From an uncultured virus (IMG/VR IMGVR_UViG_3300025769_000089) (taxonomy: Duplodnaviria > Heunggongvirae > Uroviricota > Caudoviricetes): a stretch of DNA of 64,000 nt. A program made the position numbers and the translations under genes. The stretch lies in the IMG/VR virus record IMGVR_UViG_3300025769_000089, one strand, 5' to 3'. Shown here one piece after another: positions 1 to 64,000 of this stretch. The first letter of the stretch is position 1; the number at the start of each line of letters is the position of its first letter. The notes below the pieces were generated by a model. That model worked only from the letters and a program-made list of their open reading frames with translations. It did not search any database and was not told the origin of the DNA.

Positions 1-2
1 CA

Positions 3-251
3 CCGTGGACTCTTAGCGAGGAATACGCTTACGAATTGTTCGTCTATGCAGGTGATGTAAGGCTTGCTAAAATTGATGGAAATATGATGAACGAAGCCAA
101 TGCACAACTGATGGCAGACGCACCACTTCTCTTAGCAGAAGTCAAGCGGTTGCGTGAATGGATAGAGCAAGCAGTTGATGTGTGGGAAAATTGTAATCAC
201 GAAGATAGAACTGATTGGTTCAATAACTTCTGCGAGGTGATGATTGAATGA
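3..251 (+). CDS. Phage hypothetical protein, 5'-truncated (Ead/Ea22-like 'ANAxLxAxAPxLL' motif)
   Basis: Frame is open from the window edge (PWTLSEEY...); contains ANAQLMADAPLLLAEVKRLR. Confidence 0.55.
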   Translation, partial: PWTLSEEYAYELFVYAGDVRLAKIDGNMMNEANAQLMADAPLLLAEVKRLREWIEQAVDVWENCNHEDRTDWFNNFCEVMIE

Positions 252-370
252 AAGACTTAGAATGCAAACGATGTAAAAGAAGAACCAGTGTAAACATTCA
301 CCCTGTCTACAAGATATGTGACGAGTGCTGGAGGTCTACTACAAAGAACCCATTTAGTAGAGGTGATTGA
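248..370 (+). CDS. 40-aa zinc-finger protein
   Basis: Hand-translated MKDLECKRCKRR...ICDECWR...; two CxxC; GAGGTGA RBS; ATGA overlap with upstream gene. Confidence 0.6.
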   Translation: MKDLECKRCKRRTSVNIHPVYKICDECWRSTTKNPFSRGD

Positions 371-802
371 ATGAAGAAAGAAGATTACGAAAAACAAATA
401 CAAGAATTAAACGAGCAAGCAATTAGACTTGAAAAGACCATGCAAACATACCGTGACTTAGAAATAGCAAAGAAACATTATCATGAGTTTAAGACGCATG
501 TCTACAGTGATAAGTTCGGTGAAATACATTGTATAGAAGTTATTTGTACCGTCACTGGTGCTAACTATCTCATCGAACCTGAGACTCCTATGCAGTTAGA
601 GATGCCAAACGACCCAAGATTGTTTGGTGATTTAGCAGGTAAGAAACTCAAAGACATTGAGATAGATGTCGACCAACCTTCTCAGGAAACCACAGAAACG
701 GATGAGAAACCCCCACTTCCACTGGAAAGTAGTCTCGACCCAGATGGAACATACAAAGTAGATGTGTCGAGCATAATGAACAAAAGAAAACAAGAGGAAT
801 AA
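371..802 (+). CDS. Hypothetical protein
   Basis: 143-aa ORF, GAGGTGA RBS, abuts neighbours. Confidence 0.75.
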   Translation: MKKEDYEKQIQELNEQAIRLEKTMQTYRDLEIAKKHYHEFKTHVYSDKFGEIHCIEVICTVTGANYLIEPETPMQLEMPNDPRLFGDLAGKKLKDIEIDVDQPSQETTETDEKPPLPLESSLDPDGTYKVDVSSIMNKRKQEE

Positions 803-804
803 AT

Positions 805-1011
805 ATGGACAAGATAGATGAAATAAAGGATGAACTAGTAGACTTAGAGCAAGCACTCGAACATCTTGAGAGAGCGATATACGAATTTGAATGCATAGAT
901 TGGCCAGACGGTGTACCAATACCTCATCATGTGATGATGGAAATGGAAGAAGCCCACAGTCAAATGGATGACAGGAAACAAGAAATAGAAGACAAACTGG
1001 AGAGGATATAA
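805..1011 (+). CDS. Hypothetical acidic helical protein
   Basis: 68-aa ORF, GAGGAA RBS, tight packing. Confidence 0.7.
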   Translation: MDKIDEIKDELVDLEQALEHLERAIYEFECIDWPDGVPIPHHVMMEMEEAHSQMDDRKQEIEDKLERI

Positions 1012-1338
1012 ATGAAGATAACAATGAATATAGGGGCAAGATGCCCAACAGGTTCGACAAGAGATTGGACAGACTGGATAGACATAGAGATTGATGACAG
1101 CCTTGCACAAGACTTTGTGGGCAACATCATACAATATGCACTTGACGAATCAAGAGCAGACCACTGGCAAACACCAGACAGTTACACTGTAAGAGTGACC
1201 TACGAAACCACAGTGCATGGTCGCAACGCTGAAGAGATTGAAGAAGCCATTTGGGTGGGCTCACATGAGATTGGCAAGTTTGAAGATGGCGAAGAGATAA
1301 GAGCAGATGCAGTAGATGTAGAAGTAGAGGAGGCTTGA
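1012..1338 (+). CDS. Hypothetical acidic protein
   Basis: 108-aa ORF directly after upstream stop. Confidence 0.7.
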   Translation: MKITMNIGARCPTGSTRDWTDWIDIEIDDSLAQDFVGNIIQYALDESRADHWQTPDSYTVRVTYETTVHGRNAEEIEEAIWVGSHEIGKFEDGEEIRADAVDVEVEEA

Positions 1339-1486
1339 GAATGAGAATACTGATTGTAAAATATGAGATTGTCGGGATGAGGCATAATGGAAAAGATGGA
1401 CAGTATTGGATTAATGAAAGTCCCGGTTTGAAATATATTTCAGCAGAGGAGTATGTTTCAGTGGAAGAGGAGGCTTGAGAATGAGA
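1326..1486 (+). repeat. 21-bp perfect direct repeat AGAGGAGGCTTGAGAATGAGA (1326-1346, 1466-1486)
   Basis: Read directly; brackets ORF 1341-1478. Confidence 0.95.
1341..1478 (+). CDS. 45-aa hypothetical protein (repeat-flanked cassette)
   Basis: Hand-translated MRILIVKYEIVG...VEEEA*; GAGGAGG RBS. Confidence 0.65.
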   Translation: MRILIVKYEIVGMRHNGKDGQYWINESPGLKYISAEEYVSVEEEA

Positions 1487-1825
1487 GGAACGCATAAGAA
1501 ACTAAGACAATTGATAAAGGCATACGCAGGATATATGGATGACGAGGAAACATTTTCCTTTGAGGCATTCGGCAAACCAAGAGAGGCTATGGTAACTATT
1601 GCTGACGACGGACTGATTGATACAGTACAGACTTGGGACGGTGAAACACAAATCTTCACAGCGTCGGGAGCCAAGAACTTCACACCGGAATACGCAGCAC
1701 TGAGATTAATCAAGATGATTATTGACGATGAAGAAGAGCATAACGACCATGCAGAGATATCAGAAGACTTCTACTCTTTCCTTGACACAGAGGAAGGGAT
1801 GAGAATATGGCCAAAGGAGGAATGA
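1481..1825 (+). CDS. Hypothetical protein
   Basis: ORF track 1475-1825; ATG at 1481 follows GAGGAGG. Confidence 0.7.
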   Translation: MRGTHKKLRQLIKAYAGYMDDEETFSFEAFGKPREAMVTIADDGLIDTVQTWDGETQIFTASGAKNFTPEYAALRLIKMIIDDEEEHNDHAEISEDFYSFLDTEEGMRIWPKEE

Positions 1826-2139
1826 ATATGGATATAGAAAGATACAGAGAACAACACGCAATACAAGCAAGAAGAAGATGCACACTGAAAGACGGAACAA
1901 TGGTTAGCGTTCAAGCCAGCGAGTTTCATTACTGCTGGCCAAGGAAAGACAACGCTGATAAATACTCAACAGTCGAAGCATGGTTCTGGAGACCGGACAA
2001 ACGATTCAAAGAAGGTAGGCGTATGCTAACAGAAGAACCGTTGGCATTCTTACCAGCAGACGAACTGATGAATATGATTGATACACATGGTGGTATTGTA
2101 TCAGGAGAACTACCACCACTTGATTTAGGAGAGGAATAA
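1822..2139 (+). CDS. Conserved phage hypothetical protein (SVQASxxHYCxPR motif)
   Basis: Motif MVSVQASEFHYCWPR; start at 1822 or 1828 after GGAGGA. Confidence 0.65.
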   Translation: MNMDIERYREQHAIQARRRCTLKDGTMVSVQASEFHYCWPRKDNADKYSTVEAWFWRPDKRFKEGRRMLTEEPLAFLPADELMNMIDTHGGIVSGELPPLDLGEE

Positions 2140-2141
2140 AT

Positions 2142-2288
2142 ATGGCAAGATATATACTAAGAGATTATGCAAGCGTGGAATACGAAGATGAAGAACCAAG
2201 GGTTTACACTTTCAAAAACAAAGACGAAGTGATTGCACAACTGTTGTCCTTCCTCGGTGAAGACATGCACTATGAGGTGAAGAAATGA
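2142..2288 (+). CDS. 48-aa hypothetical protein
   Basis: Hand-translated MARYILRDY...EVKK*; fills the gap and has an RBS. Confidence 0.55.
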   Translation: MARYILRDYASVEYEDEEPRVYTFKNKDEVIAQLLSFLGEDMHYEVKK

Positions 2289-2464
2289 CATACAACGATA
2301 AGATAATGGAAGACTTGAAGCATGCAATCAGAGTTTGGAGTATGGTGTATTTGGTTGAGAAAGGGATTGACCCTAGACCTAACATCTCAAGTTTGGTTGG
2401 TAAGATTGAAGTCACCCTTGACCCAGTAGAGACAAGACAATTTGATAGAGGCGAAGAAGAATGA
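2285..2464 (+). CDS. 59-aa hypothetical protein
   Basis: Hand-translated MTYNDKIM...GEEE*; ATGA overlaps at both ends; GAGGTGA RBS. Confidence 0.55.
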   Translation: MTYNDKIMEDLKHAIRVWSMVYLVEKGIDPRPNISSLVGKIEVTLDPVETRQFDRGEEE

Positions 2465-4464
2465 ACAACATGTTAGGAGAATCAATTGGAGTAGAGGTCT
2501 ACAAAGACCAATACGGAGAGCGATTGGCTCTCAAGTACAAATACAACCCGGACACCAACCAGATGCTCAAGGACTCACTGGGCTTCCCTAAGTTCAAGTG
2601 GGACAGAGACATCAAGGCTTGGAGTATACAGAACAAGAAGTCAGTCGTCGACGAAGCAGTAGCAGTACTGAGAGTCATCGGCTCTTACGACATACAAACT
2701 CTACTCTCTCATGGCAACGGGCTACCGAAAGACGAAGGTCGTTCTGGTGACTGTTGGACAAAAGTCAAGCGTAGTCGTCTGTACTTACATTGGCCTTACA
2801 TCAATGACCAAGCACTGAGAGAAAGAGTCCTCATGGCAGTAAGAAGTATCAGTAGTCGCAAGTTCCATGCTGAGGAAAAGTGCTGGAGTATACCAGTAGC
2901 ACAAGCAAGAACGCTTCACGGTATCCTTGAGGATGTCTACGAACCACTAGCCAAAGCAATACTTGACAACAAAGATGTTGAGAAGGATGTTGCTGAAAGC
3001 ATCAATCGTGTAGAAATCAGCAGTGCATCCGAATTGACTTCTGAGAAACTGAAAGAAATAGATGACAAACTAGCAGGGAAGTTCCCCGAAGGCCTTGACC
3101 TCTACCCATTCCAAAAGGTAGCAGTAGCATTCGCAGATATGAGTAAGGGTCGTTGTTTGATTGGTGATGAAATGGGTATTGGAAAAACGATTTCAGCAAT
3201 TGGTTATGCCGCTATCAATCCACAAGCGAGACCTGCTGTTGTAGTCTGTCCGTCAAATGTAAAGTTCAATTGGAAAAAGGAACTGAACAAGTGGTTACCC
3301 AACGAAACTGTACAGGTCATGACATCTGGTAAAGACAAACCAGAGATGGGTGACTTTATCATTGTCAACTATGACTTGATGGACAAGTTACAAGAGAAAC
3401 TAATCGGACTAGTTCCACGCATGGTCATCCTTGACGAATGTCACTACATCAAGAACTCTGGTAGTAAGAACAAGCCAGTCAAGCGTACAGTAGCAACGCT
3501 CAACTTGTGTAAGTTCGCACCCAAGATTATCGCACTGTCTGGTACAGCAATTGCCAGCCGACCAAAGGAGTTCTTCAACACACTCAACTTGATGAGACCC
3601 GAACAGTTCTCATCCTTCTGGGACTTCGCTCAACGATACTGTGACCCATGGTACGATGGATGGGGCTGGAACTTCGACGGTGCCAGTTACACTCAAGAAC
3701 TCAATGAGCGCACAAGAGACCTGTGTATCCGTAGACTCAAGAGTGAGGTACTTCCCGACCTACCACCAAAGACAAGGACATTCATCCCAGTACATCTGTC
3801 TAAGAAAGACAGGAGTCCCTATGACATCGCTCAAGAAGAGTGGGATAGAAGAATCGAAGAAGCCTATGTCAACGGTGAGAAGTTACCACCGGGTACCATG
3901 CTCAACATGCTGAACGACCTCAGACACATCTGTGGTCAAGTCAAAGTCAACTACGCAGTTGACTGGATAAAGCAATACCGTGAACAGACAGGAAAGCCAA
4001 TCGTAGTCTTCACTCACCATAGAGATGTTCTCAAGCGAATCGCTGACAAATTTACCAATGTACAAATCATCAGTGGTGATGTATCATCTAAGAGGAGACA
4101 GGAGATAGTTGATGACTTCCAAGAAGGGCAAGTCGATGTACTGGTCTGTAATACCATTGCTGCGAAAGAAGGTATCACTCTTACTAGAGCAGACACAGTT
4201 CTGTTCATCGAGAGAGAATGGGTGCCGACAGATGAAGAGCAAGCCGAAGACCGTGTCTATCGTATTGGTCAAGAGAGTCAACATGTACACGCTGTCTACC
4301 TCAGTGTAGCAGCAAGTATCGACGAACACTTTGACAGAGTGGTTGAACAGAAGCGAGCCGTTGTCAAGGCTGTCCTTGACGGTGGAGACGCAGAACAACG
4401 ACAAGGACTAGTGTCCGAACTTGTTAAGAAACTCAGACAAGAAAGAGGCTGGAGGTTCAAGTAA
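2461..4464 (+). CDS. SNF2-family (SMARCAL1/HARP-like) helicase/annealing ATPase
   Basis: GDEMGIGKT (motif I), LDECHYIKN (II), LSGT (III), EGITLT, QAEDRVYRIGQ (VI); two N-terminal HARP-like repeats. Confidence 0.92.
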   Translation: MNNMLGESIGVEVYKDQYGERLALKYKYNPDTNQMLKDSLGFPKFKWDRDIKAWSIQNKKSVVDEAVAVLRVIGSYDIQTLLSHGNGLPKDEGRSGDCWTKVKRSRLYLHWPYINDQALRERVLMAVRSISSRKFHAEEKCWSIPVAQARTLHGILEDVYEPLAKAILDNKDVEKDVAESINRVEISSASELTSEKLKEIDDKLAGKFPEGLDLYPFQKVAVAFADMSKGRCLIGDEMGIGKTISAIGYAAINPQARPAVVVCPSNVKFNWKKELNKWLPNETVQVMTSGKDKPEMGDFIIVNYDLMDKLQEKLIGLVPRMVILDECHYIKNSGSKNKPVKRTVATLNLCKFAPKIIALSGTAIASRPKEFFNTLNLMRPEQFSSFWDFAQRYCDPWYDGWGWNFDGASYTQELNERTRDLCIRRLKSEVLPDLPPKTRTFIPVHLSKKDRSPYDIAQEEWDRRIEEAYVNGEKLPPGTMLNMLNDLRHICGQVKVNYAVDWIKQYREQTGKPIVVFTHHRDVLKRIADKFTNVQIISGDVSSKRRQEIVDDFQEGQVDVLVCNTIAAKEGITLTRADTVLFIEREWVPTDEEQAEDRVYRIGQESQHVHAVYLSVAASIDEHFDRVVEQKRAVVKAVLDGGDAEQRQGLVSELVKKLRQERGWRFK

Positions 4465-4712
4465 TGATAGACTTTAGTGATGTAGGAACCATACAACTAC
4501 ACCAAATAAAAGAAAATCAGTGTGTACAGTTCTTTCCTCATCAAGGTAAGACTGTTGAGGATATGTTACAGGTACTGGATGCCGGGCTCACCAGAATGAA
4601 TGATGATAGTGATGTTCAAAAGCGCAGGGGCATCCTACTTAATCAAATAAAATACAAGGCAAAGCAATTGCCGATACCCTGCGTATTTATATTCGAGGAG
4701 GAACAAGAATGA
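4464..4712 (+). CDS. Hypothetical protein
   Basis: 82-aa ORF, overlapping stop/start. Confidence 0.65.
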   Translation: MIDFSDVGTIQLHQIKENQCVQFFPHQGKTVEDMLQVLDAGLTRMNDDSDVQKRRGILLNQIKYKAKQLPIPCVFIFEEEQE

Positions 4713-5140
4713 GTTACGGAAAAATGAGTGAGAGAGAGGCAAAGGAATACAGGTCAAGAAAAAGGAGAGAGAACAAAGAAAGGACAGAGCACATAGCAAG
4801 ATACCTTAAGCACAAAGGTATAGAGCAGTTGCCTAAACTTAACAAGAAGTTCGATTACATTTCTTTCTGTAAGAAGCATGGCTTAGTTGCACATGGTTTT
4901 CATGTACCTTACTCTGAGATAACTTGTGAATGTAAAGAAATGTCAGCACCTTCTAAGAATGTCAAGAAAAGCGCTGTCATTCATTTTTCGATAAAGTCCA
5001 GTAAGGTAGGACAGGTAGTGGCTTGCTCTTACCCTTCTGAACTAGGATTGTTTACGAGTGACATAAGTAAGGTTGGATGCGGCCTTTGTAGAAAGAAATT
5101 AGAAGCGGCAATAAAATTAAACAGGGGGAATGAAGAATGA
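4709..5140 (+). CDS. Basic Cys-containing hypothetical protein
   Basis: 143-aa ORF, ATGA overlaps, C-terminal CxxC. Confidence 0.65.
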   Translation: MSYGKMSEREAKEYRSRKRRENKERTEHIARYLKHKGIEQLPKLNKKFDYISFCKKHGLVAHGFHVPYSEITCECKEMSAPSKNVKKSAVIHFSIKSSKVGQVVACSYPSELGLFTSDISKVGCGLCRKKLEAAIKLNRGNEE

Positions 5141-5472
5141 GAATCGACATAGAAGATATACAAGACCACGAAGACCCATACTGGTATCAGAATCTCAGAG
5201 GAATGCTTGGCATGACCGACCAGATTATGCGACTCTATGGGCACGACGAAGAAGCATTCAAGAAGCGTATTGCTGAGTTCATGTGGCGGGTTGTCCAAAG
5301 CAATCTATCCGCTAACACCAAACCAAGACATGACAATGAGGTTGAGCACTGTGGGACATTTCCTAAAGACAGTGGTTCACCGGGTATCAGCCATTTGATT
5401 GCCGATGCTTATCCACGCTCAACATCACGGACAAAGTGGTTCGCTAAACAACGCCAATCTGACCAAGAGTAG
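5137..5472 (+). CDS. Hypothetical protein
   Basis: 111-aa ORF; 3' end overlaps the convergent gene. Confidence 0.6.
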   Translation: MRIDIEDIQDHEDPYWYQNLRGMLGMTDQIMRLYGHDEEAFKKRIAEFMWRVVQSNLSANTKPRHDNEVEHCGTFPKDSGSPGISHLIADAYPRSTSRTKWFAKQRQSDQE

Positions 5473-6256
5473 ATTTAACATTATCTTCTTGGTCTAAAAG
5501 CGAGTCAAATAGTAAATCTTCTTGTGCTCTACTCATCGGCATTTCTGATTCTAAAATTGGTTCAATGAATTGCTCAAACGGTAACTCATCTATTCTTCTA
5601 GCGAAGGACTCTCTTTGTTCCTCTGGTAATTGATAATCAATACCGAATCTACGAGGGACCTTTCTGCCTCCCATGGCCAAGAGGAACCCTGCCAAGTCTT
5701 TTTCTGGTGATGGGTTCGCAGGTCCGTAAAACATTGGGTCCATCATTACAGCCCTTCCTTGTTGTGAAGGGTCATCCATTATTTCACTCACTGGCAATCC
5801 TCTCTGAGGAGTTGTTTGCATCCAATTAGCAGGTTTAATATCCGAAAGACCGAGTGCTTCTAACAGTTCACCTCCCGGTGAATCATAAAGTGCTTGGGCT
5901 AGTTGTTTGCCTCTCATTGCCCCGGCTCTTTTGGTGCCCTCATATTGTAAGGGTTGACCTCGAACTTGTTGTGAGAGGACAGGTATTCTTTGGTTGAACC
6001 TTGCTTGGGTATCCATGGGTAATTCCATGGTCTGTGCGATTGGATTTTGTGATACAAACAAATCCGGTCTTTCCGCAGCCAAACGGTTGAGATAATACAT
6101 ATCGGGGAGAGTAAATACTCCCCCGACTTTGGTGACATCCGGGTCACCTTCTCTGCCAAACACTTGCTGATTCATCCCTTCATCAAGAAGGTAACCCTCC
6201 GAGGGTTGAAAGACGGCTTTGAGCAACAACCATGCTTGCTCAAAGGCACCCGTCAT
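5444..6256 (-). CDS. Protein-kinase-like fold protein with AWxxLK leader
   Basis: LDEGMNQQVF (Gly-loop-like), VTKV (Lys), QQVRGQPL (hinge), SDIKPANW (catalytic loop DxKxxN), VMMDP (metal-binding Asp). Confidence 0.65.
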   Translation of the reverse strand: MTGAFEQAWLLLKAVFQPSEGYLLDEGMNQQVFGREGDPDVTKVGGVFTLPDMYYLNRLAAERPDLFVSQNPIAQTMELPMDTQARFNQRIPVLSQQVRGQPLQYEGTKRAGAMRGKQLAQALYDSPGGELLEALGLSDIKPANWMQTTPQRGLPVSEIMDDPSQQGRAVMMDPMFYGPANPSPEKDLAGFLLAMGGRKVPRRFGIDYQLPEEQRESFARRIDELPFEQFIEPILESEMPMSRAQEDLLFDSLLDQEDNVKSTLGQIGVV

Positions 6257-6314
6257 AATATTCCGACTGAGCCGTTTGGCTTAGTATTTGTGCTTTGGTT
6301 TCGGCCACCAAAGT

Positions 6315-6340
6315 ACTTCTTTTATAAAGGCCCTAAGAAG
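6315..6340 (+). promoter_or_regulatory. Conserved viral promoter element with TATA box (TTTATAAA), copy 1
   Basis: ACTTCTTTTATAAAGGCCCTAAGAAG, 24/26 identical to 13087-13112; intergenic. Confidence 0.75.
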
Positions 6341-6408
6341 ATATATGGCACCTTTCGGAAAAAACCAGCCGAATAAATAAGAAAAATAATAAACAGAAAA
6401 CAAGAGGA

Positions 6409-7887
6409 ATGAATATGAACGAAATAGTATTGATAGGAAAAATAACAGGAAGCACACCGAACATAATTGAAATGGAGTACCCCTCAGTAGCGGGTATTAA
6501 TTCAATTAGACTACCCAGAACAATGGTCGCTCGCTTTGAGCGCATCGAAGGTGGTAGAGTAGCGGTGTTAGTAAGACCAGACGATAGTAGCAAGGGACAA
6601 GAACTCAACCGTGAGTTGATTTCACAGAACTCCCCACTACATGTAACCAGTGAACACATGGACATTGTCATGGCCTTTGAGAACAATGAAAGCATCAGCG
6701 TAGATGCTGACTTCGATGACGAAGTACCAGTCTGGGCTAACCAAGATACACCTAGTGTAGAAGTTGGTGGAGAATCAGTGGGTCCGTTTGACAACATGCT
6801 GTTCTCCGGTGGAAGAAAAGAGAAGGCGACTATGGATTGGGACTTTGACCCAGTTCGCAAGCCAGCCTTTGTAATGGTAGATGACGGTAGCCAAAGCACA
6901 GTTGCTAGAGTCAACGGTGCGAATGGTGAGCCATCAGCCTACCACATCTTCAACCCAAACTACGCTAGTGACAGTAGACCAATGGGTGCTCACTTGGGTA
7001 CATTCAGTGCGTCTTACTACCCAATGCCTTACCGAGTTGGCTATGGTCCTGTATTGGACATGGCTGCTGAGAAAGGTTGGCCAGCACAAGTAATGGCATG
7101 GAACGAAGGGAAGCAATCGGCTCTCTTCCTTGATGTGTCTACTAATGTTGACTGGGAGAAAGCAAGTCACAGACTTGGAACTAACTGGCAAACCAGAGGC
7201 TTTGCTAACAACGGTGACTACAGAGTTGGTATCGCAATCTACAACAGCCTAGATGGTAGCAGTGCTTACAAAGTACAGGCTATCGCTGAGCGACTAGTAT
7301 GTACCAACGGTATGGTCATGGGTGACAGAGCGAATCTAATCAGTCTCAAGCACACCAATGGTGTGTTGGGCAACTTCGATTTCAGCAAACTGGCTGACAG
7401 AATACACGAAGTCATTGAGACAGCGGCTGAGGAGATAATTGTAGCGGAATCGATGAGAGACATTCAAGTCGATAGGAACATGTTTGAGAAACTCATGACC
7501 ATTTGTGAGCGTAAGGGATTGATTACCAAGCCACAAATCAAGCGTGACGATGCTGGTAGCGTAGTTGGAATCAACAGAGGACACATGTGGAGACTCATGG
7601 GCCAAGGTTGGACTAATCCAAGCGAGCCTTGGGTTGCTGTCAACAACCAAGACAGCGGCTCCCTACTCCATGTATACAACATCTTGACTGGCGCTATCAC
7701 ACACAAACCAACTTGGACTGATGGTAAGGACACATTGACTGGTTCTACACTCAACTTCTCTACACTTACAGACAGACTACAGACAGTTCACAAAGTGCTT
7801 GGTGACATGACCCGCAAAGCAGTCGATGGCAAGTCCATTGAAGAGCAACTAGCAAAGGTCCCAATGTTCAGTGAGATTCTATACTGA
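6409..7887 (+). CDS. DUF932-like phage/plasmid protein with N-terminal extension
   Basis: NSLDGSS...RLVCTNG...KHT signature. Confidence 0.7.
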   Translation: MNMNEIVLIGKITGSTPNIIEMEYPSVAGINSIRLPRTMVARFERIEGGRVAVLVRPDDSSKGQELNRELISQNSPLHVTSEHMDIVMAFENNESISVDADFDDEVPVWANQDTPSVEVGGESVGPFDNMLFSGGRKEKATMDWDFDPVRKPAFVMVDDGSQSTVARVNGANGEPSAYHIFNPNYASDSRPMGAHLGTFSASYYPMPYRVGYGPVLDMAAEKGWPAQVMAWNEGKQSALFLDVSTNVDWEKASHRLGTNWQTRGFANNGDYRVGIAIYNSLDGSSAYKVQAIAERLVCTNGMVMGDRANLISLKHTNGVLGNFDFSKLADRIHEVIETAAEEIIVAESMRDIQVDRNMFEKLMTICERKGLITKPQIKRDDAGSVVGINRGHMWRLMGQGWTNPSEPWVAVNNQDSGSLLHVYNILTGAITHKPTWTDGKDTLTGSTLNFSTLTDRLQTVHKVLGDMTRKAVDGKSIEEQLAKVPMFSEILY

Positions 7888-7912
7888 ACATCTAGGTAGA
7901 ACAGTTGGAGGA

Positions 7913-8626
7913 ATGAATATGAACGAAGAAACACCAGAAGAAGCAGTGAAAGTAATATTAGAACGAATGAGAGAGGGAGGTCTCTGGCAACCGCATGGTC
8001 TAGGTTTATCCTATATCAAAGAGGCAAACCAGACTGTCAAACTTATCTCACAAGAGAATACACCGATGAGTGCTCAAGCCAGAATCCGTATGAGGATGTT
8101 GGTTGAGAGCATCGGTTGGTCTGTTGACGAAACCATTTGTGAACTGATAGATGTAGAGCATCTGTCTCTTGAAGAGAAGCACATCAAAGAGATGATGATG
8201 CGACAAGAGATGGCTCAAGGTTGGAAGTGTTCCTGTGGTACTCCATTGTCAGCCTTCCCGCTTGAGGAAGGTGTATGGAAACACGAGGGTCAGCAAGAGA
8301 TGGTTCTACCTACTGGAGAGAAAGAGATGGTCGAGCAGTGGCATGTGTTGATTCAGTGCCCTACTTGTGATGCTGAGATACCTACCGACCCATATGACTA
8401 CGGACTACTAGCGGGCGACGAGTCAATGCTTGTCTACAACACTGGTAAGGTTACATACACTGCTGTCGACAGACCTGCTATCATTGATAGGGTTGACAAT
8501 AAACTAGCGGAATCGATGATAATACTGGGTACATTTTGTCCGTTCAACGGTGACCTACTGCCCCCTCATGTCAGAGGGGCGGTTGTTACTTTCAGAGAAA
8601 CAAAGGAAACAGGTGAAGAAGAATGA
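7913..8626 (+). CDS. Hypothetical protein with zinc ribbon
   Basis: ORF track 7871-8626; likely start MNMNEE after GGAGGA; CSC...CPTC. Confidence 0.7.
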   Translation: MNMNEETPEEAVKVILERMREGGLWQPHGLGLSYIKEANQTVKLISQENTPMSAQARIRMRMLVESIGWSVDETICELIDVEHLSLEEKHIKEMMMRQEMAQGWKCSCGTPLSAFPLEEGVWKHEGQQEMVLPTGEKEMVEQWHVLIQCPTCDAEIPTDPYDYGLLAGDESMLVYNTGKVTYTAVDRPAIIDRVDNKLAESMIILGTFCPFNGDLLPPHVRGAVVTFRETKETGEEE

Positions 8627-8772
8627 CTAATAATATAGAAGAAATAAATAACGAATATGCAAAGGAACAAAGGTTTCGTGAAAGATTGAAAAAACTAACA
8701 AAGGATGAATTGATAGATAGAATGTTAAACATGAAAGCATTTATTGATGATTTAGTGAGTGATGAAGAATGA
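8623..8772 (+). CDS. 49-aa AT-rich hypothetical protein
   Basis: Hand-translated MTNNIEE...SDEE*; ATGA overlaps at both ends. Confidence 0.55.
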   Translation: MTNNIEEINNEYAKEQRFRERLKKLTKDELIDRMLNMKAFIDDLVSDEE

Positions 8773-9035
8773 GTATAGAGATAATACAACTAGGAGATGA
8801 GATAATGCGAGTGTTAGTCGTTGACAAAGACACTCCCAAACAGGCGTGTGAGAACTGCGGGCAGCCTTGCTACAACCACGAACTACTTGCCAAGGAAGAC
8901 ACAGACTGGTGCATGAACTGTAACGATGAAGAATACAGGAAGGGTTGGTCTGACAGAGACATTGGCGTTTGGTGCATAGACCAGATGGCTAAGGGACTTG
9001 CTGTAGCAGTTGTCACGAGAGATGTAGAGGAATAG
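8769..9035 (+). CDS. Zinc-finger hypothetical protein
   Basis: CENC...CMNC. Confidence 0.65.
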   Translation: MSIEIIQLGDEIMRVLVVDKDTPKQACENCGQPCYNHELLAKEDTDWCMNCNDEEYRKGWSDRDIGVWCIDQMAKGLAVAVVTRDVEE

Positions 9036-9037
9036 AT

Positions 9038-9226
9038 ATGAAAGGAATTAGATTAACGAAGAAAGAAAAAGCAGCATTGTATACAGTTTTAGAAGATGGT
9101 TTTCACAACACTGTACATCTACTAGATGTGCTTAACTGTGAAGGTGGATATAACTTTGAAGAATTATACACAGTCGAAGAAATCAATAGAATCGGTACAT
9201 GGATTTGTAACAAATGTGGGGTGTAG
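9038..9226 (+). CDS. Hypothetical protein
   Basis: 62-aa ORF bracketed by TAGATATGAA repeats. Confidence 0.6.
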   Translation: MKGIRLTKKEKAALYTVLEDGFHNTVHLLDVLNCEGGYNFEELYTVEEINRIGTWICNKCGV

Positions 9227-9228
9227 AT

Positions 9229-9366
9229 ATGAATGCACATCGAGATAAAGCAATCATTGGATTGGTATGGGTAGCAATAGCGCACATAGACAACGGTGAC
9301 ATAGACAAAGCAAAAGCCACGATGTTGGGACTCATAAATTCATTAGAAGGACAGGTGGAAGCATGA
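9229..9366 (+). CDS. 45-aa hypothetical protein
   Basis: Hand-translated MNAHRDKAIIGLVW...QVEA*. Confidence 0.55.
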   Translation: MNAHRDKAIIGLVWVAIAHIDNGDIDKAKATMLGLINSLEGQVEA

Positions 9367-9573
9367 AGCGATTTCCTAGGTCAAAGGGTAAGATACAGGC
9401 GTTGAACATAGCCATTATGCAATACACTTGTCTTGAAGGAAACGGTTACGATTACTTCAAACAAGTCTATGGTGGTGAAGATACATTCGGTGCGCCTCTC
9501 ATTTGTACAGTAGAAGATATTGAATGGGCGATGGACTACCTATGGGAACGATGTCAGAAGGTGGAAGCATGAA
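9353..9573 (+). repeat. 15-bp perfect direct repeat AGGTGGAAGCATGAA (9353-9367, 9559-9573)
   Basis: Read directly; brackets ORF 9363-9572. Confidence 0.92.
9363..9572 (+). CDS. Hypothetical protein (repeat-flanked cassette)
   Basis: 69-aa ORF with RBS and ATGA overlaps. Confidence 0.65.
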   Translation: MKRFPRSKGKIQALNIAIMQYTCLEGNGYDYFKQVYGGEDTFGAPLICTVEDIEWAMDYLWERCQKVEA

Positions 9574-10084
9574 CATATTTGTATTAGACGAAGACCCAGC
9601 GCAAGCCGCTAGATACCTAGACGATGTCAGACTGCCTAAGATGTGTGTAGAGTCAGCACAGATGATGGCATCAGCCCTGCGTAGGCATGGTGCTACTGAT
9701 GAGCAAATGCCTCTTACCAAAGCAGGTAAGCCCTACAAGGGCGGCTACGCTCACCACCCATGCACCGTATGGGTAGGAGATAGTGAAGCCAACTTCGTTT
9801 GGATGGCTGTTCATGCTCAAGAATTAATAAGTGAATACACAAAGCGTTTCGGTAAAATACACGCATGTCAAACTCCAATTTTTGAAATGGTTGATTTGGG
9901 ATTTGTAATGAGTGACGATTGGCCTAAAGGTAAAACACCATTCGCACAGGCTATGCCCGACGAATACAAAGACGATGATGTAGTCAAAGCCTACAGGTCT
10001 TACTACAAGTCTAAGCAATACAGCAAAGGTGGTGTTAGATACATCCGAGCCGATGTTCCTACTTGGTGGGAGGTGACGGCGTGA
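9569..10084 (+). CDS. Pyrimidine-dimer DNA glycosylase (DenV-like) family protein
   Basis: MNIFVLD...KMCVESAQM...HHPCTVW...EYTKRFGKIH...AYRSYY; start moved to ATG 9569. Confidence 0.75.
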   Translation: MNIFVLDEDPAQAARYLDDVRLPKMCVESAQMMASALRRHGATDEQMPLTKAGKPYKGGYAHHPCTVWVGDSEANFVWMAVHAQELISEYTKRFGKIHACQTPIFEMVDLGFVMSDDWPKGKTPFAQAMPDEYKDDDVVKAYRSYYKSKQYSKGGVRYIRADVPTWWEVTA

Positions 10085-10236
10085 GTGAATGTTTTGATGA
10101 TGAGTATTGGGAACACCATGCAAAGATGCAACTACTGAAATGTACAGGTTGCACTGGTTGCCCTGTTACTTACTATCCTCTTGCTACAATTGTAGGTTAT
10201 GGTTTAGAGTGTGAGTGTGTGGAGGTGACAGCGTAA
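10081..10236 (+). CDS. 51-aa Cys-rich hypothetical protein (repeat-flanked cassette)
   Basis: GTG start after GGAGGTGA; ends EVTA* like the upstream gene; 13/14 direct repeat at 10069-10082 and 10221-10234. Confidence 0.55.
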   Translation: MSECFDDEYWEHHAKMQLLKCTGCTGCPVTYYPLATIVGYGLECECVEVTA

Positions 10237-10529
10237 TGTCACACATCAAATCCATGAGCGACACCGCTAAGAAATACATCGACATCATCATGAGTGACGG
10301 TAAGGTTCGTAATGCTGGGCAAATACTTGATGAGTTATATGAAAGCAAAAAGAACAGTGCTAACAGATACATACCGACGAGAGGTGAATTGAAAGACTAC
10401 ATGCACAGGAACTATTCAAGTGAGGTTAGGAGGGAAAGACACCCGTTGTCGTTGTCTAATATGACTAGCAAAACAACAAGGGTCACATATTATTGGAGGG
10501 AAATGAATGAGAAAAATACACATAGTTGA
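10236..10529 (+). CDS. Hypothetical protein, possibly winged-helix DNA-binding
   Basis: ORF track 10215-10529; ATG 10236 after GGAGGTGA; the fold is a guess. Confidence 0.55.
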   Translation: MSHIKSMSDTAKKYIDIIMSDGKVRNAGQILDELYESKKNSANRYIPTRGELKDYMHRNYSSEVRRERHPLSLSNMTSKTTRVTYYWREMNEKNTHS

Positions 10530-10749
10530 ATCAGCAGATGGAGAAACCGAATACGAAGTGTTCTGTAAAGAATGTCACCCAGACGGCGAAGTCTGTTGTG
10601 ACAGATGCTTACACTACAACGGCTTCGAGATACCATGCAAAGCATGTATCGGTGAGGAAGAAGAATACGACAACCTATGCTCTGACTGTAAGGTAGAAGT
10701 GGATGGCGTTATCGCTGACAGATACTGGATAGCAAATGGTGAGTTGTGA
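10507..10749 (+). CDS. Multi-CxxC zinc-finger protein
   Basis: CKEC, CDRC, CKAC, CSDC. Confidence 0.65.
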   Translation: MRKIHIVESADGETEYEVFCKECHPDGEVCCDRCLHYNGFEIPCKACIGEEEEYDNLCSDCKVEVDGVIADRYWIANGEL

Positions 10750-11018
10750 TGGCAAGAGGATTCGAGCAAACGATTCGCTGGCGAGTGCCATGTACTTCTG
10801 TCAGATGGCGAGGCAAGGCCGAGGTAGTCATGAGTGTGGCTGACCCGATTGGCAACAGCCCTGCTATGATTGACATCAGAACTAGAAGAACAATCGAACA
10901 TCACAAAGGTGAAGGCTTTACGAGAGAGGGCGTAAGGCTGACACAGGAAGACGCAATGAGTCTAGCCAAAGCATTACTACACACCCTCGAAGAACTGAGG
11001 GAAACGGATGGTAACTAA
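10749..11018 (+). CDS. PC4/YdbC-like ssDNA-binding protein
   Basis: IDIRT...GFTREGVRLT pattern typical of the PC4 family. Confidence 0.6.
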   Translation: MARGFEQTIRWRVPCTSVRWRGKAEVVMSVADPIGNSPAMIDIRTRRTIEHHKGEGFTREGVRLTQEDAMSLAKALLHTLEELRETDGN

Positions 11019-11628
11019 GCAATGTGTGGTTTGTAATACGGAGTTTGAGACAAATTATAATCATAAGAAGACTTGTAATAAAGAGTGTTCAAGGCTATAC
11101 AAAAATAAGTGGAATAGTAAGCGAAAGAAAACTAAAAGAGTAAAAGAGATGCTAAGACAGTGGAGGGATAAAAACCGCACAAAAATTAATCAAAGGAATG
11201 TGGAAATATACTATGAGAATATGAAAGATAAAAACTATGTCAGTAAACGAAGAAAGCAAATGAGAGAATACGCTAGATACAGGAATTCGATAGATGTTAT
11301 GTGGAAAATCAACAGTAGAATGAGGAGTAGTTTAAAGTGTAATTTATTACGCAACTCAATTAGTAAAACATCTACCACATTCAAATTGTTAGGCTACTCG
11401 GTTGTTGAATTAAGAGAACATCTTGAATCACAATTCACAGATGGTATGTCATGGGATAACATTGGTGAATGGCATATAGACCACATCCGCCCTATATCAT
11501 CATTTGACTACGACTCAACAGACCACCCCGACTTCAAGAAGTGCTGGGCACTAAACAATTTACAACCATTATGGGCGAAAGATAATTTAACCAAAGGTAA
11601 CAAATGGGATGGAGTAGTGAACGCATAA
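11008..11628 (+). CDS. HNH endonuclease (probable free-standing homing endonuclease)
   Basis: N-terminal CxxC..CxxxC, basic helix, GMSWDNIGEWHIDHIRP...NLQPLWAKDNLTK; AT-richer than flanks. Confidence 0.8.
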   Translation: MVTKQCVVCNTEFETNYNHKKTCNKECSRLYKNKWNSKRKKTKRVKEMLRQWRDKNRTKINQRNVEIYYENMKDKNYVSKRRKQMREYARYRNSIDVMWKINSRMRSSLKCNLLRNSISKTSTTFKLLGYSVVELREHLESQFTDGMSWDNIGEWHIDHIRPISSFDYDSTDHPDFKKCWALNNLQPLWAKDNLTKGNKWDGVVNA

Positions 11629-13082
11629 TGTTACTAGCAGAAGCAGCAAACATTTCTGAGAGTCTCAGGAAACTGTATAGGAACTACATGACTGATGCAG
11701 AGAATCGGTCTACCCACTTCCGCCACTCGATAGATATTATCAGAGAAGCGGTTAACAATGCACTGGATGACTTGGGTGAATTGATTGAGATATTCTACCC
11801 CAAGTATTCACGATACCCTAGACAGTTCATTTCCTTTAGAGAGTTGAGAGATGATGTCTGTAAGAAGTTATCAATCTCCCCCCTAGTATGGGATGAATCC
11901 TTTGCAGGTAAACCAATGGTGCCCCTGCTGTCATTGGAGTCACCCGAATACGGAGGGGAAGGGATGACAGTCAAGCAGGCACTCAACCTCATGGCTCGTA
12001 TCAGAGATGTTGGCTTTCTCGAAATTGCCAGCAAAATGCATGAGAAAGAAGCCCTACTCTTTTGGTCAAGGGCGACTGGTGAAAGACCCATGATGCCTAT
12101 CGCTAGATTCTTGCAGATGGTTACTTACCTTACAGATGGTCATGCTCAGAGCCTACAGTCAATCAGACAGATGATGGAAACCATGCAGCCCGCTGAGATT
12201 ATTCAGAAGTTGTTTGGTGACGGTATGACTGACATGGAGATAAGAACCATGCAGCCCGGACAGGCTTTCAGCGGCCCTATCTATCGGGCATGGGACAAAT
12301 TGATAGCGCCCAGCAATGTATATGCTGAGGTTATCAGCCACCCTCGTAGGTATCTACACATCACTGAGTTCCCCAAGGGGCAGTTCAAGGGAGTCCTCTA
12401 CAACAGAGACAGGCAGGTCATCGGTAAGACTGGTAACCTACCCCTTGAGCAAGAAGGTATCTTTGAAGTAGAGGCCGAAGGTGTGGAGATAAAGTCAGTC
12501 AATGACATCATGGCACTGGGTAATGACTGGGACATCTACAAGTTAGATTACATAGACAGGGTATCTTTCCTTGAAAGACTCAGTCTGTCAGTACCAGTCA
12601 AGACAGGTAAGGTCATCGAGCCTTCTTCGGATATCAGCCAAATGCTTGAGATTCTGGAGGACAATGAAAGACTGAGGTTGGTTTCTACTGGAGCCTTCTC
12701 TATCGGAGGAGACGGAGGCTGGTTGGTTCTCAAGGATGCTTTCCATGTTCACTTGCTAGTGAACGCTATCATGAGAGACGAAGAGTACAATGTTCACATT
12801 CGAGTATCATCCCTAGATGGATACGAAATATACGAGGTAGGACAGATGAAACTAAAGACCAATGTGGCTCAGCATGTAAGGCAGCGCTTAGCCCAACAGG
12901 GAGTTCTTGTCGGAATGAACTGGCTACCTGTAGATGAATACGCAATTGTGGTTACCATGGAAATAAATGAGTTTGATTTGAGCGCCTTGTCGATTAAGAA
13001 TTGTAAGGTCGAATATGTTGATGACAATCTTGGCTATAGTGATGTCTCACAACTGACAGATTTGATAGAAATGGGGGCATAA
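11628..13082 (+). CDS. ATP-dependent DNA ligase homologue, apparently inactive
   Basis: Ligase-like motif order, but motif I KxDG reads EVISHPR; likely start ATG 11628. Confidence 0.55.
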   Translation: MLLAEAANISESLRKLYRNYMTDAENRSTHFRHSIDIIREAVNNALDDLGELIEIFYPKYSRYPRQFISFRELRDDVCKKLSISPLVWDESFAGKPMVPLLSLESPEYGGEGMTVKQALNLMARIRDVGFLEIASKMHEKEALLFWSRATGERPMMPIARFLQMVTYLTDGHAQSLQSIRQMMETMQPAEIIQKLFGDGMTDMEIRTMQPGQAFSGPIYRAWDKLIAPSNVYAEVISHPRRYLHITEFPKGQFKGVLYNRDRQVIGKTGNLPLEQEGIFEVEAEGVEIKSVNDIMALGNDWDIYKLDYIDRVSFLERLSLSVPVKTGKVIEPSSDISQMLEILEDNERLRLVSTGAFSIGGDGGWLVLKDAFHVHLLVNAIMRDEEYNVHIRVSSLDGYEIYEVGQMKLKTNVAQHVRQRLAQQGVLVGMNWLPVDEYAIVVTMEINEFDLSALSIKNCKVEYVDDNLGYSDVSQLTDLIEMGA

Positions 13083-13086
13083 TTTG

Positions 13087-13112
13087 ACTTCTTTTATAAA
13101 GGTCCTAAGTAG
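13087..13112 (+). promoter_or_regulatory. Conserved viral promoter element with TATA box, copy 2
   Basis: ACTTCTTTTATAAAGGTCCTAAGTAG upstream of the replication operon. Confidence 0.75.
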
Positions 13113-13127
13113 GTATGGTGTGATTCT

Positions 13128-14054
13128 ATGACTTTGAGGGAGAAATATAGACCGTCTACAGTGACAGACTTGGTTGGATGTAAAGAATTTACTGAGCCAG
13201 CCCAGACTTGGACACTTGAGACTTGCCCACCAAACCTGCTATTTGCCGGACCCCCCGGTGTAGGTAAGACTAGTGCTGCCTACGCTTTAGCAAAGGATTT
13301 GCTGGGTGAGTATTTCGACCCGATGAATTTCATCGTAACCAATGCAAGTGATGACAGGGGGATAGATTACATTCGCTCCCTCAAGATGATGAGCAAGCAG
13401 AAGGGAATCGGTGTAAGTCGTAGAATCATCTTTCTCGACGAGGCTGACAATTTTACAGCCCCTGCCCAAAAAGCACTTAGACAGATTATGGAAGAGAGTT
13501 ACAAGACTACCATATTCATACTGACTGCTAATGACATATCGGCTATACATTCAGCCATCCTTGATAGATGTGTCAAGTATTCATTCAAGGGTATAGACCC
13601 AGAGGACAATGAGCGCCTCGCAATGATAATTGAACAGGAAGGAATGCCACAAGAATGGATGGCAAACCTTCCCCACCTAATCAAATTCACAGGCGGAAGC
13701 CTAAGACAGGCTATCGACATACTAGATAGTCTTCCAAGAGAGTCGGATGCACTCATCAAAAGCATCAAACGAGATACACAGTATCTCAACAAAGCGGCTG
13801 TGCATCTTCTAGGAGAAGACTTCTCGAAGGTCACCGCTTATCTGGCACAGGCTCTTGAGTCTGGTCAGTCAAGACTGGGACTACTCAAGGGTCTCAGATA
13901 TCGTGCCAAGCCACTCATGGGGAGTGACGAAGAGTGGCACAATTTCATGCTCACATATGGCGAGTTCGTCATACTGGCTACGCAGTGGCCCGATGATGAC
14001 TTGGCATTTGTCGAGTACTTTATAGCAAAACTGAAAAATAATATGGAGAAATAA
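13128..14054 (+). CDS. rfcS: Replication factor C small subunit (clamp loader)
   Basis: EKYRP, GPPGVGKT, NASDDRGID, LDEAD, AQKALR, DRC, GSLRQAI. Confidence 0.93.
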   Translation: MTLREKYRPSTVTDLVGCKEFTEPAQTWTLETCPPNLLFAGPPGVGKTSAAYALAKDLLGEYFDPMNFIVTNASDDRGIDYIRSLKMMSKQKGIGVSRRIIFLDEADNFTAPAQKALRQIMEESYKTTIFILTANDISAIHSAILDRCVKYSFKGIDPEDNERLAMIIEQEGMPQEWMANLPHLIKFTGGSLRQAIDILDSLPRESDALIKSIKRDTQYLNKAAVHLLGEDFSKVTAYLAQALESGQSRLGLLKGLRYRAKPLMGSDEEWHNFMLTYGEFVILATQWPDDDLAFVEYFIAKLKNNMEK

Positions 14055-14056
14055 AT

Positions 14057-15346
14057 ATGAGTGAAAGCAATGAAACACAATGGCCAGCAGATGTACTAGA
14101 ACGACTGAGTGGTTACGGAGAAAGAGTAGGAAAGAAAGTAGGCGAAGCAGTGAATGAATTTAGTGCTTGGTTAAAGGTTGAATACAGTGTAGACAACCCG
14201 CTATCTGAGGACCCCTTCTACCTAACCCAATGGAGTGAACAGTTCGTAATCGAAACCAGAAACTTGGGTGGCTCAAGCGGCGGTGGCCGTGAGACAGTTA
14301 CCTTCGTTGGTATGTTTATTGGTGCAGAGAATGAGAACAGAGACCAAAGAGCAAATGTCATGGAAAGGGCTATGAGCGTATTCAAGTCTAACCGTAGCAG
14401 AGCAGTTGATGAAGGACATGTTGGTATAGTCACCGCCAAAGGTGGCGAATGGCATGTCAATGGACAACCTAGTGGTGAGAGGCTACAGGGTAGCGACCTA
14501 CCTTGGTTTGCCTTTGAGCACAACGACGAGATACTTTGTCTACTGAACAAGCAGAATGACAGCCCTAAGCCTATTGCACCTACTAGTGTCAGCAGGACAA
14601 TCTACTTCTTGGGTTCCGCTGAGGACAGTAACGAGATTAAGAAGTGGCGTGTCAATGTACAAGGTAACAACATGGATGCTCCTTACAAGCGATGGACTGC
14701 CTGTAAGATTCAAGTGGTTGAGCCTAAAGAAGACAGAGATACGCTTTACACTAACAGAGACTTTGCTGAGAAAGTAGAGTACACAGACAAGTGGCTACCA
14801 GAAACACTACGCAGAGCATTCTCAGCAGAACGCCTGCTAACAGATGACAACATGCACAATGAGTATGTTGACTTGGCTGACTTGCTTGAGGCTCACGGTG
14901 AAAGAAAGGTCATCGGAGCAAACGGTACTACATACAACCCAGTGGTTATCACCAAGGGTTACATTAGTCTACTCAACAAAGAACCTTCTGAGAGCACAGT
15001 AGACCCTACTGGTAGAAGTTACAGGCTCAACATCACTAACCTAGGACTACAGTCAAGATACGGTAGAGACAGTTTCGCCTCTAGCGTAACTGTATGGATA
15101 CCCGGTAGAATGAACGACGAAGACCATCCGTTTGAATATGAGTTGGATGGTATCGAGGGCAACTGGACTCCTTACGCAGAGAAGACACAGGTAATCATCG
15201 TCGGTAGATTGAGAATCCGACCTTACAAAGACGAGATGCTACCAAGCATTGGTGCTCTAGGTATCTATGTCCCGCACAAGACAGCAAGACCGTCTGGTGG
15301 CACAGGTAGCACAAATCTAAATCAATTCGGAGGTGACCAGCAATGA
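14057..15346 (+). CDS. Replication-block protein, possibly RPA-like OB-fold ssDNA-binding protein
   Basis: 429 aa, beta-rich C-terminus, located between RFC and an ATPase; function inferred from context. Confidence 0.45.
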   Translation: MSESNETQWPADVLERLSGYGERVGKKVGEAVNEFSAWLKVEYSVDNPLSEDPFYLTQWSEQFVIETRNLGGSSGGGRETVTFVGMFIGAENENRDQRANVMERAMSVFKSNRSRAVDEGHVGIVTAKGGEWHVNGQPSGERLQGSDLPWFAFEHNDEILCLLNKQNDSPKPIAPTSVSRTIYFLGSAEDSNEIKKWRVNVQGNNMDAPYKRWTACKIQVVEPKEDRDTLYTNRDFAEKVEYTDKWLPETLRRAFSAERLLTDDNMHNEYVDLADLLEAHGERKVIGANGTTYNPVVITKGYISLLNKEPSESTVDPTGRSYRLNITNLGLQSRYGRDSFASSVTVWIPGRMNDEDHPFEYELDGIEGNWTPYAEKTQVIIVGRLRIRPYKDEMLPSIGALGIYVPHKTARPSGGTGSTNLNQFGGDQQ

Positions 15347-16392
15347 GCGGTTGGGGAGCGTTAGCAGAAGGAAATAATCAGACAAGTTTGTCTGAGATTG
15401 CGCAAGTTGTTGAGGAAGTGATGGAAGAGCCGGTACAGGCACCTAGTCCTGTACAAGAGGCTCCTACTCAACAGCCGGTCACCTCCACCCAATTCGTCAG
15501 TAACTTTCCTGACATAGAAGCAGAGATGAAGGCTCAATCCAGCAACCCTGTCATATCCCCTAGCAGCATCTTCTGTGGTGTCGTAGGGCATGAAGGTACA
15601 GGTAAGAGTGGTGTTGTGTTTGATGCTCACTTTAATCGTTACCCGGATGGTTTGATGATGGCCATAGACTTCGACAACGGGGCACTATCATGCAAGCAGG
15701 CTCACTACAGAGACAGTAACAATGTCAGAGTATTCAGTCCTTGGGTAATGCAGATGGAAGACAGAACCGCTTACAACTATCTACTCACTTTCCAAAGAGT
15801 GATGGACATCGGTAGATATGCAATCGAGTATGCAGAGCGACAGCAAAAAGCAGACTTCGATGAGCCTCTTTTGAGGACATTCTTTGTCACTGGTGTAGAC
15901 CAGTTCGATGCCATGTGTATCGATTGTATGAAGATTTACGACCTAGACATGGATGCAAAGGATGCTATTGAGGCAAGTCACTCTAAGTTGAACCAAGAGG
16001 TTGGTTGGAACTGGAACATCCGTGCTACACGATTCAAGCAACTCACAGGTATCTGTAGGAAACTGAACGCTTTGGGTGTAGATGTTTACTGGGAAAGTCA
16101 TCTGAAAGAAGACAAGGATAGTCAGCCGGAGTTTGAAGGTTGGAAGTTTGCTTGGCACTCTAGTGCTAACAAAGACCTATGGCAGATTGTCTGGTGTAAG
16201 GCTAAGAAAGTTAGAAACAACGACGGCTCTACTACAGGAGAAACGCAGCACACTGCTACCTTCTTCAAGTCTAAATTGAATCCTAATTTGCACAATCAAG
16301 AAAGAGTTTACTTCGTGACCAACAAGGGAGAAGATGCCAAGTGGTATGGACTTCCTGAACTACGAGACGGGGCAATTGGAGGAGTACAGTAA
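15343..16392 (+). CDS. RecA-fold/AAA_24-like ATPase (Sak4/RadA-like recombination protein)
   Basis: Walker A GHEGTGKS, AIDFDNG, WESHLKE. Confidence 0.7.
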   Translation: MSGWGALAEGNNQTSLSEIAQVVEEVMEEPVQAPSPVQEAPTQQPVTSTQFVSNFPDIEAEMKAQSSNPVISPSSIFCGVVGHEGTGKSGVVFDAHFNRYPDGLMMAIDFDNGALSCKQAHYRDSNNVRVFSPWVMQMEDRTAYNYLLTFQRVMDIGRYAIEYAERQQKADFDEPLLRTFFVTGVDQFDAMCIDCMKIYDLDMDAKDAIEASHSKLNQEVGWNWNIRATRFKQLTGICRKLNALGVDVYWESHLKEDKDSQPEFEGWKFAWHSSANKDLWQIVWCKAKKVRNNDGSTTGETQHTATFFKSKLNPNLHNQERVYFVTNKGEDAKWYGLPELRDGAIGGVQ

Positions 16393-16599
16393 GACAGACT
16401 CATGGGGGTTTATCAGATAATAACGGGGAAATTTTCCGACTCACTGAGATAGTGGCATAGGTTTTCTTTGGCATTTGCGTGTTATTTTCCTCTTCTCCAT
16501 GAACCCGTTTCCCCCGCCTCTTTTGGCAAAACTTTCTGTGAAGCGCAGAAAATTTTTCCGAAAAAAAGATTTCCAGTCTATAGATAAAGAGTGATAATT

Positions 16600-17361
16600 A
16601 TGGTAGATTTTACAGTAAGTAGAGAGACATTCAACAACTTCTTAGGGAGTTTTGGTAAAGACCTAGGAGACTTGGTTATCAAGGTCACTGGTCAAGGTAT
16701 AGTAGCGTCGGTGGGTCAACAGACTCATTACATTCGTAGGAAGGTTGACTGCGGTACAGGGCAGACTGGTAACATATACATCAGCGACATACCCAAACTC
16801 AAGTCATTCATCACTACAGCAAAGAGCGCTGACCTAAATGTCAGCCAAAGCGCTAAGACTGGTACCTTGCACATTCAATGCGACAAGGCTAGTCTACAAC
16901 TCCCTACATCTTCTTACATCAAGTCCCAAGAAATGGTTGGCTTGATGGAAAGACTGATTCGTCAATCAGAAGAAGGTATGTGGCAAAAGTGGGCGAACCT
17001 CTCTTTGAACTACCACGCCAGAGTTACATCCGAATCGCTGAAACCAGCAACGGGCTTCAAGAAAGTCTTGGGTGACAAGTATTCCTGTAAGACTGAGTTC
17101 GACCCTCAAGGTCAGGAGTTAGTCATACGAGGGGGCAAGTCGGCAACTGGTAAGATGTTCGTACGGGCTCCTCTGAGTGACATCGCTTCGCCTGAGATTC
17201 CAGCAAGGTCGGCATTTGACAAGTGGCTACCAGAGTTATTATCCAATCTACCTAACGGTGAGTTGAACCTGTACACAGGTGATGAGACAGTGCTTGTATT
17301 AGAGCAACCGTCTACTAACTTCCTAATGGTGATAATGGACCAAGAATACGAGGAGGACTGA
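16600..17361 (+). CDS. Divergent PCNA-like sliding clamp
   Basis: About 254 aa with a clamp-like alternating beta/alpha pattern; upstream of PolB in an operon with RFC. Confidence 0.55.
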   Translation: MVDFTVSRETFNNFLGSFGKDLGDLVIKVTGQGIVASVGQQTHYIRRKVDCGTGQTGNIYISDIPKLKSFITTAKSADLNVSQSAKTGTLHIQCDKASLQLPTSSYIKSQEMVGLMERLIRQSEEGMWQKWANLSLNYHARVTSESLKPATGFKKVLGDKYSCKTEFDPQGQELVIRGGKSATGKMFVRAPLSDIASPEIPARSAFDKWLPELLSNLPNGELNLYTGDETVLVLEQPSTNFLMVIMDQEYEED

Positions 17362-17363
17362 AT

Positions 17364-17552
17364 ATGACTAACTACATACATGTGAATAACCAAAGAAGAG
17401 ATGTCTGTTGGCTATGCGGCGGTAGACTCATTTGGGGCGCAGACTTTGACCTAGATGATTACGGCTATGACGGAGAGGGTATAGTGGCAACATTACACTG
17501 CTCATCGTGCGGTGCCGATGTGACTTATGTACAGATACACGAAGAGGAATAG
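17364..17552 (+). CDS. Zinc-ribbon protein
   Basis: CWLCGG...CSSCGA. Confidence 0.7.
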   Translation: MTNYIHVNNQRRDVCWLCGGRLIWGADFDLDDYGYDGEGIVATLHCSSCGADVTYVQIHEEE

Positions 17553-17615
17553 ATATGATTCGTGAATGGTTAGATTTGTTGTTTAGACTGATTACTTTTG
17601 ATTCGTGGGATTGAT

Positions 17616-19967
17616 ATGATAATTGATACCTTTCGACCAGACCCCACAGGTCCCGACCACATCTACAAGAGGTGGCGTGATGCTGAGGGTAATCTGATTG
17701 AAGAAACTGTTACGGACTTTGAACCGTATTTCTGGATTAAGGCTTCTACTCCAAAGCGAGTAATTGAGAGAGTCTTGAACAGATATCCCGGTTCCTATGT
17801 AGACGAGACAGACACAGCAGAAGCGCTGAGAACTGGCGACTCACTAATCAAAGTCTACGCATATCGTAACAGTGACATCAGAGACATGGCGAGAGAGTTC
17901 GGCTTCACATGGGAGGCTGACCTCAGTCTGGTCGATAGGTATCTCATTGACAACATATCAGAAATGCCCGAATGGAAACCGAGAGTGTGGCACTTTGACC
18001 TTGAGTGGGACCCGAAGACAGATGAGACAACTGTAATGGCTGTCGTCGACTCTTACAACAATAGGAAGGTAGCCTTCTGTTGGATGAAGGATAATCCTAC
18101 GGGCCTTTATGAGATGGACAACTACATCGAAGAAAAAGAGGTAGAGTACACTGTCAACGGAGTACCTGTTTCATTTACTTATGAGAGGCATCTATATGGC
18201 TCAGAAGAAGATATGCACATAGCATTCATGAATTACATGGATGAGTGCAATCCAGATGTATTCGTAGCACACGCAATCATGTGGGCTGACCTTCCTCACT
18301 TGGTGAGAAGGCTACCTGACCATAGGAAACTCAGTCCTCTTGGTAGAGTCATTAGACCAAGACAAGACGGCTCGTACGACTATGTAGCGCAACCTATTGT
18401 CGGTAGGCTATGCTTCGATACAGCCGCCCCGCTGAGAAGTGGTAGTGGCTTCGAGAGAGTATGGAAAGACAGCGGTAAGCCTCAGTTGAAGAATCTGAAA
18501 CTAGACACTATTGCTAGTACACTAGGCTATGGTGGTAAGTTCGACATGGATGTATTCACTGGCTGGACTGAAAGGTTCGATGATTATGTTGACTACTGTA
18601 TGCAAGATACTATCCTTCTCAAGAAAATAGATGAGGAAAACCATGTCCTCAACTTCTTTATGTCTCTACAGAGAATCTGTGGAGTATCATTCCCATCGTG
18701 TCACAATGTGACAAGATTCGCTAGAGGACTTCTCAGTAGAAGAACTCATTGGAAAGCGCCTTCTCGCTCTCGACAAGAGAAGCAAGAGTATGAGGGCGCT
18801 TTCATTCCACCTCCCAAGCCCGGTAGATACGAGGGTGTGGCTTGTGTAGATTACAAGGGTCTGTACCCAAGTATAATACTGAGTCATAATCTATCGTGGG
18901 AGACCCAAGTTCCAAACCATCGTAAGAACGAGGCTAATGTCAGAGAATTGCCTGACGGTACATGTTGGATTCAGGGCACAGACGCACTGCTCCCTAAGAT
19001 TGTCAATGAGATGTTTGACCTTCGTGATATGTACAAACAGAAGATGCGGGATGCTTCTTCTGAAAATGAGAGAAACGGATGGAATACATTACAACTTGCA
19101 GTAAAGCGTGTGATGGCTTCCTTCTACGGTATGACCGCCAGTGCTTACTGGGGCTGGTCAGACTTCGACATAGCCAGTGCTATCACAGCCTGTGGTCGGA
19201 GAGCAATCAAATTCCTTATGGAAGAATCGGAGAATCAAGGTTACAGTTCCCTGTACGGGCACACTGATTCCGCTTTCGTACAAGTACCGTTTGATGAGGC
19301 ACACGCTCTTGCCAAGCATTTGACTGAGACAGTTCAAAGAGAACACGAGTCTAGTCATTTGATTGTAGAGTTCGAGGCTTACATGCCTTATTGGATTGTC
19401 GGGGGTAAGAATCTGTACTACGGTATCTGTTCTTGGCCACCAGAAGATGAAGGTAAGAAGAAGTCAGCAAGATGGGGTAAAATCAGCACACTAGCGCCTA
19501 TTTCTAAGAATCTGGAAAACGATGTACTGACAGCCATCTGTACTGGTGCCAGCGAGGATGAAGTCATTGGTATGATTAGACCTATATCTAAGAGAATCAA
19601 AAGAGGAGATGTGGAATTGTCAGAAGTAGCAAGCACTACACGATTACAGAAATCACTCAGCGCTTACGCTACGACTACTGGTGGTGCAGTAAAGGGCGCT
19701 AGGTACTTCAATGAACATCTGGCTACCACTGACAAGTACGGGGAAGGAGACAGCGTAAACTGGGTCTATGTTGTCAAGGCACCTGACCACTTACCACCCA
19801 CTGATGTGGTAGTATATCAGAAAGAAACAGACCTAGACGGATTCGATTTAGACTATGACAAGATGGTCGATAAGTTAGTTAAGCAAAAGATGAAGGGCAT
19901 CTTTGGCGCTTTGGATTGGAACTTAGAGTTCGCATCTGGTGCCGCACAACCCAAGAAGTATTGGTGA
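17616..19967 (+). CDS. polB: Family B DNA polymerase
   Basis: ExoI FDLEW, ExoIII YCMQD, motif A DYKGLYPSII, motif B KRVMASFYG, motif C YGHTDS; ATG at 17616. Confidence 0.96.
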   Translation: MIIDTFRPDPTGPDHIYKRWRDAEGNLIEETVTDFEPYFWIKASTPKRVIERVLNRYPGSYVDETDTAEALRTGDSLIKVYAYRNSDIRDMAREFGFTWEADLSLVDRYLIDNISEMPEWKPRVWHFDLEWDPKTDETTVMAVVDSYNNRKVAFCWMKDNPTGLYEMDNYIEEKEVEYTVNGVPVSFTYERHLYGSEEDMHIAFMNYMDECNPDVFVAHAIMWADLPHLVRRLPDHRKLSPLGRVIRPRQDGSYDYVAQPIVGRLCFDTAAPLRSGSGFERVWKDSGKPQLKNLKLDTIASTLGYGGKFDMDVFTGWTERFDDYVDYCMQDTILLKKIDEENHVLNFFMSLQRICGVSFPSCHNVTRFARGLLSRRTHWKAPSRSRQEKQEYEGAFIPPPKPGRYEGVACVDYKGLYPSIILSHNLSWETQVPNHRKNEANVRELPDGTCWIQGTDALLPKIVNEMFDLRDMYKQKMRDASSENERNGWNTLQLAVKRVMASFYGMTASAYWGWSDFDIASAITACGRRAIKFLMEESENQGYSSLYGHTDSAFVQVPFDEAHALAKHLTETVQREHESSHLIVEFEAYMPYWIVGGKNLYYGICSWPPEDEGKKKSARWGKISTLAPISKNLENDVLTAICTGASEDEVIGMIRPISKRIKRGDVELSEVASTTRLQKSLSAYATTTGGAVKGARYFNEHLATTDKYGEGDSVNWVYVVKAPDHLPPTDVVVYQKETDLDGFDLDYDKMVDKLVKQKMKGIFGALDWNLEFASGAAQPKKYW

Positions 19968-19971
19968 TAAA

Positions 19972-20157
19972 ATGAGCAGAATAGAAGACGAAGTATGTAA
20001 AAAGATACAGCAAAGAGCAGAAGTAGGTAAAAGTAAGTATGGAGTTACTATGGAGACTGCGCCTCTGTCTAGGCTAGAATGGCTCATTCATGCTCAAGAA
20101 GAAGCGATGGATTTGGCTGTCTATCTACAGAAATTAATCGAGGAGGAATCGGAATGA
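19972..20157 (+). CDS. Small MazG-like (all-alpha NTP pyrophosphatase-type) protein
   Basis: KYGVT...WLIHAQEEAMDLAVYL (EExxD). Confidence 0.55.
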   Translation: MSRIEDEVCKKIQQRAEVGKSKYGVTMETAPLSRLEWLIHAQEEAMDLAVYLQKLIEEESE

Positions 20158-21155
20158 GCAGAAACTGGGCAGCATACGCCAAGTCCACATATCAGTGGCA
20201 ACCGGGACATGAGAAGATGCTCCGTATAACCAAGACTAGTCTTACTAGTGATTTCGACTTCTGTCCTAAACAGTATCAATACAAGCGAATACATCAGTTA
20301 CCAGAACCATCGACAGATGCTATGACAAAGGGTACTAATGTTCACGATGCAGTAGAAGAGTTCTATGATAACGCTATGCCTATTGTAGAAGAACTGTTCA
20401 AACTCATGCAGAGAGATAAGCGAGAGGAAGCGCTGGCTTTGGCTCTTAGTATACTACCTGAAAAAGAATACACTCTTGGTGAACAACCCGTTATAGAAAC
20501 TAGAATAAAATGGGACTTGGAGAGATTACTATCTGTTGGACCAGATAAGTATCTACCAATCATGAACGAATTAGAAGTTCATGCGTTTGTAGATGAAGAG
20601 TTTGAGTTTAACGGAGAAATGGTACCTATACCTATACACTATGCAGGAAGCATTGACCGTGGCTTCAGTGAAGAAGACGGTGGTGTAGCCATCATGGAAT
20701 TGAAGACAGGGAAATGGGTACAGTCCAAAAACAAAGACGACGAATGGAACGACTCCAAGTTCAAGATGCAGTCGATGAGGACAGAGATGGCCTACTACCA
20801 ATACTTACTAGCCAAAGCAGAACACCAGTATCAGAATGTAACGCACTGGGGCTGGGTATATCCAGCAGGCTCAGGCGCTCAATTAGATACTTACAACAAG
20901 TACGGATATGAACAGAGAGCAGTTGACCGAATCGTATACGAAGCCCTGAATACTAGAACAGTCAATACTTACAGAAAAAAGATTGAGAAACTCAAGGCGG
21001 CCTTACTTACGGCTTACTTGACAGATGATTTTCCAGCAAAGCCTAGTACGGCTAAATGTGCATGGTGCTCTTTCAAGAGCATATGCCCAAGTTGGGATGG
21101 GAACGATAACCCACAAGAATATTTAGATGAATATGGAAGTGACAATGATGAATGA
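20154..21155 (+). CDS. Cas4/RecB-like PD-(D/E)xK exonuclease with Fe-S cysteines
   Basis: CPKQY, GTNVH, GSIDR, ELKTG, CAWCSFKSIC. Confidence 0.85.
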   Translation: MSRNWAAYAKSTYQWQPGHEKMLRITKTSLTSDFDFCPKQYQYKRIHQLPEPSTDAMTKGTNVHDAVEEFYDNAMPIVEELFKLMQRDKREEALALALSILPEKEYTLGEQPVIETRIKWDLERLLSVGPDKYLPIMNELEVHAFVDEEFEFNGEMVPIPIHYAGSIDRGFSEEDGGVAIMELKTGKWVQSKNKDDEWNDSKFKMQSMRTEMAYYQYLLAKAEHQYQNVTHWGWVYPAGSGAQLDTYNKYGYEQRAVDRIVYEALNTRTVNTYRKKIEKLKAALLTAYLTDDFPAKPSTAKCAWCSFKSICPSWDGNDNPQEYLDEYGSDNDE

Positions 21156-21402
21156 AGATATGATAGGAAGAACAATTGAGGTGCTTTTGTCACCTCTAGT
21201 CGACAGACCAGTAGATGCTACCTTTACTAAATTGGGTAAAGATAGAAAATACTCGGTGGCTATACAGACAAGTCTGTATGAGTTTGATGAAAGTGGTGGG
21301 CCGAAAGGCCCTATGTACTTGAATTTGAACAAAGACTTGCTAAGAGATGTAGAAGACCTTGTTCAGACTTTGAGAGAAATAACTGAGAAAGCAAAGGCGT
21401 GA
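21127..21402 (+). CDS. Hypothetical protein
   Basis: 91-aa ORF in operon; true start may be 21145 or 21148. Confidence 0.65.
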   Translation: MNMEVTMMNEDMIGRTIEVLLSPLVDRPVDATFTKLGKDRKYSVAIQTSLYEFDESGGPKGPMYLNLNKDLLRDVEDLVQTLREITEKAKA

Positions 21403-22511
21403 TTGAAATGAAGATAGTATTTGATTTTCCTAGGGAGGTGATGGAACTCAGCACTGAGAAGGGTAAAGGTTTCAGAAAACTCGTTAGGTCAAATCAAGAC
21501 TTAGAAAAATACTGGGCTGGTAAGAACGGTGTGTCAAACGCCTTCATGACAGTGTATGGTTATCGAGGTCTACAGCAACCGCACAACAAGCGTGTTGATT
21601 TGATGACTCCGATTGTCAGACATTTTGTTATGGACTTTGACCCTAAGAATTTCAGAGAAAGGGATAGGCCAGAAGTTGAGATAGAGCAGGCTTTGGAACA
21701 GACGCTGAGATTGCATTACCACTTGTTAGACAAGGACATATCTCACGCTGTATGGTACAGTGGCGGCGGGTTCCATGTATGGGTCATGCTTGATAAAGAA
21801 TACATGCCTAGTGGACCTAACAGCCTATCTGCTATCAAAGAAGCAGGTATGCAAACAGTTAACGACTGGGTGATTGAACTAGGCTTGTTTTGTTCTGACC
21901 CAGCAGTTCCGTTTGACACAAGTGGTATGATAAGGATACCCAATTCATACAATGCAAAGAGGGGACTATGGTCTATACCACTGTCAACTAATGATATGGA
22001 AAGAGGTATAGATTACATCATGGATAAAGCAGAAGGCGCTAAGGCCGGAATGATATCCTACGGTAGTCGAGGGTTAGAATTGACTGTTAGAAAGATAAAG
22101 GAAAGAAGTCAGATATTCAATCCTAACTCAACACCCATTGATTTACCGACAGCATCTATGGATGGGGTAATCATACTACCCTGTCTAAACTCAGCGGCCT
22201 GTAGGATAGGTAGTAACCCTAGTCACGATGCAAGAGTACAACTTGCCAAATTCCTATCAAAACGCCTGAGATATTTCATGCCTGCTTGGAAGTTGACCGA
22301 GGAAAACAGAGCCAAGCACACCGAAATCATTGTAGACTACATTCGCTCACTTCAATGGGCTGACTTCAATGAAAGCACTACCCGATACCAAGTAAGTACA
22401 ATCATAGGTACAGATTACCCGCAGACTTGTTCCATGCTTTGGAAGAAAGGTATGTGCCTAGGTAAGTGCAGATACTGGGATGGAACAGGTGCAATAACGG
22501 AGGAAGAATGA
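21399..22511 (+). CDS. Archaeo-eukaryotic primase (PriS catalytic domain fused to PriL-CTD-like Fe-S domain)
   Basis: DFD, SGGGFH, D..GMIRIPNSYN; C-terminal LPCL...HDAR...YPQTC...CLGKC. Confidence 0.85.
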   Translation: MIEMKIVFDFPREVMELSTEKGKGFRKLVRSNQDLEKYWAGKNGVSNAFMTVYGYRGLQQPHNKRVDLMTPIVRHFVMDFDPKNFRERDRPEVEIEQALEQTLRLHYHLLDKDISHAVWYSGGGFHVWVMLDKEYMPSGPNSLSAIKEAGMQTVNDWVIELGLFCSDPAVPFDTSGMIRIPNSYNAKRGLWSIPLSTNDMERGIDYIMDKAEGAKAGMISYGSRGLELTVRKIKERSQIFNPNSTPIDLPTASMDGVIILPCLNSAACRIGSNPSHDARVQLAKFLSKRLRYFMPAWKLTEENRAKHTEIIVDYIRSLQWADFNESTTRYQVSTIIGTDYPQTCSMLWKKGMCLGKCRYWDGTGAITEEE

Positions 22512-22750
22512 TGACGCTATACTACTGCGAAATTTGCGAGGAGCGTGTCAGAGCCACCAAGAGCATGAGAGATAGATATGAGGGTATTGATGACCCGGTG
22601 ATTATTTGTCAAATCTGTAGATACAAGAAATTAGTCCCTAGAAAGTTATTATGCACACGCACTATCAAAAGTGGCCGTCTATGTAACGGTGTAAGATTTG
22701 ATAGAAATATAGACAAGTGTGCACTATGCAGGAGGAAAGGATATGAGTAA
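22508..22750 (+). CDS. Zinc-finger protein
   Basis: CEIC, CQIC, CALC. Confidence 0.65.
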   Translation: MMTLYYCEICEERVRATKSMRDRYEGIDDPVIICQICRYKKLVPRKLLCTRTIKSGRLCNGVRFDRNIDKCALCRRKGYE

Positions 22751-23453
22751 AGCGCCTTTGATAATCGATAGTAATGAAAGAGGTCCATTGCATGATGCAG
22801 TCGTCAGGGCTGCTGAGAGGCAGGGCTTTCCTATCAAAAAAGAACACCTCCAAGGAATGGGTGACTACAAAGCAGGTAATGCTCACATAGAGTGCAAGAG
22901 CCTTTCTGACCTATTCCAATCTAGTCACAGCGGTCACTTGATGAGACAGATTGACAACCTAGATGCAAATTGCGAAAGAGTATTCCTTGTCGTACACGGT
23001 GACATAGCCAAGTATGTAGCGCTCTCAAAGAAACAAGGTAGAAATGTATCATATTCCAAGGTCATGAATGAACTACTAGGTACATTCGCACGAATAATGG
23101 CTGACTTCGATTGTCACATATATCGTGCTAAAGACCATTCAGAAGCGGCTATGTTCATAGCCAAACTTCACAGCAAGATGCACAAGCCTGCGAGTAGGCA
23201 TGGTGCAAGAGCAGTAACAAGAGTGAGCACTAATGATGTAAGGGCTGACATGCTAATAACCATACCCGGTTTCGGCCCAGATTTAGTAGACAAGTTGCTC
23301 GCTAAGTGCGGTTCTATAGAAGAAATGCTCTTCCCAGAATCACTCAAACAAGTGAAGGGTATGGGAACAACTTTGAGGCAGAGGCTGCTTGAAGTCTTGA
23401 CCTCGGAGGAACCAGTCAGAGTCCAAAAGACATACAACAAGAGAGGGAAATAG
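22743..23453 (+). CDS. ERCC4/XPF-family structure-specific nuclease with HhH
   Basis: IDSNE, GDY, IECKSLSDL, IPGFGP and VKGMG HhH motifs. Confidence 0.9.
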   Translation: MSKAPLIIDSNERGPLHDAVVRAAERQGFPIKKEHLQGMGDYKAGNAHIECKSLSDLFQSSHSGHLMRQIDNLDANCERVFLVVHGDIAKYVALSKKQGRNVSYSKVMNELLGTFARIMADFDCHIYRAKDHSEAAMFIAKLHSKMHKPASRHGARAVTRVSTNDVRADMLITIPGFGPDLVDKLLAKCGSIEEMLFPESLKQVKGMGTTLRQRLLEVLTSEEPVRVQKTYNKRGK

Positions 23454-23455
23454 AA

Positions 23456-24895
23456 ATGATGGAACACAGAGCAGAAAACTATGAATGCGTACACAAATAT
23501 CCTATACTGAAAGGTTACCTAGACCATTTCAATCAGGTGAGTAAGAATAATGAGATACCGGGATTACTATCCTTTTTCTTTATTCTTGGACAAGCCTCAG
23601 TAGGGTATGTAAGGATACCAGTTGGAGGAAGTAATCTCGACCCCAGAGTCAGTGTATTCTGGATTCAAGACACTAGGACAGGTAAATCGGCATCTTATCA
23701 AATCATAGAAAAAGTATTGAAAGCCGCCGGTTTGAAATCAATGGACTACAACTCTGGTAACGATGCAGCATTAGTGGGTACACTAGTACCAGACCCCGAC
23801 TCAGAAGACCCAAGAAATCCTAACATGGTGGTAAGAGAAGGTATACTCGGTGGTCGTAAGGGGCTTAACTTCGACGAAGGTTCTGTCTTACTAAAGGGTG
23901 GACAGCACAATGAGAACACTACTTTGTTCTTACAGTCTGCGTTAAACTCAGCAGGTACTGGTCGTAACATACTCACTAAGCACATGGCAAGAGACACATT
24001 CAGCGTCAAATCTGAGGTATCTCTGTGGATTACTACATACCCTCCAAAGGGTATCAAAGAGCATGTACTTGACAAAGGTATTTTCCAGCGTGTGCTGACA
24101 TACTGGAGACACTGGACTCTTGATATGAAGAGAGATGTTAATCACGAACTAGCACAATCAGTTCACAACAAACCTGAATTTGAGGTATCGTTTGACCAAG
24201 TATCAGATTTCTTTTCTGAACTGAAAACTAAACTTAGAGACAGAGTGCTGAATCTCAGCGGGCTGTCTCATTTAGAATGGACAGATATGAGCGATGATGA
24301 CAAAGAAACAACCGTCATGAGTGTAATGGATAGGATGTTCAAGATAGATGCATCTTATGTACCTGCTTTGATTTCGGCCATAGACGAATACTACACCCTA
24401 GTAGAACCAATGGGCCCTGAAAAGCAGGGCATCTGTGCATCTTTCATCATGGGTCTACAAAACTACACCAATGTACTAGCGCATCACATGGCTATGATAG
24501 AAGGTAGTTGGACAGTGACTGGAGACCATGTAGACATGGCTAAGGAAATATTGTTTGACTTATATCAGAATCTTATTCAATGGCTTGAGTCAGAAGTCAA
24601 AGTCGGCTCTGGCGGTAGTGAAAAGAAGAAGATGGAAGGTCACTGGAAAGACGCTTACAACCGTTGTGAAAGGTTTGACTTTGATGACCATCGAGGTGTC
24701 AACTGGGTTAAGAAAGCCGAGATGTACAAGGTGTTCGGTAACCTTGCTAATCTTAGCAGTAAGGGTTCTGTTAACGGTAAGTACAACGATTACGGAGCCA
24801 AGATGTTCAAAGAAACTAGAGAAGGTGTGTCCAAGTATGTCAAACTTAGAGATGACTACATAAGTAAATCTAAGCAAGACGGGGGCAAAAAGTGA
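23456..24895 (+). CDS. Divergent AAA+/MCM-like ATPase, putative replicative helicase
   Basis: Walker A-like QDTRTGKS, Walker B-like NFDEG, IFQR arginine-finger-like motif; replication context. Confidence 0.6.
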   Translation: MMEHRAENYECVHKYPILKGYLDHFNQVSKNNEIPGLLSFFFILGQASVGYVRIPVGGSNLDPRVSVFWIQDTRTGKSASYQIIEKVLKAAGLKSMDYNSGNDAALVGTLVPDPDSEDPRNPNMVVREGILGGRKGLNFDEGSVLLKGGQHNENTTLFLQSALNSAGTGRNILTKHMARDTFSVKSEVSLWITTYPPKGIKEHVLDKGIFQRVLTYWRHWTLDMKRDVNHELAQSVHNKPEFEVSFDQVSDFFSELKTKLRDRVLNLSGLSHLEWTDMSDDDKETTVMSVMDRMFKIDASYVPALISAIDEYYTLVEPMGPEKQGICASFIMGLQNYTNVLAHHMAMIEGSWTVTGDHVDMAKEILFDLYQNLIQWLESEVKVGSGGSEKKKMEGHWKDAYNRCERFDFDDHRGVNWVKKAEMYKVFGNLANLSSKGSVNGKYNDYGAKMFKETREGVSKYVKLRDDYISKSKQDGGKK

Positions 24896-25050
24896 TGTCC
24901 TCGGTCTGGGATTTTGAATGTGTATTCTGTGAATCTAAGATAGGAAAAGACATAGGGGGGTACTACATAGGGATGCACTGGAAGAACCCTGTATTGGTGT
25001 GCGACTGGTGCAAAATGTGTATGGAGGATGTGGTATGTCAAACATGTTAG
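24895..25050 (+). CDS. 51-aa zinc-finger protein
   Basis: Hand-translated; CVFC, CDWC, CQTC. Confidence 0.55.
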   Translation: MSSVWDFECVFCESKIGKDIGGYYIGMHWKNPVLVCDWCKMCMEDVVCQTC

Positions 25051-25643
25051 CCTTAGATATCGAAACAGCAAATTTCTCTCATGAGATAGGCGGCTGGGGT
25101 CACAGTCATCTGTTTGAACCAACAGTTGTTGCTACATGGGATGGAGAAAAAGGTACAGTCTATTCTAATGAATCAGTATCTAAATATTTACCTAAAGATA
25201 CAGTTGTCAAGAAAATGCATCCTAAGATTATTGGTGATGATTTAGCAGAACATGTAGCCAAGGGCGGTATGGTACTAGGTCACAATCTGAAAGGCTTTGA
25301 TTTACCAATTATCCGAGACGCTCTTGATTGCTGGACTGCCGGAGACATCATGGCTAAGTCCCAAGAGCAAGTCTTTGACACATCCGTTCTGCTGAAAAAC
25401 ATAGTGGGTCACGCAGTACCCCTATCAGATGCTTGCTATCACACTTTGAACAAAGGTAAACTTATGAACAGTCACGATGCCCCGATAGAGTGGCGCAAGG
25501 GTAATTACAGCAAGGTTGCTGAGTATTGCCTGAAAGACGCTGAACTTGTATACGAACTTTGGAAGCATGGAGTGGAAGAAGGTATTGTAAAAGCAAGGTG
25601 TAGAAAAACAGGGGATGTCAAAGAGTACGAGGTGGACTGGTAA
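25035..25643 (+). CDS. DEDD-type 3'-5' exonuclease (RNase H-like fold)
   Basis: LDIET, GHNLKGFD, YCLKD. Confidence 0.85.
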   Translation: MSNMLALDIETANFSHEIGGWGHSHLFEPTVVATWDGEKGTVYSNESVSKYLPKDTVVKKMHPKIIGDDLAEHVAKGGMVLGHNLKGFDLPIIRDALDCWTAGDIMAKSQEQVFDTSVLLKNIVGHAVPLSDACYHTLNKGKLMNSHDAPIEWRKGNYSKVAEYCLKDAELVYELWKHGVEEGIVKARCRKTGDVKEYEVDW

Positions 25644-25766
25644 TGTCAATGATAGTCTGCGAAGTATGTGACAGAGACAACTGGGCAGGAGTTAGATGCG
25701 CTAAGTATAGAGTATGTAACTCCTGTATCGATTCCATATTGGATGAATATTTTGAGAGGGAAAACA

Positions 25767-27263
25767 ATGAGCGAACAAGAACAGAACATTAGTGCAGTAG
25801 TGCACAATATAAGAGCAGCAAAGAGAACCGTCGGTACAGTAAAGACAACACTGGGTCCGATGGGGATGGACAAAATGATGGTAGATGCTGGTGGCAATGT
25901 GATAGTCACCAACGATGGTGCTACCATATTGCAGGAGTTAGATGCAAGTCACCCTGCCGCTAAGATGGTGGTCGAAGCCGCCAACACGCAAGAAAGTATG
26001 TGCTATGATGGCACTACGAGTACAGTAGTCTTAGCAGGCGAATTACTGGGTAACAGCGAACTCCTGTTCAACAAAGGCCTACACGCCAATGTAATCTGTA
26101 GAGGTTACAGACAGGCATCTAGGTGGACTACAGAACATCTTGAGACACTCAAGGTAGATGCTAAAGACCACCTACAGAATGTGGCTAAGACTTCAATCAC
26201 AGGGAAAGCGCTTGAATCTAGCATCGAGCATGTAAGTGCTTTGTGCGTAGAAGCAGTTGAGAAGGCCGGGGGAGAGTTTGACCGAATCCGTGTCCTTTGT
26301 CAACCCGGTAGCAGCCTAGACGATTCATCATGCTTTAGCGGTGTAGTCCTCCATAAGGAGTTCATGCTACCCGCAATGCCTATGAAACCAAACGGCAAGG
26401 CTATACTCATCAACACTAGTCTGAGTGACAGTAAAAGCGATGACAATGTCCAACTGAGTTTAGGCTCGGCTGCTGAATATCAGCAATATAAACGACAAAC
26501 TGGGCGTGACAACTGGGTTGAAAAAGCACAACAAATCATTAGTATGTTACCAGATGGCGGTATCGTATTCGTTAGAGATAGCGTGAACGAAGTAGTTGCA
26601 GCAACCCTAGCAAAACAAGGCATTTCTCTGGTTCATAGAGTTCCTGAGAGTGACATGACTGCTTTATCCAAACTACTCAATACTACAATCGCCCACACTA
26701 CAGAAGACCTACAAGAGGCTGTAGAGTGCGATGCAGAGTGCAAGACTATCGGTGACATGAAGTATGTCGTAGTCAAGGGTGAAGGAGAAGTCACTACGCT
26801 AATTCTGAGAGGTGCTACTAAGCAAACCCTCGATGAAACTGAGCGTGGCTTTGAAGATGCACTGGGTGTAGTTTGCTTGGCTTACACCACTCTAGGCGTA
26901 GTGCCCGGTGGAGGCTCTGCCTATCTCAATGCAGCCCTCCATCTAAGGCAAAGGGCTGCGGAAGCAGGTGGTAGAGAGCAGATGGCTATCGATGCATTTG
27001 CTGAGGCTCTTGAGTCTATACCTGCCACTATTGCTGAGAACGCAGGCCATGACCCACTAGACACTGTATTGACTCTAAGAAATGAACATCAACAGGGTAA
27101 CAGCGACGCTGGTCCAGACATAGAGAATGGTGGGGCTTGTTCTATGATAGAAGCGAATGTATGGGAGCCACTCAACTTAGTCAAGCAAGCAGTGCAATCT
27201 GCTAGCGAAGTCACCATTAGCATACTAAGGATAGATGACATAGTAGTAAAGCGTGGCGAGTAG
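25767..27263 (+). CDS. Group II chaperonin (thermosome subunit)
   Basis: TTLGPMGMDKM, TNDGATIL, HPAAKM, DGTTS, ILRG, PGGG, LRIDD; start ATG 25767. Confidence 0.96.
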   Translation: MSEQEQNISAVVHNIRAAKRTVGTVKTTLGPMGMDKMMVDAGGNVIVTNDGATILQELDASHPAAKMVVEAANTQESMCYDGTTSTVVLAGELLGNSELLFNKGLHANVICRGYRQASRWTTEHLETLKVDAKDHLQNVAKTSITGKALESSIEHVSALCVEAVEKAGGEFDRIRVLCQPGSSLDDSSCFSGVVLHKEFMLPAMPMKPNGKAILINTSLSDSKSDDNVQLSLGSAAEYQQYKRQTGRDNWVEKAQQIISMLPDGGIVFVRDSVNEVVAATLAKQGISLVHRVPESDMTALSKLLNTTIAHTTEDLQEAVECDAECKTIGDMKYVVVKGEGEVTTLILRGATKQTLDETERGFEDALGVVCLAYTTLGVVPGGGSAYLNAALHLRQRAAEAGGREQMAIDAFAEALESIPATIAENAGHDPLDTVLTLRNEHQQGNSDAGPDIENGGACSMIEANVWEPLNLVKQAVQSASEVTISILRIDDIVVKRGE

Positions 27264-27406
27264 AATGGGTAGAGTAAAGACACCAAACTGTTCCTCATGC
27301 GGAGAGGTTATGAAAAGGATGTATTTTAGAAACAAGAACTCCAATGGTGATTGGAGGTTTGTTCCGATAGGCTTTCTTTGTAAAACATGTAATGAATCAA
27401 TCTTAG

Positions 27407-27592
27407 ATGGTGAGTAGGATGGGAAGGCCTCCAGCGACTATATGCCGAGACTGCGGCGGTAAAATGAAAAGAATATATGAGAAAAACAATAAAGGGACTT
27501 ACATAGGTATTGGTAATCGCTGTCCTAGATGTAATAGCGTGTTTATTGAAAAGAATATTTTTGAAAACTCATATGTGTTAAGAGGTCGGTAA
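27407..27592 (+). CDS. Zinc-ribbon protein
   Basis: CRDCGG...CPRC. Confidence 0.55.
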   Translation: MVSRMGRPPATICRDCGGKMKRIYEKNNKGTYIGIGNRCPRCNSVFIEKNIFENSYVLRGR

Positions 27593-27593
27593 A

Positions 27594-27689
27594 ATGAGAC
27601 TATGCTCAAAAAGAGGCTGTTTTAATCTAGCCCATAACGGATTTAGATACTGCTTAGCGTGTCTCCGTGGAAAAGACGAGGAAGAGTGA
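27594..27689 (+). CDS. 31-aa Cys-rich peptide
   Basis: Hand-translated MRLCSKRGC...CLAC...EEE*; GAGGT RBS. Confidence 0.45.
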   Translation: MRLCSKRGCFNLAHNGFRYCLACLRGKDEEE

Positions 27690-27730
27690 CCACTCAAATG
27701 CGCTCGTTTTTGACCTTTTACTAACCAATG

Positions 27731-27743
27731 TAGTTAAGTATAG
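27731..27743 (+). promoter_or_regulatory. Putative TATA box for a leaderless transcript
   Basis: TAGTTAAGTATAG with TTAAGTA 28 nt before ATG 27762; resembles the element upstream of the protease gene. Confidence 0.45.
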
Positions 27744-27761
27744 TATGGTATACCAAAGTCT

Positions 27762-28046
27762 ATGGCCGACGAAAAGAGACCAGAAGAAAGCGAGGGAATA
27801 CAGATTCCTGATATTGAACAAGCAGCAGTAGTAAAATTAGACGGTATGGATTGGCATATAATCGAACATATATTTGTTGACTATGTAGGGCAGAATTTCG
27901 GTGAATATGCAAAAACTGAAACTGATATAGAAGAACTGAGGAGTAACGCTATTGGACTCTACGATAGATTTGTTGCAGCCGAAAGTGTCTTTGAAGGATT
28001 AAGGGAAGCATTAGTAATAGTGAATACAGAGTATATAGACGATTAA
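27762..28046 (+). CDS. Hypothetical acidic protein
   Basis: 94-aa ORF, last + strand gene. Confidence 0.7.
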   Translation: MADEKRPEESEGIQIPDIEQAAVVKLDGMDWHIIEHIFVDYVGQNFGEYAKTETDIEELRSNAIGLYDRFVAAESVFEGLREALVIVNTEYIDD

Positions 28047-28361
28047 CTACCTTCCTAATTTCTCAGCCATTTGTCTGAGATAACGGGACAAGCGACCATT
28101 GGCCTTCTTGGACAAGGGTTCAGCCTTGCGCTTACGAACACCCTTGAACCCAAGTTGGCCGTGGAACCTTATGTATCCGCAGAAGGAACACTCGTGCAAT
28201 ACCGCAGGCTCACCTGACAGGTATTTCCCTGAGATTGTCAAAGGTAATGATTTCCTACCACAGTTCTCGCACTTATGCCTAAGCATCTCTACTAGTCTAC
28301 CCACAACATCAACCCTTGAACAACAGGTGCCAGTCAGTGCCATCATAGACGAACCTCGCAT
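28047..28361 (-). CDS. Basic zinc-ribbon protein
   Basis: CENCG...CSFCG; true start probably near 28305. Confidence 0.65.
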   Translation of the reverse strand: MRGSSMMALTGTCCSRVDVVGRLVEMLRHKCENCGRKSLPLTISGKYLSGEPAVLHECSFCGYIRFHGQLGFKGVRKRKAEPLSKKANGRLSRYLRQMAEKLGR

Positions 28362-29490
28362 ATTGGCCGTTGGTTATATCAACGACGGCTGCCGCTGCGT
28401 TGTTGGTCTTAGCAGTGAATTTGGTGTTGAAAGAACCAGAAGTAGATATGTTCCTGACTTCTATGATATGCCCAGATGGGAAATCACCAGTAGGAGTAAG
28501 TGTAGCATGTGCACTGCCACCGTTTGGATTTACTAAGAAAACATTTTCTTGGTCAAAGGTAAACGATACATTGGCTGTCAGAATAGATATTCTGTTTGGA
28601 CCAAGCACTACAGTTTCAGTGGAAGGAGTAGCGTGTACATTTCTAGGTATACCAGCGTAAATTACACCATGCTTTCCACTCGACCTATCTTCCCTATGAC
28701 TATGCCAAATACCAGCAAAAGGACTGCCTCCAAAGTCTCCGTTTTCGGGTGACGCAAAGAAGCCGTCTAAGTCAGCAGCGGAGTTTACAGCGTTTGCTGT
28801 AGTCACATCTCCTATTGCTCCATCGGTCATAGGGGTCAGATACAGTGGACTGTTCCTCAAGAATGTCCTTCTGTCAAAGATGGTAGCAGTTGCGCTCAGC
28901 GAAGCGTTGATGTTAGCCGCACCACCTGTTACGGTGTATCTCAATACCGCTAGTACAGTTGAGTTGTGATTCAAATCAGTGTTCGCTGTGATACTTGGGT
29001 CTGACAAGAAGCGGTTAGGAATCAAAGGTGTACCCGCAGAAGCGGTGACTGGAGTTCCCATCTCATACATGAGGTGGGCTTCTGGTGAACTTCTACCAAC
29101 CAAATAAATGACAACAAATACTTCACCGCTTGAACTAGGTACGCTAGGTAGGTCGCCAGAAAAGTTAGTACTGGTGCCTATGGTGAATGCCTCTGTGCTT
29201 GCTGGACCGTTAGCGAACTTGTACATGATTCCATCAAGTACACAATAACCACCGTTGATAGTAACTACGCCACCACTTGATACTGTAACGAAACCGGGTG
29301 TACCTGTTACGATACTGTTTCTCAAAGAGTCACCAGCAGCCCCGTCACCTAATCTGATGATACCGTTGCCATGCAGCCCTTCGTACATATTAGTAAGACT
29401 AGGGCTAGTAAGGCCATCTCCATCACGGAGTCCTTGTGAGTTAGCACCGTATCCAGTAGCACTTGTATGTCCTGCTTTTGGATTGGTCAT
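28309..29490 (-). CDS. Virion tail/fibre-associated protein
   Basis: 393 aa, G/S/T-rich; fibre-like C-terminus (FVYDGTDW). Confidence 0.6.
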   Translation of the reverse strand: MTNPKAGHTSATGYGANSQGLRDGDGLTSPSLTNMYEGLHGNGIIRLGDGAAGDSLRNSIVTGTPGFVTVSSGGVVTINGGYCVLDGIMYKFANGPASTEAFTIGTSTNFSGDLPSVPSSSGEVFVVIYLVGRSSPEAHLMYEMGTPVTASAGTPLIPNRFLSDPSITANTDLNHNSTVLAVLRYTVTGGAANINASLSATATIFDRRTFLRNSPLYLTPMTDGAIGDVTTANAVNSAADLDGFFASPENGDFGGSPFAGIWHSHREDRSSGKHGVIYAGIPRNVHATPSTETVVLGPNRISILTANVSFTFDQENVFLVNPNGGSAHATLTPTGDFPSGHIIEVRNISTSGSFNTKFTAKTNNAAAAVVDITNGQYARFVYDGTDWHLLFKG

Positions 29491-29849
29491 TGTCCCACCT
29501 CGATTATTGCTGAGAATTTAATTTCATTGTTAGCAGTCTTTTCTATAGAATTGTAGGTGTATCTACAGAAGTCAGTTGTATCTGTAGAGTCAGTTGGATT
29601 CTTATATCTAATAACCACTTCTCTCAAAGGTAGCGTGAAACTCACATCTAATGACAGTTTTGCTTCAACCGACAGCGTGTTATCGTCTATGACCTTGACA
29701 TCGGGTGTAACGACCACTGCTGGTCTACCTATACCCCCATCCTGCTGGGTGGCGACTGTTCCGTCGAACCCAAACACTACTTCGTTTATTCTCGCTCTCA
29801 ATGTATCTATCAAAAATCTGGCTCCTTCATTTAGTACGGGCACTATCAT
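29487..29849 (-). CDS. Putative tail/baseplate protein
   Basis: 120 aa, beta-rich, in structural operon. Confidence 0.55.
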   Translation of the reverse strand: MIVPVLNEGARFLIDTLRARINEVVFGFDGTVATQQDGGIGRPAVVVTPDVKVIDDNTLSVEAKLSLDVSFTLPLREVVIRYKNPTDSTDTTDFCRYTYNSIEKTANNEIKFSAIIEVGQ

Positions 29850-31735
29850 CCTCTCCTTGTCTTAGAATATTTAGTCTGAACTACACCTATCTTGAGATAG
29901 TCGTTTCTGGATTCTGGTAAAGTGTCTGGTAGTAAGTACAGTTCTTCGTCATTATCGATTGAATGAACTATTCTTGAATTTAACGCTACTGTAGTAGCCC
30001 CCATACCAGATGATGCTCTATGACCTATCTTGTTACCAGACTTATCATAAATCGCTTGGTTAGATACACTGAAAGCAGTAAGAGCGCTTGTACCGCTTAC
30101 TGTAAGAGAAGTAATAGAACCAGTAGCAGGGTTATAGCCTAAGTTGGTGATAACGACTTTACCACCAGTACCTCCACTTATCGTTAACTCTTCACCTACA
30201 ACATACCCACTTCCGGCGGTATGTAAACTAGCATAGATGATATTACCAGAAGAATTCACTTCAATGTTTACCTTAGCACCCGTACCAGAACCACCTGTCG
30301 TTGTTACATTCGGAATTTTACCCGGAGTGTACCCTGTGCCAGCAGCAGATATTCTGAAAGCAGATACACCATCGAAGTCAATCAAAACACCTGTACTTTC
30401 TAACCTACGACCACCATGAATCGTATCTCTATTGGGCTGACCAAGATTAAATCCTACTCCTCTGTTAGAATCTACCCTTTCAGCAATTTGCCAACTGACC
30501 TTTATCTTCAAACCAAAAGATGTGCTGAATTCTTCGACGCTAAACTGTCTATTCCTGTCAAAGTTGTCATCTAGCGTACTACTGATGTCTACTTCTTGGA
30601 ATTTCTGCAAAACATCCTCAAGTGTACCATCAACCGAGTTGACATGAAGGTCTGACTTGCGATTTATTAAATCATAAGTGCCGCTTAGCACTATTTTCTT
30701 GTCACTGTCGTGTCTAGCCTGATAACTTACCAAATCACCGGGCTGAACGGCAGTTCCTGCCAAAACATCACTATATTTCTTAGAACCAGTGGCCTTTTTA
30801 GCCATTCTCAACATATTCTGACCTATTTTTCTGGCACTAGCCTTAGTTAGGGCAGTCGGAGCCGATATTCCGCCCGGTACTTCGTTCACAGTGTCTACTT
30901 GAGTGCCAAAGTCATCTACTTGGACTACATTTTGGTCATTATTAGCCCTCGACTTGCCTCTAACTACTACTCTGTTAGGTACAGCGTCATTATTGTTCTC
31001 AGATGTACCTCCAGATACTCTATTTTCATTCAAAAAGTGCTCTCTTTCTACCTGAGTCTGAGGTACATAGAGCAAATTACCAAATCTGTCGCTTCTAGGC
31101 GAGTAATAATCGTGCTTAGACAGATATCTGAGAGCAGTAATAGAATCAACACCGTAAAAGTCCATAGCCAAGAAAGTTCCACTGGGTGTAGCGGCCTTTA
31201 TTCCGTTGATTGAACTCTTAGAGGAGTTACCTACCTTGATTGCTAGGTCAGAAGTCCGTAGCCCTACTCCCACTTTCTGAGCAAAACGGATAGTTTTGTC
31301 AGTAAAGCCTAGGTCATGTAACTTTCTACCCTTCAAGTTCTCTATTCCGTACCTATTACCCTTGTTTGATGTCTTGATTTCGGACATGACTAATGCTTGA
31401 GCATGGTTTTCACTACCAACAGCCAGCGCAGGTAGCGTACTAGTAGTGTTCACTTTGTCACCATCATAAAACAAAGAGCCCTCATAGGTCATACTGTCTG
31501 TCGGATTGTGAAGCAAACGGATAGTATCTTCTTCCTCGATGAGTTTGTATCTACGCTCAGGTGTAGGTATGAAGTCCGTTTTGGTAGGTTTGTTAGCCGC
31601 AAAGCCAGCCTTTACTTTGGTGTATTGAGCGTGGCGTACAGCGTTATCAACAAAGCGTGGCTTACGAATCCTCTTCATCACAGTGTTCTGAACAGCGTCT
31701 GCTCGACCTGTTGCGAGATTCTTACCTAGAGCCAT
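29846..31735 (-). CDS. Putative baseplate-hub-like tail protein with inserted beta modules
   Basis: DRFGNLLY, NRVVVRG, QPGDLV hub-like pattern; Gly-rich insert near C-terminus. Confidence 0.55.
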   Translation of the reverse strand: MALGKNLATGRADAVQNTVMKRIRKPRFVDNAVRHAQYTKVKAGFAANKPTKTDFIPTPERRYKLIEEEDTIRLLHNPTDSMTYEGSLFYDGDKVNTTSTLPALAVGSENHAQALVMSEIKTSNKGNRYGIENLKGRKLHDLGFTDKTIRFAQKVGVGLRTSDLAIKVGNSSKSSINGIKAATPSGTFLAMDFYGVDSITALRYLSKHDYYSPRSDRFGNLLYVPQTQVEREHFLNENRVSGGTSENNNDAVPNRVVVRGKSRANNDQNVVQVDDFGTQVDTVNEVPGGISAPTALTKASARKIGQNMLRMAKKATGSKKYSDVLAGTAVQPGDLVSYQARHDSDKKIVLSGTYDLINRKSDLHVNSVDGTLEDVLQKFQEVDISSTLDDNFDRNRQFSVEEFSTSFGLKIKVSWQIAERVDSNRGVGFNLGQPNRDTIHGGRRLESTGVLIDFDGVSAFRISAAGTGYTPGKIPNVTTTGGSGTGAKVNIEVNSSGNIIYASLHTAGSGYVVGEELTISGGTGGKVVITNLGYNPATGSITSLTVSGTSALTAFSVSNQAIYDKSGNKIGHRASSGMGATTVALNSRIVHSIDNDEELYLLPDTLPESRNDYLKIGVVQTKYSKTRRG

Positions 31736-31741
31736 TTTAAC

Positions 31742-32224
31742 TCACCCCCTGTTTTGTTTAAATTTTCCTAATGCTCTTTCAAAATCTTTTAATTGACTTT
31801 GATAATAAGTATTAAATCCGGCCATTTCACCCAATCGTTGTAACAAATTACTATTTTTCTTCCAATCGTTATATGATTGGCCTCGCCATATTTCCTGTGT
31901 ATCTTCGGCTTTGACTCCTTCGGGGTAGCGAACAGCATAGTTCGCACCTTGTTTTACAGAATCAACTGTATCGGGTATGTAATGGACTAAAGGTGTGCGG
32001 TCATATTTCCCTCTTCCATACCCACTCATGGCAAAATCCATCACAGTATCTTGCGAAAGTTGACTTTCATCGGGCGTAGCCCATACTGCTGTTTGACCTG
32101 CCATACCGCCTGTTCCTTGTCTTGGCTCAATCATACCTTGTTGCATTGATTGGTCAAAATACTCAGCACTTGTGCCACGCATAGGCATTTTCAAAACCGC
32201 CCAAGCCTTCTCCATCGGTGTCAT
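31742..32224 (-). CDS. AWxxLK-leader protein, possible ADP-ribosyltransferase fold
   Basis: MTPMEKAWAVLK leader; MRGTS...GMIEP...VWATPD...DFA pattern; GGAGGTGA RBS. Confidence 0.5.
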   Translation of the reverse strand: MTPMEKAWAVLKMPMRGTSAEYFDQSMQQGMIEPRQGTGGMAGQTAVWATPDESQLSQDTVMDFAMSGYGRGKYDRTPLVHYIPDTVDSVKQGANYAVRYPEGVKAEDTQEIWRGQSYNDWKKNSNLLQRLGEMAGFNTYYQSQLKDFERALGKFKQNRG

Positions 32225-32988
32225 GCGGTTTGCTCACCTCCGAAATTTAACTGCGTTTGGAAAGGGTCTTGCGGTTGCTGAAAAGGAGTAGGTTGCATGT
32301 ATTGAGTCATCTGTTGATTATAGTTATCCATCGCTTGTTGATACGCTTCTTTTCCTCCACTAAGAAATTGCCTTACCCTAGAAGGGGGTTGAGGCATAAC
32401 TTCGCCTCTTTGATTTACAATTGGGAATTGAGTAGGGGAAGCATCTTCTCTTTCTTCTACTCTAATACTCGCATGCCTTTGACTTTCAGCAGGGAAAGAC
32501 ATATTTCTGTCTATAATATCTTGCCGACCTTCTCTTGCTTGCATTGTATCTCCTAATACTTCATTTGACATTGGAACATTTGTTAAAAATTGCCTTGGTA
32601 TATTACCACCAAAATGTTCCGCCCCCGCATAATCATCCGGGTTCTTCAAACCATGACTTAAACCAATGTAGTTAGGGTGATTTTGGTCAAACGCCGCCTG
32701 TCTAATTCCTATCAACTTAGGTTGAGATACATTACTTGGCGTATTTCTTGCTTTACCGCTTCTTTGCACTGCATAAGTAGCCGATTCTGAAGGGTTAGTG
32801 CTTATAGTTGCATAATTAGGGTCAGGATTTTGCATACCTGCTCCGCCCATTATATCCATGAAGTTATCACCTGTGGTGCCATGATAAGCAACTACAGGGC
32901 CGTAAGGTGAAGGAAAAAAATCTTCATGCTCACCAAGCGTAGTCTGACGCTTTAGTATCATCCAAGCCTCATCCATCGGTGTCATGCG
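32201..32988. repeat. 27-bp direct repeat, 25/27 identical (32201-32227, 32962-32988)
   Basis: ccaagcctTCtccatcggtgtcatgcg vs ccaagcctCAtccatcggtgtcatgcg; encodes the leader MTPMxxAW. Confidence 0.95.
32221..32985 (-). CDS. AWxxLK-leader protein with ADP-ribosyltransferase-like domain and Q/P-rich tail
   Basis: MTPMDEAWMILK leader (ATG 32985); AYHGTT, ISTNPSESATYA, EHFGGNIPRQFL. Confidence 0.62.
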   Translation of the reverse strand: MTPMDEAWMILKRQTTLGEHEDFFPSPYGPVVAYHGTTGDNFMDIMGGAGMQNPDPNYATISTNPSESATYAVQRSGKARNTPSNVSQPKLIGIRQAAFDQNHPNYIGLSHGLKNPDDYAGAEHFGGNIPRQFLTNVPMSNEVLGDTMQAREGRQDIIDRNMSFPAESQRHASIRVEEREDASPTQFPIVNQRGEVMPQPPSRVRQFLSGGKEAYQQAMDNYNQQMTQYMQPTPFQQPQDPFQTQLNFGGEQTA

Positions 32989-32990
32989 CT

Positions 32991-35900
32991 TCACTCCCCG
33001 CTATGGTCTCCGGTATTATAAGATGCATCCTCTTTGCTACCCTTTGGATGTAGCGTCTGGCTGTGCCTCGGTTGAACACTGTAATCACCCTCGTCATCAT
33101 CTATAGAACGACGGCTTGCGTCGGCTCGGAAGTGCTCAAGAGTATTTTCTGACATGACCATTCTGGCGACTGGGCTGGTAATATCTGACTTATCATAACC
33201 TGTGACATCGACACCGGGTATATTCGGCCCTTGACTAACAGGTACAGTTGTACTGGTCGCTGGGTCTACTGTATAGACAGGTGCGTAAGGCGGATTACTC
33301 GGAGTGCCTGTACGAGCGCCCGGTGCGTCACTAGTGAACATACCATACTTTCCACCAGCAGTAGCCCTGTAAAAGTTCGAGTTTTCTTGAGGACTACTAC
33401 CTTTCAGTGCTACATAAGACCTGAACATTTGACTGTGCTTGAAGTCTAACCCAAACGCTGGTCTATACAAGAATTGTATGTTGCTGTCGGAGTGGTTTAG
33501 GTTTTCTTTTAGAGGGTGTTGATGATTGCTGTCTTGATACGGGTTAGATGAGGTAGTAACTCCATCTTTGCCCCAACCTGTAACATCCAAATTACCAGCG
33601 TGTTTATTCCAATCTATTACATAAGTACCACCAAGTGGCCACATGGCGTGTGCGTCAGAGTGCTTAACTACACCAGTGACAGGAGCAGCACTCCAATTAA
33701 GAGCAGTCATATCTAAATCTTTGAGAGTTCTACTTCCGAAGTTATATGCTCCTCTAATGTTAGTCCTTTGTCCGACTTCTCTGTCTGTATGTAGACTGTG
33801 GGCTTCTGTTGACATGACAATGTATTCTCTGCTTACACCGTCGTTTAGTTCTGCGATAGTGTCTACATCCAGCCCCAATCTGACATCATCTCTTGATACA
33901 GGCTCAGCACCTCTAGTATCTGCGTTGACAGTTTCGATAGCCTCACCAACATGTGCGCTAGGCTTGAGCAGTCCGTCATCGGAATCTAAGTCTACTCTAT
34001 CACTGATACCTCTTTCGATTTCGCCAGCCTGCAATATCTCGTTGCTTGGTCTAACCAAGCCTTGTCCGTAAACAGGTTCGGCTGTGTTACTTGATAGTAC
34101 AAGTCCCGTAGCGTCATGGTTTTCGCTGACAGCCATAAGTAGACTTTCGTTGAAAACTGTAGGCCATCTACAGCCTCTACCGTCTCCTCGGTCACCGACT
34201 CTCAGCATACTTGCTGGGTTGAACCAGTCAACGGTTCCCATGTTGGTGCCGTCGTTATTGACTGTGTTCGCATTACCGCTTTGTCTGTCATTACCGTCTC
34301 CACCAAACAAACCGCTTGCAGCAGGTCTATGACCGACATTCGTATCTTTGTAAGCGTCTTCTGGGTCCCAAGAAGGTCGTAGCCCGAATCCTCTTACAGG
34401 GAAACGCCTGACATCTTCACCACGAGTGTTGCCCCACCAGTCGACCATGTAATGTCTGTGAGCCTGTGACAACTCTTCGATACCTTGTCCTTCTTCATCA
34501 TTAGGGAAGAAACGAGTTACAGTAGATGCATTTCTTGCAGTTCTAACCGGGCAACCAAACGGCCCTGTCATTCTTCTACCGTCACTGTATCTGACCTGAC
34601 GACCAAGTTGGTCTTGTCCGAGCAAACTAGAAACTTGTGTTATTCTCTCAAGTATACCTACATACAGCGCATCGAAATCGACATCTACTTGACCGCTGAC
34701 ACTACCTACATAATCCCAACCATTTGTCTTAGAATCTTGTTGGATTAGTGGCCCGTTGTAGTATCCAAGCATAGCGTTTGAATCGGCTACTTCTAACCAA
34801 CCACGAATGTAAGGAGACCACCTTGGTCTGTTATATAGTTGCCTAACCGCCATTCTATAACCAAAGCATCTGTTTCTATCGTTGGGCAAAGATAGCGTAG
34901 CAACTCCAGTTGAGTCTTGATATGTTTCACAGTCCATGCCAAAGGTATCGCTACCCCAACCCATCAGTGAATGCCCATATGATTCGAGCCTACTAACAGC
35001 ACCCCCACCGTGGCTTCCACCCGGCCAAAATCCAAAGAAGTTGTATTTGTTTGAACCTACCGTTCCTCCTTGGTGGTTCAGTGTACCAGAACCGTCAGTG
35101 AGTGCATCTATCTCAGAAGCAGTGTAAACTGTACCGTCATGACTTAGAGCAGTACCGCTGTCATTATCGTGGTCACGAGGTGGCGCTGGCCACTTCATAC
35201 CAAGTGCAAACGGACCCTTGCTGGCAACATAATTGAAATCGTGATAATGTATAGTCTCAAAATGCTCCGGCACATGGTTGTACGGTTTTTGGTCTACAGG
35301 TGTATCAGCCGCACCTGCTTTGGTATAGATAGCCCTAGAAGAGTCATCGCTATACCAAGTAAATGGTCTACCCAAATTAGGGTGCCACATACAAAGGAAA
35401 GCGTCAGCAGGATGTAAGGAATTTGTATCTCTACTACCGTTAGCCAATTGAGGTAAGTTTCTAGTCAGTAGGCTTGTTTCCGAATCTAAATAAAGTGCAT
35501 CAGAAGTATCATTATCGTAAGGTCTACTTAATTTTAATATAATTGCTTCATTGGTGTTTATGTTTGCCCAAAAACCAGCAGTTATTTCTGTAACTCCATC
35601 GAATGCTACTGGTTGACCTAGACTCCCTGTAGCAAGTGTACCCCTAACATCTGTGTAAGAAGCAGTATATCTTTTACCGTCTCTCGTATATTCTAATACT
35701 TCTCCGAAATAAGGATAAACCGGGAACAAGTCAGCGTTGTCGACTAAGATTTCACCGGAGCGAACTTCTCCATACATCACTACGCAGTGAGGATTTAAAC
35801 TTCTGACTCTCTTGTGCGGCTCGTATATGTCAAGGAAAGATGTAGGGTATCCGGCCAAAGTGATTTGAGCGCCGACTGCACCGTAACCTGCTCTACACAA

Positions 35901-38900
35901 CTCGTAGTAATTATCAGGTTTGTACCACTCAAGGTGTTTGAATTTATTTGCACCACTAGCAGTTGCACCGTCTTTGTGCAGTATACTCCACCAAGGTATG
36001 GTCAAGGTTCTGCCCGGAGTAGAACTTACAAACATACCCGGTCTGTAAGGTAGGCTTCTTCTAGTAAAGGAAGGGCTAGTAGATTCTTGTACACCGAGTG
36101 GATTGTAAAGTGCCAAAGGTGGAAGAGAAGCAAACTGGCTACCGGGGTCAGGGTCGATATCCAATATGACTTCATTGAGTATTACTTCACATCCTCTTAC
36201 ATCAGCCATCATAGCCTCGGCTAAGATAAGAGCATAAGCACCTCTAGTGTTGACATTCTTTTCTATGGCAATTACTGTGTTAACCTGTTGACCTGTCAGT
36301 TCAGTTACTTTTGCACCAGCCTCACTAGGTGCCTTTACAGCGTTACTATGATTCTGATGGAAACCTTGTAACTGTTGTTTAAACACATTCGGCTGAATGA
36401 TAATCTGATAAGCACCTACTTCCAGTGGGTCTGGGAAGTGGTTGTTCATAGTGTATGTAGCCGCTGCTTCGAGAACAAGTGTATGTCCTCCTGCTGCGTT
36501 TATGTCACCTGCGTTAGTACCTACGCTGGCCGCTATACCGTATCCTTCATACTTTAGTTTGGTTTCAGTAAGTAGCGTAAATGCACCACCGTGTATATCG
36601 CTTGGGCCGTATGCCGCACTCGCTGCTGAGAACCACAGCAGTGGGTCTCTAGTAAAGCCTTTAGCGGTTACATCTTCCGAATCTAACCCTAGTCTACTTG
36701 CTTCTATCGTACCAATCAAGTCACTGTCAAAAGGAGAATAACTAGAACTTTTACAAGCAGTATGTAAGTCGTATATTCTTTGATAGGCAGGGTGAGCATA
36801 ATGTCCGGGCATCAATGCCATGCTCGGAGTGACATAGTGGTGACCCATTCTTGGGATAGGCATAGGTGTCATCCTTGGAGAACTTATGTAATTATGGGGA
36901 GTGGATGGTATTCGGAAATCATCAGCACTAGTCTGCATATTAGTATACATATCATGCCAATCTATCTTTTTCATATCTGGACTTGCACCACTGTACTCGC
37001 TGTGGTCTCTTAGTCTACGAGCAGCAAACATTCTTGTTGTTCCAGCAGGGACATAATAAGAAGGTACCACTCTTAGATTATTAGTACCGTCGTCATTATC
37101 AGTAATGAATTGTTCAAATTCTGGACTATACACCACTCCGGTAAACTTCTTACTACCTGTACCTGTGTAAGATGCTATTACACCTTTGTCTGTAGCAGGG
37201 TTATAGACTCTTAAGAAATATCTACCACCGCTTAATTGACTGGTATCTAACCAAACTGATGCTTCGGGGGTTAAATTAACTTGTAAGTCAGTACCACTAA
37301 TTCCTCTATACTCCTTTTCGTCTAAGTCATAACGATGAGTCATTGTTGTTCCCATTCTTGTCACATGGAAATATAACGACCTGTCGTGAGGCTCAAATGA
37401 AGACTTGAGAGGGTTATTATCAGTATGGTCGTGCCAACCTTCTTTGTTAGATGCAGGGAACTTTAATCTACTATTGGCTTGAGCCAAAGAAATATCATCA
37501 CTGTCCTGACTGAGATGTTCCCAGCCATTGTTTTCCCATGTTGGCCAAAGTCTCGGTCCAGCATATTCATGGTCGAACATTTGTCTTATCTGAGTTATAT
37601 TTTGAGCAGGATGTTGTAGACCACCAGAACCAATCGTTTCGTTTTGATAGCCCTGTATTCTGTCAAATCCTGACCTAATTACAATGTTACCCGGTACTTC
37701 ATCTGGGTTCGGCAGTCTGATTTTGAGATTTGGATTTACACCGGCACCGGCTAGAGCAGGCGCAAGTCCTTCTATTTCTCTGTCACTGATGTGCCTAAAG
37801 TCCATAATCACGGTACCGAAAGGAGAGCCACCCTCTATCCTGTGCTCTTGACCTGTGTCATCAACTACCTGTAAACTGTCGAACTGTAGGTGTTCGTTTG
37901 GTATAAGTAAGGCATTCCTTACTTCAAGAGGATGTTGCTCTGCCAACTGAGGGTGTCCTAATTCCTGTGCTTGGATGATTGGGAACATAGCGGCATTTGT
38001 AGTCTCGAAACTAAATCTTACATTACCAAGTATCTTTTCTCCTACTAGTTTGTAATCAGTAACGCCGCTATCTTTCCTCTTAACCCAAGGAATCATACCG
38101 AGACCTCTAGCGTTAACAGCAGGCATGGTTAGACTGCCGCCATCCATACGCTTCCAAACGACATGTTCAGGTAGGAAATTTCTTGCTGCACTTCTCTTGT
38201 TGTAATAACCAAACAAACCAGTATGACCTTGGTTAGCGGCTGAATCTAAGTAATGGTCTTGTCCAGTTATACCTACGCACTCAGTAGCATAAGTACCTTG
38301 ACTTTCGTGTAATGTATTGCTCGGTAACAGACTTTCATCCCAGAACAAATCACCAGTAGGATATCTACAAGCGTTGGCTCTTACCATGTCACCACTTTGG
38401 AAAGCCCTATGCCACTTATTATCAGCGGGCAAAGCGTTTCCGGCAGGATAATCTTCAGCAACCACTGGGACAAACTGACTGCTGTGTATCTGTACTTCTA
38501 CATGAGGGCCAGCAGTGGCGGGTCCAACATATCGGTCTTTATTGTGAATCTTCGTAGTATCCCAAGCAATGGTTCCAACACCGTCATGTCTGTCTGTCTG
38601 GTTAGCAATTAGTAAATCACCCGTACAGTTTGTTCCGTTACGGTCAGCCTTAGCAATCAAAGGTAATTCACTTTCGTGACTAATCACAATCAAGTGCCTG
38701 CTGGCTAAACCAGTAACGCAATAGTCAGATGTAAATGTATTAGCGGCAGTTTCTCCAGTAACAGTTACAGGTGCAGAGCCAGTCAAACAAGTCTCCGCTG
38801 CACCATATGGATTAAAGCCCAAGAAAGGATGCCAAGCGCCCAATCCGGCAGCGTAAGTATTACTACCCAAATCTAATGAGTTAAAGTAAGAATATCTCTC

Positions 38901-41900
38901 TCCATGCCATCCTACTGCACCTACTGGTCTAGTTCGGTCTACAGCGTCAACAAATCCACTAAAGTGAACCTGACACATGTGGTCTCTTGAAGTGTTAGCC
39001 GAATCGTTATTGTGCCTATGAGTACCTGCCTTTGTCCACACATAAACCTCGTAAGTCCCTTCGGTGTCATAAGTAAATGCGCTACTGTCATCAGGGTTAA
39101 TTAAATTAGTAGAGCCTCCATCAGGACTCTTTGCTAATCTCAAAGTCAAGTTAGGTGAAGAATATGATGTACTTATGTAAGGAGCATAATGGGCATCAGT
39201 GCCGTCGCTAACCCTCACCCACCCGTAATTTGGTAACTTGTCATAACTACCGTCTATAACTAAAGTAGCAGGAGTGCCTCCGCTTTCAGTAGTGTAAGAA
39301 ACAATATCAGCCTTAACCCAACCATATCTATCTTGCTTGTGGGCATTTTGCATAGAAGGCATGAATGTACCACCCATGGCCTTGAGTGGGTCTTTGCCGG
39401 GGAATGTGTTGATTGACGCACTAATAATTGTAGCCAACTCTTCTGCGTTTTGAACACGAGTTGCATCAACAATCACTATGTTTTCATTGACTACCTGATT
39501 AGTAGGACTACCGCCATAAACTGCTAAGTAAGCCTGTGCTAACAAACCACAAGGTCTGAATGCAGATACATTGTGAGCCGCACCGCTACCAGTATCTAGT
39601 CTTACCCCTAGAGGGTGAGCAGGGTTTTTACTTACATGGTTGTCTAAGAAATGACCGCCCGGATGATATCCGCCATCCATGTGCCACACGACAGCAGATT
39701 TCCTTGTGCTCAAATGACTAGAACTACCTACTGCATTACTACTTATGTCACTAAATACATGGTTAAATGGATGATAATGCTTAGGTAAGTTAGCAGTGGT
39801 GGCTACACTACCGTCGTAATAGAAAGCCTTAGTGTTAACTTGATTGTAGTTTTTAGTGGCACTTGCATCTTCTGATGGAAAACCTTTGGTAGGTTGCCAG
39901 TTCATGACATAATTAAACCCAGTCTCATTGTTTTTCTGGAAGAAAGTAGTCATAGGTAAGTGAGCCTCAGCGCTACCTCTGTTGAAACCGCTGTGTTCAG
40001 TTAAGTCACCATTAGCCAATTGGTTAGGTAGGAATGTATCTTTAGTAGCATCGCTGTTGAAGTGAATAGGAACTGCGCTGTAACCGTTACCCAGTGTGAC
40101 TATACGAGAGCCCTGTGGTTCATGCGCCGCTGTATTGTGCGGGAAAGCCTGACCGGGTCCAAATATCATGTAGGTGGTATGGTCTGTAGTATCTCCTGTT
40201 GAACTATATCTGGCGTGAGGATGAGCAAACCTCAAAACAATAGGGCTAGGAATGTTTGCGTTGACGGTATTCGTTCCGTCGGTGTAATCTATTCCTGTGG
40301 CTTTATTATTAGCAGTCTTTGTCATATCGAATGTCAACAGAGCATCTTGATTGAAGAAAGGTGGATTATTCTGCCCTCGATGTTGGTCAAGGTAAGGTGT
40401 ACCGGGGAACATTGCCAACATAGCATTAGTGTCTAACAATGCGTAAGAGCCAGCCACTTCTCCTATATTCTGCATACCTGCGCTACCTGTCGGTCCAGAA
40501 GAATACGGATGCGTGTAGAACTCACTGTAATCGTTTTGAGTTCCATCGTTGATATCTACAACAGCACCACTAAATCCACCACCGAAGTACAACGGCACCC
40601 AGTGGTCAGGGCTGTCTCTACCGCCACGGAAATAAAGGAAAGGGCTGGCTTTCTTACTACCTGCTCTTCTAACGCCATCTATTTCTTTACCATATCCGTT
40701 GCTACTGTAAGACTTGAATATGACATCATGATTTGTAGGAGAAAAGTCTGCCGACTTAGCAATTAGGTTTACATGAGTAACGCTATCTGAACCCGGTTTA
40801 CTTCTAACCTCCGCCCAATCAGTCGTACTATACCAAATCAAAAACGGTTGGCCCCAACTGTTCGCATCGTTACTTGCTAATTTACCAAACAAAGCCCAAG
40901 ACTCATTACTAGCAGCATGAATCTCATTAGCAGTGATATTGTGTATTTCGAGACAAGGAGAATCTACTCTTGGAATAATATGGTCACCTGCTACATCAGT
41001 GAAGTTTTCCCCTCTGAGATTTCTTTGCCAAGTAGTAATATCGACCATGTTGTTTTGACTGTCAACTAATATAGGAGTAGCGGTGTTAGCATTAGAGCCT
41101 CGGTATTTAGTAGTGATATGTAGCACAGTGCTAGGGATGTAGCCGATGTCTAATCTTGTACCTGCATCTATTTCACCTGTGCTCAGACCGCCAGTATGTT
41201 TACTGGATACAACTGCATCGGTAGAAGCACCTTCCAACAACCCCCAGTCTTTGCTTCTTGTCGCCTCGAATAATTTACTCAAAGCCACCTTCCTGTCTGC
41301 TCTTGTATGAATTCTAATAGCGGTAGGACTTACTCCCCATTCACCGAAAGTATGCCCGTCTGGTGCGAACATGTCCGTACAATCAAAACTCGTAACATCC
41401 AACCCTTCTAATCCTGAATCAGGCATATTGATGGCGTATTCGACTGCTGCGGCAATCACTTCGTCAGTCAGTAAAGAAGTAAAATTGAGTCTAGGGCTCA
41501 TGAACCAATCACCGTTGGTATGGCTACTAGAGCCACCAATAACTCCAAAGAACTTGTGAGTACCACTGTAATCGTTATGTGTTCTACTAGTATAGTAGAA
41601 GTTTAGGCCTTGAACGCCACTTTGTGTAGAAAGTTGGAACATACCGCTTTCTGGGAAGCCAAGATAACCTAGTAAGTCTGGATGAGTTTGCATTACCGCT
41701 GGTGCACTTGTGTCGTAAGGGGCATCGAGCACTACAGTCATCGTGCCACTTGAGTAAGTTGTAGCAACTTTCACTCCGACGATTGGAGCAGGGTAATTGT
41801 TCCAAAGATTACCTTTTAATTTCTTAACAGTTCCACCAGTTTTTTCTCCGCATACTTCACCAGTACCCACCATGTGCCTACCGATAGTAAATCCACCCTG

Positions 41901-44900
41901 ACCTACATCTCTGTCATCAAAATGTATGATAACTTCTTCATCAAGTGTAGGAGGTAAGTATGTATTATCATTGGCAAAACTTTGGCCAAACTGTCTGTAA
42001 ACCATTCTGATTGTGTGGTTGTCTCCTCGGTGGTCGACAAACCTAAAGCCGTAAAGTGGATTGTTACCTATGTTTTCTTTCTTCATATCTGCTTTTGGAA
42101 TATAGCCGTCGTTACTACCATCAGTAGTGACTGTCATTGCATCTGATACATTTGACGGATTACCGTATTTAGATAGGAAATGATTTTGGGTACCGTCGTT
42201 ATCAAAGCCCCACTTACTTACATCAGGTGCCCAACCGGGTACACCTGCTTGAGTCAAACCACCAAAGTTAATTCTAGCCTTGGCTCTTGTACCTATCCTG
42301 AGTCCGTCTACTAAAGTAGAAGCAGGGCTCTTGGTTTCAAAAGACTCGTTGAGTACCGTATTACTATTCCTTCCGCTGACAACTTCTACATTTGCAGATA
42401 CTAATGCACCTGCGCTATCGGTTCTATCCGGTCCAAAATTCAAGTTGTTCAAGAATGGGTCACTAGGATTCTCTGGAGGTAAGTGCTCTTTCAGTGTCGT
42501 TATAGGCGCAAACGGTCTACCAAATCTGTTGATAGGCATAGGCGCAGGGTGCATATTTTCTCCGGTCATCTCGTCAGGCTGGCACCAATAGTTTCTAAAA
42601 CGCCCACCGTGACCTATCAAGAACTGCGGTCTGTAAGGACTCTGTGCCTTACTGCTATCTAGCCAAGTACAGAAATTGCGACCAGCAGCACCCGGAATAG
42701 TAGAGTGTATTACTATAGAAAAGCCCGGATTATCTTCTGAGTCAAGAACAACTCTTCCAAGATGGGCACGAACATATCCCATGTGAGTACCACGGTCATG
42801 GCTTGAAAACGCCTTACTTGGGTCCCAGAAAGGTGCAGGGTCGTGTGTTGAAGCAGTAGCAGCAAAGTCAGCATGAAGATGTGTGGCTGCTGGGTCAATG
42901 TTAGTGCTGTAAGCGTTTGATTTAGGTCCGGGGCTAGACAAGTCAAACTTAGAACTGTCACCTAAGAACTGGTCGTTTGGCCTACGAGAATGTGTTTTAC
43001 CATTCCTTGCACCTGCTTGATTGATTAGTCTGACTACTTCTCTAGCAGCCGATTCTATATTGGTCACACCATCTTTGAGTGCAACTTCTCCTAAATCTAC
43101 ACTAAGTCTTCTGACGAAATCCATATCAGTCCATTGGTCAAGATACTGCAATCTTGCTTCGGTGTGTGAAGTTAAGTCTAATACCGAGTTCCTAATACCT
43201 TTCATGGCTAAGAAAGCAGGTATGACTCTAGTACCGTCTGGAGTATCAAAGAAAGTAGAGGATTCTCTACTAGTATCGTCAATTACTTGATGCTGGACCA
43301 GTGCTTCATTTGCTGACGCTACTGCTGGATTTGTTCTACTGCTGTAACTGTCTTTGTCTATATCTGCTAACCCACCGACATTATGTTCCGATATTGCACC
43401 AGAGTAACTTTCATTCCAATCAGATGCGTGGGCGTAACTTGACTCAATAAAATCAGATTTTGTAGTAGTATTCATTCTCTTGTTTTGACTAGGGAAACCA
43501 GCCGCAACATCTAATTGAGTACCGGAATATTCCGATGTATTCTTAACTACACCTCCCTTAAAACTGTCTTCTTCGCTAATTCTGGCAGCGGCGGGACTTG
43601 ACTGAACCTGCATATGTAAATCTTGGAATGCAATAAATTCACGGTCATGTCCTACATCATAAAGTAATATTCTAACAAAACTATCTGTACACTGGTAAGG
43701 GTCTAGGTAAGCAACAACTGGTGCAGTTATCGAAGACCCTACAACTTCAAGGTAGTTTAGTTCAATGGTTTTGTTGATATGCTGTACTAAATTCTGAGCC
43801 GTTTCTATACAACTATTTCCGATGAGGAAGTTTTCCAATGGAATACTATCTCTTGGATTAGCATCTACTTCTCCTACTCCGCCGTTAAAGCCTTTCCAAA
43901 CCTCTGCTTCATTGAGCGTTCCTCTACTCTTACAGAACAAACCTTCAACTGCGTGAGGATTGGTATAGTGCATATTCATCCATATTGTATCGCCCTGCCT
44001 AAGTCCACCCGGACAGTAAGGATGTGCCCAAGCCCTGTTTAGGAATGTCTCCTTTACCTTTGGCCAAGTGCTTGCAGAAGTGGCGTACAAGTCCTCAACA
44101 TATATTTCGTCACCTGCCGAAGGAGTAAAGCCAGTGTCAGGACTGGTAATAGTCAGTGTGTTTCCTGACCTATTATTGTAAAATCCTCTCTTTACATTCC
44201 CACTAGAGTCTACCCAAGCAACTCTAAAATTGTAATCGCTGTCAGGACTCTTGATAGGGAAAAGACTAGCATCGTCTAGTTTTATAGAAGTAGCAGGACT
44301 TCCGACAACCAAAACCGCTTTCGCTCTAGGTCGCTTGCTGATAATCTTTGGTAAATGGGGGTTGGTCGAAGGACCAGCCCTTAACTCGATAGCACTGACA
44401 TACTGCTTCATTCCGTAGTCAGCGTTGCCACCTTGTGTTGTAACATTGGAACGGTCATAGTAAAACGACCTTCTTCTTTCGTAACCGGCACTAATCAAAC
44501 TTGGATTGTCAGCAATACTGTTGTAATTCATATCCTGATAACCCGGAGCAGGAGTAATGTGCGCCCCAACTCTGATGTCTCGCAGGAAGTTTTTACTGAA
44601 TGCGTGGTCGTCACCCGAATCGACTACGGTAAGATAATGGTTAGAGGTGTCTCTAGCGCTGTAAGTAAACCATTCTCCGTTAGCCAAAAATGCTCTTCGG
44701 TATCTAGCCTGACCACCTAAATTAGCAACTTCTGTAGGAGGCGCTGTTGGTATAGGGAAAATATTAGCATCTTCGACATATACTCGATAGTTAGCCGAAT
44801 CGTAAGGTCTGGTTACCTTGGTACCACTACGGTGCGTACCTCTTTGGATAGTGTAAGAAAACGGACCAAAAATCTCAGGGTCTTGAGGAGAGATAGCATC

Positions 44901-47900
44901 TGCTCTTCTACCGACTGGATTAGGGTTCCAAGAATGCGCTGTATGAGTAGCGTCTATGTGCAACTTCATACTGTTATCAGGACCGGGGAAAATACCCTTG
45001 TCTGGGTTGTCGAAGAAGAACTCCTCGAATAGAGGAATCTCGACAAGCGCACGAGTGCTTGCGTACTGACTACCTAATTGATAGTCGTGCTGGACTGTGT
45101 CTAGGCTCTGGAACAATCTGTCGTTGATTGTTGTCCCATCATTACACATTGACTCTTCACTAAACTTGTCGTCGACATGTAATACACTAGTCTCATCTAT
45201 TCCAGTAGCAGTGACCCAAGCGTTGAATGAATCTGCTTCTGAGCCATCTGCTAGTACAAATGTACCTGAACCTACGAGCCCAGTGCTGTTAGTAAATGTA
45301 AAAAGACTGCCTGTTTTACTGGTGTACGCTGCACTAGCAAACTGCTTTTGTTCTCCTTGGTTACCTGATAATTCAAGGTAAACTCTTCCTGTAGCAGGGA
45401 AACAATAAGTTCCCCAAGATTGTAAATCGTCAGCATTGTTGTTCAAAGGTAACACTGATATCTGCCTCTTTGTACCTATGCTGATGGTAGCGTTGACTTT
45501 GGCTTGACAATCTCTACGAGTGTTCCAAGCCAATCTGCTGAGTGGGGCTGGGTCCCAAGTCTCTTTGGTGTTTATAGCACCTTGACCGCCACCGCCAAGA
45601 GTCATTGTCACTACTGGAGCGCCCGGCATAATTTCTTTGACAATGTGGGAATCTGGGCTGGCCGAACCTTTTACACTAACAGTCGAGGATGCTATATCGC
45701 TTATCAGGCCATGCGCTCTGAGTATGGTGTTGCCATCAGTGTCGTCTCCAAAAGAAAGCACCCTTGCTCTCGACATAAGGTGTTCAATACTAATGACATT
45801 ACCCGAACCTGCATCAGTCACTACTTTTGATAATTGAGCAAAACGGTTCCTATCACAAGGCTGTATGACTAAACTGGTAACATTATTTCTTGACTTATGT
45901 TCTATGATATCAAAATACTCATGTACGATTGTACTTTGATTAGTACTACCTCTACCTGCTGATTGAGGCTCTATGAACAACTCATCATCATCGACAACCG
46001 CAGCGCTAGTTCCTGCACCTATAGTAATACTATTGGTAGTGACGGCTGTAACTGTACCTAGATTTGTTCCGTCTGCTTTGTAAATGATGTCGTCTACTGC
46101 AACTAATTGATTAGCAGTTCCTCCATCAACTGACATAGCACCGCTAGTAGAACTAGCATAACCGCCTGAGTTATTTATTTTCAAACCTATACGGTTTCTT
46201 CTACCATTAGAAGGGTCTCTGAACTTAACGCCAGCGACTTCTGAAAAATCATTTGAGCCGACCAAATTAGCCTTCACAAGTACTTTGTGGAAAGTAGAAG
46301 AGCGAGATGCTAGTTCAGACCTAGCCACTCTTATTGCTTGAGGAGTAGTTTGAGGGCTGTCAGTGCTGGTGTTAGGTAAATAATTAGTCGGACAAAGGCT
46401 GAGGTCTAGTTGGTCTTCACCTACATTACCTTCTGAGTCTTCACCCTCTAAGTCACCGTCATTGAAACCAAACATGTCAGGAGTATCGAAAGTAACCAAT
46501 CCTCCCGGCGCAACTATACCTAATGGCCTGACTGCAATTGAATCTCTTATCAAATCTATAATACGAGTAGAGCCAGTAACAACCGTACTTACATCAGGTA
46601 AGGTTTTACTTACTAACAACTTAGGAGAGTTATCTGCCATTTTGACTATAGCATTAGTGACAGCAGCGGCGTTGAAACTACTATTGTTAGGAGTTGCTGA
46701 AAATACAATTGTCTTTGCAGTGTGATTTATTTTAGCAGTTTGGTTAGTAACCGAGGAGAAAGGGCTGTGGCCGCCAATAGATATCTTATGAGCAGATATA
46801 ACAGCACCGTCTATTCCGAAAGATTTGACACTCTGCAAAGTAAGGGTAGCAGTAGAAATATTGGCAGTCAGCCTAGATGTAGCGCCGACATTGAAATGCT
46901 CACCTGTTCTATCAATGGCGTTGTAATGAATCTGTACAAACGGCGCATAGTCATAATCTTCTAACTCAGGTAAGATTAGTGTCGCTATCCTACTTTCTAT
47001 AGAAGGAATGACTGACTTGATGTTCGTACTAGAATCTGTAGAAGATATCGATTTAAGTAAGAAAGGCTCTGTATCAAATTCAGGCCCTCCAAGCGCTAGT
47101 AAACCTCTCTTAGAATCATCTATATCTGCCATGCCATTTTCTACAAATGTAGATATTCTTGAAGAAGATACTACATCTTTCAAAGCCATTGGTCCATGTT
47201 CGTCGAAACTGGACACGATTGAATTTACAGGAATAATATCTTTGATATTCCCAAACTGGGGGATGAATGTAGCACTTACAACATCACTACCAGCATCCAA
47301 CTTCTTTTCCACTAAATGTGATTCAGTAGGCGGCAATGCTCCCATAAACGGATGACTGCTAACATGATTGAGAATATGTCTACCTGTATGACCTATCAAG
47401 AAGTCTTGGCCCATGTTTGTAGTACTGGCAGAGAACTGATTGTACTCATGAGAGTCTATGGCCATGCTCATAGAGAAAACAATACCATGATTTTCAAAGT
47501 CACTTTCATCAATTATAACTTGCCCTTGCCTTTGTGAAAACTGGGTACCGCTACCTTGCGGTTGGAATACATTACCATTTCCGCCATCTACTATACAGTC
47601 GCCTGTAATTACTACGAACTCACCTGCATCGTGAGCCATCAGTAGCCCTCTTCGACCATTACTAGAAGCAGCGAAATCAAGATGGATAGATTCGACTACT
47701 ATGTTACCAGTACTAGTTTCTATAGAAATTAATCTAACTCTTTCAGGGGCTTTATTGGTAGGCTTACCCGTCTTTATATCATAGCCTAAAGGATTTATCA
47801 ATAGGTTGTAAGGCACCTTTGGAATGGATATGTCACTAGTAGAAGTCGCTGCATATTTTTTAATGGAGTAATTACCTTGATTTGGAACTTGGGTATTGAT

Positions 47901-48767
47901 AGTAAAGTTGACAAAATTTAACTCGCTTTGTCCGGTCAACTCTTCTATTAAGGTCGCTGCTGCTGTAGAACCTATAGAAATTGTAGATTGACTGGTGCTT
48001 GCTGTCAAAGCAGGAGTTTCTACTCTCGTGGCAATAGGATTAATTGGCTCTTCAAATCGCCACAAACCAAGAGTACTATCGCTTTTTATTGGAGCGAAGT
48101 CACTTCGACCTGATGCTTTTGCGCCTGCTGACAGATGTATAGTCTCAAGCGTTCCTCTGAAATCTCCACCTCTACCGCCTAGGAACATCTGGCTTTGTTG
48201 AGGTACTAATTGATGCTCTTCTTCTAATGTCTGTTGAACTAACAGGTCGCCATTAACATGCATGCTCAATACTTTTCTATCAAATGTAACAGTGACATTG
48301 AGTAGTTCTCTTGTGCCGTCAGTAAAGGCACTGACATCGTTACTGTTCTCATCTGAGCCTAGATTAGAGCCTGTGATTACTGAATTGACTGACGGGAATA
48401 GAACACCATCCCAGTAGGCCAAATCGCCATTTGCTTTGTTGACAGGTTTGGCGCTAGTCAAAGTGTATACTGAGTCTCTACCAGTGTTCTTGTTCTGTAA
48501 TCTGATTTCAAAAGTAGCAGGTGCAGGGCTACTTGGTGCGCCTACGCTCAGCCTCATTACATTGTCTTGCTCAAATATTGTACCGCCACAATCGGGTACG
48601 AACCATGTTTCCAAAGTAAATGAATTCATTGTAGTCGGCAACCGCTTGCGCTCAACAGTTTGTTTGCCGTGTAAGTTAGTGTTGTTAGTCGGTACGAGAA
48701 CGCTGTCGCTGATACCGTTGAATTTCATACCATATCCTGCATTTACTAGTAAACTCATATCATACAC
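32991..48767 (-). CDS. Giant (5258 aa) virion tail/adhesion protein with N-terminal LamG/ConA-like domain
   Basis: Uninterrupted 15.8-kb ORF; SFTLETWF...VTFD...HVNG...LGG...FRGTLE...GLWRFEE LamG pattern; located in tail block. Confidence 0.8.
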   Translation of the reverse strand: MYDMSLLVNAGYGMKFNGISDSVLVPTNNTNLHGKQTVERKRLPTTMNSFTLETWFVPDCGGTIFEQDNVMRLSVGAPSSPAPATFEIRLQNKNTGRDSVYTLTSAKPVNKANGDLAYWDGVLFPSVNSVITGSNLGSDENSNDVSAFTDGTRELLNVTVTFDRKVLSMHVNGDLLVQQTLEEEHQLVPQQSQMFLGGRGGDFRGTLETIHLSAGAKASGRSDFAPIKSDSTLGLWRFEEPINPIATRVETPALTASTSQSTISIGSTAAATLIEELTGQSELNFVNFTINTQVPNQGNYSIKKYAATSTSDISIPKVPYNLLINPLGYDIKTGKPTNKAPERVRLISIETSTGNIVVESIHLDFAASSNGRRGLLMAHDAGEFVVITGDCIVDGGNGNVFQPQGSGTQFSQRQGQVIIDESDFENHGIVFSMSMAIDSHEYNQFSASTTNMGQDFLIGHTGRHILNHVSSHPFMGALPPTESHLVEKKLDAGSDVVSATFIPQFGNIKDIIPVNSIVSSFDEHGPMALKDVVSSSRISTFVENGMADIDDSKRGLLALGGPEFDTEPFLLKSISSTDSSTNIKSVIPSIESRIATLILPELEDYDYAPFVQIHYNAIDRTGEHFNVGATSRLTANISTATLTLQSVKSFGIDGAVISAHKISIGGHSPFSSVTNQTAKINHTAKTIVFSATPNNSSFNAAAVTNAIVKMADNSPKLLVSKTLPDVSTVVTGSTRIIDLIRDSIAVRPLGIVAPGGLVTFDTPDMFGFNDGDLEGEDSEGNVGEDQLDLSLCPTNYLPNTSTDSPQTTPQAIRVARSELASRSSTFHKVLVKANLVGSNDFSEVAGVKFRDPSNGRRNRIGLKINNSGGYASSTSGAMSVDGGTANQLVAVDDIIYKADGTNLGTVTAVTTNSITIGAGTSAAVVDDDELFIEPQSAGRGSTNQSTIVHEYFDIIEHKSRNNVTSLVIQPCDRNRFAQLSKVVTDAGSGNVISIEHLMSRARVLSFGDDTDGNTILRAHGLISDIASSTVSVKGSASPDSHIVKEIMPGAPVVTMTLGGGGQGAINTKETWDPAPLSRLAWNTRRDCQAKVNATISIGTKRQISVLPLNNNADDLQSWGTYCFPATGRVYLELSGNQGEQKQFASAAYTSKTGSLFTFTNSTGLVGSGTFVLADGSEADSFNAWVTATGIDETSVLHVDDKFSEESMCNDGTTINDRLFQSLDTVQHDYQLGSQYASTRALVEIPLFEEFFFDNPDKGIFPGPDNSMKLHIDATHTAHSWNPNPVGRRADAISPQDPEIFGPFSYTIQRGTHRSGTKVTRPYDSANYRVYVEDANIFPIPTAPPTEVANLGGQARYRRAFLANGEWFTYSARDTSNHYLTVVDSGDDHAFSKNFLRDIRVGAHITPAPGYQDMNYNSIADNPSLISAGYERRRSFYYDRSNVTTQGGNADYGMKQYVSAIELRAGPSTNPHLPKIISKRPRAKAVLVVGSPATSIKLDDASLFPIKSPDSDYNFRVAWVDSSGNVKRGFYNNRSGNTLTITSPDTGFTPSAGDEIYVEDLYATSASTWPKVKETFLNRAWAHPYCPGGLRQGDTIWMNMHYTNPHAVEGLFCKSRGTLNEAEVWKGFNGGVGEVDANPRDSIPLENFLIGNSCIETAQNLVQHINKTIELNYLEVVGSSITAPVVAYLDPYQCTDSFVRILLYDVGHDREFIAFQDLHMQVQSSPAAARISEEDSFKGGVVKNTSEYSGTQLDVAAGFPSQNKRMNTTTKSDFIESSYAHASDWNESYSGAISEHNVGGLADIDKDSYSSRTNPAVASANEALVQHQVIDDTSRESSTFFDTPDGTRVIPAFLAMKGIRNSVLDLTSHTEARLQYLDQWTDMDFVRRLSVDLGEVALKDGVTNIESAAREVVRLINQAGARNGKTHSRRPNDQFLGDSSKFDLSSPGPKSNAYSTNIDPAATHLHADFAATASTHDPAPFWDPSKAFSSHDRGTHMGYVRAHLGRVVLDSEDNPGFSIVIHSTIPGAAGRNFCTWLDSSKAQSPYRPQFLIGHGGRFRNYWCQPDEMTGENMHPAPMPINRFGRPFAPITTLKEHLPPENPSDPFLNNLNFGPDRTDSAGALVSANVEVVSGRNSNTVLNESFETKSPASTLVDGLRIGTRAKARINFGGLTQAGVPGWAPDVSKWGFDNDGTQNHFLSKYGNPSNVSDAMTVTTDGSNDGYIPKADMKKENIGNNPLYGFRFVDHRGDNHTIRMVYRQFGQSFANDNTYLPPTLDEEVIIHFDDRDVGQGGFTIGRHMVGTGEVCGEKTGGTVKKLKGNLWNNYPAPIVGVKVATTYSSGTMTVVLDAPYDTSAPAVMQTHPDLLGYLGFPESGMFQLSTQSGVQGLNFYYTSRTHNDYSGTHKFFGVIGGSSSHTNGDWFMSPRLNFTSLLTDEVIAAAVEYAINMPDSGLEGLDVTSFDCTDMFAPDGHTFGEWGVSPTAIRIHTRADRKVALSKLFEATRSKDWGLLEGASTDAVVSSKHTGGLSTGEIDAGTRLDIGYIPSTVLHITTKYRGSNANTATPILVDSQNNMVDITTWQRNLRGENFTDVAGDHIIPRVDSPCLEIHNITANEIHAASNESWALFGKLASNDANSWGQPFLIWYSTTDWAEVRSKPGSDSVTHVNLIAKSADFSPTNHDVIFKSYSSNGYGKEIDGVRRAGSKKASPFLYFRGGRDSPDHWVPLYFGGGFSGAVVDINDGTQNDYSEFYTHPYSSGPTGSAGMQNIGEVAGSYALLDTNAMLAMFPGTPYLDQHRGQNNPPFFNQDALLTFDMTKTANNKATGIDYTDGTNTVNANIPSPIVLRFAHPHARYSSTGDTTDHTTYMIFGPGQAFPHNTAAHEPQGSRIVTLGNGYSAVPIHFNSDATKDTFLPNQLANGDLTEHSGFNRGSAEAHLPMTTFFQKNNETGFNYVMNWQPTKGFPSEDASATKNYNQVNTKAFYYDGSVATTANLPKHYHPFNHVFSDISSNAVGSSSHLSTRKSAVVWHMDGGYHPGGHFLDNHVSKNPAHPLGVRLDTGSGAAHNVSAFRPCGLLAQAYLAVYGGSPTNQVVNENIVIVDATRVQNAEELATIISASINTFPGKDPLKAMGGTFMPSMQNAHKQDRYGWVKADIVSYTTESGGTPATLVIDGSYDKLPNYGWVRVSDGTDAHYAPYISTSYSSPNLTLRLAKSPDGGSTNLINPDDSSAFTYDTEGTYEVYVWTKAGTHRHNNDSANTSRDHMCQVHFSGFVDAVDRTRPVGAVGWHGERYSYFNSLDLGSNTYAAGLGAWHPFLGFNPYGAAETCLTGSAPVTVTGETAANTFTSDYCVTGLASRHLIVISHESELPLIAKADRNGTNCTGDLLIANQTDRHDGVGTIAWDTTKIHNKDRYVGPATAGPHVEVQIHSSQFVPVVAEDYPAGNALPADNKWHRAFQSGDMVRANACRYPTGDLFWDESLLPSNTLHESQGTYATECVGITGQDHYLDSAANQGHTGLFGYYNKRSAARNFLPEHVVWKRMDGGSLTMPAVNARGLGMIPWVKRKDSGVTDYKLVGEKILGNVRFSFETTNAAMFPIIQAQELGHPQLAEQHPLEVRNALLIPNEHLQFDSLQVVDDTGQEHRIEGGSPFGTVIMDFRHISDREIEGLAPALAGAGVNPNLKIRLPNPDEVPGNIVIRSGFDRIQGYQNETIGSGGLQHPAQNITQIRQMFDHEYAGPRLWPTWENNGWEHLSQDSDDISLAQANSRLKFPASNKEGWHDHTDNNPLKSSFEPHDRSLYFHVTRMGTTMTHRYDLDEKEYRGISGTDLQVNLTPEASVWLDTSQLSGGRYFLRVYNPATDKGVIASYTGTGSKKFTGVVYSPEFEQFITDNDDGTNNLRVVPSYYVPAGTTRMFAARRLRDHSEYSGASPDMKKIDWHDMYTNMQTSADDFRIPSTPHNYISSPRMTPMPIPRMGHHYVTPSMALMPGHYAHPAYQRIYDLHTACKSSSYSPFDSDLIGTIEASRLGLDSEDVTAKGFTRDPLLWFSAASAAYGPSDIHGGAFTLLTETKLKYEGYGIAASVGTNAGDINAAGGHTLVLEAAATYTMNNHFPDPLEVGAYQIIIQPNVFKQQLQGFHQNHSNAVKAPSEAGAKVTELTGQQVNTVIAIEKNVNTRGAYALILAEAMMADVRGCEVILNEVILDIDPDPGSQFASLPPLALYNPLGVQESTSPSFTRRSLPYRPGMFVSSTPGRTLTIPWWSILHKDGATASGANKFKHLEWYKPDNYYELCRAGYGAVGAQITLAGYPTSFLDIYEPHKRVRSLNPHCVVMYGEVRSGEILVDNADLFPVYPYFGEVLEYTRDGKRYTASYTDVRGTLATGSLGQPVAFDGVTEITAGFWANINTNEAIILKLSRPYDNDTSDALYLDSETSLLTRNLPQLANGSRDTNSLHPADAFLCMWHPNLGRPFTWYSDDSSRAIYTKAGAADTPVDQKPYNHVPEHFETIHYHDFNYVASKGPFALGMKWPAPPRDHDNDSGTALSHDGTVYTASEIDALTDGSGTLNHQGGTVGSNKYNFFGFWPGGSHGGGAVSRLESYGHSLMGWGSDTFGMDCETYQDSTGVATLSLPNDRNRCFGYRMAVRQLYNRPRWSPYIRGWLEVADSNAMLGYYNGPLIQQDSKTNGWDYVGSVSGQVDVDFDALYVGILERITQVSSLLGQDQLGRQVRYSDGRRMTGPFGCPVRTARNASTVTRFFPNDEEGQGIEELSQAHRHYMVDWWGNTRGEDVRRFPVRGFGLRPSWDPEDAYKDTNVGHRPAASGLFGGDGNDRQSGNANTVNNDGTNMGTVDWFNPASMLRVGDRGDGRGCRWPTVFNESLLMAVSENHDATGLVLSSNTAEPVYGQGLVRPSNEILQAGEIERGISDRVDLDSDDGLLKPSAHVGEAIETVNADTRGAEPVSRDDVRLGLDVDTIAELNDGVSREYIVMSTEAHSLHTDREVGQRTNIRGAYNFGSRTLKDLDMTALNWSAAPVTGVVKHSDAHAMWPLGGTYVIDWNKHAGNLDVTGWGKDGVTTSSNPYQDSNHQHPLKENLNHSDSNIQFLYRPAFGLDFKHSQMFRSYVALKGSSPQENSNFYRATAGGKYGMFTSDAPGARTGTPSNPPYAPVYTVDPATSTTVPVSQGPNIPGVDVTGYDKSDITSPVARMVMSENTLEHFRADASRRSIDDDEGDYSVQPRHSQTLHPKGSKEDASYNTGDHSGE

Positions 48768-50760
48768 CTATCACATAGTCGGAAGCCATTAATTCGAGAT
48801 TGAATGCGTAGTAGTTGTTCCCAGCATCATAACGCACATGAAGTTTCTCCGGGATAATTCTCATACCGCCGTCATTACCTCTTGCAGGCTGGTCTGTGAG
48901 AGTAACCCACATTTGCTGACCTGCTCCTACTAGGAAGCCAAATACTGCTTCTATTTCGTTTGGTATAACTGGCTCAATAAATTTGTCATACCAATTGTCA
49001 GGACTTTCATCACCCGCACCACCATCGCTCATGCCCAGTAGTAAATCATGCATAGGTTCATTGGCAGCCCTGCTGTTACCTTCCGAACCTTTGAGATTAG
49101 TTTCTATCTCACCAAAAGTCAAGAAGAAATTTCTAGCAACGCCTGTTACGCCAGAACTCTGCACTAAACTGTCATATGGTATCTGTATACCACGAAGCAA
49201 ATCTGTGTTCCTATTTGAGTTAGAAACTAATCCAATCAAATCTTGTACCTTATCACCCGCCGACTTTCTTGACTGAGTTGGTGTAGTACCAGCACTGTGA
49301 AATTCTAAATCTTTACTAAAGAAATCAGTTAAGTCTGTACTTAAGCAACTAGGATGTAGAATCTCTATACTAGGCTTGTATCTTTGTTCTATCAAAACCA
49401 TCACTCCTTTTCTCGTTACATTAAATACAGAGTCCATCCTTCTGTCATTAGGGCCTGTGTTAATTGTTAATCCGGTCTTGGTGTTGCCTACTAAATTGCT
49501 AGTTATTGTTCCATTAAATGCTTTTTCGACTTGCTCTGCCATAGCAACCGCTGGGTTGGGGGCTGTATCTATACCTTGTACTGGTACCCTAATGAGTACA
49601 TCATAAATAGCAGCGTCATTAGCAGAAAGAGTAGAACTGGGTACCAACCCTATACGCTTTAAGGAAGGGTCAGTAGTATATGGGATATTGAAGTCAAAAT
49701 CTAATCTTACGCCTACTCTAGGAACATTACCATTACCCGTAGGGGAGTTAGAAGGTCCATGAGGACTAGGTGTTCTTTCCATAGAACTGTCTCTAGTAAG
49801 TCCAGTTATAGGTGGGTTTTCTAACCAATAACTCGGTATGATTTTTATATGCTGATTTCTAAATCTTTCAAGAATTTCAGGTGCTTGGTTTATAAAAACA
49901 GACTGACCTAACTGCACAAATGCATTATTGTTATCAGTGAGACCTAATGTGAATACTGCATCATCTCCATCAGGAATAGTCGGATTATCTATCATATAAC
50001 TAACAAAACCTAACTCTTCACCGACATGGTTATATGCTCTCAAAGCAACATGTATTCTTTCATTAAGAGCAAGTGTTGTTGAAGTAGCGGAAGTAAATGT
50101 AACTGTGTTGTTAGAAATAGACTGAATTATGCCTATAGTTGTAGTCCCATTTTCTTTAACTAACTTATCACCAACATTTAGTACATTTTCTGCTTTTACA
50201 GCAGTATTGTAAGTGTGCGTTAATACTATAGAGGTAACTCCAGAACTATAAGCCGCTGATGATTTAAACATAGAAAATGGATTTACATTAATCTGTTCAG
50301 TATCGGCGGAGGCAGTTTTGTAATGAGAACCCGATAGTGCTGATAAGGCTATAGTAGATGTCTGACCTTTTGATATGTCTTCATTAGAAACAAATTCATG
50401 TTCTATTAAACGAGTACCTTCTCCAAAATTATGTCCGGGTAACCCTAAAGACCTAAATGCAGCATTTTGATTAGGCGTTGTAGGTAAAAGTGCACCAAAA
50501 TTTATCATAGTTCTCATAGGCTCTGAATCAAAAATTACACCGTTGCCAGCATCTACATTTAGCCCTTCATCGTCTACGAATATACCGTTGATATCTATCT
50601 TGATGGATGGCACATTCGTGTCTACAGCGAATCTTTGTAAGAAATTATTAGGTGTAGGAAAAGCGCTGACATTTCTATTGATTGACATATCTATGCTTTG
50701 TGCGACCAAATCAATCTGGTCTTTTGCATTTGCCAGTGTAAGTCTGATTGGTATAGCCAC
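48760..50760 (-). CDS. Tail protein, paralogue of 50770-53367
   Basis: Shared blocks PIRL, KSAGDKVQDL, RGIQIPY.SL, RNFFLT. Confidence 0.7.
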   Translation of the reverse strand: MAIPIRLTLANAKDQIDLVAQSIDMSINRNVSAFPTPNNFLQRFAVDTNVPSIKIDINGIFVDDEGLNVDAGNGVIFDSEPMRTMINFGALLPTTPNQNAAFRSLGLPGHNFGEGTRLIEHEFVSNEDISKGQTSTIALSALSGSHYKTASADTEQINVNPFSMFKSSAAYSSGVTSIVLTHTYNTAVKAENVLNVGDKLVKENGTTTIGIIQSISNNTVTFTSATSTTLALNERIHVALRAYNHVGEELGFVSYMIDNPTIPDGDDAVFTLGLTDNNNAFVQLGQSVFINQAPEILERFRNQHIKIIPSYWLENPPITGLTRDSSMERTPSPHGPSNSPTGNGNVPRVGVRLDFDFNIPYTTDPSLKRIGLVPSSTLSANDAAIYDVLIRVPVQGIDTAPNPAVAMAEQVEKAFNGTITSNLVGNTKTGLTINTGPNDRRMDSVFNVTRKGVMVLIEQRYKPSIEILHPSCLSTDLTDFFSKDLEFHSAGTTPTQSRKSAGDKVQDLIGLVSNSNRNTDLLRGIQIPYDSLVQSSGVTGVARNFFLTFGEIETNLKGSEGNSRAANEPMHDLLLGMSDGGAGDESPDNWYDKFIEPVIPNEIEAVFGFLVGAGQQMWVTLTDQPARGNDGGMRIIPEKLHVRYDAGNNYYAFNLELMASDYVIGV

Positions 50761-50769
50761 TTTATCACC

Positions 50770-53367
50770 TCATAGAATTATATCAGCCGCTACGAACATC
50801 AGACTAAACTCATAAGCCTTCATCTCAGCATCCCTGTTAACATTGAAATCGCTAATCAAACCACTGATACCGTTCTTTTCATGTCCTTCGGAAATGTGAG
50901 AAAAGTCACGGCTTGCATGGATAGTGTTGACGCTAGACATTTTATCTGATGTCCTTGCGTTATTAGTAGTCAAAAAGAAATTTCTTTGTGCGACTTCTGA
51001 ATCAAGAGTATCCTTGCCTTTAGTCGCTAGTGAATTGTAAGGTATCTGTATACCTCTGATATAGTCACCTTTAGCGTCGTCGTTATCATAAACAGTCTGC
51101 TGAACGAATCCTGTGGTTACATCCAATACGCTGTCAATAAAGGCAGACTTGCTATTTTGTATGTTCAAAAAGTTGTTACTGTTGGCCAATATACCAAACA
51201 AATCTTGTACTTTATCACCAGCACTCTTGACCTTTTTACCAGCCTTTCCACCAGAGAAATCTTGTATAACTGGTATTTGACCTGCTCCTAAGTTAGTCTT
51301 AATCTTGTTTTTCTGACCAAGAGAAGTTGCGTATTTTTGTGTGATTGTGAGTCTAGCATTGTGTCCATTATACGATTCCGATAGTGCTACGGAGTAGACA
51401 TTGTCCATTGTAGGAGTGGTGCTCGATTTATCTATATCTTTACCTAACTCCATATAGTCAGCAGTAAGCGCTTTAGATAATAAGAATGCTATGTATTCGT
51501 CTGTCCTTGTAATGTCAGAACCGTGAGTAGTATCTCTCACAGTGCCATCTTGGAAGTCGGGGTGAGTAGGGCCTACTGCGTCTTCTGAAAGATTACCACG
51601 CACATAAATATCTGCATTTATAATTGGTAAAATAATAACAGGAGAGACATCGTTGCCTACAAAGTTAGCGTTACCATAATCAACTGGTTCAATAAAGATA
51701 TAATCGTTATCAGCATGAGTCCCGCCTGTTTTGTTAAAGAAGACTCTTATTGTACCAGTACCTGCACTAAAGTTAGCAGTGACGACTTCTCCATAGTAAT
51801 CTTCTCCAGAAGATGTTTTTCGGACAGGATATCCACTACTGTTCTCACTAAATGTTACCCTAAGTCTACGAGCCGAAGAAGTCTCAAACCATTTACGGGG
51901 GTCGCCTCCGTCTAAAATTATAACAGAGTCAATGTCGTTAGGTGGACTTGCTTGGTCTATTCTGATGGGAACTTTACTAGCACTGGTGTCATGAATGATT
52001 CTTTTTTGGTTTAAGAAGCCATAAGGTTCTGCGTTAGAGCCAAATAACTTATTATCGAATACAACTCTGATTTGTTCCGATTGATTTGAATAGCGACCTG
52101 CGCCTCCATATTTGTGACCAAACGACAAAGTCAGTCCATATTTCCTAGCAAGGTAGCCTTCTATGTTCTGTCTATTTTCAATTGATAGATTAGAATTGTA
52201 AATTAAAACTTCATGAATATCTCCCTTGAAATAATTACTACCGTCGTAACCTATTCTCAAAGCACCGCTTGATGCCCCTGTATAATCTACACCAGAAGTT
52301 TCTGTACCTACATCACGACCATTGAAGAAAAGTTTTACTTTATCCGATGTACCGTCTGAACCTGTATCTTGCATACTATATGCAAGTATGGCTGCATCAT
52401 ATTTTCTTAATCTAGTCGTACCGCTAGTAGATGTTTTGCTATCTGCCCCGCCTGTATCTACCCAGCGGGCAGTAAATTCTGAATTATTACTTGTGTTCTG
52501 AACATTTAAAGATAAACCATACCCATCTGTAGCAGAATCTAAAATAGGCTTATCACCTGTATCAAAAGCCCTTGTTACTACAAATATAGTAAACTCGTTA
52601 GAATTTAAATTAGTAGCGAATGGTATTTCTAAGTAGTCGTTAGTACCGTCAAACCTAACACCAGATTGGCCGTTAGGACCGTTGCCTATAAGAGATGGTT
52701 TGTTTGCACTAGTCGATTGATTAGCGTCTCTACCAAAGCCGCTAGAATCTGTCCAAGTCCCATCAGAGTAATTTTCACCTTTCAACCAAAGTTGTAGATT
52801 TGTTTTGCTTGGATTGTCAAGTGCTTGGTTTTGCTCTACCCAATAAGCCACAGGGAAATCGATATACTTGGTTTGCCAATCGTCTAATACGGTGTTACCA
52901 AGTGCAGGTATGACCAAAGGAGTACTAGGTCTACTTACCCCGCCTCCTAATCCCAGCCCTTTGCCTGATTCTTTGGCCCCTCTACCAGTTTGCTCACCGC
53001 TGCTTTTTTTCTGATTGTAGATGCTCTTTTCTTTTTCAGACATACCACCGCCTTTTCCGGCGTTTGGATTTTCTGTGATGAGCGCTTGTGGTTGATAAAA
53101 ATCGATTACTGCTTGAGATTGTGCTGTTTCTTCTTGACCTGTTTCGTCACTAAATACACCTTGTACTTCGATAGCAACAGCCGCTTGATTCAAATCTATA
53201 CCCATCTTCTTTGCATCAAAGAAAGGAATACCGAAGTTACTCACTTGTCTTTCTACTACGATATCTACACTAGTTGCGTTAAGAGAGATTGTTTCACCGT
53301 TCTCTTGAACAAGGCGAATAGGCATTCTCTCTCCCGGCTTCAAATCAACCACTCCTGTTGAAACCAC
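50770..53367 (-). CDS. Tail protein with internal LamG-like domain
   Basis: LQLWLK...WTDSSG...FDGTNDYL...FKGDIHEVLIYN...IEGYLARKYG; start may be near 53325 (MPIRL). Confidence 0.75.
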   Translation of the reverse strand: MVSTGVVDLKPGERMPIRLVQENGETISLNATSVDIVVERQVSNFGIPFFDAKKMGIDLNQAAVAIEVQGVFSDETGQEETAQSQAVIDFYQPQALITENPNAGKGGGMSEKEKSIYNQKKSSGEQTGRGAKESGKGLGLGGGVSRPSTPLVIPALGNTVLDDWQTKYIDFPVAYWVEQNQALDNPSKTNLQLWLKGENYSDGTWTDSSGFGRDANQSTSANKPSLIGNGPNGQSGVRFDGTNDYLEIPFATNLNSNEFTIFVVTRAFDTGDKPILDSATDGYGLSLNVQNTSNNSEFTARWVDTGGADSKTSTSGTTRLRKYDAAILAYSMQDTGSDGTSDKVKLFFNGRDVGTETSGVDYTGASSGALRIGYDGSNYFKGDIHEVLIYNSNLSIENRQNIEGYLARKYGLTLSFGHKYGGAGRYSNQSEQIRVVFDNKLFGSNAEPYGFLNQKRIIHDTSASKVPIRIDQASPPNDIDSVIILDGGDPRKWFETSSARRLRVTFSENSSGYPVRKTSSGEDYYGEVVTANFSAGTGTIRVFFNKTGGTHADNDYIFIEPVDYGNANFVGNDVSPVIILPIINADIYVRGNLSEDAVGPTHPDFQDGTVRDTTHGSDITRTDEYIAFLLSKALTADYMELGKDIDKSSTTPTMDNVYSVALSESYNGHNARLTITQKYATSLGQKNKIKTNLGAGQIPVIQDFSGGKAGKKVKSAGDKVQDLFGILANSNNFLNIQNSKSAFIDSVLDVTTGFVQQTVYDNDDAKGDYIRGIQIPYNSLATKGKDTLDSEVAQRNFFLTTNNARTSDKMSSVNTIHASRDFSHISEGHEKNGISGLISDFNVNRDAEMKAYEFSLMFVAADIIL

Positions 53368-53755
53368 TTTGTGTTAACGAGCCACCAATCTTTGACTTGA
53401 GTTCCTTAGTCACCATAGCGCTGATTTCCTTAGCCAGAGCCCGCTTGTCTGTTTTGTCAGTGACACCGCTAACATCTATCTTGAGATTGACAGTGACATT
53501 AGTTTCTTGACTAGCGCCACCAGCAGTAGTAGGGATTGCAGTGTCGCCTGTGGCTTGCTGCATAGGCTGGGTGTTACTCATGTCTTTGAGAGATTTAGTT
53601 AAGTCGACTGTATTGGATTTAGTCATAGCCATTGACTTAGTGAACTTATCCATCTGTTGCTGCAAGGCCTGCATGTTCTCCTTAGCAGACTTGCTATAAT
53701 TGCTAAAGTTCTTCATCGACTCCACAGTGCGTGGGTCTATACCTTCGTCTACCAT
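53345..53755 (-). CDS. Short protein at the tape-measure position
   Basis: 136 aa; helical N-half; TMP-like C-terminus (NVTVNLKIDVSG...LAKEI). Confidence 0.5.
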   Translation of the reverse strand: MVDEGIDPRTVESMKNFSNYSKSAKENMQALQQQMDKFTKSMAMTKSNTVDLTKSLKDMSNTQPMQQATGDTAIPTTAGGASQETNVTVNLKIDVSGVTDKTDKRALAKEISAMVTKELKSKIGGSLTQSGFNRSG

Positions 53756-54024
53756 TCGTCTTCCTCCAATCTAGCCAAGATGTCATACCCCAAATAAACT
53801 GCGTTCTCAGCAGCCTGCTCTTCACCTTGCATAGCCTGAGCCCAGTAAAGAAGTTGCTTAGCATCGTTTATGTTCAAGTCTCTCACATCCTTTAGTGTCA
53901 TATTGTAGTGCGTCATTAGTAAATATTCCATTGCTTGTTTCTGATAGCGAAGCCGGTCACTCACAGGTCTCCCGTTGATGAAGTACTTGATTTGTCCGAC
54001 TTCGCTGGCCGAAAAACTAACCAT
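53749..54024 (-). CDS. Tail assembly chaperone, T-like segment (possibly via -1 frameshift)
   Basis: Overlaps upstream ORF in the -1 frame; position between tube gene and TMP-like gene. Confidence 0.5.
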   Translation of the reverse strand: MVSFSASEVGQIKYFINGRPVSDRLRYQKQAMEYLLMTHYNMTLKDVRDLNINDAKQLLYWAQAMQGEEQAAENAVYLGYDILARLEEDEW

Positions 54025-54296
54025 TCCATAACCTGACTTGGGTCTGGTAAAAGGTTGGTAAGTTTCTTGCCATCTTCTGGAGATAGACTTTCTATATCAA
54101 CTTCTATAGATTTTCCATCAGGATTTGTATAACTGAGCCAGTGGCTAAATGCATGTCGCCAGTAGTCCGAAAAGTCTAGGCTACCATGAGTCATCAGCGG
54201 GGCTACTTTCTGTATATGGTAAAAGGTCAGTCGCCGCTTACTAACTTCTATTGGTTTGCCGTTTATCGTTATCTTACTCTTGTTCTCCTGTGACAT
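53961..54296 (-). CDS. Tail assembly chaperone, G-like
   Basis: 111 aa, downstream of tail tube gene. Confidence 0.5.
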   Translation of the reverse strand: MSQENKSKITINGKPIEVSKRRLTFYHIQKVAPLMTHGSLDFSDYWRHAFSHWLSYTNPDGKSIEVDIESLSPEDGKKLTNLLPDPSQVMEWLVFRPAKSDKSSTSSTGDL

Positions 54297-54510
54297 ACTT
54301 ACTCACTTCCTCGCCGGATAGTGCCTCTTCCGAGGGGCTATCCTCCAGTTTCAGGTGAGCGAATGGGTTATCACTGGCTCGCCCTGCTTCTGGGTCGAAG
54401 AGGTATTCTCCACCCTCTTCTTCTTCTTCTTCTTGTAGATTCTCATTTATTTGCTTGTGAAAAACTGCTTCCAGTACTGCATTCATAGACCGTCTAATTC
54501 TCATCGGCAT
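54274..54510 (-). CDS. Acidic hypothetical protein
   Basis: 78 aa; GAGGAGA RBS. Confidence 0.6.
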   Translation of the reverse strand: MPMRIRRSMNAVLEAVFHKQINENLQEEEEEEGGEYLFDPEAGRASDNPFAHLKLEDSPSEEALSGEEVSKYVTGEQE

Positions 54511-54519
54511 ATTATCTCC

Positions 54520-56553
54520 TCAGCAGTGGTAAATCGTATCTTCACTAATCACTTTGACATTCTGTGGCTTGATTTTCATTGTTGTGAACAGCAGCCCCTT
54601 GTCGTCAGGTACAGGTATTGCTAACTCAGTTATGAAGTAATCGTCTGCAATGATTCTCAGACTTGGAGTTGTACCCGACCCTGTAGTGACAGGCTTGGTG
54701 AAATGCAGCATGATAGTACCCCCGGTTGCACCAGCAGTGCCACCACGCTGAATGTGAGTTCTTAATTCGTGATAGAGAGAAGCATTTTCTAAAGCAATGG
54801 TGACTTCCATGTCAAAGTTTTCTTTACCTTCTCTGATGATAGATGCGTTACGAGTACCGCCATAAGGCACCTGCTTGATACTAAGATTATCTGAGTTTAC
54901 GGTCTCAGGTATAGGATTGCTTTGGATAGTGTGGAAAACTTCTACACCTGTCTTACCCTTCAACTCAAACGCACTAACGAATCCTAAGTTTTGGTCAAAG
55001 GCGCTGATTGTTCCATTGTAAAACATAAATGGCTTCTCAGAGCCTTTTGCTATACCTGATGCCTTTTTCTCAGCCAGCCCTGTAGCAACATTTTGGAACA
55101 TTCGGTTAGCCGTGTATCTGTCGCCTTTGTTAGCGCTCTCTAGCCTACCTGTATCTGTGTAGCAAGAAAGAGCGTCGAATACAGCACGATACTTTAGTTC
55201 AGCATCTACTGTACTAGTCAATTCATACTCAACTATCTTACAGCCTTTGAAAACTCTAGTCAACTGCTTAGTGTCACCAGCCGAGCCGGGCGCTATTGTA
55301 GTCTCACCAGCACTGTTGAAAGAACCCAAGTCCCTAGTCCTCACACTGTGTTCTATAGAAAAACTTGGCACAGTTTCTCCAGAAAACAAAAGTCTTCTGA
55401 CAGGATTGACTATCTTTCTATTAGTATCTACATGAGGACTGCCGAAATTGCCATCAATGCTACCGTCAGCATATTTTCTTAACTCAATGTCGTCAGTCGT
55501 TGTATGTTCAAACTGCCAAGGGTCGTCAACATAAAGTCTGTAATTTCCACCACTCAGGGCTTCTATTGCAGAAATCCTCCTACATTCACTGCTTTCCGCC
55601 CATTCAAAGTGATGAGCGTCAGAAGAAAGACCTGCGCCGTTTGGCCAGTAAATGTTACTACTGGCTCCTAAATCAGGCGCTTTGTAGGTAGTAGTCGGGA
55701 TACGAGTGCCGTCTTTGATAAGTAAGTAATTACCTACTGCTGCGTCAGCGCCTTTTATTGTAAGTGTATCGACATCTACATATCCTTGACCGGGATGAAT
55801 ATTTGTGACAGGATTTACTGCTGAACCTGCACTAGCAGTCCCGCAATTGTTCTGGTCAACTACTTCTCTACCAAGGCTGTAGTAAAGCCACTTTGGACTA
55901 TGTAGTGGCATTTCTATAGAACCGCCCATGTGATGGACTTTTCCTGTCTGCTGAACTGCTACTTGCCTACCTAATCCGACTACATGATAACTGTGCAAAT
56001 CAACCTTAGTGTCGGGTAATGTCATGAAAGAAGCAAGCCCTAGGAAGCCGTCTATCAAACTAGCCTCCTTTGTATCAGAAGCATTCGCATGTAATACTGT
56101 TTCGTTATTACCAGCGACGGTTGGTAAACCAGTCGAATGGATGAGAATGCTGTCACCTGTGCCACTAGTCACTGACGCTTGTGTAAGCGCAGGTACAATC
56201 TTAATCTTAGTCACTGAATCAAATGTGTGGTCTATGATTGTATACAAACGACTCTTCATGTCAGTGTAATAGTAAGAAGAAAAGTTGTTTTGACCAGACG
56301 CTGTCGAATGAAATGACATCTTCTGACCAATCAACATACCTACAGGAACTTTTAGCGCAGCCTTAGCGCTCTCGAATATACTGGCGTTACCAGACGCTGT
56401 TCCTGCAAATACTATCTCTGTATGTGTGGGATTACTAATATCAGTAGTGGCTGTCCATGTACAAGGTTCGTTGTGCTCAATCATCAGGCTTGTTTCATGC
56501 CCCATGACAACTTCGGAGACATCTCCCTTATAGTGAGCACCAAAGCCACTCAT
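54520..56553 (-). CDS. Putative major tail (tube) protein with inserted domains
   Basis: 677 aa; PSFSIE...FKGCKI...PFMFYNG tube-like motifs; canonical position. Confidence 0.6.
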   Translation of the reverse strand: MSGFGAHYKGDVSEVVMGHETSLMIEHNEPCTWTATTDISNPTHTEIVFAGTASGNASIFESAKAALKVPVGMLIGQKMSFHSTASGQNNFSSYYYTDMKSRLYTIIDHTFDSVTKIKIVPALTQASVTSGTGDSILIHSTGLPTVAGNNETVLHANASDTKEASLIDGFLGLASFMTLPDTKVDLHSYHVVGLGRQVAVQQTGKVHHMGGSIEMPLHSPKWLYYSLGREVVDQNNCGTASAGSAVNPVTNIHPGQGYVDVDTLTIKGADAAVGNYLLIKDGTRIPTTTYKAPDLGASSNIYWPNGAGLSSDAHHFEWAESSECRRISAIEALSGGNYRLYVDDPWQFEHTTTDDIELRKYADGSIDGNFGSPHVDTNRKIVNPVRRLLFSGETVPSFSIEHSVRTRDLGSFNSAGETTIAPGSAGDTKQLTRVFKGCKIVEYELTSTVDAELKYRAVFDALSCYTDTGRLESANKGDRYTANRMFQNVATGLAEKKASGIAKGSEKPFMFYNGTISAFDQNLGFVSAFELKGKTGVEVFHTIQSNPIPETVNSDNLSIKQVPYGGTRNASIIREGKENFDMEVTIALENASLYHELRTHIQRGGTAGATGGTIMLHFTKPVTTGSGTTPSLRIIADDYFITELAIPVPDDKGLLFTTMKIKPQNVKVISEDTIYHC

Positions 56554-57023
56554 GGTATCATCTCCGCTAGTATTACAACTTCTACTTGGAATGTATGTCT
56601 AAACAGTTTTTTGGTTCGGTCTGACAGGTCAGTACGAGTCTTGAGAACCATGCGGTCAAAGTTTGCCCCGTCGCCTTTTCTACTGTTGTGGATAACTCTT
56701 CTCATTTCGTTTTCCATCTTTCTTAGCCTAGAACGACCTCTTGATGTTCTCATGTCGACTGTGATATTGTAACGGGTGGTGACGAAGTTGTACATCAAAT
56801 CAGGTACTTCTTCGTTCTGGGCTGTCTCATAGCATAGAATGTAATCATGTCTTTGTAAATCAATACGCTTGCCCCTCTCAGGCGTTTCGTTGGCAATGTC
56901 TACAACTACAGGCTTTACATTGTCAGTATTGGCCCTGTTCCAACCCTTGTCGGTACCAGAGTCATAATTCGCTGCCAGTATGTCAATGACTGTCTCAAGA
57001 GGCTCTTTCCATGTAGCAACCAT
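56550..57023 (-). CDS. Putative tail terminator/completion protein
   Basis: 157 aa, immediately before tube gene. Confidence 0.55.
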   Translation of the reverse strand: MVATWKEPLETVIDILAANYDSGTDKGWNRANTDNVKPVVVDIANETPERGKRIDLQRHDYILCYETAQNEEVPDLMYNFVTTRYNITVDMRTSRGRSRLRKMENEMRRVIHNSRKGDGANFDRMVLKTRTDLSDRTKKLFRHTFQVEVVILAEMIP

Positions 57024-58630
57024 TACGAGAACACCACCACTTCTTTGTAGCGGGTTAACAGTTCTTCTGCTTCTTTTCTAAACAATTGAATCTTAGAACC
57101 CAAGTCAACATTCTGCGAGCCCTCCGGTATCAAGACGCTGCGGTCATCTGATAGTAACAAATCAGCCGCTACCATCTTAGTAGCAGCCTCTTCTATGGCC
57201 TTCTCAAGATACCTTTCGCCATAGATGTAAGATACCTTGACAGAGTTGTGTTCAAAGAAAGGATATGAATTGTTGAAATAAACTATTCCCATCTCAGCGT
57301 CTAGCCACCAGTCACGCAATCTCGCTTGGTCACCACTAGAGGAGCCGCCTTGTAAATCGAGTTGAAGCAAGTGCTGAGTAATAGTCCCGCTAGATTGCGC
57401 TGTCCCTACTACATTTGCACAGCCAGTAAAGGTAGTACTAGTCTTACCAGTGTAGCGAATTATATTTGTTCCATCTGTAAATACGCCAGCATGGGCAAAA
57501 CCCGCAGTGCTACCTACCGTTATTACACCATTTGCTCCCGAAGGGAAAGTACCTGTAAATGTCCCTGATGCGCCGGAAACTGTAGCAGTATTAGTAGTGA
57601 CTTGTGAAAAATTAATGTCAGCAGAATTACTGACTATGCTACAAACTTCACCTGCTTTAGTCTGTTTCATACTAGTGACTTTTAATTGACCGCTACCATA
57701 GTCAGCATTAGCGCTCGCAAAAAATTCTTGATGAACCCCTGCTGCGTTAGTGTTTGAACCTTCTGGATAAAAAGCGGGTTGGAATGTTAGTTGCGCCTTT
57801 TCTGCCCTGTCTTCTTTATTAATTAAATCAGCAAGGCTTTGTGCAGCACTAATTTTGTCAGTAGCAACTGACCACTTTGTACCAATTATTTGAACGCCAG
57901 AATCAGCCTCTAATGTTGCTGCACTACCATTACCGGGTGACATAACTATAAATTTCTCATCAAGTGCTCTAACATCATCAGGTAATTGTATACGAACTTC
58001 TGCACCACATATTTCTCTATAATCTTCACCTTGCCACATTTCTATTCTAAGCATCTGTTGGACATTTCTAAACAATAACGGAGTAGTACCAACATAGTCA
58101 GTAAAGTATCTACGCCTGTACGGTTTGTATGTATCGAAGTTTAGGTATTCTGCTGAGACTAGATAAGGTCTCCAAGCATTGTGAGTAATGTTGTCAATAC
58201 GGTCCTGTACTTCTTTGATTCTGGTTTCGACAGTAGACTTTTTCATACCACGAGTTTTACCATCAGTAAACGATGCTAAATTTTGCACATATCCGTTGTC
58301 TGTGGTTTCGTAAAGACCGGGATTTATCGCACCGATAAATGTTAACTTGACACCACTTGTTGTAGAAGTCACTGCTGTTATTGTTTTTTCTGCTCCTACT
58401 GGGTCAGCATCACTATAAATTAATATTTTATCATTGTAAGAAAAACCCACATTTCTGTAATCTCCGCCTGTCACAAACACTGCATTTGCTTCTGCGTTTG
58501 CAGACATCAAGACTGCTTCGCTAGGACCTATACCAAGCAGGTCTGCAACTTTTTGAGCAGTAGTGTAAACTATTGCATCAGGGTCGAAAGGCCGAGTCTC
58601 AGGCTCTCCGGGTGAAAATATAGCAGGCAT
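57023..58630 (-). CDS. Putative head-tail adaptor with large insertion
   Basis: YTTAQKVADLL...RIDNIT N-terminus and VSYIYG...IEEAATKMVA C-terminus are adaptor-like. Confidence 0.6.
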   Translation of the reverse strand: MPAIFSPGEPETRPFDPDAIVYTTAQKVADLLGIGPSEAVLMSANAEANAVFVTGGDYRNVGFSYNDKILIYSDADPVGAEKTITAVTSTTSGVKLTFIGAINPGLYETTDNGYVQNLASFTDGKTRGMKKSTVETRIKEVQDRIDNITHNAWRPYLVSAEYLNFDTYKPYRRRYFTDYVGTTPLLFRNVQQMLRIEMWQGEDYREICGAEVRIQLPDDVRALDEKFIVMSPGNGSAATLEADSGVQIIGTKWSVATDKISAAQSLADLINKEDRAEKAQLTFQPAFYPEGSNTNAAGVHQEFFASANADYGSGQLKVTSMKQTKAGEVCSIVSNSADINFSQVTTNTATVSGASGTFTGTFPSGANGVITVGSTAGFAHAGVFTDGTNIIRYTGKTSTTFTGCANVVGTAQSSGTITQHLLQLDLQGGSSSGDQARLRDWWLDAEMGIVYFNNSYPFFEHNSVKVSYIYGERYLEKAIEEAATKMVAADLLLSDDRSVLIPEGSQNVDLGSKIQLFRKEAEELLTRYKEVVVFS

Positions 58631-59091
58631 TACTGTCCCCCTGCGGGATATTGTGCATAATGGTCTTGCATAGTGTAATCATTTTGAGGGTCTAGTGCGT
58701 TGTAATAACTGGCCTGTTCTATTTGTTCCTGCAATGTTGGAGGAGGTAAACCTTGCTGTTCACGAGTGAACCTACTAGGTTCACCTCTAAAGTTCCTTCG
58801 AAGAGGGGAATAGAATTGAGCGCCCGGTTGATACTTGAAACCGCCCCCTGCTCCATATATGCCCATTTCACGCAATATATCATTTACAGCATTGCGTTCA
58901 GCAAGTGTAGAAATCGTATCCCCTGCATCTAAGGCTCTATCATAACCTGTGGCAAGTCCTGCAAATGAACCGTCACCTTCCCTTAAATACGGGCGAGTTC
59001 TTTTAGCCTCTCTAACAAATTTAGCGGGACTTTGCCTCTGAAAGTCTTGTATTGATTTCAACAAATCCCACGCTGCATCAAAAGCCTTCAT
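58630..59091 (-). CDS. AWxxLK-leader protein of unknown function
   Basis: MKAFDAAWDLLKS leader; Q/P-rich C-terminus. Confidence 0.7.
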   Translation of the reverse strand: MKAFDAAWDLLKSIQDFQRQSPAKFVREAKRTRPYLREGDGSFAGLATGYDRALDAGDTISTLAERNAVNDILREMGIYGAGGGFKYQPGAQFYSPLRRNFRGEPSRFTREQQGLPPPTLQEQIEQASYYNALDPQNDYTMQDHYAQYPAGGQ

Positions 59092-59135
59092 CTGCTCTCC
59101 CCCTAACTAAGCCATGACACGATACATGATTAAAT

Positions 59136-59420
59136 CTACTGCTCTTTCACTCCTAAATTGAAGTCCACCTGCTTACCACAAGTCCTGCATTTGTCGACCC
59201 AACAGAAGTAAAGCATACCGCAATGTTTGCATCGTGTGCCGCTACCAATGTTCAGGACATCGCCAGCATTCTTGTTACGGTTACGCTGCTTCATAGTAAA
59301 CCCAGCAAGTGGGTTGTCTTCGTTAGTTCTAACAGAAGCACCGTAAGACTCGTCTAGCCTGATGCCACGCTTCTGCAAGCGTTTTATGTCATCAAGACCA
59401 AGGTTACCAAAAGATTCCAC
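59136..59420 (-). CDS. Zinc-ribbon protein
   Basis: CKHCG...CRTCG; GAGGTGG RBS. Confidence 0.7.
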   Translation of the reverse strand: MESFGNLGLDDIKRLQKRGIRLDESYGASVRTNEDNPLAGFTMKQRNRNKNAGDVLNIGSGTRCKHCGMLYFCWVDKCRTCGKQVDFNLGVKEQ

Positions 59421-59429
59421 TCAACCACC

Positions 59430-59603
59430 TCAAACTGTGGTCAAGAATATGTAGATGTTACCAAGTATTACATGCGGGTCTACTGCTACAGGAGTATTGG
59501 TACTCATTGCATTTACAATATCAGTTTGTATAGCGGTTCTCTTAGTAGAGTCGTTAAAGTCTGCTTGTGCAAACGGACCAAGTATTATACATGTCTTAGT
59601 CAA
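59430..59603 (-). CDS. 57-aa hypothetical protein
   Basis: Hand-translated from a TTG start after AGGTGA: MTKTCIILGPF...IFLTTV*. Confidence 0.55.
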   Translation of the reverse strand: MTKTCIILGPFAQADFNDSTKRTAIQTDIVNAMSTNTPVAVDPHVILGNIYIFLTTV

Positions 59604-59627
59604 TTAAATCACCTTCTGCTAGGTGAA

Positions 59628-60161
59628 TCAAGCCCTGCTACCAAGAATCCAAAATCTACCTTTATAATCTGCATCAGCCTGAGTTGAAACTGCATTACCA
59701 TGAGTAAATTGTACTCTTTTAGCAACTGTATCAATACCTACATGGAAATCTCCGTTTTCAAGAGTTACTGCACCTTGTTGTGGGCCGAATTTACCTAGTA
59801 TATCTCTATCTGCAACGGCTGTTACCAAACCCGGTGATTCTAGCAAAATGGAAGTAGCACTGGCTACTCTTGTGATTGTAGCCACTCTTGCACCATTAAC
59901 ATAAATATCTTCTCCTTTACTGAAGTATAATCTAGCATCAACACTACCGACAGTAATACTGTTACTTCCTGCCGCATGCCCTCCGGGGTTGTCTATTGCT
60001 ATGCCTGTACTGAAAGTAGTATCTTCCAAATGACCGCTTGCGGCAAAAACCTGCCCTAGTAGTCCGTCGTAAGATACACTACCACCGTCGGTATCAAATG
60101 TTCCTGTTATCATGAGCATATCGCCCATTACATGCGTTCTTGTATCAATTGTTGCTGTCAT
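59628..60161 (-). CDS. Putative head decoration/minor virion protein with inserted beta module
   Basis: 177 aa, downstream of MCP. Confidence 0.55.
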   Translation of the reverse strand: MTATIDTRTHVMGDMLMITGTFDTDGGSVSYDGLLGQVFAASGHLEDTTFSTGIAIDNPGGHAAGSNSITVGSVDARLYFSKGEDIYVNGARVATITRVASATSILLESPGLVTAVADRDILGKFGPQQGAVTLENGDFHVGIDTVAKRVQFTHGNAVSTQADADYKGRFWILGSRA

Positions 60162-60592
60162 TATTCTTCAACTCCGTCTGTCTTTACGATAGTGTTCTCT
60201 TTTATAGTCTCTTCTACCACTTCTTCTGCTACAGGTTCAGGAGCGACCTCCTCAACCACTGGCTCTGGTGCCGGTGGATTGAGGGTGGTCTTTACCTTAT
60301 CCAAGAGTTTTGCTTTAGTAGCATACCCTGTTACGGTTACTCCTTTCTCCTTTAGCCATCCTGTAATATCCTTCTTAGTCCAGCCTTCGTCAGGTAATCC
60401 GTCGTTTCCTTCGTCTACTGTGACACCTTCGTCGCCTTCTATGAGTAGATTCCTAGGACCCTTTTGTCTTGCCCAGTGTCTGTATTTGTTCAGCCACTCT
60501 TGGGAAACTTCTCTAACTTCGCCACGATGCATTTCTGTATCGTCTCGTAATTTGAGATAAGGGTTAGAACCTATGTAGGTTATCTTGGGCAA
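60161..60592 (-). CDS. Hypothetical protein with HeH/LEM-like motif
   Basis: WTKKDITGWLKEKGV...TKAKLL; acidic P/E-rich tail. Confidence 0.6.
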   Translation of the reverse strand: MPKITYIGSNPYLKLRDDTEMHRGEVREVSQEWLNKYRHWARQKGPRNLLIEGDEGVTVDEGNDGLPDEGWTKKDITGWLKEKGVTVTGYATKAKLLDKVKTTLNPPAPEPVVEEVAPEPVAEEVVEETIKENTIVKTDGVEE

Positions 60593-60603
60593 GTTTCCTC
60601 ACC

Positions 60604-61017
60604 TCAAGAACAGATTACCCACAAATTCATAGGAACTACTGGTGTACCACCTGCGGTAAATGTTAACGAATCGTCAGCGTTTGTCTCTGTGCTAATTACT
60701 GCACCGACACCTGCTAATCCTCCGTTAGAACCACATATTACTGCGTGTATCTTACTTGCTCCGCCGCCAATAGTTGCGACATCACCTGTTGCCATTACTG
60801 TAGTTACTTGGAAACATGCTAGTTTAAGTCCCGGTGCCGCTTTTCCATCTGTGTTAGATGCGTTAAAGCCTGTTAGTGAACCCGGATAAGAACCACCTGA
60901 GTTTCCATCTAGCCAGTTTGTATCACTACCTAGTGTTCCTGCATATAAGTCCAACTCAAATAAGTTTTGGTATACGCCTGCGTCTCCTGATTTTTTTGTT
61001 AATGTTATTGCTGCCAT
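60604..61017 (-). CDS. Putative capsid decoration protein
   Basis: 137 aa, G/A/T-rich, directly after MCP. Confidence 0.5.
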   Translation of the reverse strand: MAAITLTKKSGDAGVYQNLFELDLYAGTLGSDTNWLDGNSGGSYPGSLTGFNASNTDGKAAPGLKLACFQVTTVMATGDVATIGGGASKIHAVICGSNGGLAGVGAVISTETNADDSLTFTAGGTPVVPMNLWVICS

Positions 61018-61056
61018 ATTTAATCATCTCCTAATATTTTATTCTCCATGTTATCC

Positions 61057-62226
61057 TCATTGTAGGTCACGGATAGAACCTTGACCTCCGAAGAAAGTTG
61101 TCCATATCTCACCCATGGTTCGGTAAAGACCTTCCTGACCCAATCTGTTGATTGCGAATGGGTCACCAGTCTCGATACCGGACTCAAAGTATTGTGTAGG
61201 CTTAGCAGTACTGTAGTATAGGTAGTCAGTATCTAGCATGTAAACTCTGCTAATTCCGTCTGCTTCGACATCCTTGGATGGAATGATAGGTACACCATTG
61301 TAAGTTGCTACAATGAAACCTGCTTCCATACCCGGTACACCTTTAACACCGTTGTAAGTTGGGACTACTCTCTTTTCTTCCATGAATCTTTGTTGGCTTT
61401 GTAGTAGTTGTTGAAGTCTCATCAAAGTATCATATCCAGTTAGCATAACCTTTGGATTTCCACCTCTCTGCCAAATCTTTCTGAATAGTTCATCAAAGTG
61501 GTCGAGAGATAGAGTTCTGTTGGTAGGGGTACCACCAACACCGTTAACTGACATCTCAGCGTTAGCCCATGATGCGTTAGCCTCACGGTCTATTGAATAG
61601 ATATCTAAGTCAGTTGCGTCGCTGAGGTGACCTGTTCCGTCTGCAATTGCACTTGTGCTGGTAGTTAGAGAGGCAGCGTGACCAGCGGTGACACGGTCAA
61701 GTGACTCGATATCATTACCTGCTGGGTTGTCAGCGTCTCTAAGTAGCATCTTGTTAATCATCTCTGCGTGGTGCTTACCCATTTCTTCTTTCAATACTGA
61801 GCGAATGTCACCTAGACCGTCATCCTTGTCGTTAAGGAAGATTGCTACTTCAGACATGTCGAATGAGTGAGCAACGGTTTTTGGCTTTGCTGCAACATTT
61901 TGGAAAGTTGGCTTTTGAGTTTCAGGTAGAGTACCGTTCTCTGCAATTCCACCGCCAACGGTAGCAGAAGGCTTAGCGGTTACTACACGCCATCCACTTC
62001 TGTCCCATGGCTTCTTAGGTAGGATAGAGAAAGCGTTGAACTCTTGGTTCAACTGACTCCATACTTTTCTACCGTAGATTGCTTGGTATGTTCCTGCTGT
62101 TGTGCTCAATAGAGGAGCATCTGCTTTCAATAGTTCTGAACCTGTGTAGGAATATCCCATGCTTTGTCCAGCACCATAGTAGTAGCGCTCCATATCATTT
62201 ACTGTTCTCATATAATTTCTTGCCAT
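61057..62226 (-). CDS. Major capsid protein (HK97-like fold)
   Basis: 389 aa after protease/scaffold; GGIAENG, YNGVPII patterns; GGAGGA RBS. Confidence 0.85.
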   Translation of the reverse strand: MARNYMRTVNDMERYYYGAGQSMGYSYTGSELLKADAPLLSTTAGTYQAIYGRKVWSQLNQEFNAFSILPKKPWDRSGWRVVTAKPSATVGGGIAENGTLPETQKPTFQNVAAKPKTVAHSFDMSEVAIFLNDKDDGLGDIRSVLKEEMGKHHAEMINKMLLRDADNPAGNDIESLDRVTAGHAASLTTSTSAIADGTGHLSDATDLDIYSIDREANASWANAEMSVNGVGGTPTNRTLSLDHFDELFRKIWQRGGNPKVMLTGYDTLMRLQQLLQSQQRFMEEKRVVPTYNGVKGVPGMEAGFIVATYNGVPIIPSKDVEADGISRVYMLDTDYLYYSTAKPTQYFESGIETGDPFAINRLGQEGLYRTMGEIWTTFFGGQGSIRDLQ

Positions 62227-62238
62227 TCATATTCCTCC

Positions 62239-63636
62239 TTAGTTGGTAAATACACTCCCTGCGAGTCGGTGAACTTCGTCCCAACTCATGCTTCCAAGTG
62301 CCTCAGTAGATGGGATTTCTACATTAGCCATATCACTGCTCTTACGAATTGTTGATTCTGGGGCAGCGCTTGAAATGTTATCGATTCTGTTGCTCAAGTC
62401 AGACAGAGCCTTTTCGATGTTAGCAAGAGGTGTTCTTGCGTCAAAGGAAGCGGCTTCTCTTGCTTGTGCTTCATGAGTAAGTTCTTTGTTTAGTCTGTCA
62501 GCGAATACGCCGCTTAGGTTGTGCTTGAATTGTTCTTCAAGAGCCGCTGCTTTGTAAACTTCGTAGGCTGCTTCTACATCAGTAGGAGAAACTGCACTTG
62601 GGTGCAAGTATCCTTTTGCTACTGTTCCACCGCCACCGGAGTTAATTTTACCGACTGCGTTAGTAGAAGGAGAGCCACCTTCTTGGGCTCGACCCTTTAC
62701 TTGTCCAGCGAAGTAATCAGCACCGTCACCAATTTGTTCTGGTGTGCTACCTAGATTAGCCTTAGAGATTCCGTCAAAGTGGTTTCTTGCACCGCTAATG
62801 TCGACACCTTGTGATTTCAAGGTGTTTTCCATCCAGTTTAGGTATTCACTAGAAATAACATCGGAGTATTCTCCTTTTGCCATTCCGTCATGTTCGCCTT
62901 TGTCAGCGCCGTACATTTTTTCGTCTTTATCTTTATCAGCCATTTCTTTCGCCTCGTCTTTTTCGTCTTTATCGTCTTTCTTGTCTTCCATGTGTTCTCT
63001 AAGACCTGCTGGCATTTCACCCTTCTCCATTGCGTCTAGGCGGCCATTCAGTCTGTCCAACACACTTGACAATTCTGTCATTGCATCTGTTTCTGTCATA
63101 TCAATATCCTCCTTCAATATACGGAATGTCGCCTCCGGGTTAATACCTTTTTCACAAATGGTGACCTCATGTAGTTCCAGTTTGGAGATTTCTGTATAGT
63201 CACCATGTTGTTGGTCACTCTTTCGCATTCTCTTGAATGCTTGTCCTCCAATACTGAAACCTCTAAGGGCTCCTTTGCGAATCTCTTTGGCAACTTCTCT
63301 TGCCTTTTCTATGTCGTCTCGTAGTTTAATGACTACGAACATACCAGCGTCGTCGACACCGGATTTCCAAACTCTGCCATCAGAGTCAGTGTAAGATGGA
63401 ATAACACTTCCAACTTGTATGTTTGAGTGAGCAAGTTGTACATTTCGGTAACCATCTGCTTTCATGAAGTCGCCAAAAGCATTTTTCAAAGCGCCTCTGG
63501 TAATCAAATCTCCTTGCTTGTCTACCATCTCAACAGATGCGTATCCAGCGATTACCAAGTCATTATCAGCCTTGATTAAATTGATGCTACCATTGTGAGT
63601 AACCGGAGAGGTTCTCAGCATCGAACTGGCTGTCAT
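62239..63636 (-). CDS. Prohead protease fused to scaffold-like domain
   Basis: IAGYAS..VDKQGD, LAH, GFSIGG, EVTIC..GINP; charged helical C-terminal half; ORF track start 63654, ATG at 63636. Confidence 0.88.
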   Translation of the reverse strand: MTASSMLRTSPVTHNGSINLIKADNDLVIAGYASVEMVDKQGDLITRGALKNAFGDFMKADGYRNVQLAHSNIQVGSVIPSYTDSDGRVWKSGVDDAGMFVVIKLRDDIEKAREVAKEIRKGALRGFSIGGQAFKRMRKSDQQHGDYTEISKLELHEVTICEKGINPEATFRILKEDIDMTETDAMTELSSVLDRLNGRLDAMEKGEMPAGLREHMEDKKDDKDEKDEAKEMADKDKDEKMYGADKGEHDGMAKGEYSDVISSEYLNWMENTLKSQGVDISGARNHFDGISKANLGSTPEQIGDGADYFAGQVKGRAQEGGSPSTNAVGKINSGGGGTVAKGYLHPSAVSPTDVEAAYEVYKAAALEEQFKHNLSGVFADRLNKELTHEAQAREAASFDARTPLANIEKALSDLSNRIDNISSAAPESTIRKSSDMANVEIPSTEALGSMSWDEVHRLAGSVFTN

Positions 63637-63659
63637 CGTTTCTATAGACGACACTCATA

Positions 63660-63670
63660 CTATTTAACTA
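63660..63670 (-). promoter_or_regulatory. Putative late TATA box (TAGTTAAATAG)
   Basis: TTAAATA about 31 nt before ATG 63636. Confidence 0.45.
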
Positions 63671-64000
63671 AGTACGGAAAACAGCAGAGTCATCTGTTAT
63701 TTCCAAAACACCTTCATCTGTAGGCACAGTCATGTGTTTAGGCTTGTCTTTTGATTCAGTTTCTTCATCTATAGAAGAGTCTTCTTCCATATCTCTAACA
63801 TCATAATCAGGCATTGTCTTCTTGTCATGTAAATTAGTAGGCCCCATAGGTGATTCTATAGGGGTAGCGTAGTCAATACCTAATCCCTTAGTACCACTAC
63901 TTGATTGACCTACGGCACCTGCTCCGCTTTTAAGCAACTTCTCTACTAACTGTAAACCCTTGACAAGTACCTTTTCCTTTTCTTGTTTAGCCCACCATTC
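63668..64000 (-). CDS. C-terminal part of a head-module gene (truncated by window edge)
   Basis: Frame is open to 64000 (EWWAKQEK...LVKG...LLKSG...). Confidence 0.65.
   Translation of the reverse strand, partial: EWWAKQEKEKVLVKGLQLVEKLLKSGAGAVGQSSSGTKGLGIDYATPIESPMGPTNLHDKKTMPDYDVRDMEEDSSIDEETESKDKPKHMTVPTDEGVLEITDDSAVFRT

Follow-up and report, generated by a model that had tools for sequence, protein, structure and literature searches.

Four open reading frames (ORFs) in the genome of an uncultured virus begin with nearly the same dozen residues and then diverge completely, which raises the question of what such a peptide does on proteins that are otherwise unrelated. The DNA analysed (64,000 nucleotides, in the following referred to as the window) is that of a magrovirus and encodes an HK97-type capsid protein and an S78 prohead protease as well as an archaeal replication module. 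Magroviruses are viruses of ocean archaea, and in surface waters few archaeal viruses are as abundant. The structural arm of the window (28309-64000) is on the minus strand and the replication arm on the plus strand; a Cpn60 chaperonin is also encoded. The four genes that carry the peptide (the tag) are the following:

5444..6256, minus strand: tagged gene 1, 270 aa; MTGAFEQAWLLLK followed by AV (leader nt 6218-6256); predicted kinase-like body; antisense in the replication arm
31742..32224, minus strand: tagged gene 2, 160 aa; MTPMEKAWAVLK followed by MP (leader nt 32189-32224); second gene of slot 2
32221..32985, minus strand: tagged gene 3, 254 aa; MTPMDEAWMILK followed by RQ (leader nt 32950-32985); predicted ADP-ribosyltransferase (ART)-fold body; first gene of slot 2, right after the giant ORF
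58630..59091, minus strand: tagged gene 4, 153 aa; MKAFDAAWDLLK followed by SI (leader nt 59056-59091); occupant of slot 1

The shared peptide and the proteins behind it

All four ORFs start with M-x-[PA]-[FM]-[DE]-x-A-W-x-x-L-K, as an earlier note on this DNA had described, and the similarity ends, as also claimed there, at the Lys: the best pairwise BLASTP match between the bodies has an E value of 0.69, and the four are thus not full-length homologues of one family. The coordinates likewise bear out that all four are on the minus strand, three of them within the structural arm and the fourth antisense within the replication arm, which is on the plus strand. Translated in all six frames, the window contains AW..LK four times, always at one of these N-termini, versus a mean of 0.39 in 100 base shuffles, so that the chance frequency considered in the note does not account for it. 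The degenerate DNA pattern for ATG plus leader has 4 matches versus 0.00 expected (100 dinucleotide shuffles), and a leader HMM finds at ≥16 bits only the four leaders.

The codons of the leader vary. Among the 118 distinct leaders listed from viral contigs the invariant Ala is encoded by four codons and the Lys by two, and the Leu position shows seven codons, one of which (TTC, 4 of 118) specifies Phe. It is therefore the protein rather than the DNA that is under selection. In AF2 models of two of the proteins the tag lies in a helix (residues 3–16 and 3–20, respectively) followed by a low-confidence linker, and the tag is therefore placed outside the fold of the body. The motif P/A-[FMI]-[DE]-x-A-[W, rarely M/F]-x-[LIV]-L-K is probably a portable amphipathic helix of approximately 10 residues and 2.5 turns, one face of which would be formed by the hydrophobic residues (i, i+3/4 and i+7).

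With respect to the bodies, the note had proposed one kinase-like and two ART-like proteins, of which the kinase-like and one ART-like assignment hold at the level of the fold and the second ART-like one is weak. The model of the 5444-6256 product (pLDDT 79.7, pTM 0.78; helix 3–16, low-confidence linker 13–20) is predicted to be protein-kinase-like at the fold level: the best Foldseek matches in the PDB are AceK, ROCK2, PRPK and RIO2 (E 3e-4 to 5e-3), and the six matches at E ≤ 0.001 are all kinases (AceK, ROCK2), with more kinases below, the TM-scores being low (near 0.3). There is no Pfam family and no PDB sequence match for this protein. Six homologues with the same leader were found, and G27, K43 and D139 are invariant in the alignment. 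The gene and a divergent replication-arm gene have in common a 152-nt intergenic region with a single TATA-like element.

The 32221-32985 product, for which an in-frame GTG is present at 32994, three codons upstream of the ATG, gave a moderate model (pLDDT 68.7, helix 3–20) with a predicted ADP-ribosyltransferase fold. A wide VIA-align search returned KptA/Tpt1 with Z 7.8, 6.2 and 5.1 (the first with an rmsd of 3.0 over 87 aligned residues), exotoxin A with Z 5.3, and cholix, diphtheria-toxin homologues and DarT; judged by entry title, a large majority of the best 40 matches are ART-fold chains. In a PDB profile search 23 of 23 matches were chains of the ART clan (E 0.04–1). Foldseek found nothing in the PDB at E ≤ 0.001, and Pfam PARP is absent from the protein itself and sub-threshold in its relatives (21.8–23.2 versus a cut-off of 26.7). 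A YHGT motif is present, the His of which is invariant in the family alignment. For the 31742-32224 body, a singleton in the BLAST clustering of the 111 bodies listed, an ART-like nature is weakly supported: hhalign against the ART-like family yielded E 0.009 with a probability of 4.5% over 38 columns, and Atlas feature matches of 0.90 to Arr-ms and Tox-ART-HYD1 clusters are leads only. The 58630-59091 product belongs to no Pfam or PHROG family, has two homologues in viral contigs, and has its best Atlas matches (0.86) in hypothetical viral clusters.

Position-independent use of the tag in magroviruses

In viral contigs the leader was found at no fewer than 129 loci and at the in-frame start of at least 123 ORFs. 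The distinct bodies listed (at least 107, together with the four of the window 111) fall into 63 BLAST clusters, which agrees with the earlier proposal of a portable tag on unrelated, interchangeable bodies at variable loci; the scan for diverse bodies suggested there thus returned many families. Magrovirus genes are present in the short flanks of 90 of the 129 loci listed. Five near-complete relatives have 7–12 pattern matches each, in total 47 versus 4 in the reversed-pattern control, and in two relatives HD_4 is above the Pfam cut-off in tagged bodies. Taken together with the ART and kinase-like folds, this gives the tagged bodies the appearance of enzymes that modify the host. A search of 596 Gb of cellular genomes gave 10 matches, of which the single genuine one is from a magrovirus-like contig. 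Nearly all ORFs with the leader have a magrovirus context, and the tag is specific to magroviruses. A description of it was not found in the literature searched.

The note had regarded the tag as a leader at N-termini, and this view is too narrow. In the 723 called genes of seven sequences a broader motif occurs 57 times (reversed sequences, 0; shuffles, mean 0.07), 34 copies being N-terminal, 17 internal and 6 C-terminal, and the tag is therefore position-independent. In six relatives it also joins the modules of polyproteins, occurs within a conserved basic protein and forms the end of some others. For example, one 1205-aa ORF contains eight copies, the last of them six residues before the stop codon; on the same contig (G005) a 360-aa ORF at its other end adjoins the 1205-aa ORF. 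Modules of these two ORFs align to the stand-alone tagged genes L037, L018 and L102 from residue 13–15 onward, and the matches to L078, L106 and L025 start deeper in the stand-alone protein. Some copies are found only 1–14 residues from a stop codon. Because of the polyprotein, internal and extreme C-terminal copies, where a cut behind the Lys would set next to nothing free, a docking helix fits better than a pure leader peptide.

The tagged genes of the structural arm occupy two slots, both flanked by conserved genes of this arm:

59136..59420, minus strand: conserved gene of 94 aa; borders slot 1 on its upstream side
57023..58630, minus strand: conserved gene of the structural arm, 535 aa; borders slot 1 on its downstream side
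32991..48767, minus strand: giant ORF of 5258 aa; upstream border of slot 2

Homologues of both slot 1 borders are present in five of six relatives, those of the 94-aa gene also at capsid protein (MCP) loci; the 535-aa protein matches phrog_17057 (E 1.4e-23). Slot 1 is part of the head-tail gene block. Of 46 related loci, 33 have nothing in this slot and four have a tagged gene there; the tagged genes are therefore accessory insertions. In six relatives the tagged genes are on the structural-arm strand with one exception (G005 5806-7251), and many are grouped at contig ends. The giant ORF has no Pfam family and no internal sequence repeats. Its C-terminal tail ...YNTGDHSGE is conserved, ends with SGE directly before a tagged gene, and is seen again at the end of some tagged proteins. 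At the C-termini of tagged proteins G-[DE] is in weak excess (14/72 versus 64/600, p 0.049).

Proposed docking to the procapsid and the alternatives

The structural arm also encodes a prohead protease and the major capsid protein:

62239..63654, minus strand: prohead protease (Peptidase_S78), S78 domain aa 30-188 plus a C-terminal region of ~280 aa
61057..62226, minus strand: HK97-fold major capsid protein (SU10_MCP); candidate receptor and shell for the putative cargo

Both are identified by Pfam, the protease with 44.3 bits (cut-off 21; in PHROG a head maturation protease) and the capsid protein with 40.4 bits (cut-off 24.1; phrog_24667, E 2e-56). The latter is 33% identical to the capsid proteins of HVTV-1/HCTV-1, and the identity among six magroviruses is 75–83%. 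The C-terminal region of the protease protein is probably scaffold-like. The protein is a candidate both for the enzyme processing the tag and for the receptor of the tag. In an alignment of six genomes ...ATFRILKED... is invariant where the protease domain ends, and the C-terminal MSWDEVHRLAGSV is conserved. ATFRILK, the sole likeness to the tag in this protein, is inside the Pfam S78 match and may have a purely structural role.

Our main reading, with a probability of roughly 0.5, is that the tag is a portable docking helix, possibly cut by the protease, by which accessory enzymes are brought to the capsid during its assembly, by analogy with the capsid-targeting sequence (CTS) of T4. The steps that we infer are capsid binding, cleavage and its exact position, presence in the virion and delivery to the host. 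Magroviruses would fit accessory proteins with the helix as their shared means of docking, be it at the N-terminus, at a module junction or at the C-terminus; the receptor would most likely be part of the procapsid, namely the protease protein with its scaffold region, the HK97-fold shell on its inner side or a different core protein; and the tagged enzymes (ART-fold, kinase-like, HD-domain, HTH and others) would be enclosed in the head and would enter the next host along with the viral DNA. The S78 protease may cut at or next to the tag, by which the polyprotein modules would be freed and the cargo let go by its receptor. The protease of phage HK97 is the type enzyme of S78. Cleavage after Lys has a precedent since, in the part of the literature cited, the HK97 capsid protein is cut at K103/S104 (PMC10275583). 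It should be noted, however, that cutting after Lys would be pointless in the copy located one residue before a stop codon. Somewhat less probable is the stricter version of a plug-and-play cargo system, in which one helix F-D-x-A-W-x-x-L-K both docks to the procapsid and marks the S78 cut, and more than 50 rapidly exchanged enzyme families are packed and injected. In HVTV-1, which has a related capsid protein and an annotated head maturation protease of its own, no copy of the tag was found, and the receptor would therefore not be general to this capsid lineage.

The leader HMM found the tag neither in the capsid protein of the window nor in its protease-scaffold protein, which speaks against docking to the capsid. 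This absence may be counted for a helix that docks to a hub outside the virion (host RNA polymerase, ribosome, PCNA or proteasome; viral Cpn60 or replication complex), the enzymes being made in the infected cell. N-terminal, internal, C-terminal and multi-copy use is indeed typical of short linear docking motifs, the F-x-x-x-W-x-x-L spacing is that of the p53 helix bound by MDM2, and the virus encodes a chaperonin. The promoter region that gene 5444-6256 has in common with a replication-arm gene would equally fit early expression, and many tagged genes are grouped at contig ends, where other phages often have their early genes. The tagged genes are, however, found between conserved structural-arm genes and, save the one exception, on that strand, and the use of the tag at polyprotein junctions suggests processing, which fits a head protease. 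That no cellular protein in the 596 Gb of genomes carries the tag argues against mimicry of a host motif, not against binding to a host hub. We consider a hub outside the virion to be unlikely.

More doubtful still is that the motif is solely a recognition site at which S78 or another protease cuts polyproteins and pro-proteins, with no role in addressing. Polyproteins with up to eight junction copies, stand-alone genes equivalent to single modules, cleavage after Lys by the HK97 protease, the G-[DE] excess and the position of the giant ORF tail would all be consistent with this. But 34 of the 57 copies are at the N-terminus of stand-alone genes, where a cut would remove just about 12 residues, others are almost at a stop codon, and the essential head proteins are without the motif. 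Also, a whole helical face is strictly conserved, which goes beyond the requirements of known prohead-protease sites: the sequence logos given for T4 and giant phages comprise approximately 3 residues (PMC5694885). That the shared stretch is a recombination boundary for cassette exchange or a translational feature is very improbable: the tagged genes do behave as cassettes, with variable slots, tandem arrays and start/stop codon overlaps at junctions (the start of 31742-32224 overlaps the stop of the upstream gene, ATGA), but synonymous codons are free at invariant residues, DNA identity is low with the peptide fixed, and the motif is in-frame inside long ORFs.

Known addressing systems and what the tag may mean

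The closest parallel to a docking helix for capsid cargo is phage T4, in which the prohead protease gp21 removes the CTS from the internal proteins. A 10-residue CTS is reported for IPI-III and Alt, Alt being processed at both ends (PMC9026906 section 2.6; PMC5694885). Going by the same sources, the likeness to the magrovirus tag consists in a terminal peptide of approximately 10 residues common to unrelated, fast-changing proteins, in an assemblin-type prohead protease, and in an ADP-ribosyltransferase among the tagged proteins, which in T4 is cargo; the propeptides at both ends of T4 Alt may be compared with some magrovirus proteins tagged at both ends (PMC9026906; PMC5694885). There is, however, no sequence likeness: the magrovirus tag ends with Leu-Lys and the T4 sequence with Glu. 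The former is also found inside polyproteins and at C-termini. Capsid protein and scaffold do not have it, in contrast to the T4 cut motif, which essential head proteins share. Finally, the magrovirus protease is of the S78 type and T4 gp21 of another, and the host is an archaeon.

In phage P1 the capsid targeting signal of DarB is within the first 30 residues, which suffice, and, as proposed here for magroviruses, an N-terminal signal takes an anti-defence enzyme, and also a foreign reporter, into the head; the sections cited describe this signal for a single protein, whereas the magrovirus motif is common to dozens of families (PMC9024508). The giant phages SPN3US, phiKZ and 201phi2-1 have, according to the data cited, many head-internal proteins that the prohead protease cuts at a short motif; a single protein has several such sites, and paralogues that have diverged keep conserved N-termini. 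The propeptides of these phages are, however, mostly longer than 100 residues with a three-residue A/S-x-E site, in contrast to the conserved helix of magroviruses (PMC5694885). Encapsulins are described as loading diverse cargo enzymes into an HK97-fold shell via a short terminal peptide (PMC8346489; PMC11866011). They are, however, cellular compartments without DNA, protease or delivery step, and their peptides have no sequence likeness to the magrovirus tag. Most encapsulin cargo peptides are located at the C-terminus and are not helical. VP1 of SH1/HHIV-2 shows that the virion of an archaeal virus can contain an anti-defence protein; SH1/HHIV-2 are non-tailed and use one large structural protein, and the text cited describes no shared address tag (bioRxiv 10.64898/2026.04.28.721311).

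In metagenomes the tag can serve as a search handle for accessory enzymes, and it is a candidate peptide with which foreign proteins might be loaded into particles of the HK97 fold. Should its docking partner be a host hub, the tag would indicate a new central target in the viral takeover of Poseidoniales. If, as we favour, it loads the capsid, it would explain approximately 8% of the magrovirus genes now called hypothetical and would extend T4-type addressing to archaeal viruses with another code and another protease family. The stricter plug-and-play version, if true, would give archaeal viruses their first addressing code of this kind, its arsenal of ARTs, kinase-like proteins, HD hydrolases and nucleases serving host takeover or anti-defence. 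Loading of the capsid would identify the injected host-takeover or anti-defence toolkit in the viruses of one highly abundant group of ocean archaea.

Occurrence of the tag in the window and beyond

Two arms make up the window, a plus-strand replication module (1 to about 28,000) and a minus-strand structural arm (28309–64000). The replication module also encodes an SNF2 helicase, an RFC-like AAA+ protein, a PD-(D/E)XK nuclease and an ERCC4 nuclease, and the structural arm a Laminin_G_3 virion protein. The individual features needed here are the following; tag (or leader) denotes the helix motif P/A-[FMI]-[DE]-x-A-[W, rarely M/F]-x-[LIV]-L-K, and body the protein after its Lys.

5444–6256, minus strand: tagged gene
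17598–19967, plus strand: family-B DNA polymerase
25668–27263, plus strand: Cpn60 chaperonin of the Cpn60/TCP-1 family (Pfam E 1e-129), conserved in all relatives
31742–32224, minus strand: tagged gene
32221–32985, minus strand: tagged gene
32991–48767, minus strand: giant ORF (5258 aa), conserved in all relatives
58630–59091, minus strand: tagged gene
61057–62226, minus strand: HK97/SU10-type capsid protein
62239–63654, minus strand: S78 prohead protease with a long C-terminal extension

The replication arm closes with two neighbouring small paralogous ORFs (27253–27417 and 27407–27592, plus strand; 54 and 61 aa) that carry Cys-x2-Cys motifs (MGR..C..CG..MKR.Y).

The four tagged ORFs named by the earlier note are present and start as quoted. 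AW..LK is found exactly four times in the six-frame translation of the window (mean after base shuffling 0.39), each time 6–8 residues past an ATG that lies 9–15 codons downstream of a stop. The degenerate DNA pattern "ATG, 1–2 codons, [FMI][DE]xAWxxLK" yields four matches at the same four places, versus 0.00 expected. Beyond the Lys, the four proteins are as unlike as had been claimed (best pairwise E 0.69), and a family of paralogues with related bodies is therefore rejected.

The comparison set beside the window consisted of the nearest record, G001 (a 29-kb fragment), and five relatives, G002–G006 (near-complete viral contigs of about 100 kb each), all collinear with the window. The capsid protein shares 33% identity with its counterparts in the haloarchaeal tailed viruses HVTV-1 and HCTV-1, a relation also reported for magroviruses in the text of PMC5434244. 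It aligns to the halovirus proteins only from their residue 74–75 or so (PHROG profile 74–456 of 457; the HVTV-1 gene begins 222 nt before the match) and thus lacks the halovirus N-terminal extension. Between portal and protease, HVTV-1 (L274, record 64229–72563) encodes, among others, a protein of 1313 aa carrying the annotation "zeta toxin" and another annotated "head assembly"; magroviruses have at this position a single protein of about 1,860–1,930 aa with no Pfam family above cut-off.

In a viral-contig collection the anchored leader pattern was found at at least 129 loci. The matches listed include 123 in-frame ORF starts that are distinct over the first 60 residues, of which 112 ORFs, at least 60 aa long and carrying AW..[LF]K within residues 1–16, were kept for clustering. 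Among the matches listed, 107 distinct bodies together with the window's four form 63 BLAST clusters (E ≤ 1e-4), the largest with 17, 7, 7 and 5 members, and 47 being singletons; manual reading puts about nine of the listed ORFs, spread over about eight clusters, down to chance, for example a DNA methylase and a gp10-like tail protein. Column counts of the leader reveal that positions left free in the pattern are conserved too, with P/A two residues ahead of the acidic one and L/V/I preceding the Leu. The expectation that the leader would recur at many N-termini before diverse bodies is thus borne out. Non-tagged magrovirus genes lie in the short flanks of 90 of the 129 loci listed, and HVTV-1, the sole halovirus record searched, gave no pattern match. 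With a stricter pattern, which has 101 matches within the 129 viral loci listed, 596 Gb of bacterial and archaeal genomes yielded 10 places, nine of them chance ORFs and one genuine, in a magrovirus-like contig. Mimicry of a host propeptide finds no support in these cellular genomes. Because of this near-absence from cellular genomes, the lack of a copy in HVTV-1 and the magrovirus flanks, the tag is a magrovirus feature and not taken from a cellular protein. It is not mentioned in the main text of the magrovirus literature searched: an N-terminal motif, a leader, a polyprotein or an ADP-ribosyltransferase (ART) appears nowhere in the text of PMC5434244, PMC11706807 and PMC10160649, and no title on such a tag was among the literature joining "magrovirus" with "N-terminal".

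Position of the tag within proteins

The strict motif AW..LK occurs 52 times in six frames of the seven sequences (window and G001–G006); by manual reading about 40 of these are N-terminal, 5 internal, 2 at the extreme C-terminus and 5 chance-like or ambiguous. A broader expression, which allows M or F for W as well as the one-residue-longer form AWSxL[LMI]K, finds 57 copies in 723 called genes (reversed proteins 0, shuffled mean 0.07). The leader had been described as an N-terminal tag. This holds for most copies (34 of 57), but 17 are internal and 6 C-terminal.

For example, contig G005 starts with an ORF of 1205 aa that carries eight copies of [TS]GEPMD[LI]A[WMF]RLLK between different modules, the last one six residues from the stop. 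For three of nine modules tested from this ORF and from an adjoining 360-aa ORF at the contig's other end, stand-alone tagged homologues were found; matches to the stand-alone genes L037, L018 and L102 start at residue 13–15, directly past the leader, and those to L078, L106 and L025 deeper, at residue 29–67. Two G006 proteins begin with a variant tag and have another copy near residue 210, and a family of proteins encoded at slot 1 (see below) ends either with ...SSFRDAWSVLKS-stop or with ...KSFDDAWSILK plus 14 residues. A C-terminal G-[DE] is marginally enriched on tagged proteins (14/72 versus 64/600 in a background that includes unverified ORFs, p 0.049).

Beyond the window, internal copies are also found in a basic low-complexity protein (MGRGSDTRMY[AS]PRSES..., 380–630 aa), encoded upstream of the terminase gene and conserved in all five relatives:

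G002 88685–90292
G003 12253–14139 (L168)
G004 about 102304–103443
G005 13974–15830
G006 75781–76935

Its homologues contain one to three internal copies of the one-residue-longer variant GEP[MI][DE]xAWSxL[LMI]K; in that of G004 the broader expression detected none. T4 gp22 is a core/scaffold-type protein that gets cut up, and by analogy the magrovirus protein might be a core or scaffold-like protein with the same fate.

Bodies and genomic slots

Searches of Pfam, PHROG and PDB sequences assigned none of the four window proteins to a family. The kinase-like body claimed for 5444–6256 holds at the level of fold in an AF2 model from family alignments (pLDDT 79.7), whose six Foldseek matches at E ≤ 0.001 are all kinases. 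Of the two ART-like bodies claimed, that of 32221–32985 stands: by VIA-align, residues 29–150 of a moderate AF2 model (pLDDT 68.7) match ART-fold proteins, with Z 7.8 to KptA/Tpt1, 5.3 to exotoxin A and 3.5 to a cyanophage pre-ejectosome chain, among many more. Foldseek against PDB found nothing at E ≤ 0.001 with this model, and a PDB search with the alignment of the ART-like family, in which the window protein is the first row, gave weak ART-clan matches (E 0.04–1). For 31742–32224 there are only weak ART hints (hhalign probability 4.5%, Atlas 0.90), and 58630–59091 is without family in the three sequence searches. Among tagged proteins of relatives, 14 of 80 have a Pfam match at E ≤ 0.01, two of these being chance pattern matches (DNA methylase, HK97-gp10-like protein); HD_4 is above the Pfam cut-off in two, and PARP, HTH_38, GNAT and ParB-like matches are below the cut-offs.

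The tagged genes are accessory cassettes in variable slots, as had been proposed. Slot 1 lies between the conserved genes of a 94-aa and a 535-aa protein in the structural arm, both of which are present in 46 of 80 capsid-gene loci. The gap is at most 65 nt in 33 of the 46, is 272–573 nt with one tagged ORF in four, and is filled by a 2.3–2.5-kb insert without tag motif in nine (L250, L251, L252, L256, L257, L260, L265, L268 and L269). In the window, G003, G004 and G006, slot 2, after the giant ORF, contains tagged genes of ART-like type, and in G002 an HD-domain gene. Other tagged genes are arranged in tandem close to the ends of contigs on the structural-arm strand, G005 5806–7251 being the sole strand exception among called tagged genes; 5444–6256 runs antisense within the replication arm and has a matching position in G001 and G002.

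A search for late promoters found as sole recurrent upstream element the 17-nt TTTATAAAGGYCCTAAG, which precedes two plus-strand genes and gives no information on timing. Its copies (6321–6337 and 13093–13109, plus strand) precede the genes at 6409 and 13128 by 72 and 19 nt, respectively, and the first falls within a 152-nt intergenic stretch that the divergent tagged gene 5444–6256 shares. The element, probably a TATA-box promoter, is confined to the window and G001, the window's closest relative.

The giant ORF is rich in Ser/Gly/Thr/Asn and has no Pfam family. Its homologues are 3702–5723 aa long in the five full-length relatives; the G001 copy ends at the contig edge (897 aa). A repeated receptor scaffold was rejected since self-BLAST found no internal repeats, a result silent on binding. 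The C-terminal tail ...YNTGDHSGE is conserved in five of seven sequences (GDHSTE in G005, diverged in G003). The same tail closes the stand-alone tagged protein L037 (...GDHSGE), and another such protein, L047, ends with ...TGYSGE.

Possible function of the tag

In both the kinase-like and the ART model the tag forms a helix, after which comes a linker modelled with low confidence. The conserved residues F/M, A-W and L (i, i+3/4, i+7) share one face of this short helix, with D/E and K flanking. Since the tag is found at either terminus and in multiple copies, a docking peptide fits better than a bare cleavage site; a role in processing only is unlikely. Processing at or near the tag in addition to docking is likely because of the polyprotein junctions, the S78 protease and the cut of HK97 after Lys (K103/S104, in the text of PMC10275583). 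The protease domain itself closes at aa 175–183 with ...GINPEATFRILKED..., which resembles the tag's tail, [AV][WFM]R[IL]LK. Its F-x-I-L-K-E-D core is invariant in six magrovirus proteases and its other positions vary little; it could serve for self-cleavage or release at the protease–scaffold boundary, or simply be the fold's final strand.

The likeliest target of docking would be the procapsid, the tagged proteins then being enclosed and delivered. To this reading, for which the analogy with the T4 capsid targeting sequence (CTS) and P1 DarB and the gene position speak, we give a probability of about 50%. A weakness of it is that the leader HMM found no tag copy in capsid and scaffold proteins. 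Docking to a hub outside the virion is a tentative alternative, the viral Cpn60 chaperonin being one possible partner for the shared helix. That the tag is a recombination or translation feature is most improbable: the invariant residues are encoded by many synonymous codons, which indicates selection on the peptide, and a DNA-level element is therefore rejected.

Likeness in sequence to any known targeting peptide was neither found nor expected. By function, if delivery with the virion is assumed, the closest system is the T4 CTS. It differs from the magrovirus tag, however, in its code and in the family of the protease, and the magrovirus tag is position-independent, is used in polyproteins and belongs to viruses of archaeal hosts.
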